The position numbers and the translations under genes were made by a program. A stretch of 64,000 nt of DNA. Source: Octopus sinensis. Its lineage: Eukaryota. Of this stretch, positions 1 through 64,000 are shown in pieces; within the stretch, counting starts at the first letter, position 1; every line of letters begins with the position of its first letter. The notes below the pieces were generated by a model, which was not told the DNA's origin, ran no database searches, and saw nothing but the letters and a program-made list of their open reading frames with translations. The DNA is taken from the NCBI RefSeq assembly GCF_006345805.1, contig NC_043014.1, positions 2,914,001 to 2,978,000 on the forward strand. The letters are read 5' to 3'.

Positions 1-1328
1 AGGGGCTAAACATAGAGGGGACAAACAAGAATAGACAAACGGATTAAGTCGATTACATCGACCCCAGTGCATAACTGGTACTTAATTTATCAACAGCAGA
101 CAAAATACCTGCATAACTGGTACTTAATTTATCAACGGCAGACAAAATACATGTTTCTTTATAACCCACAAGGGGCTAAACACAGAAGGGACAAACAAGG
201 ACAGACAAACGGATTAAGTCAATTATATCGACCCCAGTGCGTAACTGGTACTTAACTTAATTTATCGACCCCGAAAGGATGAAAGGCAAAGTTGACCTCG
301 GTGGAATTTGAACTCAGAACGTAACGGCAGACGAAATACGGCTACGCATTTCACCCGGTGTGCTAACATTTCTGCCAGCTTGCCACCTTTGATAAGAACT
401 GACCAGCTAAAGAGCTGCCTGCACTCCATGGCAGGGTTCCGGCGGTTAGATGCCCTTCCTAACACCAAATAATTTACAGGGTATACCAGGTTCTTTTATG
501 CAGCACTGGCACCGGTGCATCTACGTGGCACCAGTACGGGTGCCTTTTATGTGGCACCAGAACCCACAAACCTGCAAAGTTCGGAACACTCAGCTGTTAC
601 AAATTCCAGCACATGTTACTGAAATTATTGCTGATGTTGCTGTTGTACTCAGTAAACAACCATTCAAAAATTGTTGTGTCTTGGGAGGGTCATTTCACCA
701 ATTATAACACATGCACTGTTTCAATATCACTTCATCAATTATATCACATGCACCGTTTCAATATCAGCATCTTAACTGCAACATAACCACACATCTTAAC
801 TGCAATATCACAACAGCAATGTTATAATAGTAGCATCATACCTATGACATTTTAATTGCAACATCCTTACTACATCATTATATCTACAATATCACAAATT
901 CAACATCATAATTACAACATCTTAACTAGCATCATAACTGCAACATCATAACTACTACCCCATAACTACATCATATCTACAATGTCATAATTGCAATATC
1001 TTTTCTACATCATGTCTACATTATATCTGCATCTTAACAACAACACTACATCACAACAACAACATCATAACTACAACATCATAACCACAATGTCATAACT
1101 GATTAACGATCTGGTCTTATATTAGAAATCTCACAACGAGAGATATTCAGCAACAGTACTTTGTAGTAAAGGCTGTTTGCCAACATAACATGGCAGTCCT
1201 GGTTTAGGACGAATGTTACTGTAATTTAGCCCCAGGAGACATCGTCTCCAGCTGGCTATACGACACAATCTGTGTCCTTATATTTTCGAAAAAGGGAATC
1301 TAGCACCCCCACTCAGCTCAAAACAATA

Positions 1329-1373
1329 TCTGTGTATCACGATTTCCGGGTTATTTCCCTTCGTCAGCACAGA
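1329..1373 (-). ncRNA. Minimal type-I hammerhead ribozyme motif
   Basis: TCTGTG-CTGACGA-AGGG aaataa CCCG-GAA-ATCGTGAT-A-CACAGA: stem I, core, stem II and a self-complementary stem III are all present. Confidence 0.65.
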
Positions 1374-1728
1374 ATAATTGTTCAGCTGATGAAGGGAATA
1401 ACCCTGAAATCACGATACACAGATATTGTTTTGAGCTGAGTGGTGGGGCCAGGTTCCCTTGTCCGAAAATATAAGGACACAGATCGTGTCGTATAGCCAG
1501 CTGGAGACGATGTCTCCTGGGGCTAAATTACAGCAACATTCGTCCTAAACCAGGACTGCCATGTTATGTTGGCAAACAATCTTTACTACAAAGTACTGTC
1601 GATGAATATCTCTCGTGAGATTTAAAAATGGTAATTTTCTAATTTATAGATCAGTAACTAGTTGTCACCTTGAAAGCTATATATTTCAAAAGGGAATTTG
1701 GCAGTGCCACCTCTAGCCGAACAATCAT

Positions 1729-1773
1729 TCTGTGCTGATGAAGGGAAATAACCCAGAAATCACAATACACAGA
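1729..1773 (+). ncRNA. Minimal type-I hammerhead motif (stem III decayed)
   Basis: TCTGTG-CTGATGA-AGGG aaataa CCCA-GAA-ATCACAAT-A-CACAGA. Confidence 0.55.
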
Positions 1774-2329
1774 TATCGTTTTGAGCTGAGTGGAGGTGCT
1801 AGATTCCCTTGTTCAAAAATATAAGGACACAGATCGTGTCGTATAGCCAGCTGGAGACTATGTCTCCTGGGGCTAAATCACAGCAACATTCGTCCTAAAC
1901 CAGGATTGCCATGTTATGTTGGCAAACAATCTTTATTCCAAGGTCTTATATTGTTTTATTTTATTTTATTTATTTATATCATTTTATTTTTTTCTCCTTC
2001 AAAGGATTTTGCATTTGTCAGTGAACAGAAGGATTTTTCTCTCTATGCTGTCTCCCTACTCTCTGGCAAGATTGTGTTTAACTCCACCCTAGAGAACCAG
2101 CCCCAGGGGGTCTTAACATGTGGACCCTGGAAACAAACTTCAAAGAGAAGTATAAATATTTTGTTTTCAAAGGATTTCTTCACATCATCATCACCACCAC
2201 CACCACCACTACCAACCCACCCCACCCCATTACCATCACCACCACTACCACCACCACCACCACCACCACCACCCTCTCCCCATGTATCTATGTATCTATC
2301 TATATTTATCTATATCCATCTATCTATCT

Positions 2330-2371
<42 letters not shown>

Positions 2372-2547
2372 CTATCTATATTTATCTCTATCCATCTATC
2401 TATCTGCTTCTCTCTCTCTTTCTCTATCTCTATCTATCTATGTATCTATCTATATATATCTATATCCATCTATCTATCTATATCCATCTATCTATCTCTC
2501 TATCTATCTATTTTATCATATTTCTCCCCCCATCTCTCTCACACCAG

Positions 2548-2673
2548 ACTACTGTACCAGCCACGGCAAAAGCCTCTGTCCAGGTGAGGGTCTCTGTGTT
2601 TCCAAGAAGGGATACAAACCAGAATGTACCTGTATTGGAATAGATTTACAGAAATCAAACACCAGAAAACACT
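2548..2673 (+). CDS. Exon 1 (in window): EGF-like module, phase 1-1
   Basis: ccag|acta ... cact|gtaagt; DYCTSHGKSLCPGEGLCVSKKGYKPECTCIGIDLQKSNTRKH(C), six-Cys EGF spacing. Confidence 0.85.
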
Positions 2674-4642
2674 GTAAGTAGGGGCCATTCTATGTTTTAT
2701 TAAATTCTACCATATTCTACCAGGCGCAGGAGTGGCTGTGTGGTAAGTAGCTTGCTTACCAACCACATGGTTCCAGGTTCAGTCCCACTGTGTGGCATCT
2801 TGGGCAAGTGTCTTCTGCTATAGCCCCGGGCCGACCAATGCCTTGTGAGTGGATTTGGTAGACGGAAACTGAAAGAAGCCTGTCGTATATTTGTATGTAT
2901 ATATATATATATGTATGTGTGTGTATGTTTGTGTTTCTGTGTTTGTCCCCCTAGCATTGCTTGACAACCGATGCTGGTGTGTTTACGTCCCCGTCACTTA
3001 GCGGTTCGGCAAAAGAGACTGATAGAATAAGTACTGGGCTTACAAAGAATAAGTTCCGGGGTCGATTTGCTCGACTAAAAGGCGATGCTCCAGCATGGCC
3101 GCAGTCAAATGACTGAAACAAGTAAAAGAGTAAAAGAGAGTATTTGTTGGATATTCTACCATATTTGTTGAACACTTTTTGTCATGTTATTTTTGTAGTT
3201 TATAGGCGCAGGAGTGGCTGTGCGGTAAGTAGCTTGCTTACCAACCACATAGTTCCAGGTTCAGTCCCACTGTGTGATACCTTGGGCAAGTGTCTTCTAC
3301 TATAGCCTCGGGCCGACCAAAGCCTTGTGAGTGAATTTGGCAGCCGGAAACTGAAAGAAGCCCGTCGTATATATGTATATATATATTTCGTTACTGCCCA
3401 CAAGGGGCTAAACATAGAAGGGACAAACAAGGACAAAGGAATCGCAATGACCCCAGTTGCAAAACTGGTACTTTATTTATCGACCCCGAAAGGATGAAAG
3501 GCAAAGTCAACCTCGGCGAAATTTGAACTCAGAACATAACAACAGACGAAATACCGCTAAACATTTCGCCTGGCGTGCTAACGTTTCTGCCAGCTCGCCA
3601 CATATATATATATGTGTGTGTGTGTGTGGTGTGTGTGTGTGTGAAATTTCCCCAAGACACCTGATGAAGGCTGGAGGGTGTATCAGCCGAAATGTTGTGT
3701 TAACAACAAACAAGATGAGGACAAATATTCATCAAATGTAAATAATGTAAATAATGTTCTAATTTGTTTCCATATTACAGGTCAGCAATCTCCATCGATT
3801 CTGTTACTTGGGAAAAGAAGTGGCCTTCATTATGTGGAACAGAACTTTGCTGATGCGAAGGGCCTTACTTCCAAGCTGCTCTTACAAGGACCCTATGATA
3901 TTCAAGCGATTGCAGTTGATGCCAAACATGGAATTGTTTATTTTACCGATTCTAAAGAAAAGGTCAGCATCCTTCTTTGATGATTTTTGAGTGTCCCTTG
4001 TAAAGTGAATGTTTTTTTGTTTTTGTTTTTTAAGGTGGTACCCGTTTTAAACTGGTACCCTGAGGTTTTATACCAGTAATACTATCTTCTCCTCTGCAGA
4101 TACTCTGTTTTATCACAGGATATTTTTGCTTTAGGTCAGGTGTAGCTTGTTGTATTTTATCTCACTAGCTTGCATTGTGAGTTCAAATCCTGCCAAGGTC
4201 AATTTTAACAGTCATCTTTATCCTCCTCCTCCTCATCATCATCATCATCACCACCACCTTCAACATTGTTGTCATCATCATCATTGTCATCATTATTATT
4301 GTTGTCATCATGATGATCACCATCACCATCATTGGCGTCATCATCATCCTGGTCATCATCATCACCATCACCATCATCATCATCATCACCACCATCATCA
4401 TCACCACCATCATCATCATCATCACCATCATCATCACCATCACCATCATCATCATCATCATCATCACCATTATCATCATCATCATCAGCCTCTGCACATT
4501 AGTGTCTTGAGTCCCAAGGGTGTGTGTGTGTGTGAGTGTGTGCGTGAGTGTGTGTGTTAGTTACTGCCTTTTACTCTTGACAGTATGTGATATTTGTAAA
4601 CGAATGCCCTTGTCATGCAAGTGGTGTCGTTTGTTAACCAAA

Positions 4643-4681
<39 letters not shown>

Positions 4682-5991
4682 TATCGTTTAGCATCCGTTT
4701 TCCATTCTGGCATGGGTTGGATGGTTTGACTGAGGACTGGCAACCCAGAAGGCTACACCAGGCTCCAATCTGATCTGGCAAGGTTTCTACAGTTGGATGC
4801 CCTTCTTAACGCCAACCACTCCAAGAGTGTAGTGGATGCTTTTTACATGCCACAGGCATGAGGGCCTGTCAGGTGGTACTGGCTTCGACCACACTTGAAT
4901 GGTGCTTTTTACGTGCCACTGGCACAGGTGCCAGTCAGGCAGTACTGTCATTAGCCACGACAATGAGTTCACTTGACTCAACAGGTCTTCTCAAGCACAG
5001 TATATTGCCCAATGATTGAAGGGTACTCTTAAATGGGCCAGTTATGTGACGCTGGCATAGGCCACAGCTATGGTCTCACTTGGCTTGCCGGGTTGTCACA
5101 AGTACAGCATATCTCTAAAGGTCCCAGTCACTTATCATTGCTTCTGTGAGGCCCAGTGTTTGATGGTCATGCTTCACCACCTCATCCCATGTCTTCCTGG
5201 GTCTACCTCTTCCACAGGTTCCCTCTACGTCTAGGGTTTGCCACATTTCCACCCAGTGCAGTCGTCCCTCTTGCACACCACATCTGATGGTTCTTATGTC
5301 CTACTTTTCTCTCAGGGCACTTACAATCTGTTGTGTGTGCACACTGACATTACACATCCAGCAGAGCATACTAGCTTCATTTCTTGCATATGGAAACGTA
5401 GGTAGTCACTGGTAAATATCACCTTACTAGGAATCAGGTGAGGGTTAGTGACAAGAAGGGCACCCAGCCATATAAAATCCACCTCAACAAATTCTGTCCA
5501 ACCCATACAAGCATGGAAAAGTGGATATTAAAAATGATGATGATGATGATGACGATAATAATGATGATGATGATGGTGGTGGTGGTGGTGGTGGTGATGA
5601 TGATGATGATGATGAAGTGAAACAGAACCAGTGCCTGTGTTTATCATTGGCATAATGACCCTCCCAAGGTACAACAAAAATATGCTTCAACACACAAATT
5701 CACAACAAGAATCTCACAAAACCAAAATCAAAACTTGAATGTATACATATGTGCTTGTTGTTAATTCATACTTTTTTGCAAATGGTATTCTTATTTTCTA
5801 GGTTATTTACCGAACTTCGGTCTACCAACGGACAGAAGCTAAAGCAATTATTTTAGCTGTGAAAACCGTACAAGGTGAGTTATATATACCTTAAAAAGTT
5901 TAATTTTCTATCAGTGTCACAGAATTTGGTGTTGCAAAAGCTGAAAGATGCTTTATATGTGTGTGTATGTGTGTGTATACATACACGTGTT

Positions 5992-6024
<33 letters not shown>

Positions 6025-7869
6025 ATGTGTTGGTGTTCATCATCATCATCATCATCATATTTTTAACATTCACTTTTCCAATGCTTACATGGGTCATACA
6101 AAATTCATTGAGGTGGGGGGTGCCGGCAATAGCAGTGGTAGCAATGGTGGTGGTGGTCGTGGTGGTGGTGGTTGTGGTCGTGGTCGTGGTCGTAGCGGTG
6201 GTGGTGGTGGTGGCGGCGGTGGTGGTGGTGGTTGTGGTGGTGGTGGCCGTAGTCGTGGCGGCAGTGGTGGTGCTGGTGGCGGTGGTGGTGGTGGTAGTGG
6301 CGGCGGTGGTAGTGGTGGTGGTGGTGGTGGTGGTGGTGGTGGTGGCGGTGGTGGTGGTGGTAGTGGTGGTGGTGGTGGCAGCGGTGGTGGTGGTGTTGAA
6401 CTTGGTCGTGGTTGTGGTTGTGGTCGTGGCGGCAGTGGTGGTAGTGGCGGCAGTGGTGGTGGTGGCGGCAGTGGTGGTAGTGGCGGCAGTGGTGGTGGTG
6501 GTGGTGGTGGTGGTGGTGGTGGTGGTGGCGGTGGTGGTGGTGGTAGTGGTGGCAGTGGTGGCAGTGGTGGTGGTGGCGGTGGTGGTGGTGGTGGTGGTGG
6601 TGGTTGTAGTGATGGTAGAAGTGGCAGTGGTAGTAATGGTGGTGGTGGTGGTGGTGGTTGTACCATTTTGCATTCAGACATTCATTAACACTGTCTAATT
6701 AGTTGCGTTACTGTTACTGTTGTTGTTGTTGTTGTCTCCCTCAAGGTTTAGCCTTTGACTGGATAACCAGGAATCTCTATTGGACCGATTCTGGAATGGA
6801 ATGCATCATGGTCGCCCGTTACAATGGTTTCAATATTGCACGCCTGATGCACCTCACCAACAGCTCCCTGAGAGCGATTGCAGTCCATCCTGCTAAAAGG
6901 TAGGTATTCTAATGTATTCTAAAAGGCGGCCAGCTGGCGGAATCGTTAGCATGCAGGGCAAAATGCTCAGAAATATTTCGTCTGTCGCTACGTTCTGAGT
7001 TCCAATTCCGCCGAGGTCGACTTTGCCTTTCATCCTTTCTAGGTCGGTAAATTAAGTACCAGTTACGCATTGGGGTTGATATAATCGACGTTAATCCGTT
7101 TGTCTGTCCTTGTTTGTCCCCTCTGAGTTTAGCCCCTTGTGGATAGTAAAGAAATAGGTATTTCGTCTGTCTTTACGTTCTGAGTTCAAATTCCACCGAG
7201 GTCGACTTTGCCTTTCATCCTTTCTAGGTCGGTAAATTAAGTACCAGTTACGCACTGGGGTTGATATAATCGACGTTAATCCGTTTGTCTGTCCTTGTTT
7301 GTCCCCTCTGAGTTTAGCCCCTTGTGGATAGTAAAGAAATAGGTATTTCGTCTGTCTTTACGTTCTGAGTTCAAATTCCACCGAGGTCGACTTTGCCTTT
7401 CATCCTTTTGGGGTTGATTAAATAAGTACCAGTTATGCACAGGGGTCGATATAATCGACTTAATACCTATGTCTGTCCTTGTTTGTCCCCTCTAAGTTTA
7501 GCCCCATTGGGCAGTAAAGAAATAGGTATTTCGTCTGTCTTTACGTTCTGAGTTCAAATTCCACCGAGGTTGACTTTGCCTTTCATCCTTTTGGGGTTGA
7601 TTAAATAAGTACCAGTTACGCACTGGGGTCGATATAATCGACATTAATCCATTTGTCTATCCCTGTTTGTCCCCTCTGTATTTAGCCCCTTGTGGGTAGT
7701 AAAGAAATAGGTATTTCGTCTGTCTTTACGTTCCGAGTTCAAATTCCGCCAAGGTCGACTTTGCCTTTCATCCTTTCGGGGTTGATTAAATAAGTACCAG
7801 TTACGCACTGGGGTCGATATAATCGACATTATTTTTATTATTATTATTATTATTATATCATTATCATTA

Positions 7870-7911
<42 letters not shown>

Positions 7912-7936
7912 TATCATTATCATTAATTTATTATTA

Positions 7937-8030
<94 letters not shown>

Positions 8031-8755
8031 TAGTTTTATTTTTATAGCGTGCTTTCACTTCACTACCGAGCACAGCTCTGTGTGCCTTGGGTATGTGCTG
8101 TGATTTGTTGTGATGCTCTGATGGTTATTGTATGGAAAGTGTTCTGCGTAGGATGTGTGCAGTGCCTAGTAGTGCAATTTTCTGTATGTTATATGTGTTT
8201 GTAAGTCCTGGTGTTTTGTTATGTATTTGTCTGAATATTTTTTTATCATGCCTAATGCACCTACTATGAGAGGAATTGTTTCTGTTTTCAGATTCCACAT
8301 TCTAGTTACCTCTATTTCCAGGTCTTTGTATTTTGAGAGTTTCTCCATTTCTTTTAGAGACACGTTGTCATCAGCCGGTATTGATACAGCAATTAGAAAG
8401 CTTTTTTTTTCTTCATGATCTCTGACAACTATATCTGGTCTGTTGGCCTTAATTCTCTATCTGTGTGTATCGGCATATCCCAGAGTATGGTTGCTTTCTC
8501 GTTTTCTGTGACCTTTTCTGGTGTGTGCCTATACCATCTTTTTTCTGTTGTTATTCCATAATGTTGGCATAGCTTCCAATGTATGTAGGTTCCAACTCTG
8601 TCATGTCTGTGAATATATTCCTTCTTAGCCAGGACTGGGCAGCTAGAGATAATATGATTTATTGTTTCTTGTCCATCTCCACATATTCTGCAGTTACTTG
8701 TAATATTTCTTTTCATTACATGTTTTTGGTAATTTCTGGTGGGGAGGCTTTGGTC

Positions 8756-8787
<32 letters not shown>

Positions 8788-8791
8788 GTTA

Positions 8792-8823
<32 letters not shown>

Positions 8824-8833
8824 GTTATTGTTA

Positions 8834-8869
<36 letters not shown>

Positions 8870-10321
8870 GGTTGGTGGGTTGGCAAAAACGGTTAGAGCA
8901 TCAGAAAAAAAAATGCCTTGAATCATTTCTTTTGGCTCTAAACATTCTGAGTTCAAATCTCATTGAAGTCAACTTAGCTTTTCATCTTTCTGAAGTGGAA
9001 TCAATAAAATAACATAAGATTATTATTATTATTGTTGTTACTGTGGTAACAAAATTATACATTTTGTTGTTAGTAAACATCATTTGTTTTTCTTTTCGTT
9101 AGATTTCTCTACTGGACTGATGTCAGTGCTGCTAACGCTGGAATTGAGCGAATCGGTCTGGATGGTGAAAGCGGTCGGAAAATAATAGCCAAAGATTCCT
9201 ATGCAGTAAGTCTAGCCATTGACTTCCAATTAAACAAGTAAGTCTCTTTAGAACCATATTAACATATTTCCTCTTTGTAATCTTTGTTACTTATCCCAGT
9301 GGGATCTTGGCACAGTTCTCAGACTGGCCAGCTCCTGTCAAACCATCCAACCCATGCCAGCACGGAAGACAGATGTTAAATGATGACAAGGATAATATAC
9401 AGATATGTACACATCATCTATATTCCCCCCGCCCCGTGCCTGTCATCTCTTATGTCCCTGCCGTAAGGCTTCACTTCCACACACACCAGCTTAACCTTTT
9501 TGATACCAACCCAGCTGAAACAGGCTCTGGCTCTGTAGTACAAATGTCTTGTTTTTATAAGTTTTTAATTAAAATCTTCCACCAAACCTTAGTCACAATT
9601 TATGTTCCTAACATTAACTTAATGATAACTAAGTTATTTTACTAAATTCGTTGTTATATTTAAAATTTATTGAAAGAAACACAGAGTATCTCAACAGAAA
9701 TATGGTAACAAATGGGTAAAAATATATAATAGAGAAACAATTCTTAACCCTTTTGATACCAACCTGGCTGAAACCACCTCTGGCTCTGAGTACAAATGTC
9801 TGGTTTTCAGAAGTTTTGAATTAAAATCTTCCACCAAACCTTTGTTACAATTTATGTTCCTAACATTAACTTAATGATAACTGAGTTATTTTACTAAATT
9901 CGTTGTAATATTTAAAATAATTGAAAGGAACACAGAGCATCTCAAAATAAATACAGTAATGAAAGGGTTAATTTAATTCGTCCTTAGTCGAAAGACACCT
10001 GTTGTTATGTCCTTTATTTGCATTTGTATTTGTGTACCTTTTCTCCGTTTTTTTCTGTCCTTGTTTTCGTATACATTCGCTGCTTTCTTCTAAGGAATCT
10101 TATGCTCTTAGCTTAGTTTTTCCTTGGGGCTGGCCAGATAGGAGCAATCTTGAGTATAACCAGCTGAAATTGAAAAGATAATCTGGAATTCGACTGAGGA
10201 AAGAAAACTCTGAATGACCCATCCTTGTTTTCTATGTATTGTCTGTCTGGATGTTTTGTTGTTCCTCTTTTGTATCATCTAACTGTCTGAATGTTTTGCA
10301 TTCTTGTCCATTTTTTGTATT

Positions 10322-10360
<39 letters not shown>

Positions 10361-10511
10361 TCTCTCCTTGTTTTTTCTGTGTCCCTTTCTGTAGAAGAGC
10401 TTAGGCTCGAAACGTAAAAGACTTTTTATATTCCTGAGCGTTATACTAATACATCTGTTTGTTTTGTACACCACCTGTCTTCGTCTTTTGTTTTTTTTCG
10501 TAAACTCTCCC

Positions 10512-10545
<34 letters not shown>

Positions 10546-10723
10546 TGCAGGAGTGGCTGTGTGGTAAGTAGCTTGCTAACCAACCACATGGTTCCGGGTT
10601 CAGTCCCACTGCATGGCACCTTGGGCAAGTGTCTTCTACTATAGCCTCAGGCCGACCAAAGCCTTGTGAGTGGATTTGGTAGACGGAAACTGAAAGAAGC
10701 CCGTCGTATATATGTATATATTG

Positions 10724-10756
<33 letters not shown>

Positions 10757-10969
10757 TTGTGTGTCTGGGTTTGTCCCCCTAGCATTGCTTGACAACCGAT
10801 GCTGGTGTGTTTATGTCCCCGTTACTTAGCGGTTCGGCAAAAGAGACCGATAGAATAAGTACTGGGCTTACAAAAGAATAAGTCCCGGGGTCGAGTTGCT
10901 CGATTAAAGGCGGTGCTCCAGCATGGCCGCAGTCAAATGACTGAAACAAGCAAAAGAGAGTAAAAAAGA

Positions 10970-11013
<44 letters not shown>

Positions 11014-11522
11014 CACACACACATGTATATAAGGTTAGCTGAGTTAGAGGTTAGAATAACTGTCTAAGGTATAGAAGTATCCATTACACTACCGCTGTAT
11101 TACCTATGTTTAACCCTGGGCATACATATGCCAGCATATTATGCTCATAAATTATAGAAGAAGACAAGGACAAACATGAATTTATCATGAATCAAAAATC
11201 AATGAAAACAGAAAATGGAGAAATATTGATCAACAACAATTGATTTACATTAATTATTATTTATTAATTCGATGCAGTCTATTTGTGTTGGATTAATAAA
11301 TAATAATTAATGTAAGTCAATTGTTGTTCATCAATATTTCTCTGTTTTCTGTTTTCCTTAACTTATATGTGTGTGTGAGTGTCTGTCTGTCTGTGTGTGC
11401 AGGTGTGTGTCGCTCGAAACGTTAAACCCTCCTTCTTTCCTTCTTTCCTAGGCGTCCAATAATACTATATTTGTTCCACATCCTCGCATTGTTGTGTTTT
11501 TTGTGCTTTCTTGTTTGGATTA

Positions 11523-11573
<51 letters not shown>

Positions 11574-13139
11574 AAATAGTAGGGAATAAATCCAAACTTA
11601 CAGGGAAAATCAGATTTAGGATTGAATCCAATTTTATAGTAAAATATTATATTATATTAAATTAGAGCACTAATATAAATATTTCAATTACCTGAAGATT
11701 GACTGTAACCATAACTCGAATTATTACGAATTGGACAGCCATGAAACGATCGTAGTGTTTTACTCATTATCTTTTATTAAACTTTTAATACTTTTGATAT
11801 ATATTTAAAATAATATAAATTAATTTTATGTATTGGCTTAAGTTTTTCATTGTTTGATTTGCCTAATAGTGGTTTTATCTCTAATTTAATATTATATATA
11901 TACATATATATCATCATCATCATCATCATTTAGCGTCCGCTTTCCATGCTGGAATGGGTTGGACGGTTCAACTGGGGTCTGTGAAGCCAGAAGGCTGCAT
12001 TAGGCCCAGTCTGATCTGGCAGTGTTTCTACAGCTGGATGCCCTTCCTAACGCCAACCACTCCGTGAGTGTAGTGATATATAAAAAGGTGAATGTTAGCA
12101 ACAGGAAGAGCATCCAACCATCTCTCTTTTCTCTCTTTTCTCTCTTTTCTCTCTTTTACTTGTTTCAGTCATTTGACTGTGGCCATGCTGGAGCACCGCC
12201 TTTTAGTCGAGCAAATCGACCCCGGGACTTATTCTTTGTAAGCCCAGTACTTATTCTATCAGTCTCTTTTGCCGAACCGCTAAGTGACGGGGACGTAAAC
12301 ACACCAGCATCAGTTGTCAAGCAATGCTAGGGGGACAAACACAGACACACAAACACATACACACACACACACATATATATATATACATATATACGACAGG
12401 TTTCTTTCAGTTTCCGTCTACCAAATCCACTCACAAGGCATTGGTTGGCCCGGGGCTTTAGCAGAAGACACTTGCCCAAGATGCCACGCAGTGGGACTGA
12501 ACCCGGAACCATGTGGTTCGTTAGCAAGCTACTTACCACCCAGCCACTCCTATGCCTTATATATATATATATATATATATAAAAAGGTGAATGTTAGCTA
12601 CAGGAAGAGCATCCAGCCATAGAAAATATACCTTAACAAACTCCATTTGGCCCATGCAAAACATGGAAACATAGACATTAAACTAATGGACACATTTTTC
12701 TCTGAGCATATGGGTTCTAATTCTTCTCTAAAGAGTCAATATTAGAAATATCCAAGAACTAAAGATCTAAAATTCGATTTTGGTCTCTTGTAATATTTGG
12801 CATCTTCTTCTTATGGTCTTTAATGTTTTTTCTCGTTTATTCTTCCAATCCTTTCAGACTGATTTGGTTGGATAACATGTATGGAATGGTTTACATGAGT
12901 AACCTGAATGGAAGAGACAAACGCAAACTCTACCAACATGAGGCTTATGGATCTCGGCTCCTCGCCATTACTGTTCTAAAGGTAACAAAAAAAATAAAAC
13001 AACTACACATATCAATGTATGAGGTGAAGTTCTCATTGGAGATATCATCATCATCATCATCATCATCATCATTATTATTATTATTATTATTTTAATTATT
13101 ATCATCATCATCATCATCATTATCATTAGTATTGTTATT

Positions 13140-13184
<45 letters not shown>

Positions 13185-13257
13185 TTAATTTTCATCATCA
13201 TCATCATCGTTATTATTATCATTATTATTGTTATTATTATTATTATCATTATTATTA

Positions 13258-13295
<38 letters not shown>

Positions 13296-13661
13296 TTAAT
13301 TCTTATCATCATCATCATCATCATTATCATTATTATTGTTATTATTATCATTATTATAATTATTATTATTATTATTATTATTATTACTACTACTACTACT
13401 ACTATTATTATTTTTATAATTATTATTACTACTACTACTACTACTATTATTATTATTATTATTATTATCATCATCATCATCATCATCATTATTATTATTA
13501 TTATTATTGTTATTATTATCATTATTATTATTATTATTATTATTATTTTAATTGTTATCATCATCATCATCATCATCATTATCATTATTATTATTAATAT
13601 TATTGTTATTATTATTATTATCATCATCATCATCGTTATTATTATCATTATTATTGTTATT

Positions 13662-13709
<48 letters not shown>

Positions 13710-13775
13710 TTAATTCTTATCATCATCATCATCATCATCATTATCATTATTATTGTTATTATTATCATTATTATA

Positions 13776-13810
<35 letters not shown>

Positions 13811-14072
13811 TACTACTACTACTACTATTATTATTTTTATTATTATTATTACTACTACTACTACTATTATTATTATTATTATTATTATTATCATCATCAT
13901 CATCATCGTTATTATTATTATTATTATTGTTATTATTATCATTATTATTATTATTATTATTATTTTAATTGTTATCATCATCATCATCATCATTATCATT
14001 ATTATTATTATTAATATTATTATTATTATTATCATCATCATCATCGTTATTATTATCATTATTATTGTTATT

Positions 14073-14119
<47 letters not shown>

Positions 14120-14147
14120 TATTATTACTATTACTATTATTATTATA

Positions 14148-14245
<98 letters not shown>

Positions 14246-17200
14246 GGTGGAAAGCTGCCAGAATCGTTAGCACACTGAACGAAATGCTTAGCAGTATTTC
14301 GTCTGCCACTGTGTTCTGAGTTTTTTTCCTAAACTTTAATCATCATCATCAGATAGTGGTGATGTGCCAGGGCTTGGCCAAATTCATTCTGTATGTTTTA
14401 GCCAAAACATTAATTAAGCATGGATGATAGATGTTAAAAGATGATGATGTTGGTGATGATACACATAGATATTGCTTAATTGCTATCAACATCTCAAGCT
14501 GAAATGGAACTGACAAAAGGTGTCAAAACCACAGTGAAATTTAACTGGCATCTGATGAAGGGAATTTATGCATTCATGTCTGCATTCTGCTTTTTTAATT
14601 TTCCATTGTTCTACATAAACTGTTTCAGTTCTTACAACTCATAGGTTGTTGAAACTGAATATTGTCATTCAAACCAAATAATTAATTAAAATTAATTGTT
14701 AATTATTTGCAGAATTATGTTGTTTACTCTGATTGGTACCATGAAAACACTGGTCTGTATACTATCAATAAGCACACAGGACGATTGGTAGGGGTTCTCA
14801 AAGAACGTGACCCAAGTTTGGCTCTGGCGTTCCTTCATTCAAACAGTCAGTTGAAAAGTACAAGTAAGAGGTCAACTATTTACCATTTTTACATTTTTTT
14901 TTTCTGTGACGTCATGTTCCCAAGATGGTGCTGCCATAGTAGCAGAAAGTTGGTTTTCTTCCTGTGTCTCCTTTTCTGCAGACTTCTTCTACTTAGATAA
15001 CCTAGCACAAAGCTGACAATTTGAAAATAATCACTATAGTTCTAATTGCTTGTGCACTCAGACATATGGTTACAGGAAAGTTCACCATAAACATTTTTGC
15101 TGAAAGAAAATTCACCATTAAAAAAATTAATTAAAAAAATGATTAGCTGTTTCTTTAAAATGGCAATTTCATCAACTAACCTACCATTTAGAGAAACTTA
15201 ATTTCTTTAAAATTAGTTAAACAGTTTACAATCTGCTTGTGTGTCTCCTTTAAAGCAAACTTTCCTACAAAAAATTTTCCCAGTGAAAATGTGTAGGAAA
15301 ACTATTCTGGACACACAGAGGTGCATTCACGAACATACACACACACACACACACATATGTGTATATATACTCACAGATCCAACTCCTGTCATATAGCAAA
15401 TAGACATTAAATGATGATGATGCAGATGATGCCGATATGCATACATATTGCTTCATTGCTCTCAACATCTATAGCTGAAATGGAACTGTCAAAAGGTGTC
15501 AAAACCACAATGAAGTTTAACTGGCATCTGATGAAGGGGATTTATGCATTCATATCTGGGCTCATTTTTAGTATTACTTTTCATCGTACTGCATAAACTG
15601 TTTTACTTCTTACAACTGATTTTCAAACCAATACACTATTCACATTGCGTAGTTTTGTTTTTGTCCTTTTATTTGTCCTATAATTATTTGGCCTATAATT
15701 TTGTCCTTTTATTTGTTCCATAAGTATTTGTCCTATAATTTTGTCCTTTTCTTTGTCCTATAATTTTGTTTTTTGTTAACAGTGTTATGCCCAAATTTAT
15801 TTTGACAAACATATATAAATGTAGGTATGGCTGCATGGTTAAGAGCTTGCTTCCCAACCATGTGGCCTTGGATTCAATCCCACTGGGTGGCACCTTGGGC
15901 AAGTGTCTTCTACTAAAACTCTGAGCACAAAGCCTTGTAAGTGGATTTTGTAAATAGAACTGGAAGAAGCCAAACAAATGTGTGTATATATGTGTGTGTC
16001 TGTATGTGTGTGTGTTTGTGTGTATCTTCATGTTTGTGTTATATTTGTAAACCACTGCCACCACTTGACAGCCAGTGTTTGTTTGTATACATCCCTGTAA
16101 CTTAGCAGTTTAGCAAAAGCGATTGATAGACTAACTACCATGGGGTCCATTTCTTTTGGCTTAACTATAGAAGATGATGCCCCAGCATGGCCAGAGTCCA
16201 ATGACCGAAACAAGTAAAAAGTAAAAGAAAAACATTTACACGGGGGAAGGTATTTAACATATTTCACTCTTTTGTTCTTTTATTTGACTGTGGCCATGCT
16301 GGAGCACCGCCTTTAGTCAAACAAATCAACCCCAGAATTTATTCTATAGGTCTCTTTTGTCAAACCACTTAGTTAAAGGGATTTAAACACACCAACATTG
16401 GTTGTCAAGCGAGGGTGGGTGACAAACACAGACACACAAACATATACAGGGCGCGTAAAGTATTTGAGGACCTTTTTGGGTCATTGTGGAAGTTTTTGCC
16501 ACAATGTATAATCTTTGTTTCAGAAATTAATAATGGCAGACCCTCAGCTTACTCAAGAAATGAAGAGACATGATATTATTGTGGTTATAAAGGCTGAGCA
16601 TAGCAATTTAGAAATATCTTGATTTTTAAAAGATGCCAGATCTTTCGTCTACAAATTTTGTAAGGAGCTAGAGACTGAAGATGGAAACGTATCACCAATA
16701 TCAAAGCATAAAAAGCATTCTAAACACTCTGAAATCATCAGAATACCTGAATTTATCCACCAAGTTCAACAGAACATTGATTACAATCCCAGAAAGTCCA
16801 TAAGGTCAATTGCAAAAGATCTTCCTGTGTCAGAAGGAACAGTCAAAAATGTCCACAAAGACATCAGATATAAGCCTTATATGATGAGGAAAGGTGAATT
16901 TGTCAGACAAAGCAAAAGAAAATCACTACATCAGATCTAAGAAGTTCTTAAACAAACTGAAAAATCCAGCAGAAGAAGATTTGATTTGATTTTTCTCAAA
17001 CAAGAAAAACTTTGGCCTAGATCAAAGAGTTAACAGAAGAAATGACAGATGGTTATGTGCAGACCATTCTGAAGTTCCACGTGTTACGCATACAAAATTT
17101 CCTGAACCTGTCATGGCTTTATGGGTTGTCAGCAATGAAGGACATGTGATGCTTCTTTACTTCTTTCCATAAGGTCTTAGAGTTAACTCTGCCACCTACA

Positions 17201-17700
17201 CTGAGGTTCTGGAAATAATTGTTAAGCCCTGGACAGACAGTGTATGCAATGGAAGGCCATATGTGTTTCAGTAAGACTCTGCACTATCACACATGGCTCT
17301 AGTAATACAGGAATGGATGGCTGAAAATTTTCATCATCATATAACCCCTAACATTTGACCTCCTAATTCCCTAGATCTCAATCCACTGGACTATTACATG
17401 TGGAGCATTGTTGAGAGAGGGGTCAATGAACACGTCCATAACACCAAAGATTCTTTGAAAGCTTCCATAGTCAGAGTAATGTCCAAAATGAACCAGAACC
17501 ACTTGATCCGAGTATGTAGATGATTTAGATCTCATATAGAAGCAGTTGTTGAAGCTGAAGGTGGCTTTATTGAATAAGATTATAGAAAAGAAGGTCTATT
17601 TTTATACTCACAGCATTTTTTGATAAATAAAGTTATTATCTGTTATTATATACCTGTTTTTTATAAACACGAATCTGTCCTCAAATATCTTACGCACCCA

Positions 17701-17743
<43 letters not shown>

Positions 17744-19671
17744 GCTTCTTTCAGTTTCCATCTACCAAATCTACTCACAAGGCTTTGGTCAGCCGGAGGC
17801 TATAGCAGAAGACACTTGCCCTAGGTGCCATGCAGCAGTGGGACTGAACCTGGAACCATGTGGTTGGTAAGCAAGCTACTTACCACACAGTGAAGCAGTG
17901 AAGAATTCAATGTTTGCTAATTTCATACAAATATTACAAATGTACAGAAATGTTATGAAAGATTATCATATTCCAGATGCTTGCGTGAAGAACAATGGAG
18001 GTTGCTACCATATCTGTCTTCCTAAAAAGAATGGTCACCGTTGTCTCTGTGCCATTGGCTTCCACCTCAATGACAACGGACAATGCACTGCAAGTGAGTA
18101 GCCAGTTTCAGCTCTTTTATGGTATCTGTCTGTCTGTCCGTCTGTCTGTATGACTGTATGTCTGTCTGTATGTATGTATGTATGTCAAAATGTGACCTTG
18201 TGTGTATTGTTGGCGATTTTTTTTCCTCTGTCTTCTCTTCTCTGGATCTTTCCTTCTATGTTCCTGACAAAGAGCTCTGCTCGAAACGTTAAACCCTCCT
18301 TCTTTCCTGAGCGTCCAATAATACTATATTTGTTCCACGTCCTCGCGTTGTGGTATTTTCTCTTTGTGTTTTCATGCTTGGATTAACTTTAAGTATGTAT
18401 GTATGTATGTATGTGTATGTATGCATGTATGTGTGTCTATATGTATGTATGTATATGTGTGTATGTATGTATATATGTATGTATGTATGCATGCATGTAT
18501 GTATGTATGGCTGTATGTATGTATGTATGGCTGTATGTATGTATGTATGTATGGCTGTATGTATGTATGTGTATGTATGTATGTATGGCTGTATGTATGT
18601 ATGTATATATGTTTCTTTTTCCTTTCCTTCACACCTCTGTGAAATATATATATGCATAGAGTTGTACATATATATTCACACACACACACAAATACACACA
18701 CACATACACACTCACACACACACTCACATACACACACACATACACATACACACACACACACTCACACACGCATACACACACACACATACACACACACACG
18801 TACACACACACATAAACACTCACACACACACATACACACTTACACATACACACTCACACGCACACACACACACATGCACACACACACACACACAGAGCCA
18901 TACACATATCCATGGGGAAATATTACCTTTCTCGGAAACAGGTGAGGTTAGTGACGGGAAGAGCATCCAACCATACAAAATTTCCTTTAACAAATCCTGA
19001 AGAACACATACCTATTTCTTTATTACCCCCAAGGGGCTAAACACAGAGGGGACAAACAAGGACAGACATAGGTATTAAGTCGATTACATCGACCCCAGTG
19101 CGTAACTGGTACTTAACTTATCGACCCCGAAAGGATGAAAGGCAAAGTCGACCTCGGCGGAATTTGAACTCACAACGTAACGCAGACAAAATACCGCTAA
19201 GCATTTCGCCCGGTGTGCTACCGTTTCTGCCAGCTCGCCTGAAGAACACATACCAACATGGAAAAAAATTGTGAGTCAACTTAGTAGATGGAAACGGACA
19301 AAATACCGCTAAGCATTTCGCCCAGCATCCTAACGTTTCTGCCAGAATCACTGCCTTGATGTCCTTACGTTCTGACAAACATTTACAATTGTCTGACTTT
19401 TCATTGCAGCGTGGAAGGTGTTTGTAAGCCATTTAAGAAACACACAAAAGCCGTTCGATTCACTTCAACATTTAAATTTAATTTGTCAAAATATTTTCGT
19501 CGCTTTAAGACCGCGAAACAGTGAACAGGTCGTGGTCTCAAAGCGACGAAAATATTTTGACAAACTTAAATGTTGAAGTGAATCTAACGGTTTTTGTGTG
19601 TTTCTTAAATGGCTTATAAACACCTTCCAATCTGCAATTGTATATATATATATGTATATATATGTATTTAC

Positions 19672-19703
<32 letters not shown>

Positions 19704-22700
19704 ATATATATATGGAGATGTACCTGCATAGCAAGTGATTTGATCTGAGATCGTGTGCTGAAACGAAAACAATTGCAGCATGGAAGGTGTTTATAAGCCA
19801 TTTAAGAAACACACAAAAGCCGTTCGATTCACTTCAACATTTAAGTTTAATTTGTCAAAATATTTTCGTCGCTTTAAGACTGCAACCTGTTCACTGACAA
19901 AACTCCATGCTGCATCTCTGAAGTTTTGTCAGTGAACAGGTCGCAGTCTGAAAGCAACGAAAATATTTTGACAAATTAAATTTAAATGTTGATGTCAATC
20001 TAATGGTTTTTGTGTGTTTCTTAAATGGCTTATAAGCACTTTCCACACTGTGGAGGCACATGGCCTAGTGGTTAGAGCAGCGGACTCGCGGTCGAGGGAT
20101 CGCGGGTTCAAATCTCAGACTGGGCGATGTGTGTGTTTATGAGTGAAACACCTAAGCTCCACAGGGCTCCAGCAGAAGGTAATGGCAAAACTTCTACTGA
20201 CTCTTTCGCCACAACTCTCTCTCACTCTTTCCTTCTGCATCTTGCAGCTCACCTGCGACGGACCGGCGTCCCGTCCAGGTGGGGAACCTATACACCAAGA
20301 AACCGGCCCTTATGAGCAAGGTATGGCTCAAGAAGGAACATACAACAACCTTCCACGCTGCAATTGTTTTCGTTCCAGCACACAATCTCAGATCAGGTCA
20401 CTTGCTATGCAAGTACATCTCTGTAATGACTTTTTATTGTCTTCTTTTAAAGATATCACATACCACGAGTTCCTGCTCATTGCTGACCAGAGGCTGCGGC
20501 GTTTATACCAAATCAATCTATGGAACATGGAAATTAACGCTCTTCCAATTACTCCATTGAAACAACCGATTGATATTGCTTTCGACTCCAAAGAGATGAT
20601 GGTGAGATGGGTTTCCATACTTAAGCTTGCCTCAGTGACACGCTTGATAGGTTTACTGGTTATATACACTCACATCCAGTGTGTATAATGTTGTTATATA
20701 CTGTTTTACTGTTTTACTTGTTTCAGTCATTTGACTGCGGCCATGCTGGAGCACCGCCTTTAATCGAGAATAAGTCCCGGGGTCGATTTGCTCGACTAAA
20801 GGCGGTGCTCCAGCATGGCCGCAGTCAAATGACTGAAACAAATAAAAGAGTAAAAGAGTAAAGAGAGAATTATAATAATGTGAATGTTTACCAAGGGCTG
20901 GGTTCGGTAGTCACCAGTGGAGCCACAAGTGTAAAGTATAAATATTTGTTTAGATGTCCAATGTTCTTAATGATCAATGGTGGTCTTCTGCAGTTACAAG
21001 TAAAAGGGTCGAAAGAGGGGACAGAAAGCAGACCTTTAACCCTTTAGCATTCAGATTACTCTGTCAAATGTAAAGCCTATTTAATCACATTGTTTTAAAT
21101 TAATTGTACAGCATCTTGTAGCTCTGATATTTTGATGATGTCCCTGTTTATTTTTGGAATGGCTTTGTAGGGTAGGTGTGAGAGGTCAGAGCTGGCTGGT
21201 TTGAGCATAAAACAGGAAGACAATTTTGGCCTGGTATGGCCAGTTTAAACACTAAAGGGTTAAGCCAAGTAAAGGAAGACAACAAAGAAAGCCAGTAGTA
21301 GGAAAAACACAGAAAAGGGACCCTTAACCCATATATATACCCCTGGTTGCATTTTCACAATGCAAAACCTGCTCCTACCATCTGTATGTATGGGTATGAC
21401 TTTAAACTGCATCGAGTTGTAGGGTTTTAGTTCAGGAGTTTCAGGTTTCAAATGAGGATGGTTCCTAAGTCTAACTCTGGCCCAGAGTAATAACACCTGT
21501 CAGGATCCCAGCTATGGTTCAACTAGTATATATGATGGTTGGTTTTAGGGTTCACAGTAAAACCAGTGGAAGTGAGGGACCCCTAGCTGTTGACACAGCA
21601 TCCTTCTATGAGAGGGACACTCTGATATAAAACCTATGGCTTCACGTGATAACTGATCCTCTCACTTTGGTCTGTCACCAGGTACTTATCACAGAGACTC
21701 AGAGAATGGTACTTGTATTATCCAAGTGTTTATCATTACTAGCAGTATCGCCCGGCGTTGCTCAGGTTTGTTTCGACCCTTTAGAATTGGAATTTTTGAA
21801 AAGTAAAAATTTTGCATTATGTAGCTTGTTATTCTCTTTAAGTGTACATTTTTCTGGTTGAAATACACCGAAAAATGGCGACACAGCAGTCAAAAAATCG
21901 TAAAAAATAGGGATTTTCATAGAAAAAAAGCACCCTTTTGATGTAAATAATTTTTGGTGTTAACATGGTCCGATTTGAATTTTTTTTTCTACGGAAGGAA
22001 GAGCAAGCCTTCTTCTATCATAATTTCAATTTTGGTCAACTTGCGCCGCAGAGTCTAGGAGGAGATGGTGTTAGTTGAAGGCTACCAAACCTGCCATACA
22101 CAGACAGCTTTATATGAATAGAGATAATCCAATGACGCACAGACTTCTTGTTATGGTGACCTTATTTGTCCTTCCATCAGCCAAAAGTCCAAAGGCGATG
22201 GAAAAGTGACGATGTATGCAGACCTAATCACTTGGGAACGCTAAGTTACAACTTTCGCCTGTCACCTTTTCTTCAAACCATGCAGATCTGCAACGGGACA
22301 GCATAATCATCAGAAAGGCCATGGATGGGAAAGTTTGGAGGGTCATTTAAGATGGAGAAGCACAAAGAGATAGCAAACATCTGTGAAGAGGTGGAAGATG
22401 AAGCAATCACCAGGGATATATAAGTGAAGAGATATAAATATGCATGTGTATGTATGTCGGTGGCATGTGTCAACGTCGCCTTACTGGCACCTGTGTCGGT
22501 GGCACGTGTAAAAAGATTCAAGCGAGGTCATTGCCAGTACCACCTGACTGGCCCCCGTGCTGGTGGCATGTAAAAAGCACCCACTACACTCTCGCAGTGG
22601 TTGGCATTAGGAAGGGAATCCAGCTGTAGAAACTCTGCCAGATCAAGACTGGAGCCTGGTGCAGCCATCTGGTTCGCCAGCCCTCAGTCAAAATCGTCCA

Positions 22701-25700
22701 ACCCATGCCAGCATGGAAAGCGGACGTTAAACAATGATGATGATGATGATGATGATGCACATCGTCATCATCATCATCATCATCATCATAATATGTCCAT
22801 TTTCCAGGGTGGCATATCATCATCATCGTTTAACGTCCGTTCTCCATGCTAGCATGGGTTGTTGGACGGTTCGACCAGGGATCTGGGAAGCCAGGAGGCT
22901 GCACCAGGCTCCGGTCTTATCTGGCAATGTTTCTACAGCTTGATGCCCTTCCTAACGCCAACCACTCCGTGAGTGTAGTGGGTCCTTTTTACGTGCCACC
23001 TGCACAGGTGCCAGGCGAGGCTGGCAATGTGCATGTATATTGAGAGATGGGGGTGAGAGAAGGGTGGTGGGCAAACAGAGAGTGGGATGATGCGGAATGG
23101 AGAGACGTTTGGGGGAGAGATTAACAATGTTCCTCCCTTTCTCTCTGTAGGTCTACTGGACCGATGCCGAAGACGATTCTATCAGCCGCTCGAAACTCAA
23201 CGGAGATTATTACGAAACCTTACTTCAAGATTCTTCTATATGTAAGATTACAGCCAATGTATGTTGTCGTTGTTGCTGTTGTTGTTGCTGTTGTTGTTTT
23301 TGTTGATGTTGTTGATTTTGTTGTTGTTTTTGTGGTTCTTTGCTTCCTCCTCCTCCCCCCCTCCTCCTTTGTCTTCTTGAAACGATAAAAGGAATAATGA
23401 TTATGAACTTAGTGTGTACTGAACTCAGGTGTGCCACAACTCATCTGTAAAAGGGTCGAAAGAGGGGACAGAAAGCAGACCCTTAATCCAAGTAAATGAA
23501 GACAACAAGGAAAGCCAGTAGTAGGAAAAACACAGAAAAGGGACCCTTAACCCATATATACCCCCTGGTTGCGTTTTCACAATGCAAAACCTGCTCCTAC
23601 CTGTTGGACATGAACTCACCTGGAAGCACCTGACTGACCATACGAAATGTCCAGTAGGGAGTCGACACCCAAAGCTAACAGTTGCATCCTGTCCTTCTCT
23701 TTCAGATGGTGAAAGCTTACCATAACGTTTAATCTAAATACAGTGAAATTTTAAGACTTCATTTTTTATGGGCAGCCTCGCCTGGCACCAGTGCAGGTGG
23801 CACGTAAAAAGCACCCACTACACTCTCGGAGTGGTTGGCGTTAGGAAGGGCATCCAGCTGTAGAAACTTTGCCAGATAAGACCGGAGCAGTACTTATTCT
23901 ATCGGTCTCTTTTGCCGAACCGCTAAGTGACGGGGATGTAAACAAACAGGTAAATATATACGACAGGCTTTTTTCAGTTTCCGTCTACCAAATCCACTGA
24001 CAAGGCATTGGTTGGCCCGGGGCTATAGCAGAAGACACTTGCCCAAGATGCCATGCAGTGGGACTGAACCCGGAACCATGTGGTTGGTAAACAAGCTACT
24101 TACCACACAGCCACTCCTGATTCAACAATTCTGAATCTGATAAAAAAGTGTTTCCCAAAAACCATGGGCCCTGCACTGATTGTTGATCTTACAAATAGGC
24201 GCAGGAGTGGCTGTGTGGTAAGTAGCTTGCTAACCAACTACATGGTTCCGGGTTCAGTCTCACTGCATGGCATCTTGGGCAATTGTCTTCTGCTATAGCC
24301 CCGGGCCGACCAAAGCCTTGTGAGTGGATTTGATAGACGGAAACTGAAAGAAGCCTGACGTATATATGTATATATATATATAAGTGTGTGTGTATATGTT
24401 TGTGTGTCTGTGTTTGTCCCCCCAGCATTGTTGACAACCGATGCTGGTGTGTTTACGTCCCCGTCAGTTAGCAGTTCGGCAAAAGAGACCGATAGAATAA
24501 GTACTGGGCTTACAAAGAATAAGTCCCGGGGTCGATTTGCTCGACTAAAGGCGGTGCTCCAGCATGGCCGCAGTCAAATGACTGAAACAAGTAAAAGGGT
24601 AAAAGAGAAAAGAGAGTATGTCTAAGAGGGGGTAGAGGTGTTGAATTCAACATGGTGGCCAAAGTTGCTGTTTGAAAGATGGTGAACAGACTTCTACCAA
24701 ATCATCTGATAACCATCAAAGCCTTTGTGTGTTGATTCCCAGAGAAGATGGCCAAGATACAGTAAGCCTGGCTTAGTGGTTAGGAGTTTTCAGCTCACAA
24801 TTGCAAGGCCAGGAGTTCAATTCCTGGCAGTGCCTTGTGTCCTTGAGCAAGACACTTTATTTCACGTTGCTCCAATCCACTCAACTGCCAAAAATGAGAT
24901 GTACCAGTAATTCGAAGGGGGCCAGCCTTCAAGAGGCACAAGGCCTGAAGATTCTTGTGAAGGGGGAGTAAATTGATGACATCAACCCCAGTGTTTAACT
25001 GGTACTTATTTTATCGACCCCAAAAAGATGAAAGACCAATCAACCTTGGTCGAATTTGAACCTGCTAATTATTCTACCAGTTACGCCTTCAGCCTTAATA
25101 ATAATGGTTTCAGATATTGGCACAAGGCCAGCAATTTCTGGGCACTAGATAAGACAATTACATTGACTCACAGCATTCAATTGGTGCTTATTTTATCAAG
25201 TACGAATGGCTAAGTCAACCTCGGCACGATTTGAACTCTAAATGCAAAGTGCATGAAGTACAGCTAAATATTTTGTCTAACCTGTTAACGTTTCTTATTT
25301 TTTTATTGCCCACAAGGGGCTAAACATAGAGGGGGCAAACAAAGACAGACAAAGGCATTAAGTCGATTACTTCGACCCCAGTGCGCAACTGGTACTTTAT
25401 GTATCGACCCCAAAAGCAAAGTCGACCTTGGCGGAATTTGAACTCAGAACGTAACGGCAGACAAAATACCACTAAGCATTTCACCCAGCGCACTAACAAT
25501 TCTGCCAGCTAATCACTTCAATAATAATAATAATAATAATGATAATAATAATAATAATAATAATAATTGCAGTACCAGGCAGTGACTCTCATGGCTTCTG
25601 ATCTTAACTGATTGGAAGTGTTATCATGTACATTGTTTTGTCTTGGTACAAAAGACGGGCTACAGCAAATATTCTGCTCAATACCACAGATTTGCTTGTC

Positions 25701-26105
25701 AGTTGTTTGACCTTAACCAGTTGAGCATGTCCCTTAGTGGCTGATGATATGTGCATCTCTGATCACGAGCAGAAGTAGTGGGGGAGCATCATAGCCATGT
25801 GTTGAGAGGGATTCTTTGGGGTTTGAATAATTCACCTCTGGAAACATGGGTGGTTCTTTCAACATCCTTAAACAACTTTTATTCAGGGACCTGATGGGTT
25901 ACTCGACCAGAAGAAAATTCTAACAGGGCCCCACTTGGAAGGTCATGTGCTGTTTATCTTGATATGAGATCACCATGTCGCGCACATATGGTTGTGATGC
26001 ATGTGCCTGGTGTACCCTTATCAGACGGGTAGTCATGATGGGTATATTGGGCTTCGTATATTTTACCCCAGTGTCACTTTGATGGCATGCACTGCTCTCT
26101 CACTC

Positions 26106-26153
<48 letters not shown>

Positions 26154-26248
26154 CTTTTTTTTAATAATAATTTTTTTTTACTCTAGGCACAAGGCCTGAA
26201 ATTTTGGGGGAGGGGGCCAGTCGATTAGATTGACTCCAGCTCACCACC

Positions 26249-26298
<50 letters not shown>

Positions 26299-27785
26299 TG
26301 CTGTTGTTGTAGTTGTTGATGTGTGATGGTGGTGGTGGTGGTGGTGGGAGTGCTGCTGCTGCTGCCATGCCCACCACTGCTGCTTCCGCTTGCATGGCGT
26401 GTGAGCAGAATCTATTTAACGCGCTCGACGTTTCTCTCCTTCGGTGCAGCATTTGGTGAAATCGTGATCGAACCGACCACCCGTCTTTTGTACTTCATTG
26501 ACAACAAATCCGGCAACATTGGAGTCCTTTCCATGGACACCAAACACTATCGGATCCTCATCCAGACCGGATTAAACCACACTTTTGGCCTGGCTATCGA
26601 CCTCTTCTCTGGGTAAGTTATGTTCTTCTCTATATTCCTGGCAGGGTTCCCAAGAAGGGGCCTCCGACAGTAGAATGTAACCCTAGGTAGCACAAGGTAT
26701 ATATATCCCTACCCAGTAGGGGTCTACAGAAGACTGTAATTGCGTGACCATGGCTTAGTGGTCAGGGCATTCGGCTCACAATCATATCATTGTGAGTTCA
26801 ATTCCTGGTGGGGTATTGTGTCCTTAAGCAAGACACTTTATTTCACATTGCTCCAGTCCACTCAGCTGGCATGAGCCACATAAATTTAATCAATGCTGTG
26901 ATTAATTAATTGATTAATTAATCAGAGAGCTGATTCCAGTCCAAATACAGGTGAGATTTGGTCTGTCGGTGAGATGTTTCCCACCCCAGATTTCTTTACT
27001 GATGCTGTTTTCAAAAAAATATTTAAATACATTATTTACATTTGACGGGTATTTATCCTCATCTACAGAATTCCTCATCTCTTAAATACAGAACTGTGTT
27101 CTCTAATTGGTATGGAGCTGACCTTAGACTTCAACGGAGACATATAGAGAAACTCCATCAAAAACTAGCTTGTCTTTCAAACCATATGATAATATTAATA
27201 ATAATAATAATAATAATAATCATAATCGTTTAGCGTCCGCTTTCCATGCTACCATGGGTTGCATGATTTTGACCGAGGGCTGGTGAACCAGATGGCTGCA
27301 CCAGGCTCCAATCTTGATCTGGCAGAGTTTCTACAGCTGGATGCCCTTCCTAACGCCAACCTCTCCGTGAGTGTAGTGGGTGCTTTTTACGTGCCACTGG
27401 CACAGGGGCCAGTCAGGCAGTACTGGCAACGACCTCGCTTGAATCTTTTTACACATGCCACCAGCACAGGTGCCAGTAAGGCGATGCTGGTAACGATCAC
27501 GTTCGAACGGTGCCTTTTACATGCCACCGGCACAGAAGCCAGTTAGCCGCTCTGGCGACGATCACGCTCGGATGGTGCTCTTGGCACCTTACTAGCACAG
27601 GCACAAGTGCCAGTAAGGTAACACTGGTAACAATCACACTTGAATGGTGCCTAGTAATAATAATAATAATAATAATAATAATGTGCCTGGTGTACCTTTA
27701 TCAGACGGGTAGTCATGATGGGTATATTGGGCTTCGTATATTTTACCCCAGTGTCACTTTGATGGCATGCACTGCTCTCTCACTC

Positions 27786-27823
<38 letters not shown>

Positions 27824-30800
27824 CAATAGGAATGAGAACCCTGGTTCAAAATTTCCCCAGGACACCTGATAAAGGCTGGAGGGTATACCAGCCAAAACGT
27901 TGTGTTAACAACAAACAAGATGAGGGCAAATACCCGTCGAATGTAAATAATGTACATAATTCCTCTTCTCTTAAATACAGAACTGTGTTCTCTAATCGGT
28001 ACGGAGCCGACGGTAGACTTCAATGGAGACATGTAGAGAAACTGGCTCGTCCAAAGATAAGGACAAATATCCATCAAATGTAAATAATGTACATAATCCC
28101 TCATCTCTTAAATATAGAACTGTAAAAATTTAAATGCTTAAAATCTTTATAATGCCACATGTGTGTGTGTGTGGAGGAAATGAGATCTGTTGGTTTGCTA
28201 TTTTATCCTCATTGCAGGGCCATCTACATAACATCGATAAAGAAAAACTCAGCATCCCTGTGGAGTTTCCATCCTGTTCACAAAAGCATAAAACACGTCA
28301 TGACTGACTTGAGTGACCCGAGGGGAATTGTCTGGTGGATCGACAGTGAGTATTTCAGTAGGGTTTCAATCAGCACTGCCTTCATGGGTTTAATGGGGTT
28401 CGATGGGGGAGAGGGAGGACAGTGGTGCAGTGGGAGGGGTGAGGTGAGGGTTGTAGTAGCATGGTGGTGGTGGTGGTTGCGGTGATCGCTGCAGTTGATG
28501 AGATAGAGATAAGAGGGAAAATTCATCATGATCAATCATCACCATCAACATCATCAATCACCATCAGTCATCATCATTCATCACCATCAATCACAATCAA
28601 TCATTCATCATTCATCATCAATCATCATCAATCATAATCATCATATATATATATATATATATAAAGTGGCTGTGTGGAAAGTAGCTTGCTTACCAACCAC
28701 ATGGTTCTGGGTTCGGTCCCACTGCATTGCACCTTGGGCAAGTGTCTTCTACTATAGCCTCAGGCTGACCAAAGCCTTGTGAGTGGATTTGGTAGACAGA
28801 AACTGAAGGAAGCCCATTATGTGTGTCTGTGTGTGTGTTTGTGTGTGTGTATATATATATGAATATTTATTTATGTGTGCGTGTGTGTGTCTGTGTTTGT
28901 CCCCTACGCCATCGCTTGACAACCGATGTTGGTGTGTTTACGTCCCCATAACTTAGCCGTTTGGCAAAAGAGACCAGTAGAATAAGTGTACTAGGTTTAC
29001 AAAGAATAAGTCTTGGGTCGATTTGTTTGATTAAAGGTGGTGCTCCAGCATGGCCGCAATTTTATTTATTTATTTTTTTAAATTTTTTTTTTAGGGATTT
29101 ACGTTGCTGTTTCCGGAAACATTGAGGCAGTGAGCACGGATGAGCTTTTGGGTGGAGAGCATGAGGTAGCGGTCAGTAATGTTGACCCTTACGACATTGC
29201 TGCTGACTTCATGTATCTCTACTGGACAGACAAACAGTCCGGAGCAGTTAAGAGGTGAGTGTTGTTGGAATAACAAAGGAATGGGGTCCTTGCTAGGGTT
29301 GTGGGGGCAGGGGACATCATACGGGATGCATTCCAGAAGTTTTGAGACTTCTGAGTTCAAACTCTGCCGAGGTTGACTTTGCCTTTCATCCTTTCGGGGT
29401 TGATAAATTAAGTACCAGTTGCAAACTGGGGTTGATCTAATCGACTGCTCCTGCTCCCCAAATATTTCAAGCCTTGTGCCAAGAGAAGAAAAGAATATCT
29501 TCCTACATTCGGTGGCACATAAAAAGCACCATCCGTACGTGACCGTTGCCAGCGCCGCCTCGACTGGCTTCTGTGCCGGTGGCACATAAAAAGCACCATC
29601 CGAACATGGCCGATGCCAGCACCGCCCTGACTGGCTTCTGTGCCGGTGGCACATAAAAAGCACCATCCGAACGTGGCCGTTGCCAGCTCCGCCTTGGCTG
29701 GCTTCCGTGCCGGTGGCACGCTAAAAGCTCCAACCGATCGTGGCCGATGCCGGAGCCCCCTGGCACGTAAAAAGCACCCACTACACTCGTGGAGTGGTTG
29801 GCGTTAGGAAGGGCATCCAGCTGTAGAAACTCTGCCAGATCAGACTGGTGCCTGGTGCAGCCCCTGGCTTCCAAGACCCCGGTCGAACCGTCCAGCCCGT
29901 GCTAGCGCGGAAAACAGACGTTAAATGATGATGATGATGATGATGATGATTATCTTTTTTCCTACATTATCTTCCAGAATAACCAGGCTGAAAGGAACCG
30001 ACACAAGCATTCTTCTGGAAAAGGACTTCTTCATCCAACCAGTCGGACTCACCATTTTCAAGAAGGAAAACCAAGGTAATGTACATGACAAAAGATAGGC
30101 AAAGGAAGACCATTTTATAGTTCCACAGCTGCCTGTTGGTAAGTATACGGCTGCTTAGTATTTACAAATACAATATTTCCGACTGGCTTCTGTGCCAGTG
30201 GCACATAAAAAGCACCATCCAAACGTTGCCAGTGCCACCTTGGCTGGCTTCCGTGCCGCTGGCACGTTAAAAGCTCCAACCGATTGTGGCCGATGCCGGA
30301 CCCCCCCTGGCACCTGTGCAGGTGGCACGTAAAAAGCACCCACTACACTCGCAGAGTGGTTGGCGTTAGGAAGGGCATCCAGCCGTAGAAACTCTGCCAG
30401 ATCAGACTGGAGCCTGGAGCAGCCCCTGGCTTCCCAGACCCCGGTCGAACTGTCCAACCCGTGCTAGCGCGGAAAACGGACGTTAAACGATGATGATGAT
30501 GATGATGACGAATATAGTTGTATACAACATAAAGACACAAGCATATAGAGGGTAACCTTAGAGGTGTATCCATATGTAGGTAAGAATGAAGTTGCTTAAA
30601 CACACATCTGTTCCACAACCATGAATATACACAAAGAAAAGCACAATGAGGCCTTAACTGTTAGAGTTATAGTGAGAAAATAAGGTATTTTCTGGGTCCG
30701 TAGTAGGACTAATATTCTAAAAGAACAAGTGTTTAATTAAAACTGAAATTAATAATCCATGCAAGGTGAATGGCATGGATGGAAATTCTTCTAGAAAGAA

Positions 30801-33800
30801 CTTCTCCAGTGACTCACCTGTCTGATCTGAAGGTTAAAGAAGTTCTGTTACTCATCATCATCATCATCATCATCGTTTAACGTCTGCTTTCCATGCTAGC
30901 ATGGGTTGGACGATTTTGACTGAGGGCTGGTGAACCAGATGGCTGTACCAGGCTCCAATCTTGAACTGGCAGAGTTTCTATAGCTGAATGCCCTTCCTAA
31001 CGCCAACCACTCCGAGAGTGTAGTGGGTGCTTTTATGTGTAGTGGGTGCTTTTACGTGTAGTGGGTGCTTTAACATGTTACTGTTAAAAATAATTGTTTG
31101 TTTAGAATAAATAAACTCAGAGACTGAAGATTTTCTTTTGTCTGATAGGGGTAGACACGTATATACATAGAAACAGGTAAAAAGAAAAAGCACCCAGTAC
31201 ACTCTGTGAAGTGTTTGGAATTAGGAAGGGCATCCAGTTGGAGAAACCCTGCCAAAATAGGTGACTGGAGCCTGCTCTGTCAAACCGTCCAACCCATGGA
31301 AAATGGACATTAAATAATAATGATGATGATGATGTATACACACAAATATATGCATATACACACACACATATATATATATATGTGTGGTCAAACAGACTTC
31401 AAAGAGGCTGGTGTTGGTCTGCATCGGCAAGACTTTCCTTGTGTAGAAACTGAACCTTTCTCATTTATTTCTTTCAACTTTACCCTGATGAAGGGCTCTG
31501 TCCAAAATGTTCGATTTCCCTCTTCTCAAAGCAAATTCATTCTACACTCTTTATTGATTTTTCTGCAATAACATAAATATATATTCTGTTGTGTCTGGGG
31601 AGAGTCATTTTCTTTTTGTGCCTTACAATATAACACACTCACCGGTAAAATTTCCACTTTTTACTAATTTTTATTTTCCTAAAATTTTCGTTGTCTTGCA
31701 ACCTTTTCAATAGTTTTGACTCTAGAGCCAAAACTATTGAAGGGGTTGCAAGACGCAGTGAAAATTTTAGGAAAATAAAAATAAGGAATAAGTGGAAATT
31801 TTACCGGTGAGTGTGTTATATTATCACTTTGATCACTTTGACCGACCAGTCCGTCAAGTGTCCATTTGACACCGCTGGTCACAGCACGCTGTCCACTTCT
31901 CTCTGGATCGCGCCTTTCTCATCCATGTGATCCCAATTGTCCTCTTGAAATCGTCACTCCACCGTCGTTCAATGGCATAAGGGATGTGCTCAAGGGAAGG
32001 TTAGACAGGACCACCCGCGCCAACCTCATTAGCAGTGCAGTTCTGCCTGCAATGTTATATGGTAGTGAAACATGGGCTACCACAAAGAGAGAAGAGCAAA
32101 GACTGGTAACGGCTCAAAGAGCCATGGAAAGGTCAATGCTTGGTATCTCGTTGAGAGAGCACATAAATAGCAACATCATCAGAAAGAAGTCCGGCATGAG
32201 AGATGTCATCGCAGAGTATACTCGCAGCAAGTATAGATGGGCTGGACACGTCGCCCGGCTCACCGATAATCGGTGTTATATTATAAGGCACAGAAAGAAA
32301 ATGACTCTCCCCAGACACAACAGAATATGCTTCAACACACGAACTCATATAAAGAATCTTGCAAACCAAATCCAAAAACGAAATATATATATATACATTT
32401 ACTCTCATCCACACAGAGACCGTTTACGAAGACTTTAACGGCTTCGTTCCAAGTGAGCTGGAAATAAAGAAATGGATAAAACCATTTTTTGCTGAAGGTA
32501 GGTACTCTTGGTTTCAAAATAGACTCACCTGTGTGTAGGAGTGCAAAAGGTTTACACCTGAGAGACATCTTGTCGATTGATGAGTTTATAAAAGTTACTG
32601 AGAGAGTTATAGCGTGACTGATGAGGACCAGGGTTAGCTAGGATGAAATGCAGGGCATCTTTGTACCGAGAAAGGGTTCTACTTAACAAAGAGGGAGCCC
32701 CTGTGCCTTGCATTTGTGGACCCGGTAAAGGCTTTTGACTGAGTTTTACATTCTCTGATCTGGTTGTTGCCAAGGAAACTGGTGTAGATTCTTTTATTCT
32801 TTTATTTGTTTCAGTCATTTGACTGTGGCCATGCTGGAGCACTGCCTTTAGCCGAACAAATCAACCCCGGGACTTATTCTTTGTAAGCCCAGTACTTATT
32901 ATATCGGTCTGTCTTGCCGAACCGCTAAGTTACAGGGACGTAATCACACCAACATCAGTTGTCAAGCGATGTTCGGGTGGGGGGGCAAACACAGACACAC
33001 AGACATATACATGCATACATACATACATACACTAAAGTTCTTGAAGGTGATGCTCCAGCATGGCCACAGTCTAATGAATGAAGCAAGTAAAAGAGAAAAG
33101 ACGTCTGTATATTTACATCTATATTCTCACACACACACAAACACACTCACACACAAATACACACATGCACACACACACACACACACACACTCACAAATAC
33201 ACACACACACAAACACAAACATTCACACACAAACACACACACACAAACACATACACACACACACAAACACACATACACAGACACACACACACAAACACAC
33301 ACACATACACACACACACAAACACACACACAAATACACACATGCATGCACAAACACACACACACACACACACAAACACATACACACACACACAAACACAC
33401 ACACGCACACACAATCCTAACGAAGGAATTCTCTTCTCTCCTCCCCTGCAACAGGTTTGGGTTACTGTCAGACGCCCCTCGTCCACCTCGGTCGATTGAT
33501 GAACTCGGTGCCAAACATCTGGGTTCCTTCTGGCACGGTGGTCGCCGCTCAGTGCTTCTCCGGTTACATGCCTTCCACTGCAGCGGCCATGGTTTGTCTC
33601 CATGGAAACTGGAGCCATGTTGTTCGATGTATTCCAGGCAAGTCTCTCAGTTTCATTTCTTTTCATCATCGACATCATCACCATCATCATCGCTGTCATC
33701 ATCATCATCATCATTACAACCATCATCATCATCGACATCATCATTACAACTATCATCATTATCATCATCATCGTCATCATAACCATCATCATCATCATTA

Positions 33801-33804
33801 CAAC

Positions 33805-33836
<32 letters not shown>

Positions 33837-36800
33837 CAACCATCATCATCATCATTACAACCATCATCATCATCATTAAACCACCATCATCATCATCATC
33901 ATTATCATTGCAACCATCATCATCATCTTCATGTCCACTTTTCCATGCTTGCACAGCTCAGACCAATTACACAATGGGGTCCGTGCCCCTAAATCAAAAA
34001 CCATCAATGAACCCTTTAGCATTCATCTTACTCTCTCAAACACAAATGCCTTTTTTTTAATCTTAATCTCCCAAATTAATCAAGGGTGGTCACTAAGCTA
34101 GCAGAATCGTTAGCACAACGAGCAAAACGTTTAATGGTAATCCACCCGTCGCTACATTCTGAGTTCAAATTCCACCACGGTCAGCTTTGCCTTTCGTCCC
34201 TTCAGGGTCGATAAATAAAGTACCAGTGAAACACTGGGGTCGATGTAATCGACTAGTCCCCACCCCACCAAAATTTCAGGCCTTGTGCCTTTAGTAGAAA
34301 GGGTTATTTTGTGTTAATCCTGGATTATCTCATAGCTTCAAGATTTCGATGATTTGATTGTTTGTTTTTAGAATGACATTGCAGGGTTGGTGTGAGAGGT
34401 CGGATCTGGCCAGTTTGGGCATAAGACAGGTAGAATATTTTGAGCAGGATATGGAGGGATTAAATGCTGGATATGGAGGGATTAAAGGCTTAAGGATTAA
34501 AGGTGGTCAGCTGGTAGAATCGTTGCAACATCGGAAAAAAGCTTTCTTTTATCTTTTGTTTCAGTCATAAGACTGTGGGCATGCTGGAGCACTGCCTTGA
34601 AGGGGCTTAATTGAACAGATTGGGGATGTAAACACACCAACACCGGTTGTCATGTGGAGACTGGGTGGAGTACAAACACAAAAATATACACACATACACA
34701 TATCGCTTTTACTCCTTTATTTGTTTCAGTCATTTGACTGCAGCCATGCTGGAGCACCACCTTTAGTCGAACAAATCGACCCTAGACTTTATTCTTTGTA
34801 AACCTAGTGCTTATTCTATCAGTCTCTTTTGCTGAACCGCTAAGTTATGAGGACGTAGACACACCGACATCAGTTGTCAAGCGTGGGTAGGTGAGAGAGA
34901 ATACAAGATCTCAATCGTACGTTTTGAATTCAGGGTGGCACCGGTCATTGGACATAGTTTTTCTGATGCCTTTTGATCAGATTTTTTCAGGGCTCTCAAA
35001 TTTAGAATCCTGAAATACTGTGCTGAAGAGCAAGAATGATGGAATGGAAATGTGGTTTTGGCATTTTCCATATCTATCTAACCCCGAAACATGTCCACAG
35101 TTAATCAAATATATATATATAATGAAATTATTGTATACAGTGCTCAGGTGCACCACAACTTGTCAGAAAGTGCGTATAAAGTATATGCAGTAATGTATAA
35201 ATGTCTGGAAAGCGAACAGTGTATGACTCGGATACATGCTTGTGTGTGTATGGAGGGGAGAAAGATCAGGTGTAGTGTTGGCGAATCTCAGGAAGCATGG
35301 AAGTTTTGAAGGATGCAGTGCTCCGACAACTAACAACCGATGCCGGCAGTTTGTTCCACGCTTCAGCAACTCTCAGCGTGAAAAACCAGGTGGATTCGTT
35401 AGTTTTTTTCTCTTTGCCTACCTTGATTGTTTTTGAGTATATGTTGTCTGGGAGATTTTCTTATGGTAGAGAAATACCTAGTTTTTTGGCTGCTATTTCT
35501 AAATTTCTGTATGTGATGAAGCAAATTTTTTTGCTGAACCCTAATTATAATTATACTCATAATTATAAATATTATTATATATACATACATTTTTTTTTTA
35601 CTTGTTTCAGTCATTTGACTGCGGCCATGCTGGAGCACCGCCTTTAGTCGAGCAAATCAACCCCAGGACTTATTCTTTGTAAGCCCAGTACTTATTCTAT
35701 CGGTCTCTTTTTGCCGAACCGCTAAACACACCAGCATCGGTTGTCAAGCAACGCTAGGGGAAAACACAGGCACACAAACATATATATATATATATACATA
35801 TATACAACAGGCTTCTTTAAGTTTCCGTCTACCAAATCCACTCACAAGGCTTTGGTTGGCCCGAGGTTATAGTAGAAGACACTTACCCAAGATGCCACGC
35901 AGTGGGACTGAACCCGAAACCATGTGGTTTGTAAGCAAGCTACTTACCACACACCCACTCCTACGCTACGAAAGGGTACATATATATATATATATATATA
36001 TATACACGTGTGTATGTATATATAATGTTATAATAAAAACCACAAGCTTTGTTAATTACACCTACCTAGGGTTTTGTGGCCCCAACATTCATTTCACTGT
36101 GTGTGTGTGTGTCCCCTACCAATCCTTGATAATTGGTGTCAGGTATGTTTACGTCCCCACAACTTAGCAGTTTGGCAAAAGAGACCAATAGTATAAGTAC
36201 CAGGATGAAAACAAAAAAAAAATGTATTGGAATTGATTTATTCAACTAAAATTACTCGACACGGTGCTGCAGCATGGCCACAGTCTCACGACTGATTCAG
36301 ATAAAAGACTAAAGTCAAGACTGACAGGGTTGCTGTTTCTTGTTTAGATCCTGAGCTGCCCCTTCATGGAGACCTGAAGAAAGGGTACATCAAGTTCACG
36401 TCCAGTCGTCTCTTCATTGTACCCATTGCTTTAAATTACATCAACGTGATGTGCATTGGAGCCGGAGGCGGAGGATACGATGGTAAAAGTGCCTACGGAA
36501 AGGCTGGAGACGGGTGGCCATCCAAGTTCAAAGGTCTCGTAGCCGAGGGTGGAAAAGGTGGAAGTAAGACAGAAGGTAAGTCAGATGTACTTCATACCTT
36601 CTTATCATCATCCTCATCATCAACAACATCTAATGTCCACTTTTCCATGCTTGCATGCATTGGACAGAGTTTTGCTGGAGCAGATTTTCTTGCAACCGGA
36701 TGCTCTTCCTGGTCCCAACCCTCACCTGTTTCTGTACGATCTGTCAGGTTTTTCCACAGAAGACTAGTAAACAAACCACCCCGCTTGTATGACAGTCATG

Positions 36801-37671
36801 CTTATTTACAACCATACACGTGTGTATATTTATGCATATATCATCATCGTTTAACGTCCGCTTTCCATGCTAGCATGGGTTGGACGGTTCAACTGGGGTC
36901 TGGGGAGCCCGAAGGCTACACCAGGCCAGTCAGATCTGGCAGTGTTTCTACAGCTGGATGCCCTTCGTAACGCCAACCACTGCGTGAGTGTAGTGGGTGC
37001 TTTTTATGTGCCACTGGCACAGGTGCCAGATGAGGCTTCCCAGACCCCAGTTGAACCGTCCAACCCATGCTAGCATGGAAAACAGACGTTAAACGATGAT
37101 GATGATGATGATGCCCATAATAAAGAGAAACACCAACGATGGGCCCATTGAAAACTCAAATCCAATAACCCTAAAATCTGGCTCAAATAGCAAATGGATG
37201 TCACCAAAGTTGTGTTAAATTATTTTCTTTTTCTTTTTACATTACAGGTGGCGCTGGTGGACTGGGGACCGTGGCAGATGGAGGTAGAGGAGGCTGGAGC
37301 CGCACCCAATGCACAGCTGGTGGAGCAGCTGGTGGCGCCAATGAATGGCTCAAGGATTCTCGGTTGTATGCCTTCTGCGGAGCAGGTGGGATCTCAGAGT
37401 GTCCGATCGGACCAAGACCTCGTTCCCCAAAACATGGACCTGGCGGCACAGCTAACAATGGCACAATGGCTGGACTCTACGGTGGGGGCGGCGCTGCTGT
37501 TTTCAAAATGGGTGCCGGAGGTGGCGGCGGTTTCTCCAGGGGTTCAATCCGAATTAATTCCTGGATGTCATTCCTGTGACAGTGGGCAAGCCCGGGGATG
37601 CTTCATATGGACAGCCTGGTGGTGGTGTGGTGGTGGTGTCTTGGGGGTGGCCATCTTTCGAAGAGCTGTGA
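2548..37671 (+). CDS. Multi-exon gene (17 exons in window, 5' end upstream): EGF-YWTD propeller-EGF-YWTD propeller-Sushi/CCP-glycine-rich domain protein, LRP-like ectodomain without a TM segment
   Basis: All 17 exons have AG acceptors and GT donors (one GC donor), and all 16 junction phases chain into one frame. About 895 aa if the last-exon frameshift is corrected, 864 aa as assembled. N-glycosylation sequons (NSS, NIT, NKS, NHT, NWS, NGT) fit a secretory-pathway protein. Confidence 0.9.
2723..3140 (+). mobile_element. tRNA/CORE-like SINE family B; other copies at ~3205-3380, 10545-10970, 12150-12555 (-), 15820-16235, 16270-16446+17702-17890 (-), 24195-24610, 28665-29060, 35590-35965 (-), 57125-57530 (-), 59090-59490 (-), 60865-61030+61540-61805, 62748-63130, 63160-63450 (-)
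   Basis: GGCGCAGGAGTGGCTGTGTGGTAAG head, GGTTCAGTCCC B box, CCTTGGGCAAGTGTCTT segment, central (TA/TG)n, (AGTAAAAG)n tail. Confidence 0.85.
3640..3760 (+). mobile_element. Penelope-like terminal fragment with hammerhead-like motif (3656-3701)
   Basis: gacac-CTGATGA-a-GGCTG..CAGCC-GAAA tgt t-gtgtt; the same family recurs at 27845-28130. Confidence 0.55.
3781..3962 (+). CDS. Exon 2: start of YWTD propeller 1
   Basis: ttacag|gtc ... aag|gtcagc; QQSPSILLLGKRSG...IQAIAVDAKHGIVYFTDSKEK. Confidence 0.88.
4220..4490 (+). repeat. (CAT/CAC)n microsatellite; other simple repeats at ~700-1100, 2180-2520, 7830-8030, 18390-18895, 33125-33410, 33665-33930, 58200-58710
   Basis: Direct reading. Confidence 0.9.
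4680..5400 (-). mobile_element. Degenerate RTE 3' end (ORF tail + UTR)
   Basis: Reverse complement of RGRPRKTWDEVVKHD-type coding at ~5150-5390 plus the shared (GAT)n-tailed UTR. Confidence 0.65.
5802..5874 (+). CDS. Exon 3: propeller 1
   Basis: ttctag|gtt ... caag|gtgagt; VIYRTSVYQRTEAKAIILAVKTVQ(G), phase 0-1 links exons 2 and 4. Confidence 0.85.
6125..6662 (+). repeat. (GGT/GGC/AGT)n microsatellite
   Basis: Direct reading. Confidence 0.95.
6746..6899 (+). CDS. Exon 4: YWTD repeat
   Basis: tcaag|gttta ... aaag|gtaggt; [28 protein letters not shown]...LRAIAVHPAK(R). Confidence 0.93.
6922..7830 (+). repeat. SINE family A head followed by ~4.6 tandem ~185-bp body units
   Basis: Unit starts at 6974, 7159, 7344, 7527, 7712. 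Confidence 0.85.
8030..8756 (-). mobile_element. 5'-truncated R4/Dong-like non-LTR retrotransposon (RLE type), degenerate
   Basis: DQSLPTRNY..CRICGDGQETINHIISSCPVLAKKEYIHRHD (CCHC + RHD), EKLSKYKDL..IPLIVGALG, LGTAHILRRTL; (TAA)n on both sides. Confidence 0.8.
9103..9237 (+). CDS. Exon 5: YWTD repeat
   Basis: cgttag|att ... acaa|gtaagt; FLYWTDVSAANAGIERIGLDGESGRKIIAKDSYAVSLAIDFQLN(K). Confidence 0.92.
9491..9971 (+). mobile_element. Tandem dimer of a ~230-bp piggyBac-type MITE
   Basis: TTAACC(C)TTT...AAAGGGTTAA ends; two units joined by aatatataatagagaaacaattc. Confidence 0.7.
10340..10515 (+). mobile_element. Short PLE-like element with hammerhead-variant motif (10385-10420), flanked by (TA)n
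   Basis: cttt-CTGTAGA-a-GAGC ttag GCTC-GAA-ACGT-A-aaag; homologs at 60437-60850. Confidence 0.5.
12858..12981 (+). CDS. Exon 6: YWTD-type repeat
   Basis: tttcag|act ... aag|gtaaca; LIWLDNMYGMVYMSNLNGRDKRKLYQHEAYGSRLLAITVLK. Confidence 0.9.
13040..14245 (+). repeat. Compound (ATT/ATC/ACT)n microsatellite with ~418-bp higher-order duplication
   Basis: Landmarks TTTAATTCTTATC at ~13295/13710 and TTTAATTGTTATC at ~13547/13965. Confidence 0.85.
14713..14863 (+). CDS. Exon 7: end of propeller 1
   Basis: ttgcag|aat ... acaa|gtaaga; NYVVYSDWYHENTGLYTINKHTG...LALAFLHSNSQLKST. Confidence 0.9.
16447..17701 (+). mobile_element. Tc1/mariner-superfamily DD37D (maT-type) transposon with decayed transposase at 16533-17577
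   Basis: TA|CAGGGCGCGTAAAGTATTTGAGGAC ... GTCCTCAAATATCTTACGCACCCAG|TA terminal inverted repeats; motifs FQxDSA and PPNSLDLNPLDY with 37 residues between the 2nd and 3rd catalytic D; multiple stops. Confidence 0.88.
17977..18093 (+). CDS. Exon 8: LRP-type EGF module, phase 1-1
   Basis: ttccag|atg ... gcaa|gtgagt; NACVKNNGGCYHICLPKKNGHRCLCAIGFHLNDNGQCTA. Confidence 0.93.
18215..18390 (+). mobile_element. Short PLE-like element with decayed hammerhead (18260-18294); truncated homolog at 11405-11530
   Basis: CTGACAA-a-GAGC tct GCTC-GAA-ACGT-T-aaac. Confidence 0.5.
19013..19237 (-). mobile_element. tRNA-derived SINE family A, complete copy with 17-bp TSD; other copies at ~1-388, 3385-3600, 25295-25512, 29295-29490, 34085-34305, 43225-43440, 53610-53790, 55375-56030
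   Basis: GGCGAGCTGGCAGAA head, GAGTTCAAATTCC B box, GCCTTTCATCCTTTCGGGGTCGATAA central domain; TSD CCTGAAGAACACATACC. Confidence 0.85.
19403..19638. mobile_element. Fold-back MITE-like element (~113-bp arms)
   Basis: Left arm 19403-19516 is the reverse complement of 19530-19638, with few mismatches. Confidence 0.7.
19714..20421. mobile_element. Longer copy of the same fold-back element, right arm split by a SINE
   Basis: GGAGATGTAC...GTACATCTC ends; SINE at 20051-20348 with ~12-bp TSD (ctttccacactg / ccttccacgctg). Confidence 0.72.
20051..20348 (+). mobile_element. tRNA-derived SINE with V-domain-like segment
   Basis: A box TGGCCTAGTGG, B box GGTTCAAATC, segment CCTGCGACGGACCGGCGTCCCGTCCAGG; related fragment at ~56990-57110 (-). 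Confidence 0.7.
20453..20601 (+). CDS. Exon 9: start of propeller 2
   Basis: ttaaag|ata ... atg|gtgaga; NITYHEFLLIADQRLRRLYQINL...PIDIAFDSKEMM. Confidence 0.88.
20712..20847. repeat. Fold-back of SINE family B tail (57-bp arms, 22-nt loop)
   Basis: 20712-20768 pairs with 20791-20847. Confidence 0.88.
21040..21259 (+). mobile_element. piggyBac-type MITE
   Basis: TTAA|CCCTTTAG ... CTAAAGGG|TTAA; empty paralogous site with a single TTAA at 23483-23486. Confidence 0.85.
21737..22123 (+). mobile_element. Non-autonomous Helitron/Helentron-like element
   Basis: 5' TACTAGCAGTATCGCCCGGCGTTGCTC, 3' CAGACAGCTTTATATGAATAG; sister element at 48274-48638. Confidence 0.55.
23151..23241 (+). CDS. Exon 10: YWTD repeat
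   Basis: ctgtag|gtc ... atat|gtaaga; VYWTDAEDDSISRSKLNGDYYETLLQDSSI. Confidence 0.92.
25568..26105 (+). mobile_element. (AAT)n-embedded short retroelement; other copies at 27682-27786 (+), 55082-55358 (+) and ~56063-56395 (-)
   Basis: Shared 3' end GCACTGCTCTCTCACTC(AAT)n, variable 5' truncation, AAT/ATT tracts at the 3' end of every copy. Confidence 0.7.
26450..26612 (+). CDS. Exon 11: propeller 2
   Basis: gtgcag|cat ... ctgg|gtaagt; SFGEIVIEPTTRLLYFIDNKSGNIGVLSMDTKHYRILIQTGLNHTFGLAIDLFS(G). Confidence 0.9.
27040..28130 (+). mobile_element. Penelope-like element relics (27040-27185 and 27845-28130), interrupted by other repeats
   Basis: Decayed hammerhead at 27861-27906; translation YGADLRLQRRHIEKLHQKLACLSNH resembles the N-terminus of PLE ORFs. 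Confidence 0.55.
28218..28345 (+). CDS. Exon 12: propeller 2 (divergent blade)
   Basis: ttgcag|ggc ... gaca|gtgagt; AIYITSIKKNSASLWSFHPVHKSIKHVMTDLSDPRGIVWWID. Confidence 0.87.
29095..29254 (+). CDS. Exon 13: propeller 2
   Basis: ttttag|gga ... agag|gtgagt; RIYVAVSGNIEAVSTDELLGGEHEVAVSNVDPYDIAADFMYLYWTDKQSGAVK(R). Confidence 0.9.
29510..29950 (+). mobile_element. RTE 3'-UTR-derived short elements (family C, more than 20 copies on both strands across the window)
   Basis: GGCGTTAGGAAGGGCATCCAGCTGTAGAAAC...GACGTTAAA(YGA)(TGA)n, the same as the UTR/tail of the RTE at 41517-43123. Confidence 0.85.
29978..30075 (+). CDS. Exon 14: end of propeller 2
   Basis: ttccag|aat ... caag|gtaatg; ITRLKGTDTSILLEKDFFIQPVGLTIFKKENQ(G). 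Confidence 0.87.
31581..32328. mobile_element. MITE with long terminal inverted repeats; right repeat split by an RTE insertion
   Basis: ATATTCTGTTGTGTCTGGGGAGAGTCATTTTC...CACTCACCGGTAAAATTTCCAC is mirrored at 31790-31823 plus 32284-32328. Confidence 0.75.
31824..32272 (-). mobile_element. RTE-clade LINE 3' fragment with internal inversion and 11-bp TSD
   Basis: 31968-32272 (+) encodes VLPAMLYGSETW...RWAGHVARLTDNR; 31824-31967 (-) encodes RRWSDD..W.RKAR.R.KW..* plus a (CAAAGTGAT)2 tail; TSD GTGTTATATTA. Confidence 0.82.
32570..32760 (+). mobile_element. Degenerate RTE reverse-transcriptase fragment
   Basis: KVTERVI..DEMQGIFVPRKGST..AFVDPVKAFD (RT domain motifs, with stops and frameshift). 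Confidence 0.6.
33455..33637 (+). CDS. Exon 15: Sushi/CCP module, phase 1-1, GC donor
   Basis: caacag|gtt ... ccag|gcaagt; YCQTPLVHLGRL...VAAQCFSGYMPSTAAAMVCLHGNWSHVVRCIP (C-xx-P, C-xx-GY, C-xx-G-x-W, C pattern). Confidence 0.85.
36348..36575 (+). CDS. Exon 16: N-terminal half of glycine-rich domain
   Basis: gtttag|atc ... gaag|gtaagt; ...IKFTSSRLFIVPIALNYINVMCIGAGGGGYDGKSAYGKAGDGWPSKFKGLVAEGGKGGSKTE. Confidence 0.88.
37248..37671 (+). CDS. Exon 17 (terminal): C-terminal half of glycine-rich domain, apparent 1-nt frameshift at 37560/37561
   Basis: ttacag|gtg; GGAGGLG...GLYGGGGAAVFKMGAGGGGGFSRGSIRIN. As assembled the frame stops at 37577-37579. A second frame from 37561 reads LDVIPVTVGKPGDASYGQPGGGVVVVSWGWPSFEEL then TGA TGA (37669-37674). 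Confidence 0.82.
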
Positions 37672-37884
37672 TGATTCATTTTTCAAAGAATTTTACATAT
37701 TTGTTTACTTTTTTTTTTATTAACTTAACATTTTCCCCACCATTAATTACATGTTCATTAAGTATATCAAATGTTCATTTGTTGGATTTTCTGTTATTTT
37801 TTGGGGAGTTTTTTTTTCTTTGTTTCCACGTCCGTTTTTCAAATTTTCACGAGAATTTATTGGAGAAATTAAAAAAAAAAATTT

Positions 37885-37900
37885 AATAAATCAAAATAAA
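37885..37900 (+). promoter_or_regulatory. Candidate polyadenylation signals of the YWTD-CCP-Gly-rich gene
   Basis: Two AATAAA hexamers (37885-37890, 37895-37900) about 210 nt after the stop codon, in U-rich sequence. Confidence 0.55.
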
Positions 37901-38234
37901 TTATAAAGAAGAAGAGGTCTGTATTTAATGAAGGAAGGAAGACGGACAAATGGATAGACTGACAGAGACACACAGACAGACAGAAGAAAGGGTTCTGTCC
38001 CATTGCATGACATCTTGGGCAAGTGTCTTCTACCATGGCTCCAGGCTGACTGAAGCCTTGTGAGTGGATTTGGTATACGGAAACTGAAAAGAAACCCATT
38101 GTGTGTGTGTGTGTGTGTACAAGGGCTGGATGTGATGTCATGGAAGATCCTAAACAAACGTTTCTTGTGTGATAATAATAATAATATTCATTTAAAATGA
38201 ATGTGATCTGAAAAGGAGGAACACTCACAAAGAT

Positions 38235-38695
38235 ATGACTGAAACCACCTCTGGTTCTGTTGTATAAATGTCTTGTTTTCATAAGTTTTGAATTAAAATC
38301 TTCAACCAAACCTTAGTCACAATTTATGTTCCTAACACTAGCTGAATGATAATTAAGTTATTTTACTAAATTCTTTGTTATATTTAAAGTAATTGAAAGA
38401 AACACAGAGCATCTCAACAGAAATACGGTAACAAAAGGGTTAAAATATATAATAGAGAAACAATTCTTAATCCTTTGATACCAACCTGGCTGAAACCACC
38501 TCTGACTCTGTAGTATAAATGTCTTCTTTTCATAAGTTCTGAATTAAAATCCTCCACCAAACCTTAGTCACAATTTATGTTCCTAACACTAGCTTAATGA
38601 TAACTAAGTTATTTAACTAAATTCTTTGTTAAATTTAAAATCAATTGAAAGAAACACAGAGCATCTCAACAGAAATATGGTAACGAAAGGGTTAA
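38235..38695 (+). mobile_element. Second tandem dimer of the same piggyBac-type MITE
   Basis: Same unit and same junction spacer as 9491-9971; ends GGTAACGAAAGGGTTAA. Confidence 0.7.
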
Positions 38696-38875
38696 GGTAT
38701 TTTGAGAGGAGAATATTCTACTTCAAAATAAGACACTGAATCAGCTTTTACCGTTTGTGGCTGTTCTGCTGCCAGTTAATAATCAGCATCGAATGGGAAG
38801 CCTGCCAAACATCGGTGAGATAATAATGAAATTATTGTAGACAGTGGCGCAGGGCAACTGCTGGTCTTCCATAAG

Positions 38876-39426
38876 GGCGCAGGAGTGGCTGTGTGATAAG
38901 TAGCTTGCTAACCAACCACATGGTTCCGGGTTCAGTCCCACTGCGTGGCATCTTGGGCAAGTGTCTTCTGCTATAACATCGGGCTGACCAATGCCTTGTG
39001 AGTGGATTTGGTAGACGGAAACTGAAAGAAGCCTGTCGTATATATGTGTGTATATATATATATACATAGGCGCAGGAGTGGCTGTGTGGTAAGTAGCTTG
39101 CTAACCAACCACATGGTTCCGGGTTCAGTCCCACTGCGTGGCATCTTGGGCAAGTGTCTTCTGCTATAACATCGGGCTGACCAATGCCTTGTGAGTGGAT
39201 TTGGTAGACGGAAACTGAAAGAAGCCTGTCGTATATATGTGTGTATATATATATATACATAGGCGCAGGAGTGGCTGTGTGGTAAGTAGCTTGCTAACCA
39301 ACCACATGGTTCCGGGTTCAGTCCCACTGCGTGGCATCTTGGGCAAGTGTCTTCTGCTATAGCCCCGGGCCGACCAATGCCTTGTGAGTGGATTTGGTAG
39401 ACGGAAACTGAAAGAAGCCTGTCGTG

Positions 39427-39473
<47 letters not shown>

Positions 39474-39665
39474 TTGTGTTTGTCCCCCTAGCATTGCTTG
39501 ACAACCGATGCTGGTGTGTTTACGTCCCCATCACTTAGCGGTTCGGCAAAAGAAACCAATAGAATAAGTACTAGGCTTACAAAGAATAAGTCCCGGGGTC
39601 GATTTGCTCGACTAAAGGTGGTGCTCCAGCATGGCTGCAGTCAATAGACTGAAACAAGTAAAAGA
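38876..39665 (+). repeat. SINE family B with the 5' half triplicated (193-bp period)
   Basis: Near-identical units start at 38876, 39069 and 39262. Confidence 0.88.
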
Positions 39666-40440
39666 GTGCTCAGGTGCACAACTTGTCAGAAAGTGCGTAT
39701 AAAGTATATGCATTAATGTACAAATGTCTGGAAAGCGAACAATGCATGAGTCAAATACATGCCTGTGTGTGTATGGAGGGGAGAAAATCAGGTGTAGTGT
39801 TGGTGAATCTCAGGGAGCATGGAAGTTTTGAAGGATGCAGTGCTCCGACAACTAACAACTGATGCTGGCAGTTTGTTCCATGCTTCAGCAACTCTCAGCA
39901 TGAAAAAATGTTTCCGAAAGTCATGAGAGCTGTGCTGTTTTCTGACTTTGCAAACATGATAATAATAATAATAATGAAATTATTGTATACAGTGCTCAGG
40001 TGCACCACAACTTGTCAAAATTGCGTATAAAGCATATGCAGTGATGTACAAATGTCTGGAAAGTGAACAGTGTATGAGTCAGATAGATGCTTGTGTGTGT
40101 ATGGAGGGGAGAAAATCAAGTGTAGTGCTGGCGAATCTCAGAAAGCATGGAAGTTTTGAAGGATGCAGTGCTCCGACAACTAACAACCGATGCCGACAGT
40201 TTGTTCCATGCTTCAGCAACTCTTAGCGTGAAAAAATGTTTCTGAAAATCAGGAGGCTTGGAAGTTTTGAAGGATGCAGTGCTCCGACAACTAACAACTG
40301 ATGCCGGCAGTTTGTTCCATGCTTCAGCAACTCTCAGCGTGAAAAAATGTTTCCTAAAGTCATGGAAGGATCTGTGCTGTTTTCTGACTTTGTAAATATG
40401 TCCACGGGTGTTAGATACAAACAGAAACACTAGTGCCAAC
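39665..40440 (-). mobile_element. Tandem CR1 3' fragments; a further copy lies at ~35110-35380 (-)
   Basis: RKHFFTLRVAEAWNKLPASVVSCRSTASFK repeated, with the same 3' UTR as the 50090 copy. Confidence 0.8.
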
Positions 40441-40544
40441 AAACAGGGTGTTGATCGATCATGTGATTGTCTGTATTTTATGTATTGCTGTTTCCCCGTG
40501 GGGGAAAGAAGGATTTCAGAGAGGTTTGTAAAGGGGGAGACAAT

Positions 40545-40830
40545 CGTTGACTTTCTTTCCCTGACTTCTACTGTTATCGTTTCCAAGTGAAGGAAGGGGA
40601 CTTCAACCCCGTGATGAAAAGCAGGCAACTAATGCAACAATTTGCTGTAGATACTCAGGAGCTAAAATAGGGAACAGTCGTTTGACCTGGGCCAAAAATA
40701 ATCAATCCAGAAAAATATCAGGGTCTCTATGATGCAATTAAGGCAGGTAGACAAGTTGTTCTTCCTCCTCTAATCTACGGTTCTCCTTGCTTTTACAATA
40801 AGTGCTTCCAGAATCCAATGACTGTGGAAG
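40545..40830 (+). mobile_element. Degenerate Helitron Rep (helitron_like_N) coding fragment
   Basis: DFYCYRFQV..FNPVMKSRQLMQQFAVD / AKIGNSRLTWAKNNQ / YQGLYDA..GRQVVLP..GSP, across two frameshifts. Confidence 0.75.
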
Positions 40831-41516
40831 TTTCTTAGAACATGAATTTACAAAAATATTTCCAGACGTTCAAACCTTTAATAATTGCTTTTTTTTTTAG
40901 TCCTTTTAGTAATTAATATAAACCTAATTAATGAGTAGCTTTCTCCATTATAATTTAGATAGATATACTAATGGAGGGTGAAAGTGCATGGCGCAGTGGT
41001 TAAAGCACAGGGCTCACAATCAGGAGGCAGTGAGTTCAATTCCTGGACCAGGCTGTGTGTTGTGTTCTTGAGCAAGACTCTTTATTTCACGTTGCTCTAG
41101 TTCACTCAGCTGTAGAAAGGAGTTGTGATGGCACTGGTGCCAAGCTGTATCAGCCCCTTTGCCTTTCCCTTGGATAACATCAGTGGCATGGTGAGGAGAG
41201 GCTGGTACGCATGGATGACTGCTGGTCTTCCATAAACCACCTTGCCCAGACTTGTGCCTCTCAGAGGATAACTTTCTAGATGTAATCCCATGACCAAAGG
41301 GGGTCTCTATCCTTTTTTTTTTTTTAATGTATATGCTCTGTGTATTTTCCAGTGGCTGCAATGGCAAAGCAGTATATATAACTCATGGCTCTAAGGTGTT
41401 AAAACACCTTAAAGTCATGGACAGGTGAGATAATCCACCCTCAATCCCATTTAGGTGTGATGGACATCAATGTTTCACCATTTCTGTGGCTTCTGAATAT
41501 CACAAAATATTGTTAT

Positions 41517-43123
41517 GGAAGATGGCCCTGCTCGATCTGTAGAAAAGGTGTAGGTAGAAACTCTATAAGATGTACCCAGTGTAAGCTATGGACACATAAG
41601 AGGTGCAGCAATGTCAAAGGTAGGCTAACTGGGAAGATAGTTTTTGTATGTGGCAGATGCTCGGGAGCATTAACCTCCGAAAATCTGCAGAAAACAACTT
41701 CCGTCACTTTCCAGGGGGAAAAACTAGAAGTAGTTGATAGCTTCCGTTATCTAGGTGACCAAGTCAGTAGTGGGGGTGGGTGCGCTGAAAGTGTAACTGC
41801 TAGAATAAGAATAGCCTGGGCAAAGTTTAGGGAGCTCTTACCTCTGCTGGTGACTAAAGGCCTCTCGCTCAGAGTAAAAGGCAGACTGTATGATGCGTGT
41901 GTACGAACAGCCATGCTACATGGCAGCGAAACATGGGCCGTGACTGCTGAGGACATGCGTAAGCTCGTGAGGAATGAAGCCAGTATTCTCCGATGGATGT
42001 GTAATGTCAGTGTACATACTCGACAGAGCGTTAGCACCTTGAGAGAAATGTTGTACCTAAGAAGCATCAGTTGTGGTGTGCAAGAGAGACGATTGCGCTG
42101 GTATGGTCATGTGGCGAGAATGGATGAAGATAGGTGTGTGAGAAAGTGCCAATCCCTAGCAGTTGAGGGAACCCGTGGAAGAGGTAGACCCAGGAAAACC
42201 TGGGACGAGGTGGTGAAGCACGACCTTCGAACTTTAGGCCTCACTGAGGAAATGACCAGCGACCGAGACCTTTGGAAATATTCTGTACGTGAGAAGACCA
42301 GGCAGGACAAGTGAGCCCAGCCCACTTATGAATGCCTTTCCTCCCTTGGACACAAAGACCTGTTGAGGCAAGCGAAGTCGATATAGAACCTCATCCGACG
42401 ACAGACACCCATGCCAACCCCCCATGCTTGCGAAGACATGTTGGGGCAAGCGAAACCGAATTGAACCAGCCAGGATCCCTGGCCTGGTGGTACGTAAAAA
42501 GCACTATCCGACTCGTGGCCGTGGCACGTAAAATACTCCAATGCGACCGTACGACAGGCACCCATGCCAACCCCCTTTGCTTGTGAAGACATGTTGGGGC
42601 AAGCGAAATCGAAATAGAATTGAACCAGCCAGGATCCCTGGTCTGGTGGTACGTAAAAAGCACTATCCGACTCGTGGCCGTGGCACGTAAAATACTCCAA
42701 TGCGACCGTACGACAGGCACCCATGCCAACCCCCTTTGCTTGTGAAGACATGTTGGGGCAAGCGAAATCGAAATCGAATTGAACCAGCCAGGATCCCTGG
42801 TCTGGTGGTACGTAAAAGGCACTATCCGACTCGTGGCTGATGCCAGCACCGCCTCGACTGGCTTCCGTGCCGGTGGCACATAAAATACACCAATCTGACC
42901 GTGGCCGTTGCCAGCCTCGCCTGGCACCTGTGCAGGTGGCACGTAAAAAGCACCCACTACACTCATGGAGTGGTTGGCGTTAGGAAGGGCATCCAGCTGT
43001 AGAAACATTGCCAGATTAGACTGGAGCCTGGTGCAGCCTTCTGGCTTCCCAGAACCCCGGTCGAACCGTCCAACCCATGCTAGCATGGAGAACGGACGTT
43101 AAACGATGATGATGATGATGATG
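41517..43123 (+). mobile_element. Young 5'-truncated RTE-clade LINE with intact 3' ORF, ~155-bp UTR tandem units and (GAT)n tail
   Basis: ORF to 42314: Cys-rich WPCSICRKGVG..C..C..W.H..C..C..C, FRYLGD, LHGSETW, RRLRWYGHVARM, RGRPRKTW; candidate TSD ATTGTTAT (41509-41516 / 43124-43131). Confidence 0.9.
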
Positions 43124-43976
43124 ATTGTTATATTTGGGGACGGTAATGTTGCCAATTAAACACATGCTCTATTTGATCTTCACTTCAATTCTTCTTCTTC
43201 TTCTTCTTATTATTATTATTATTGTAAGGTGGTGAGCTGGCAAAAACATTAGCATGCTGAGCAAAACATTTAGAGGCATTTCATCTGTGTCTTTAAGTTT
43301 GGAGTTCAAATCCTGCCACGGTCGACTTTGCTTTTCATCCTTTTAAGGTTGATAAAATAAGTACCAGTTGAACACTGGGGTCGATGTAAATCAACTCATC
43401 CCCCAAAACTGCTGGCCTTGTGCCAAAATTTGAAACCATTATTATTATTATTGATATTTTATTACTATTGTTATTCGTTTATTTATCAGAGTTCAATTTC
43501 TGTGAATAAAATTGATTTATAAACATTTTGTATAAGGAGAAATAAAAAATAAAAAGTCTGTTGGGGAGCGGGTGGGATGAGGAATAAATACCAGGACATT
43601 TGACTTCAAATAATAGTTAGTCTGGGTAGGGGACGGGGGAGCTGTTAGTGAACGTTAAGTGACAGACAATAGTGTAGTGAACACAGAAAATAGTGAACAG
43701 CGAAGAAGAGAGATGGTGTAAAAGCACACAAATATATACACACACATATATACGTATCTTCAAAAATTTACGTACAGAAATATACATACATAGGTGCACA
43801 AACACTTACACCCTACACACACACACACACACACACATATTATATACATAATATAAACATATTCATAATACTAAACATATAGCTATATATACATATATAT
43901 GAATATATACAACAATAAACAGCTACATAAACAAATATGTATGTACCTGTATACAAATACACCAACAAATACATAC

Positions 43977-44009
<33 letters not shown>

Positions 44010-44062
44010 AATATAAACATATACATTCACACACATACACACAAACATACACATACTTGTTG

Positions 44063-44096
<34 letters not shown>

Positions 44097-44144
44097 GGTA
44101 GCTGGGCCACAGAACAGCAGAGATTACTGTATGACTAGTGAACA

Positions 44145-44840
44145 GTTGAAGGAAGAGGAAGAGGAGAGAGAGAGAGAGTAAGAGGAGAGAGAGGGAGGAG
44201 GAAGAGAGAGAGAGAGGAAGAGAGAGAAGGAAGAAGAGGAGAGAGAAGGAGAAAGAAGAGAGAGAGGGAAGAAGAGGAGAGAGAGAGGAAGAGGAGAGAG
44301 AGGGAAGAAGAGAGAGAGGGAAGAAGAGGAGAGAGAGATGGAGGAATAGGAGAGAGAGAGGGAGGAAGAGGAGAGAGGGAAGAAGAGGAGAGAGAGATGG
44401 AGGAAGAAGAGGAGAGAGAGAGGAAGAGGAGAGAGAGAGAGATGAAGAAGAGGAGAGAGAGAGGAGGAAGAGGAGGAAGAGAGGGAAGAAGAGGAGAGAG
44501 AGATGGAGGAAGAGAGAGAGAGATGGAGGAAGAGAGAGAGAGGGAGGAAGAGGAGAGAGAGATGGAGGAAGAGGAGAGAGAGAGAGGGAGGAAGAGGAGA
44601 GAGAGATGGAGGAAGAGGAGAGAGGGAAGAAGAGGAGAGAGAGATGGAGGAAGAGGAGAGAGAGATGGAGGAAGAGGAGAGAGAGATGGAGGAAGAGGAG
44701 AGAGAGAGGAAGAGGAGAGAGAGATGAAGGAAGAGGAGAGAGAGAGGGAGGAAGAGAGGGAAGAAGAGGAGAAAGAGAGGGATGGAGGAGGAGAAAGAGA
44801 GGGAGGAGGAGGAGAAAGAGAGGGAGGAGGAGGAGGAAGC
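44145..44840 (+). repeat. Purine-only (GAG/GA)n tract directly after the HAUS5 stop codon
   Basis: Direct reading. Confidence 0.95.
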
Positions 44841-44851
44841 AGCTGGGAGAA

Positions 44852-44981
44852 TCAACAGAGATCTGCAACTTGATATTGGCGGAGTTGTGCCACGGCCACT
44901 TTCCATCGTTCCATCCACTGGTCAAACGTTGAGCCGTTTACTTTAACCCATGGCACGGCATGTTGAGCAGGCTGCGTTTCC
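44852..44981 (-). CDS. HAUS5: HAUS5 terminal coding exon
   Basis: ccacag|gga; ETQPAQHAVPWVKVNGSTFDQWMERWKVAVAQLRQYQVADLC then TGA. Confidence 0.9.
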
Positions 44982-45848
44982 CTGTGGAAGACAGAAAACA
45001 AAAAAAAAATGTATGCACATCATCATCATAATTGTCATCATCATTTAACGTCCGTTGTCCATGCTGGCATGGGTTGGTCAGTTTGACCGGGGCAGGTAAG
45101 CTGGAAGGCTGCACCAGACTCCAGTCCGATTTGCCATGGTTTCCCATGGCTGGAGGACCTTCCTAACACCAACCACTCCAAATGTGTAATGGGTGCTTTT
45201 ACGTGACACCGGCATGGGTGCCACTTGCTCGATACTGGAGTGCATTTATGTGCCACCAACACAGGTGCCATATGCGTGACACTGGTATCTGCCACGACTG
45301 CGATTTTGCTTGGCTTGATGGGTCTTCCTCTCAAGCACGACAAAATGCCAAAAGTCTTGGTTATTGCCTGCATGAGGCCCAACACTTATATATATTTCTT
45401 TATTGCCCACAAGGGGCTAAACATAGAGGGGACAAATAAGGAAAGACAAAGGGATTAAGTCAGTTACATCGACCTCAGTGCGAAACTGGTACTTTATTTA
45501 TCGACCCTTTCATCCTTTCGGGGTCGATAAATAAAGTACCAGTTTTGCACTGGGGTCAATGTAACCGACTTAATCCCTTTGTCTTTCCTTATTTGTCCCC
45601 TCTATGTTTAGCCCCTTGTGGACAATAAAGAAATATCATCATCATCATCATCGTTTAGCGTCCGCTTTCCATGCTAGCATGGGTTGGACGGGTCAACTGG
45701 GGTCTGTGAAGCTGGAAGGCTTCGTCAGGCCCAGTCAGATCTGGCAGTGTTTCTACAGCTGGATGCCCTTCCTAACGCCAATATATACATTATATATACA
45801 CATACATAAATACATGTCACACACATACATACACTGTATGATTGTGTG

Positions 45849-45909
<61 letters not shown>

Positions 45910-46675
45910 TGGAATACTAGATCTCGAAGCAAATAAAGCTATGAATAATAGCCATACTGAGTTTAAAAAGTCAGAGGCCACCCAATATTTACATATTTAT
46001 ATGCTATTGTTTATAGCTTTATGCGCTTCGAGACCCATTATTCCAACGAAAAGAATTATTTCACTTTCTCTCCAAAGTTAACAAATACTTATGGCATGAA
46101 AAAAAACATATATATATCATAATCATCCTCATCATTTAACATCCATTTTTCCATGCTGGCATGATTGGACAGGCTGAAGGGCTGGCAGGCTGAAGGGCTG
46201 CACAGTCATCTGGTTGGTTGCACGCCCTTCCTAACACCAGCCACTTTACAAAATGTACCAGGTGCTCTTTACATGACACCGGCACAGGTGCCTTCTACAT
46301 GGAGCCAGCACGAGTGCCTTTTATGCGGCACTGGCACCGGTACTTACACACTCACACATACAAACATCATCATCATCGTTTAACGTCCGTTCTCCATGCT
46401 AGCATGGGTTGGACAGTTCGACCGGGGATCTGGGAGGCCAGAAGGCTGCACCAGGCTCCAGTCTGATCTGGCAGTGTTTCTACGGCTGGATGCCCTTCCT
46501 AACGCCAACCACTCCGTGAGTGTAGTGGGTGCTTTTTACGTCCCACCGGCACAGGTGCCAGGCGAGGCTGGCAACGGCCACAATCGGATAGGTGCATTTT
46601 ACGTGCCACCGGCACGGAAGCCAGCCGAGGCGGCACTGGCATCAGCCACGATTCGGATGGTGCTTTTTACGTGCC

Positions 46676-46706
<31 letters not shown>

Positions 46707-48647
46707 ATATATTATATTATATTATATTAAATTAGAGATAAAACCACTATTAGGCAAATCAAACAGTGAAAATCATAAGCCAATACATAGAAATAAAATT
46801 AATTAAAAAATATGAAAAATATAAAATATAAAAATCCAATTAAAATATTTAAATTAATAAATTAAACTTATAAATTTTAAATATATATATATATATTTTT
46901 ATTATTATTTTATTTATTTATTTATTCATCATCATCATCATCGTCGTTTAACGTCCGTTCTCCATGCTAGCATGGGTTGGACGGTTCGACCGGGGTTCTG
47001 GGAAGCCAGAAGGCTGCACCAGGCTCCAGTCTAATTTGGCAATGTTTCTACAGCTGGATGCCCTTCCTAACGCCAACCACTCCGTGAGTGTAGTGGGTGC
47101 TTTTTACGTGCCACCTGCACAGGTGCCAGGCGGGGCTGGCAACGGCCACGGTCAGATTGGTGTATTTTATGTGCCACCGGCACGGAAGCCAGTCGAGCGG
47201 CGGTGCTGGCATCGGCCACGAGTCGGATAGTGCTTTTTACGTACCACCAGACCAGGGATCCTGGCTGGTTCAATTCGATTTCGATTTCGCTTGCCCCAAC
47301 ATGTCTTCACAAGCAAAGGGGGTTGGCAAGGGTGCCTGTCGTACGGCCGCATTGGAGTATTTTACGTGCCACGGCCACGAGTCGGATAGTGCTTTTTACG
47401 TACCACCAGACCAGGGATCCTGGCTGGTTCAATTCGATTTCGATTTCGCTTGCCCCAACATGTCTTCACAAGCAAAGGGGGTTGGCATGGTGTGCTGTCG
47501 TACGGTCGCATTGGAGTATTTTACGTGCCACGGCCACGAGTCGGATAGTGCTTTTTACGTACCACCAGGCCAGGGATCCTGGCTGGTTCAATTCGGTTTC
47601 GCTTGCCCCAACATGTCTTCGCAAGCATGGGGGGTTGGCATGGGTGTCTGTCGTCGGATGAGATTCTATATCGACTTCGCTTGCCTCAACCGGTCTTTGT
47701 GTCCAAGGGAGGAAAGGCATTCATAAGTGGGCTGGGCTCACTTGTCCTGCCTGGTCTTCTCACGTACAGAATATTTCCAAAGGTCTCGGTCTCTGGTCAT
47801 TTCCTCAGTGAGGCCTAAAGTTCGAAGGTCGTGCTTCACCACCTCATCCCAGGTTTTCCTGGGTCTACCTCTTCCACGGGTTCCCTCAACTGCTAGGGAT
47901 TGGCACTTTCTCACACACCTATCTTCATCCATTCTCGCCACATGACCATACCAGCGCAATCGTCTCTCTTGCACACCACAACTGATGCTTCTTAGGTACA
48001 ACATTTCTCTCAAGGTGCTAACGCTCTGTCGAGTATGTACACTGACATACACATCCATCGGAGCATACTGGCTTCATTCCTCACGAGCTTACGCATGTCC
48101 TCAGCAGTCACGGCCCATGTTTCGCTGCCATGTAGCATGGCTGTTCGTACACACGCATCATACAGTCTGCCTTTTACTCTGAGCGAGAGGCCTTTAGTCA
48201 CCAGCAGAGGTAAGAGCTCCCTAAACTTTGCCCAGGCTATTCTTGCTTATTATTCAGGCTTATTATATATATATACTAGCAGTATCACCCGGCGTTGCTC
48301 GGGTTTGTAAGGGAAATAACTAAAAAGCATTTTTAGAGAGTTATAGCCAAAAAATGGAAAAAAATGATGATAAATTTTTTTTAGTTAAAAAGGTCGAGTT
48401 GCGTCTCCTAGACAGTCTGTGGTTTGTGTTTCTGATTCTCGACCCCATGTCGAATTTATCGATTTTTTCAGAACTGGGGGAACTTTTCAAAATTTTCGCT
48501 GCGTTAGTTTTGAATTATGACATTGGGCTATGTGTGTGTCAAGTTTCATCAGAATCGGTTGAAAGCCGTGGTCAGGGTGAGGGTACAAGCAAACAGACAC
48601 ACAGAAACACACACAGACAAACTGCCGTTTATATATAGAGAGAAGAG

Positions 48648-48681
<34 letters not shown>

Positions 48682-49033
48682 ATATATATATACACACAGA
48701 GTAACATCATCATCATTACATATTTGGGAGTTTTTCCATGGTTCTACACACTGCAGGAATGGTAAAGAATGAGCGAATGAAGAACAAGGAGGAATTTAGC
48801 AATGAAAAGAGAAACATCAAGAACGGTCAGCCTCTTACCATTCTTCGATTCGGCGCTTCAGCACTGACAGGGAATTGATGTCTGACACAACTTTCTTCAG
48901 GTTCTGCTTTAGATTCTGGTGTATTGAGGTCTGGATTTCATGTTCGCTTTGGTTCAGCATTTCAAAGAGTTCTGAGACAAAGACAGAGAAGACGCACTCA
49001 AAACAGAGATAAGAATATGGACAGGCTCGTCAA

Positions 49034-49085
<52 letters not shown>

Positions 49086-52000
49086 CATATATACACCTAA
49101 AGATTTGTGTGTGTTTCCTCCCTGCCAGTTTGACAACAGGTGTTAGTTTGTTTATGTCATTGTAGCTCAGCAGTTCAGCAAAAGAGATCGATACAAAAAG
49201 TACCAGGCCAAAATATTTGGTACTGGGGGCATAGGGTCAATTCCATCATCACCACCACCACCATTATCATTTAATGTCCATTTTCCAAGCTGGCATGGGT
49301 TTGACAGTTTGAGCTGGAGCCAGTAAGTTAGAGAGCCGCACACCTGACTGAAACGAGTAAAAGATACGAGGAAAAATCAAAATGCGAATTACCTTCGAGT
49401 TTCTCAATGATTTCCACTTCGTTTCCAGAATCCGACTGATTCGAGGTTGCATCGGTGGCAAGGTTTTGGATCAACTGGTTCTTCATAATGTTCGCTTTCA
49501 ATTGGCTGATGTGAGCCAGTATATGCTCTGGGGCCTAAAATAAACAAAGTACAAACTGCACATAGCTTTTTACTTAATAAATCACCACCATCACCATCAT
49601 ATTAGAGATAAAACCTCTATTATGCAACTCAAACAGTGATAGACATAAACCAATACATAAATAACAAATAAAATAAAATATATATATATATATATATATG
49701 TATATCTGTATCTATCCATCTATCTATCTATCTATCTATCTATATATGTATCTTTACAAAAATGTATATATGTATATACACATATTGATGTATATATATT
49801 TGTATATGCACTTATAATACAGATATATAAATGCATACACACAAACACACACACACACACACAAGTACACCTACACACACACACACACCTACACACCACA
49901 CACACACCTACACACACACACACACACTCATATTCCAGCATGAATTCTTTTTCCCATTTTTATTTTTTTAACTCTGAAATTTTAAAAGTACTTTTGTGAT
50001 TCATAACCATATTTAGTTGTCATCCATGAAATGCATTAACCATTTGTTAATACCATTCTGTAAATATGTACATGAAGATATCTGCGGCTTTATATAGCTA
50101 TGGTAAGACCTCACCTGGAATTTGCATCACCGGTCTGGAACCCCTATCTTGCCCAGGATATCAATCGTCTGGAAGCTGTTCAGTGACGTGCAACCAAAAG
50201 AATAACCTCCATCAGGCATTTGCCATATTCTGAACGCCTTACTTCCCTGGGCATGGACACATTGAAACTCCTACATCTGGCAGCTGACTTGGCAGACACC
50301 CATAAAATTATCAACCATCTTACAAACAATAACTCTGAGCACCTTTTCAAACTCCACCCGTCTAACACCCGTGGACATATTTACAAAGTCAGAAAACAGC
50401 ACAGCTCCCATGACTTCAGGAAACATTTTTTCACGTTGAGAGTTGCTGAAGCATGGAACAAACTGCCGGCATCAGTTGTTAGTTGTCGGAGCACTGCATC
50501 CTTCAAAACTTCCATGCTTCCTGAGAGATTCACCAACACTACACCTGATTTTCTCCCCTCTATACACACGCTGAAGCATGGAACAAACTGCCAGCATCGG
50601 TTGTTAGTTGTCGGAGCACTGCATCCTTCAAAACTTCCATGCTTTCTGAGATTCGCCAACACTACACCTGATTTTCTCCCCTCCATACACACACAAGCAT
50701 GTATCTGACTCATACATTGTTCGCTTCCCAGACATTTGTACATTACTGCATATGCTTTATATGCACTTTCTGACAAGTTGTGGTGCACCTGAGCACTGTA
50801 TACAATAATTTCATTATATTATATTATCATCATATAACGTTCGTTTTTCCATGTTGGACAGTCTGTCAGGAACTGGTGAGGCCCGGGGGTCACATTTGGC
50901 ACCATTTGTTTGTCTTGGCATGCTTTCTGTGTGATACAGTGATGTGGAAATATGGAAACCATAGCGACAACATCAAGGGCAATGATGAAGGGATGGCAAT
51001 TACATTAACGAGAACATCGTTTTTAAATCCGCTTTTCCATGCTGGTATGAGTTGGATGAGACTTAGTGATGCTGGGCTTCATGGAGGGATGTCTTTATAG
51101 AGTTAACTGGCTGCTTTTTTACATGACACAAGCACCAACGTTCTTTACATGGCACCAGTGTTTTTCATGCGATGCCAGCATCTGGTACTGGGGCCACAGA
51201 AAAAGCACTGATGTTGGTGCCGCATCAAATCACTGTTACTGGTGCCATGTAAAAAGCATCAGTGTTTCTTACGTGGCACCAGCTTCAGTGCCAGTCGCAC
51301 ATAAAAGGCACCCAATACACTCTCAGAGTGGTTGGCATTAGGAAGGACATCCAGCTGTAGAAACACTGCCAGATCAGATTGGAGCCTGGTGCAGATTGGA
51401 GCCTGGTGCAGATTGGAGCCTGGTCCAACCCTTGCCAGCATGAGAAGCGGATATTAAACGATGATGATGATTCACACAGAATTAATCCTGCATTATCTTG
51501 CGGCTTCAAGATTCTGATAAGGTAACTCTTAATTTATGTGCAGCTGTATGTATTATATATGCGTGTCATATATATGTTTATATATATATATATATATATA
51601 AAAATCATCATAATCATCATCATCGATTAACGTCTGTTTCCCATGCTGGCATGGGTTGGACAATTTGACTAAGGTCTGGAGAGCCAGCTGCTGCGCCATG
51701 CACCAATCTGATCTTGCAGAGTTTCTACAACTGGATGCCCTTCCTAATGCCAACCACTCCAAGAGTGTAGTGGGCACTTTTTACATGCCACCAGCACAGG
51801 AACCAGTAAGGCGGCACTGGCATCAGTCACAATCTGTTAGTGCCTCTTACGTGCCACAGCCGCGCGAGAGCCAGTCAGGTGGACCTGATATTGCAGGGTT
51901 GGTGTGAGAGGCTAAATTTGACCTGCCTGAACGTAAAACAGGCAGAACGTATTGGCCAGATGTGGCTGGATGTGGGCAGATTTAGCTGGCTGTAGCTGGT

Positions 52001-55000
52001 TTTAAATCTAAAGAGTTAAACAATCACACCACTGGAACCTCGAAGTTATAGTATTGGAATGGAAGCACTCCGTCGGTTATGACGACGAGGTTTCCGGTTG
52101 ATCCGATCAACGGAACAGCCTGCTCGTGAAATTAACGTGTAAGTGGCTGAGCACTCCACAGACACGTGTACCCTTAACGTAGTTCTCAGGGATATTCAGC
52201 GTGACACAGAGAGTGACAAGGCCGGCCCCTTTGAAGTACAGGTACAACAGAAACAGGAAATAAGAGTGAGAGAAAGTTGTGGTGAAATAGTACAGCAGGG
52301 ATCACCACCACCCCCTGCCGGAGCCTCGTGGAACTTTAGGCATTTTCACTCAATAAACACTCACAACGCCCGGTCTGGGAATTGAAACCACGATCCTACG
52401 ACCGCGAGTCCGCTGCCCTAACCACTGGGCCATTGCGCCTCCACAGTTATGGGATAATGCAGGATTAAATCAAAATGATGTGAATAAATAAACATTAGAA
52501 TTGACAGAATAACTTGAATACCAAAGGCTTAAAGGATTATCCCTTGGTTTTGGTAATCCACATGGAACTCACCTTAAACATCGGGAAGTCTACTGCTCTA
52601 AGTATTCCTCGGAGACAGTTCTCGGAGTTGAGTACAAAATCTGGATTCAGCTGGTTTATAGACAATTCGGTCCTGGGGATTTTACATCTGAAAATATTAA
52701 ACGTAGTTTAAAACAACAGCCCAGTGAATTTATTGTTACTGTATCCATGCTTGTGTGTATATATACATACATACATATATTACATACATATATATATACA
52801 CACACACACACACATACATACATACACACGCAATGTGTACGTCATCATCATTTAACGTCCTTTTTTTCCGTGCTGGCATGGGTTAGACGGTTCGACAAGA
52901 ACACACACCAGCAGCAGCAGCAACAACAACAACAGGAGCGAAAAAGTTTCAACTTGCTAAAAACAATCGTCTTAAAAATGGAAGGGCGACTTTGTTCATT
53001 TAGCACTAAACACACCAAATAAACATGGAATGGTCATGGTTGGAACGTCTACGGCGTTAAGTTCACTAACACTAACCCCTCCTGGGACTAAACTGAGCCG
53101 CAAGAAACACTCACATCAATAACACAATCAGGACTAGAAATTAAAAAAACAGAAGGGAGATAACAACGAAATGCATATAACGGTAAAGAAACCAGAGTTG
53201 TTTCCCTTCGGTAAGTAAACTTCTGCGAGCCAGGAAGGTTTGTTGTAAGGTTTTCATAAAAATAGCCGATGAACCTTCCTCTAATCCAGCCACGGGCAAC
53301 CTTTTTGAGAAGTTGGACACATGGGATAATAGCTCGTCATCAAGCGGGCCCGCACTTTAGAAAAACTCTCAGGCCACAGTTTTACTACGACTGCCCTCAT
53401 CAAACCCTACAGCCTAGCTTTCGCAATAGAAAAGACACGGACGTGAATGTTGTTCAGAGAATCTGCAAAAGGCGGTGGATTCGGGGCATCGCTGGTGCGC
53501 CGAATCCACAAAATATGTTGCAGCACTTCTTGTGGTTCTTTATAATCGGAGTTCGAACCCAAGTGGGACCGAATCTACCTTTTTTCCTTCTGTGATCGAT
53601 AATATAAAATACCTATTTCTTTATTACCTACAAGGGGTTAAACACAGAGGGGACAAACAAGGGCAGACAAACGGATTAAGTCGATTACATCGACCCCAGT
53701 GCGTAACTGGTACTTAATTTATCGACCCCCGAAAGGATGAAAGGCAAAGTCGACCTCAGCAGAATTTGAACTCAGAACGTAACAGCAGACAACCACCCTA
53801 GGAGAAGGGCTGAGAGAAATATTACAGACTTGGACAAATATTTGACAGTGTCTTGTGCTGGGAAATTATGTACCGAGTTCGACTACAAGTGACGTCTGCG
53901 TCTCCTTCTGGGGTCGATAAAATAAAGCCCTGTACAAAAGAACTGGATGCCCTTCCTAACGCCAACCACTCCGAGAGTGTAGTGGGTGCTTTTCATGTGC
54001 CACCTGCACAGGTGCCAGACGAGGCTGGCAAACGACCACGATCGGATGGTGCTGTTTACGTGCCACCGGCACGGGGGCCAGACGAGGCTGGCAAACGGCC
54101 ACGAATGGATGGTGCTTTTTACGTGCCACCGACACGGAGACCAGTCAGGGTGGCGCTGGCAACGGCCACGTTCGGATGGTTCTCTTACGTGCCACCGGCA
54201 CGTATCTCAGCTACAATTTCCATTGATTTCAATCAGCATCAATGGTATGAGACCAAAGTGACCCCCTACCACTCGTACAATCAACCATTGACATGCAACC
54301 AAGGTATTACATCTTAACTTACCCATTGACATCAACCGTCATCAGATGAGGCAATGAAGCATCAAGAAATTTGGTTACTTCATCTGTGACCACATTTTTA
54401 AGGTCCCCCTCAAAATGTCGAACAGATTCCTTGTGGGGGACAAGTTTCTCTTTAACAAAGTTTACCATCTGGAAGTAGAAAAATATAAACAGCAGATAAA
54501 TATATCATCATCATCATCATTTAATATCTGTTGTCCATGCTGGCATGGTTGGATGGTCTGACCAGGTGTGGCAAGCTAGAAGGCTGCACCAGACTCCAGT
54601 CTGATTTGGACATGGTTTCTACGGCTGGATGCCCTTCCTAACACCAATCACTCCAAAAGTGTTGCCGGCACGGGTGCCATTTGCATGACCCCGGTATCTG
54701 CCACAACTGCGATTTTACTTGGCTTGATGAGTCCTCTTCTCAAGGACAACATAATGCCAAAGGTCTCCATCATTACCTCTGTGAGGCCAGCACTCAAAAG
54801 ACACTTCAAAGGTCTCAATCATTGGCTCCATGAGGACCAACATTCAAAAGGTGCTTTGAAGATCTCCATCATTGCCTCTGTGAGACCGAACACTCAAAAG
54901 ACAATTCAAAGGTCTCAATCATTAGCTCCATGGGGCCCAACATTCAAAAGACACTTCAAAGGTCTCAGTCACTGCCTCCGTGAGGCCCAACGCTCACAGC

Positions 55001-58000
55001 TTTTACCTACATTAGCTTCAAATTTTGGCACACATGGACAGTAATTTGGGGGGAGGGTGTAAGCCGATTGCATAATAATAAATGCCCTGATACAGTACCA
55101 GGCAGTGGCTCTCATGGCTTCTGATCTTAACTGATTGGAAGTGTTATCATGTACATAGTTTTGTCTTAGTATAAAAGATGGGCTACAGCAAATATTCTGC
55201 TCAATACCACAGATTTGTTTGTCAGTTGCTTGTCCTTAACCAGTTGAGCATGTCCCTTAGTGGTTGACAGTATGTGCCTCTCTGATCCTGATGGGTATAC
55301 TGGGCTTCGTATATTTTATCCCAGTGTCACTTTCATGGCATGCACTGCTCTCTCACTCAATAATAATAATAATTTTTTTTTTTACTACCCACAAGGGGCT
55401 AAACACAGAGGGGACAAACAAGGACAGACAAACGGATTAAGTCGATTACATCGACCCCAGTGCGTAACTGGTACTTAATTTATCAACCCCGAAAAGATGA
55501 AAGGCAAAGTCGACCTCGGCGGAATTTGAACTCAGAACTTAACGGCAGACGAAGCACAGTAATAATGGTTTCAAATTTTGCCATAAGAGCAGCAATTTTG
55601 GTGGGAGGGAATGGGTTGATTACATTGACCCCAGTACGCAACTGGTACTTAATTTATCGACCCTGAAAGGATGAAAGGCAAAGTCAACTTCGGCAGAATT
55701 TGAACTCAGAATGTAGCCACAGGCAAAATACCATTAAGTATTCCACCCAGAATGCTAATGATTTTGCTAGCTTGCCACCTTAATAATAACGATGATAATA
55801 ATAATAATAATAATGATAATAATAACATTGTTGTTGTTGCAAGCTTGCAGAATCGTTAACACATGCTTAGCAGCATTTTGCTTGTCCTTACATTCCAAGT
55901 TCAAGTTCTGCCGAAGCTGACTTCACCTTTTATCCTTTCAGGGTCACCAAAACAGGTACCAGTTGAATACTGGGGATCAATGTAATTGACTTACCCTTGT
56001 CCTGAAATTGCTGGCCTTGTGCCAAAATTTGAAATTATTGTTATTATTATTATTATTATTATTGAGTGAGAGAGCAGTGCATGCCATCAAAGTGACACAG
56101 GGGTACAATTATACGAAGCCCAGTATACCCATCATGACTAACCGTCTGATAAGGGTACACCAAGCACATGCATCACAACCATATGTGCACGACTTAGTGA
56201 TCTCATATCAAGATAAACAGCACATGACCTTGCAGGTGGGGCCCAGTTTGAATTTTCTTCAGGTCGAGTAACCCATCCCGCTCAAAAGGTCGCTGAATAA
56301 GAGTTGTTTAAGGTTGTTGAACGAAACACCCATGTTTCCAGAGGTGAATTATTCAAACCCCAAAGAATCCCTTTCAACACATGGCTATGATGCTCATCAT
56401 CATCGTTTAACGTCCGCTTTCCATGCTAGCATGGGTTGAACAGTTCAACTGGGGTCTGGGAAGCCGGAAGGCTGCACCAAGCCCAGTCTGATCTGGCAAT
56501 GTTTCTACGGCTGGATGCCCTTCTTAACGCCAACCACTCCGAGAGTGTAGTGGGTGCTTTTTATGTGCCACCTGCACAGGTGCCAGACGAGGCTGGCAAA
56601 CAGCCATGATCGGATGGTGCTTTTTATGTGCCACCGGTACAGGGGCCAGGCCTTTGCTAAGGCAGAGGTATTGTTTTCAGTCGGCTCAGGTTGATATTTA
56701 AAAATTCCTATTTTATAAAAAAAATGCAAAGAAATTCAGGTGAGATGATGATTACCTGAATATGGCCGTTATCTAGCTCGCTCTTGGATGAGTAGAAATC
56801 TTCATGGAGTTCTTGAATCAGATCACTTTTCTTTTGCTGAAAAGAAAAAAAAAAAAGACAAGATCAATAATTATGACTGTTTGAAGAAACACTGATGCTG
56901 CCCCGATGCAGCCATACTTCCTACTTTTTCCCCAGGTCCCACCCTGACACTTTACCCCAACCAACTTTTATCTCCCTTCCTATATGTTCCTTCTCGAGCC
57001 ATGCCAGTCTCATAAGGGCCGGTTTCCTGGTGTCAGTGGCGCAGAAATTCCCCACCTGGATGGGACGCCAGTCCATCGCAGTGTTACACATTTTTGCCAG
57101 CTAAGTGGACTGGAGCAACATGAAATACTCTCTTTTACTCTTTTACTTGTTTCAGTCATTTGACTGTGGCCATGCTGGAGCACCGCCTTTAATCGAGCAA
57201 CTCGACCCCGGGACCTATTCTTTTGTAAGCCCAGTACTTATTCTATCGGTCTCTTTTGCCAAACCACTAAGTGACGGGGACATAAACACACCAGCATCGG
57301 TTGTCAAGCAATGCTAGGGGGATAAACACAGACACACAAACATACACATATATATATATACATATATACGACGGGCTTCTTCCAGTTTCCGTCTACCAAA
57401 TCCACTCACAAGGCTTTGGTCGGCCCGAGGCTATAGCAGAAGACACTTGCCCAAGGTGCCACGCAGTGGGACTGAACCCGGAACAATGTGGTTGGTAAGC
57501 AAGCTACTTACCACACAGCCATCCTGCGCCTGAACTGTTTTGCTCAAGAACACAATGCATCGCCCGGTCCAGGAATCGAAACCACAACCTTACAATCACG
57601 AGTTCAACACCCTAGCCACTAAGCCAGGCATCTCCACAGCTCCCTTCCCAGCTCCACCCTGGTTACTCTCACCCACTCTTCTACAATGCAAACAGCCGGG
57701 AATCTCTTCTGCAGCTAGAAATCTGTTCTGACCCCTTCCTTCACGCTCAAACCTTTCGGCACCCAGCATAAAGCTGCCTCCCTCTCTCTACTATGGCCCT
57801 ACTCGGTTGAAGGGGGGATTTTAGTCTTGCAAGCTGTGTGGCCACCTTCATCATCATCGTTCGACCGTGGTCGAGACAATGGAATTTACCATGCTACGCC
57901 AGACTTCACGGTCCATCATGGCATTACGGAGGTCCTGTTGCTGGATGCCTGTATCCCTGGAGATTACATCAGGGTAGGAGAGTGTGCGCCCTCTGGTATT

Positions 58001-59714
58001 GCGAGTAGTATTGTGGCCACCTTATCAGCATTGGTGCCACATAGAATGCACCCAGAGCACACTCTGCAAAGGGGGCTGGCATATTAGGAAGGGCATCCAG
58101 CCAAAGTAGGAAACCATGTCGAAGTAGACACTGGAGCTTGGTGGTATCGTATGAGCCATCGGATTCTGTCAAACCATCCAAATCATGCAGATATTAAATG
58201 ATGGCGATGGTGGTGATGATGATGATGGCGATGATGATTGTAGTGATGATGAAGGCAATGACGATGGTGGTGATGATGGTGGTGGTAACGGTGGTGGTGA
58301 TGATGGTGGTGGTTGTGATAGTGGTGGTGGTGGTGATGATGGTGGTAACAATGGTGGTGGTGGTAGTGGTGATGATGGTGATGATTATGGTAGTGATGGT
58401 AATGGTGTTGGTGTTGGTGATGATGGTGGTGGTAACAGTGGTGGTGGTAACAGTGGTGGTGGTGGTAGTGGTGATGATGGTGATGATGGAGGTGGTTGTG
58501 ATGTGGTGGTGGTGGTGGTGGTGGTGGTGGTAGTGGTGATGATGGTGGTGGTGGTAGTGGTGATGATGGTGGTGGTGGTAGTGGTGATGATGGTGATGAT
58601 GGCGATGATGATGGTGGTGGTGATGAAGGCAATGATGGTGGTGGTGGTGTTGATGACGAGGTTATGATGATTGTAGTGATGACAATGATGACGACAATGA
58701 TGATGATGTCCAGTTAACTGAAATTTGGCCACGTGGCTGTGGGACGAAGGGAAGAAAAGACAAAAATTTGAATTTATTTTCTCTTCCATCTACCGGAAAC
58801 ACACCAAAATAACACAGCAAGTGACCAGTGGTCAGTTGTATGAAACCATGAAACCAAGGATTAAAAGGGGCAACTCACAATTAACGTTTGCATGTTCTCG
58901 ATCCGTTCCTGTTTCTTCTCCAGGAGCTTCTTTTCTCCGTCTCCTTTCAGAAGTTCCTCTCTCAGTCGGCAGGTTTCTTTCTCAAGGCAACTCATGGAGG
59001 CCTCAAGACCAGCAGCTTGGACTTCTCTCTGCAACAGGTCCCTAAATTGTAACAGAGAAGGGCAAAAAAGAATAACATACTGAATGACACTCTTTTACTT
59101 GTTTCAGTCATTTGACTGCGGCCATGCTGGAGCACCGCCTTTTAGTTGAGCAAATCGACCCCGGGACTTATTCTTTGTAAGCCCAGTACTTATTCTATCG
59201 GTCTCTTTTGCCGAACCGCTAAGTGACGGGGACGTAAACACACCAGCATCGGTTGTCAAGCAATGCTAGGGGGACAAACACAGACACACAAACATACACG
59301 CACACACATATATATATACATATATACGACAGGCTTCTTTCAGTTTCCGTCTACCAAATCCACTCACAAGGCATTGGTCGGCCCGGGGCTATAGCAGAAG
59401 ACACTTGCCCAAGATGCCACGCAGTGGGACTGAACCCGGAACCATGTGGCTGGTTAGCAAGCTACTTACCACACAGCCACTCCTGCGCCTTCACCACCAT
59501 CATCATCATCATCATCTGTCCATTTCCCATGCTGGCATGAGTTGGACATCTTGACACGAGCTGGTAAGACAGGCTCCAATTATCTGGTTTTGGGCACGAA
59601 TTTCTATGGCTGGACGGCCCTTTGTAACCCAAACCACTTTACAGGGTGTACTGGGTGCTTTTTTATGTCGCACCAGCACCAACATGTATGTATTTGTGTA
59701 TACATGTATGTATT

Positions 59715-59753
<39 letters not shown>

Positions 59754-60402
59754 GCCTCTAATGGAACTATCTCCAATATCTCATGAGTATAACCTCACAC
59801 ACTAAGATGTCTAGAGAACTCAAATGTATTTTAGCTGATGAGTACGGGACACTTTTATCTGCTGCAATTTTTGCAACTTGTAATAAAGCCTGTCTTTGTA
59901 TGAAACAATTGTACTAAAACCAATCCATTCTTGTTGCTTCTTTCTCGTATATATATATATATATATATATATATTAATCAATATAGGGAGGCAAAAAATT
60001 TTGTAGAATTCCTTTGCCCCCAGCGGCCTAGTGGGAAAAAATTAAATAGTCATAAACCATTTTTAAGTTCAATATCACAATCAAGGAACGGCCATAATAG
60101 GCCATTCACCCACTAGAAATAACAGCCAAAAAGCGGTTGAAGCTTTTTGGCTGTTATTTCTAGTGGGTGAATGGCCTATTATGGCCGTTCCTTGATTGTG
60201 ATATATATATATATATATATAATATATATATATATCATCGTTTAGCATCCGCTTTCCATGCTAGCATGGTTTGGACGGTGCAACTGGGGTCTGGGAAGCC
60301 AGAAGGCTGCACCAGGTCCAGTCTGATCTGGCAATGTTTCTACGGCTGGATGCCCTTCCTAATGCCAACCACCCCATATATATATATATATATAAATATA
60401 TA

Positions 60403-60436
<34 letters not shown>

Positions 60437-60634
60437 GGGAGTGTTTACAAAAAAAACAAAAGACAAAGACAGGTGGTGTACAAAACAAACAGATGCATTA
60501 GTATAACGCTCAGGAATAGAAAAAGTCTTTTACGTTTTGAGCGTGCGCTCTTCTACAGAAAGAGACACAGAAAAAACAAGGAGAGAAAAAAAATGTGTGT
60601 AGTGGCTAACGATCTATCATGGATATATATATTT

Positions 60635-60668
<34 letters not shown>

Positions 60669-61541
60669 CATACATAGAGAGAGAGAGAGAGAGAGATCGC
60701 TAGCCACTAAACCTTTTTCTATTTCCTCTCTCTGCTTATTTCTGTGTTCCTTTCTGTCGAAGAGCATAGGCTCAAAATGTAAAAGACTTTCTCACTTCCC
60801 AAACGTTAAACTAATACATCTGTTTGTTGTTTATACACTTGTCTTTGAGTAAATCCCAACTATATAGGCATAGGAGTGGCTGTGTGGTAAGTAGCTTGTT
60901 TACCAACCACATGGTTCCGGGTTCAGTCGCACTGCGTGGCACCTTGGGCAAGTGTCTTCTACTATAGTCTCGGGTCGACCACAGCCTTGTGAGTGGATTT
61001 GGTAGACGGAAACTGAAAGAAGCCCGTCATATCATCATCATCATCATCATCATTTAGCGTCCGTTTTCCATGCTAGCATGGGTTGGACGGTTCTACTGGG
61101 GTCTGTGAAGCCAGAAGGCTTCATCAGGCCCAGTCAAATCTGGCAGTGTTTCTACGGCTGGATGCCCTTCCTAACGCCAACCACTCCGTGAGTGTAGTGG
61201 GTGCTTTTTACGTGCCACCCGCACTGGTGCCAGACAGAGCTGGCAAACGGCCACGAACGGATGGTGCTTTTTATGTGCCAACCGGCACGAGGGCCAGGCG
61301 AGGCTGGCAACGGACACGAAACGGGGCGGTGCTGGCAACGGTCGCGAAACGGAAAGTTCTCTTACATGCCACCGGCACTGGTAACACATCTGCAATTTCC
61401 ATTGATCGATTTCCATTGATCGATTTCGATTCTGATCCTCACTTGCCTCAATGGGTCTTCACAAGCAGAGTTTCGACATGCCACCGGCACTGGTAGCACA
61501 TCCGCAATTTCCATTGATCGATTTCGATTCTGATATATATG

Positions 61542-61573
<32 letters not shown>

Positions 61574-61803
61574 CGTGTATGTATGTATGTCAGTGTTTGT
61601 CCCCCTAGCGTTGCTTGACAACCGATGCTGGTGTGTTTATGTCCCTGTCACTTAGTGGTTCAGCAAAAGAGACTGATAGAATAAGTACTGGGCTTACAAA
61701 GAATAAGTCCCGGGGTTGAGTTGCTCAATTAAAGGCGGTGCTCCAGCATGACCGCAGTCAAATGACTGAAACAAGTAAAAGAGTAAAAGAGAGAGTAAAA
61801 GAG

Positions 61804-61852
<49 letters not shown>

Positions 61853-62701
61853 CAAATACATGCATATATAAAAATGCATGTGTGTGTGTGTGTGTGTGAG
61901 TGTATTTGTGTCTCCATGTCTTGACCTTGTGTGTGATAGCTGTAAAAAAGCTTCACTGTCATACAAGCAGTGTCGTTTGTTTCCAGTCTTCCATGGAAAC
62001 AAGTCTTGGCAACAGGATGGCAACAGAAAGCTCAGTCCAGCTATTGAAAAAACCCTCCTCCACAAATGTAGCCCACTCCATGACATCATGGGAAAGTGGA
62101 CAGTAAGACAATGATGATGATAATGACAATTTTTTCTTGGTGTCATGTTTGTCTGCGTATCCCTGAATCTCATCCGCCTTGGCACTTAACCATGCGTCTT
62201 GCATGAGGCGGAGTTTTGCCTGGACTGTGCTGCGAACGTTGTTGAAACCAGCCTTCTTTGCCGTGCAGGTGGTGTCATTTTGGTGGGCCCGCAGCAGACG
62301 GCGTTTCTCTTCCAGGAGCTTTTGGATTTCCTGGTCGTTTTTGTCGAACCAGTCCTGGTGGTTCCTCGTAACTTGGCCTAGAGTTTGAAGGGCGATGGAA
62401 TGAACCGTGTCCCTGAATGATTCCCAATGATCATGATGGTGGTGATGATGATGGAGATGTTTCTACATCACAAAAGAAAAGAAATGAAAATGGTAAATAG
62501 AATGAAAATAGAAAGAGCTTCAAGAAGCCTGAAGATTGCTTACTTAGCCATCGACATCTTTTGTGGATCATCCTCAAGGATCTCCTGCAGAAGGGCGTTG
62601 GCCACTTTGAGCATCTCTTCCACTTGAAGTTTATCTTTCTGGTTCTGGGTCTGAAGATTCTTCGTGTTGATGTCCTTCATTATGTGAGATTTCTGGCTTT
62701 C
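44852..62701 (-). CDS. HAUS5: HAUS augmin-like complex subunit 5, last 8 coding exons (355 aa); 5' part lies beyond the window end
   Basis: Eight GT-AG exons chain in phase. The protein matches human HAUS5 C-terminal motifs as I recall them: KQERI~KQQRI, VKEKLVP~VQRKVVP, LSINQLNP~PSIHQLHP, FKAPEHIL~GKASELLL, EWETQPAQ~DWWEQPGQ, QWMERW~QWRLRW. Confidence 0.88.
45393..45635. repeat. Fold-back of SINE family A 3' half (~115-bp arms, 13-nt loop)
   Basis: About 5 mismatches between the arms. Confidence 0.9.
46927..48244 (-). mobile_element. Near-identical inverted copy of the same RTE 3' end, in the last HAUS5 intron
   Basis: Reverse complement of ~41806-43123 including the UTR tandem units; one 1-nt deletion in the ORF. 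Confidence 0.9.
48274..48638 (+). mobile_element. Non-autonomous Helitron/Helentron-like element
   Basis: 5' TACTAGCAGTATCACCCGGCGTTGCTCGGG subterminal hairpin, 3' CAGACAAACTGCCGTTTATATATAG. Confidence 0.55.
48839..48971 (-). CDS. HAUS5: HAUS5 exon (phase 1-2)
   Basis: tctcag|aac ... aatg|gtaaga; ELFEMLNQSEHEIQTSIHQNLKQNLKKVVSDINSLSVLKRRIEE(W). Confidence 0.88.
49393..49534 (-). CDS. HAUS5: HAUS5 exon (phase 0-1)
   Basis: ttttag|gcc ... gaag|gtaatt; APEHILAHISQLKANIMKNQLIQNLATDATSNQSDSGNEVEIIEKLE. Confidence 0.87.
50090..50815 (+). mobile_element. CR1-clade LINE 3' fragment with internal duplication
   Basis: VRPHLEFASPVWNPY..LEAVQ.RATK..YSERL..LG..TRGHIYK..FFTLRVAEAWNKLP. Confidence 0.85.
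52055..52443 (-). mobile_element. tRNA-derived SINE with the same head as the 20051 SINE but a different body
   Basis: TGGAGGCGCAATGGCCCAGTGGTTAGGGCAGCGGACTCGCGGTCG head; A and B boxes. Confidence 0.7.
52573..52687 (-). CDS. HAUS5: HAUS5 exon (phase 2-0)
   Basis: tttcag|atg ... taag|gtgagt; CKIPRTELSINQLNPDFVLNSENCLRGILRAVDFPMFK. Confidence 0.88.
54323..54468 (-). CDS. HAUS5: HAUS5 exon (phase 0-2)
   Basis: ttccag|atg ... atgg|gtaagt; MVNFVKEKLVPHKESVRHFEGDLKNVVTDEVTKFLDASLPHLMTVDVN(G). Confidence 0.88.
56756..56836 (-). CDS. HAUS5: HAUS5 exon (phase 0-0)
   Basis: tttcag|caa ... tcag|gtaatc; QKKSDLIQELHEDFYSSKSELDNGHIQ. Confidence 0.86.
57850..58030 (-). mobile_element. 3' end of another RTE-like family
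   Basis: RGRTLSYPDVISRDTG...DLRNAMMDREVWR..* followed by a (GAT)n tail. Confidence 0.6.
58879..59041 (-). CDS. HAUS5: HAUS5 exon (phase 2-0)
   Basis: atttag|gga ... aatt|gtgagt; DLLQREVQAAGLEASMSCLEKETCRLREELLKGDGEKKLLEKKQERIENMQTLI. Confidence 0.88.
60072..60204. repeat. Perfect palindrome: 63-bp arms, 7-nt loop
   Basis: 60072-60134 is the exact reverse complement of 60142-60204. Confidence 0.95.
60437..60850. mobile_element. Two head-to-head copies of the PLE-like element seen at 10340
   Basis: Minus copy 60437-60615 and plus copy ~60695-60850, separated by AT/AG microsatellite; hammerhead-like motifs at 60527-60562 (-) and 60750-60785 (+). Confidence 0.5.
62130..62428 (-). mobile_element. 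RTE/BovB-like LINE internal fragment (endonuclease-RT linker)
   Basis: WESFRDTV..RNHQDWFDKNDQEIQKLLEEK..LRLMQDAWLSAKADEIQGYADKHD. Confidence 0.75.
62544..62701 (-). CDS. HAUS5: HAUS5 exon (phase 0-2)
   Basis: ttttag|gaa ... ctaa|gtaagc; ESQKSHIMKDINTKNLQTQNQKDKLQVEEMLKVANALLQEILEDDPQKMSMA(K). Confidence 0.82.
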
Positions 62702-64000
62702 CTAAAAAAAAACAAAAATAAAAAAAACCTTACTGTTTTTATATATAAGGCGCAGGAGTGGCTGTGTGGTAAGTAGCTTGCTTCCCAACCGCATGGTTCC
62801 GGGTTCAGTCCCACTGCATGGCACATTGGGCAAGTGTCTTCCACTATAGCCTCAGGCCGACCAATGCCTTGTGAGTGGATTTGGGAGGCAGAAACTGAAA
62901 GAAGCCCATCACATAAATGTGTGTGTGTGTGTGAGTATTTGTCCCTCAACATTGCTTGACAACCAACGTTGGTGTGTTTACATCCCCGTAACTTAGCGGT
63001 TCAGCAAGAGAGACCGATAGAGTAAGTACTAGGCTTACAAAGAAAAAGTCCTGGGGTCGATTCGCTCGATGGAAGACGGTGCTCCAGCATGGCCGCAATC
63101 AAATGACTGAAACAAGTAAAAGAATAAAAGAATATATTACATGAATATATATTGTCTTTTTTTTAATTGTTTCAGTTATTTGACTGCGGCCATGCTGGAG
63201 CACGGCCTTGAAGGGTTTTAGTCAAACAAGTCGACCCCAGGAGTTACTTTGCTTTAAGCCTAGTACTAATTCTATTAGTCTCTTTTGCAGAACCACTAAG
63301 TTACAGGACGTAAACACACCAACACCGGTTGTGAAGTAGTGATGGGAGACAAACACACACACATATATATATATATAAAGATATATATACGATGGGCTTC
63401 TTTCACTTTCCAACTACCAAATCTACTCACAAGGCTTTGGTCAGCCCAACCCTCGAAAGGGGCTTTTTACATGCCACCAGTACATGAGAATTAATATGAG
63501 TACCTTACTCTTTACTCTCTTTACTTGTTTCAGTCATTTGACTGCAGCCATGCTGGAGCACCGCCTTTAGTCGAGCAAATCGACCCCGGGACTTATTCTT
63601 TGTAAGCCCAGTACTTATTCTATCGGTCTCTTTTGCACCATCCGAATCATGGCCAATGCCAGCGCCGCCTCAACTGGCTTCCGTGCCGGTGGCATGTAAA
63701 ATGCACCAATCCGATCGTGGCCGTTGCCAACCTCGCCTGGCACCTGTGTAGGTGGGACGTAAAAAGCACCCACTACACTCATGGAGTGGTTGGCGTTAGG
63801 AAGGGCATCCAGCTGTAGAAACACTGCCAGATCAGACTGGGCCTGGTGCAGCCTTCTGGCTTCCCAGATCCCCAGTCGAACCGTCCAACCCATGCTAGCA
63901 TGGAGAACGGACGTTAAACGATGATGATGATGATGATATATACGACAGTCTTCTTTCAGTTTCCGTCTACCAAATTCATTCACAAGGCTTTGGTCGGTAT

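What the first reader, a model, noticed from the sequence alone, without database searches (positions are those of the whole stretch)
2548..37674. Apparently soluble LRP-like protein ending in Sushi + ALK/phage-type glycine-rich domain: an architecture I do not recognise
Seen: 17 phase-consistent exons give EGF-YWTD propeller-EGF-YWTD propeller-CCP-Gly-rich domain-stop, with no hydrophobic TM segment or NPxY tail in the window and several N-glycosylation sequons. Established: LDLR-family receptors end with TM + cytoplasmic tail; the glycine-rich fold occurs in ALK/LTK ectodomains and in phage/bacterial surface and fibre proteins. Inference: a lineage-specific secreted ligand-binding scaffold, such as a decoy receptor, recognition protein or matrix component, coupling propeller ligand sites to a polyglycine-II domain. 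This is the best candidate for an undescribed system here. The N-terminus is outside the window, so a type II membrane anchor cannot be excluded.
Basis: partly seen in the sequence, partly recalled or inferred. Interest (0 to 1): 0.8.

Follow-up and report, generated by a model that had tools for sequence, protein, structure and literature searches.

The report
Secreted mollusc LRP-like protein, glycine-rich head
The window holds most of a real, strongly conserved octopus gene for a secreted protein that joins three LDL-receptor-type beta-propellers to a complement-type module and a phage-fibre-like glycine-rich domain; all molluscs examined have it, databases mislabel it "LRP5/6-like", and I found no study of it.

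Summary
On the + strand, 19 exons (2005-37674) with canonical splice sites encode residues 258-1228 of a 1228-residue protein. Spliced together, the exons reproduce the Octopus vulgaris protein CAI9737162 exactly. The in-window coding sequence differs from O. vulgaris by 24 synonymous and 0 non-synonymous changes.

The full-length orthologue begins with a signal-peptide-like segment and a third propeller, both upstream of the window. It has no transmembrane segment, no LDL-A repeat and no NPxY motif, so the protein is secreted.

The architecture is SP-(YWTD propeller-EGF)x2-propeller-CCP-glycine-rich domain. It is collinear in cephalopods, gastropods and bivalves, where automatic annotation names it "LRP4/5/6-like" or "uncharacterized". 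No paper cites the accessions I searched.

The glycine-rich domain models confidently (pLDDT 86-88). It matches predicted phage and giant-virus glycine-rich domains (Foldseek E 3e-11). ALK/LTK, Pam3 fibre and Bxb1 tail tip are its top solved neighbours, but none is significant, and neither Pfam nor HMM links it to ALK.

The stop at 37576 comes from a 1-nt deletion in a G-run, probably an assembly error. The true end is 37674.

Function is inferred, not shown: an extracellular adaptor or ligand trap. It is a new variant of known kinds, of moderate interest.

The parts
2005..2149 (+). Exon encoding the last blade of propeller 1 (aa 259-307).
   Evidence: tblastn; splice join to 2548; sequence read.
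2548..2673 (+). EGF-like module 1. It has six Cys; the last Cys codon is completed by the next exon.
   Evidence: Cys pattern read directly; no Pfam hit for this module.
3781..3962 (+). Propeller 2, exon 1.
5802..5874 (+). Propeller 2, small exon (VIYRTSVYQRTEAKAIILAVKTVQ).
6746..6899 (+). Propeller 2 exon containing the YWTD blade (NLYWTDSG).
9103..9237 (+). Propeller 2 exon (FLYWTDVS blade).
12858..12981 (+). Propeller 2 exon.
14713..14863 (+). Propeller 2, last exon.
17977..18093 (+). EGF module 2.
   Evidence: Pfam FXa_inhibition 1.7e-8.
20453..20601 (+). Propeller 3, exon 1.
23151..23241 (+). Propeller 3 exon (VYWTDAEDDS blade).
26450..26612 (+). Propeller 3 exon.
28218..28345 (+). Propeller 3 exon.
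29095..29254 (+). Propeller 3 exon (LYWTDKQS blade).
29978..30075 (+). Propeller 3, last exon.
32417..32497 (+). Linker exon. It stands where the bivalve orthologues have a Cys-containing, EGF-like stretch.
   Evidence: compared with P0006 and P0007.
33455..33637 (+). CCP/Sushi module. The exon is phase 1-1 and is followed by a GC donor, which is conserved in O. vulgaris.
   Evidence: Foldseek CCP hits with probability 1.0.
36348..36575 (+). Glycine-rich domain, first exon: N-terminal beta-strands and the first Gly-rich motifs.
37248..37674 (+). Glycine-rich domain, last exon. The stop as written is at 37576-37578. The real stop is at 37672-37674, once the missing G is restored.
37561..37565 (+). 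Site of the 1-nt deletion in a G-run. TGGAT here stands for TGGGAT in O. vulgaris, which shifts the frame.
   Evidence: DNA comparison with L001; intact tails in O. vulgaris and in a Logan contig.

Best explanation
What it is (shown). The window carries the 3' two-thirds of a single-copy-looking octopus gene. The window is O. sinensis-like: its translation matches XP_029647613, including the premature end. The protein is a roughly 1228-residue secreted glycoprotein with this layout:
- a signal-peptide-like segment;
- YWTD propeller 1, then an EGF-like module;
- YWTD propeller 2, then an EGF module;
- YWTD propeller 3, then a short linker;
- one CCP/Sushi module;
- a C-terminal glycine-rich domain of about 217 residues (26% Gly, three invariant Cys).
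The glycine-rich domain is predicted to be a beta-sandwich that carries a bundle of Gly-rich extended segments. This is the same kind of module as the TNF-like plus glycine-rich receptor-binding heads of phage fibres.

The protein has no LDL-A repeats, no transmembrane segment and no endocytosis motif, so it is not an LDLR-family receptor and not LRP5/6. The same collinear architecture is conserved across Cephalopoda, Gastropoda and Bivalvia.

How it probably works (inferred). It is released into the extracellular space and acts as a bivalent or multivalent adaptor, or as a ligand trap. The top faces of the three propellers would bind protein ligands, as in LRP4/5/6, LDLR and nidogen. The distal CCP-glycine-rich head would provide a second recognition surface, with a rigid conserved Gly-rich stem and variable Cys-braced loops (aa about 1170-1220, the least conserved and least confident part of the domain).

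Strong purifying selection, and what appears to be one orthologue per species, favour a conserved developmental or matrix-type role over a diversifying immune one.

The premature stop in this window is most likely a homopolymer error in the assembly.

Confidence is split: about 0.95 for the anatomy (one conserved gene, secreted, this architecture) and about 0.4 for the adaptor / ligand-trap mechanism. The single figure given is a compromise between the two.
For: Anatomy:
- The exon map and splice sites have a unique solution and reproduce CAI9737162 exactly.
- Against the O. vulgaris locus there are 24 synonymous and 0 non-synonymous changes over 971 codons, and all splice sites are conserved, including the GC donor.

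One gene rather than two:
- Full-length collinear orthologues exist in Mactra, Mizuhopecten, Batillaria and Pomacea.
- Partial collinear models exist in Potamilus, Ruditapes, Haliotis, Lottia, Patella, Mytilus, Solemya and Sepia.

Secretion:
- The N-terminus is hydrophobic (MSVSQLILVLNVCNILYIDA).
- No other TM-like peak exists apart from a beta-strand of the glycine-rich domain, and there is no NPxY.
- Pfam reports no Ldl_recept_a in eight family members.

Propellers: phmmer against PDB gives LRP2 2e-193, LRP4 2e-150 and LRP6 4.5e-77.

CCP: the family profile hits factor H at 3.6e-44, and Foldseek CCP hits have probability 1.0.

Glycine-rich domain:
- AF2 models have pLDDT 87.7 and 85.7, pTM 0.86. 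The high-confidence stretch of about 130 residues has almost no DSSP helix or strand.
- Foldseek against BFVD gives 52 hits at E<=1e-3. The best is a Satyrvirus protein (E 3.1e-11, TM 0.52/0.60). Many others are "Glycine-rich domain-containing protein" entries from tailed phages, syn9 Gp38 and tail fibres.
- PHROG 863 (annotated tail fiber assembly) matches 10 of 15 members, best 2.6e-8.
- Pfam Gly_rich_2 matches 12 of 15 members weakly.

What such heads do elsewhere: the Pam3 gp24 TNF-like plus glycine-rich domains and S16 gp38 are proposed or reported to recognise host receptors through variable distal loops on a conserved Gly stem (PMC9608196; bioRxiv 10.1101/2023.11.25.568672). The ALK glycine-rich domain is described there as key for binding peptide activators.

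Assembly error: O. vulgaris has GGG where the window has GG, and the 35 out-of-frame codons after it are identical to O. vulgaris.
Against: - There is no functional, expression or binding evidence of any kind. The mechanism rests on analogy with domain families.
- I saw no transcript evidence directly. The joins rest on comparative gene models, some of which are automatic and faulty: three O. bimaculoides models differ at the 3' end, and the Sepia model is fused to a hydrophobic tail.
- Solved-structure matches for the glycine-rich domain are not significant (best E 9e-3, TM below 0.25).
- The signal peptide was judged by hydropathy only, not by SignalP.
- "Single copy" is inferred from one representative cluster per species in a 50%-clustered library, not from genome-wide counts.
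Confidence: 0.6

Rival explanations
1. Humoral pattern-recognition protein or opsonin. The phage-fibre-like glycine-rich head would bind microbial surface structures, and the propellers and CCP module would recruit host effectors or receptors.
For: The nearest structural relatives of the head are receptor-binding parts of phage fibres (PMC9608196). CCP modules are typical of complement regulators. The protein is secreted and glycosylated.
Against: There appears to be one orthologue per species. There are zero non-synonymous against 24 synonymous changes between two octopus species. The head is the most conserved module across mollusc classes, at 36-44% identity. This pattern is the opposite of diversifying immune recognition genes. 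No expression data are available.
Confidence: 0.17
2. Structural matrix or basement-membrane linker, nidogen-like. The propellers would bind laminin-type EGF modules, and the head would anchor to another matrix component or oligomerise.
For: It is a secreted protein with YWTD propellers and EGF modules, as nidogen is (nidogen propeller hit 2.8e-17). It is conserved and slowly evolving. Many bivalve and gastropod members end in a conserved extra Cys that could form an intermolecular disulfide.
Against: The propellers are much closer to LRP2/4/6 than to nidogen. No nidogen G1/G2 or other matrix domains are present. The terminal Cys is absent in cephalopods.
Confidence: 0.15
3. Membrane-tethered receptor after all, through an alternative 3' exon or an anchor not visible here.
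For: The Sepia pharaonis model CAE1173048 replaces the last 8 residues with a hydrophobic tail of about 100 residues.
Against: The window has no homologue of that tail in the 26 kb downstream, only repeat and retroelement-like ORFs. Every complete model in 12 other species ends shortly after the glycine-rich domain. A related decapod contig ends ...SWGWPDFH followed by a stop (P0002).
Confidence: 0.05
4. Annotation chimera or pseudogene: two neighbouring genes wrongly joined, or a decaying gene, given the frameshift.
For: The frameshift at about 37563 truncates the last core strands of the domain as written. The O. bimaculoides models disagree at the 3' end.
Against: The domain order is collinear in eight aligned orthologues from three mollusc classes. 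All phases and splice sites are compatible and conserved. The synonymous to non-synonymous ratio is 24:0, and the out-of-frame tail is perfectly conserved.
Confidence: 0.03

Closest known systems
LRP5/6, LRP4 and LRP2 ectodomain YWTD propeller-EGF tandems (LDLR family)
   Same: It has tandem six-bladed YWTD propellers, each followed by an EGF module. Sequence similarity to solved structures is strong: LRP2 2e-193, LRP4 2e-150, LRP6 4.5e-77. This similarity is the source of the automatic names.
   Different: It has three propellers rather than four. It has no LDL-A repeats, no TM helix and no cytoplasmic NPxY. It carries a C-terminal CCP module and glycine-rich domain instead. The third propeller is not followed by a clear EGF module in octopus.
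Phage and giant-virus glycine-rich domains (Pfam Gly_rich_2 PF21722; cyanophage Pam3 gp24 TNF-like plus glycine-rich head; mycobacteriophage Bxb1 tail tip; S16-type gp38)
   Same: The predicted fold matches BFVD models (E down to 3e-11, TM 0.5-0.6). The same entries are the top solved neighbours. PHROG 863 and Gly_rich_2 profile hits occur in most family members. The motif order is shared: IGGGGGG ... VTVG.GG ... G.G.VVV.W.
   Different: There is no BLAST-level similarity to any of 50,697 phage genomes. The window's own sequence scores below the Pfam gathering threshold (16.6 against 24.3 bits). The context is a eukaryotic secreted protein, fused to a CCP module. Invariant cysteines are present. 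No trimerising helix or chaperone partner is evident.
ALK/LTK TNF-like plus glycine-rich (TG) ligand-binding supradomain
   Same: Both are extracellular metazoan domains that combine a beta-sandwich with many Gly-rich extended segments. ALK, LTK and the C. elegans ALK GRD are among the top 15 solved-structure neighbours of the domain-only model.
   Different: The Foldseek matches are not significant (E 0.04-0.7, probability 0.11 or less, TM below 0.2). There is no PF12810 hit and no phmmer or hmmsearch hit to ALK/LTK chains. No kinase, MAM domain or membrane-proximal EGF is present. Its ligands are unknown.
Branchiostoma glycine-rich-domain proteins (XP_035673048; B. lanceolatum records named "F2")
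   Same: They carry the same glycine-rich domain type, 46-50% identical to the octopus domain over about 200 residues. They are the only non-mollusc proteins found with it.
   Different: The architecture is different: two copies of the domain in a 1633-residue protein whose remaining regions look (by eye, not scanned) like Cys-rich, Ig-like and trypsin-like modules, with no YWTD propeller or CCP next to the domain seen in the sequence.
Nidogen (secreted YWTD protein)
   Same: It is secreted, has no TM segment, and has a YWTD propeller used for protein binding (hit 2.8e-17).
   Different: Nidogen has one propeller, and its other domains are unrelated. It has no CCP module or glycine-rich head.

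Membership tests
LDL-receptor family receptor (including LRP5/6, the name given by automatic annotation) | YWTD (Ldl_recept_b) beta-propeller with flanking EGF modules | tested here: met
   Pfam Ldl_recept_b 7.4e-40 in the O. bimaculoides orthologue and 3.5e-13 in window exons. PDB hits to LRP2/4/6.
LDL-receptor family receptor (including LRP5/6, the name given by automatic annotation) | LDL-A (class A) ligand-binding repeats | tested here: not met
   No Ldl_recept_a hit at E<=0.01 in any of eight family members scanned in full.
LDL-receptor family receptor (including LRP5/6, the name given by automatic annotation) | Single transmembrane helix and a cytoplasmic tail with NPxY or PPPSP-type motifs | tested here: not met
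   The hydropathy scan shows only the N-terminal signal-like peak and a beta-strand of the glycine-rich domain. NPxY is absent. The proteins end 5-40 residues after the glycine-rich domain. No TM exon homologue lies in the 26 kb downstream.
CCP / Sushi module | About 60 residues with four Cys, a conserved Trp and the CCP fold | tested here: met
   The family profile hits factor H at 3.6e-44. A single-sequence search gives 1.2e-6. Foldseek CCP hits have probability 1.0 and rmsd 1.9-3 A. Pfam Sushi is below threshold for the octopus sequence alone (14.7 against 20.7 bits).
Gly_rich_2 (PF21722) / phage-type glycine-rich domain | Match to the family profile above the curated threshold | tested here: inconclusive
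   The correctly spliced octopus domain scores 16.6 bits, below the 24.3 cut-off. Twelve of 15 family members match at E<1, best 2.9e-4. The 27.6-bit score came from a draft that included a spurious exon. PHROG 863 matches 10 of 15, best 2.6e-8.
Gly_rich_2 (PF21722) / phage-type glycine-rich domain | Shared three-dimensional fold | tested here: met
   The AF2 model (pLDDT 87.7) against BFVD gives 52 hits at E<=1e-3, best 3.1e-11 with TM 0.52/0.60. Many are annotated as glycine-rich domain-containing, tail fibre or Gp38. This compares a prediction with predictions, not with experimental structures.
ALK/LTK glycine-rich (TG) domain, Pfam PF12810 | Sequence-profile match to the ALK/LTK glycine-rich domain | tested here: not met
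   No PF12810 hit. No ALK/LTK chain found in phmmer or hmmsearch against PDB, even at E<=10.
ALK/LTK glycine-rich (TG) domain, Pfam PF12810 | Structural superposition on solved ALK/LTK TG domains | tested here: inconclusive
   ALK, LTK and the C. elegans ALK GRD rank 5-15 among PDB neighbours of the domain-only model, but at E 0.07-0.7, probability 0.08 or less and TM 0.12-0.17.
Polyglycine-II / PPII helical bundle domains | Gly-rich segments with PPII backbone angles packed in a hydrogen-bonded lattice | not testable with these tools
The only indirect signs are about 130 residues of high pLDDT with almost no DSSP helix or strand, and 11-12 conserved Gly-rich motifs.

The most novel reading that the evidence does not exclude
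The C-terminal module is a true homologue of the ALK/LTK ligand-binding TG supradomain and of phage fibre heads. If so, this mollusc family, together with the amphioxus proteins, would be the first non-kinase metazoan carriers of a polyglycine-II recognition head. It could be a relic of the domain pool from which ALK was assembled, or an ancient capture from a virus. It might act as a soluble binder of an ALKAL/Jeb/HEN-1-like cytokine or of another small ligand.
Probability: 0.15. Interest if true: 0.75.

Novelty: new variant of a known kind. Interest (0 to 1): 0.5.

Why it matters
Glycine-rich polyproline-II bundle domains are rare. The review read here lists only snow-flea antifreeze proteins, Obg, acetophenone carboxylase, phage gp38, ALK and LTK (bioRxiv 10.1101/2023.11.25.568672). 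A conserved secreted animal protein family that carries such a head on an LRP-type scaffold would:

(i) add a eukaryotic context outside the receptor kinases;
(ii) give a tractable, cysteine-braced, naturally soluble example for structural work;
(iii) bear on where the unusual ligand-binding domain of ALK came from;
(iv) correct a systematic mis-annotation. These proteins are named LRP4/5/6-like in mollusc genomes and could be mistaken for Wnt co-receptors in comparative studies.

It also flags a probable indel error in the O. sinensis assembly that truncates the RefSeq protein.

Tried and rejected
- The search for homologous proteins with the raw CCP plus glycine-rich query. The candidate list filled up (8000 candidates), probably with Gly-run words, and nothing scored.
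- The same tool with a draft of propeller 3 plus CCP. It found nothing, although the orthologues are in the collection, so the word index apparently does not reach them.
- A Gly-masked family profile. It returned one unnamed ENA fragment.
- tblastn of the glycine-rich domain against 50,697 phage genomes. No match.
- hmmsearch of the domain-only profile against PDB. It returned only linker-type noise.
- Literature searches by accession (six accessions), by Pfam id and by product name. Nothing was found on this family.
- Looking up 20 further short hits for taxonomy. Most are unnamed contig fragments.
Rejected: it is absent from the octopus models and the mapped CDS, and the CCP exon joins 36348 in phase.
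- A TM-encoding downstream exon. Rejected for this window.
- Pfam on intronic and downstream ORFs, to name the transposable elements. Inconclusive.
Full report
**1. What is in the sequence**

The window is eukaryotic, AT-rich and full of interspersed repeats. Stop-to-stop ORFs on the + strand contain YWTD-type blades, EGF-like Cys patterns, a CCP-like exon and two Gly-rich exons. A rough concatenation of these gave Pfam Ldl_recept_b (3.5e-13), FXa_inhibition/EGF (1.7e-8), weak Sushi and Gly_rich_2.

An exhaustive phmmer search of 1.84 billion representative proteins, using the spliced CCP plus Gly-rich part, returned 49 hits. The best was a 1142-residue protein, 98% identical to the query. Cluster look-up showed this cluster holds the following models:
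- Octopus bimaculoides XP_052830941 and XP_014771505, named "LRP5(-like)";
- O. sinensis XP_029647613, named "LRP5-like";
- O. vulgaris CAI9737162.

The O. sinensis model ends ...SIRINSWMSFL, exactly as this window reads. The window therefore comes from O. sinensis or something indistinguishable from it.

**2. Exon map**

tblastn of the O. vulgaris protein, then a search over all GT/GC donors and AG acceptors near each boundary, gave one solution per intron. The exons are:

2005-2149, 2548-2673, 3781-3962, 5802-5874, 6746-6899, 9103-9237, 12858-12981, 14713-14863, 17977-18093, 20453-20601, 23151-23241, 26450-26612, 28218-28345, 29095-29254, 29978-30075, 32417-32497, 33455-33637, 36348-36575 and 37248-37674.

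All introns are GT-AG except a GC donor after the CCP exon. The spliced translation equals CAI9737162 residues 308-1193, and again 1194-1228 after a frameshift.

- There are 18 exons in that span, not 17.
- One more exon lies at 2005-2149.
- The ORF near 34358 is not part of the gene.

Residues 1-257 (the signal-like segment and most of propeller 1) lie upstream of the window. In the O. vulgaris locus L001 the gene spans 59 kb, and window position 1 corresponds to about 21 kb into it.

**3. Is it a working gene, and one gene?**

The in-window coding sequence differs from O. vulgaris at 24 synonymous and 0 non-synonymous sites in 971 codons. All 19 exons keep their splice sites, including the GC donor. 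The introns are only about 95% identical. That is strong purifying selection.

The whole domain order is collinear in the four other full-length proteins (Mactra, Mizuhopecten, Batillaria, Pomacea). It is also collinear in partial models from Potamilus, Ruditapes, Haliotis, Lottia, Patella, Mytilus, Solemya and Sepia. A chance fusion of two neighbouring genes would not be reproduced in three mollusc classes.

I did not see transcripts directly.

**4. The frameshift**

As written, the frame stops at 37576-37578. In the +2 frame the next 35 codons read DVIPVTVGKPGDASYGQPGGGVVVVSWGWPSFEEL followed by a stop. This is identical to the O. vulgaris tail and nearly identical to a Logan contig from another octopus.

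At the DNA level the window has TCCTGGATGTC where O. vulgaris has TCCTGGGATGTC. One G is missing from a homopolymer run.

The lost segment contains the invariant VTVG and VVV.W strands of the domain, and it shows no other change from O. vulgaris. An assembly error is therefore the most likely cause; my estimate is about 0.85. The RefSeq O. sinensis protein inherits the truncation.

**5. Domains**

*Propellers and EGF modules.* These are close to LRP2/LRP4/LRP6. No family member has an LDL-A repeat. Hydropathy shows only an N-terminal signal-like peak and a beta-strand inside the Gly-rich domain. There is no NPxY. The proteins end a few residues after the Gly-rich domain.

*CCP module.* This is unambiguous.

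*C-terminal domain.* It is about 217 residues, 26% Gly, with three invariant Cys and 11-12 conserved Gly-rich motifs.
- It is the most conserved module across molluscs, at 36-44% identity. Excluding Gly columns the figure is 23-31%, similar to the propellers.
- AlphaFold2 with the family alignment gives confident models (pLDDT 87.7 with CCP, 85.7 alone; pTM 0.86).
- In these models, beta-strands at both ends form a sandwich. A high-confidence middle stretch of about 130 residues has almost no DSSP helix or strand. That is what polyproline-II-type segments look like to DSSP, but I could not measure backbone angles.

**6. What the head resembles**

Against predicted viral structures (BFVD) there are 52 Foldseek hits at E<=1e-3. 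The best is a Satyrvirus (giant virus) protein, E 3.1e-11, TM 0.52/0.60, rmsd 5.6 A over 224 columns. Dozens of "Glycine-rich domain-containing proteins" of tailed phages, syn9 Gp38 and tail fibre proteins follow.

Against solved structures nothing reaches E 1e-3. Even so, the ten best neighbours of the domain-only model are all of one kind:
- the Bxb1 tail tip (9D93, E 9e-3);
- the Pam3 fibre (7YFW, 7YPX);
- ALK and LTK.

The C. elegans ALK GRD follows at rank 15. These are the solved proteins of this kind that I know of.

At sequence level the picture is as follows:
- PHROG 863 matches 10 of 15 family members, best 2.6e-8.
- Gly_rich_2 matches 12 of 15, but below threshold for the octopus sequence.
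- PF12810 (the ALK type) never matches.
- ALK/LTK never appear in PDB sequence searches.
- tblastn against phage genomes finds nothing.

My reading is that the head belongs to the phage and giant-virus glycine-rich domain class by fold. Its relation to ALK is plausible but unproven.

Published work describes these heads as recognition modules. [quoted passage not shown] The S16 gp38 loops on a PPII bundle recognise outer-membrane proteins, and the ALK glycine-rich domain is described as key for binding peptide activators (bioRxiv 10.1101/2023.11.25.568672; PMC10605310).

**7. Distribution and naming**

Every hit that shares the architecture is a mollusc. The only non-mollusc proteins with this domain type are from Branchiostoma. 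There the domain occurs twice in a 1633-residue protein whose other regions look, by eye, like Cys-rich, Ig-like and trypsin-like modules.

Source names include the following:
- "LRP5-like", "LRP6-like" and "LRP4";
- "Sushi domain-containing";
- "EGF-like domain-containing";
- "PE-PGRS family protein-like";
- "uncharacterized".

No held paper mentions the six accessions I searched, and none mentions Gly_rich_2 by name or number; the one Pfam-id hit (PF12810) is a fungal genome paper. The sequences are therefore public, but I found no paper describing the family.

**8. How it most likely works**

Shown:
- It is a secreted multi-domain protein.
- It is under strong constraint.
- It has three LRP-type propellers and a CCP-linked phage-type Gly-rich head.

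Inferred:
- The propellers bind protein ligands on their top faces, as in LRP4/5/6, LDLR and nidogen (established knowledge of those families).
- The head gives a second recognition surface. It has a rigid conserved stem and a variable, Cys-braced loop region, which has the lowest pLDDT and the lowest conservation in the domain.
- With no membrane anchor, the protein would bridge or sequester extracellular partners.

The 24:0 substitution pattern, the apparent single orthologue per species and the high conservation of the head argue for a conserved developmental or matrix role. They argue against a fast-evolving immune receptor, though the immune reading is not excluded.

**9. Verdict**

The finding is a new variant, an unprecedented combination of known domain kinds, conserved across Mollusca and mis-annotated in databases. 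Interest is moderate: notable for people who study ALK or PPII-bundle domains and for mollusc genomics, but there are no functional data.

Noticed in passing
window 37561-37565: A 1-nt deletion in a G-run, relative to O. vulgaris, creates a premature stop at 37576-37578. The RefSeq O. sinensis protein XP_029647613 carries the same truncated end. This is probably an assembly indel.
   Followed up: yes
The remaining 5' exons lie outside the window, about 21 kb in the O. vulgaris locus.
   Followed up: yes
window 33638-33900: Directly after the CCP exon's GC donor there is a long (CAT)n-type microsatellite. It would read as poly-His in frame, which makes naive ORF extension of this exon misleading.
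   Followed up: no
window 5900-6700: A GC-rich trinucleotide repeat of about 800 bp sits in the intron between exons 5802-5874 and 6746-6899. It gives long poly-Gly/poly-Pro/poly-Thr ORFs on both strands and spurious tblastn matches to the glycine-rich domain.
   Followed up: partly
window 31866-32438 (+), 41457-42314 (+), 47738-48058 (-), 16623-17520 (+): These ORFs look like transposable-element remnants: non-LTR retrotransposon C-terminal regions that share the '...RLRWYGHVARM...' motif, and a mariner-like fragment. One lies inside an intron of the gene. A Pfam scan gave only weak PHD/HTH hits.
   Followed up: partly
window 38000-64000: No convincing protein-coding gene was seen downstream of the gene on either strand. 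The region holds only repeats, SINE-like copies (a recurring '...QSFDCGHAGAPPL...' element) and low-complexity ORFs.
   Followed up: partly
Sepia pharaonis CAE1173048 (P0061), residues about 585-684: In this cuttlefish orthologue model, a hydrophobic tail of about 100 residues replaces the normal ...SWGWPDFH end. It is probably a mis-splice into a neighbouring gene. No counterpart exists in this window.
   Followed up: partly
Branchiostoma floridae XP_035673048 (P0008) and B. lanceolatum CAH1277161-65: These amphioxus proteins carry two copies of the same glycine-rich domain, 46-50% identical to octopus. The rest of the sequence looks (by eye, not scanned) like Cys-rich, Ig-like and trypsin-like regions. 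They are annotated "F2" or uncharacterized. They are the only non-mollusc relatives of the domain that I found.
   Followed up: no
O. bimaculoides models XP_052830941, XP_014771505, UPI000695A10E (P0050, P0053, P0001): Three different, mutually inconsistent 3' ends (...KTEDKQ, ...FCGAEFNFCE, ...ISECPIG), and two of the models skip EGF module 2. The O. bimaculoides annotations of this gene are incomplete.
   Followed up: no
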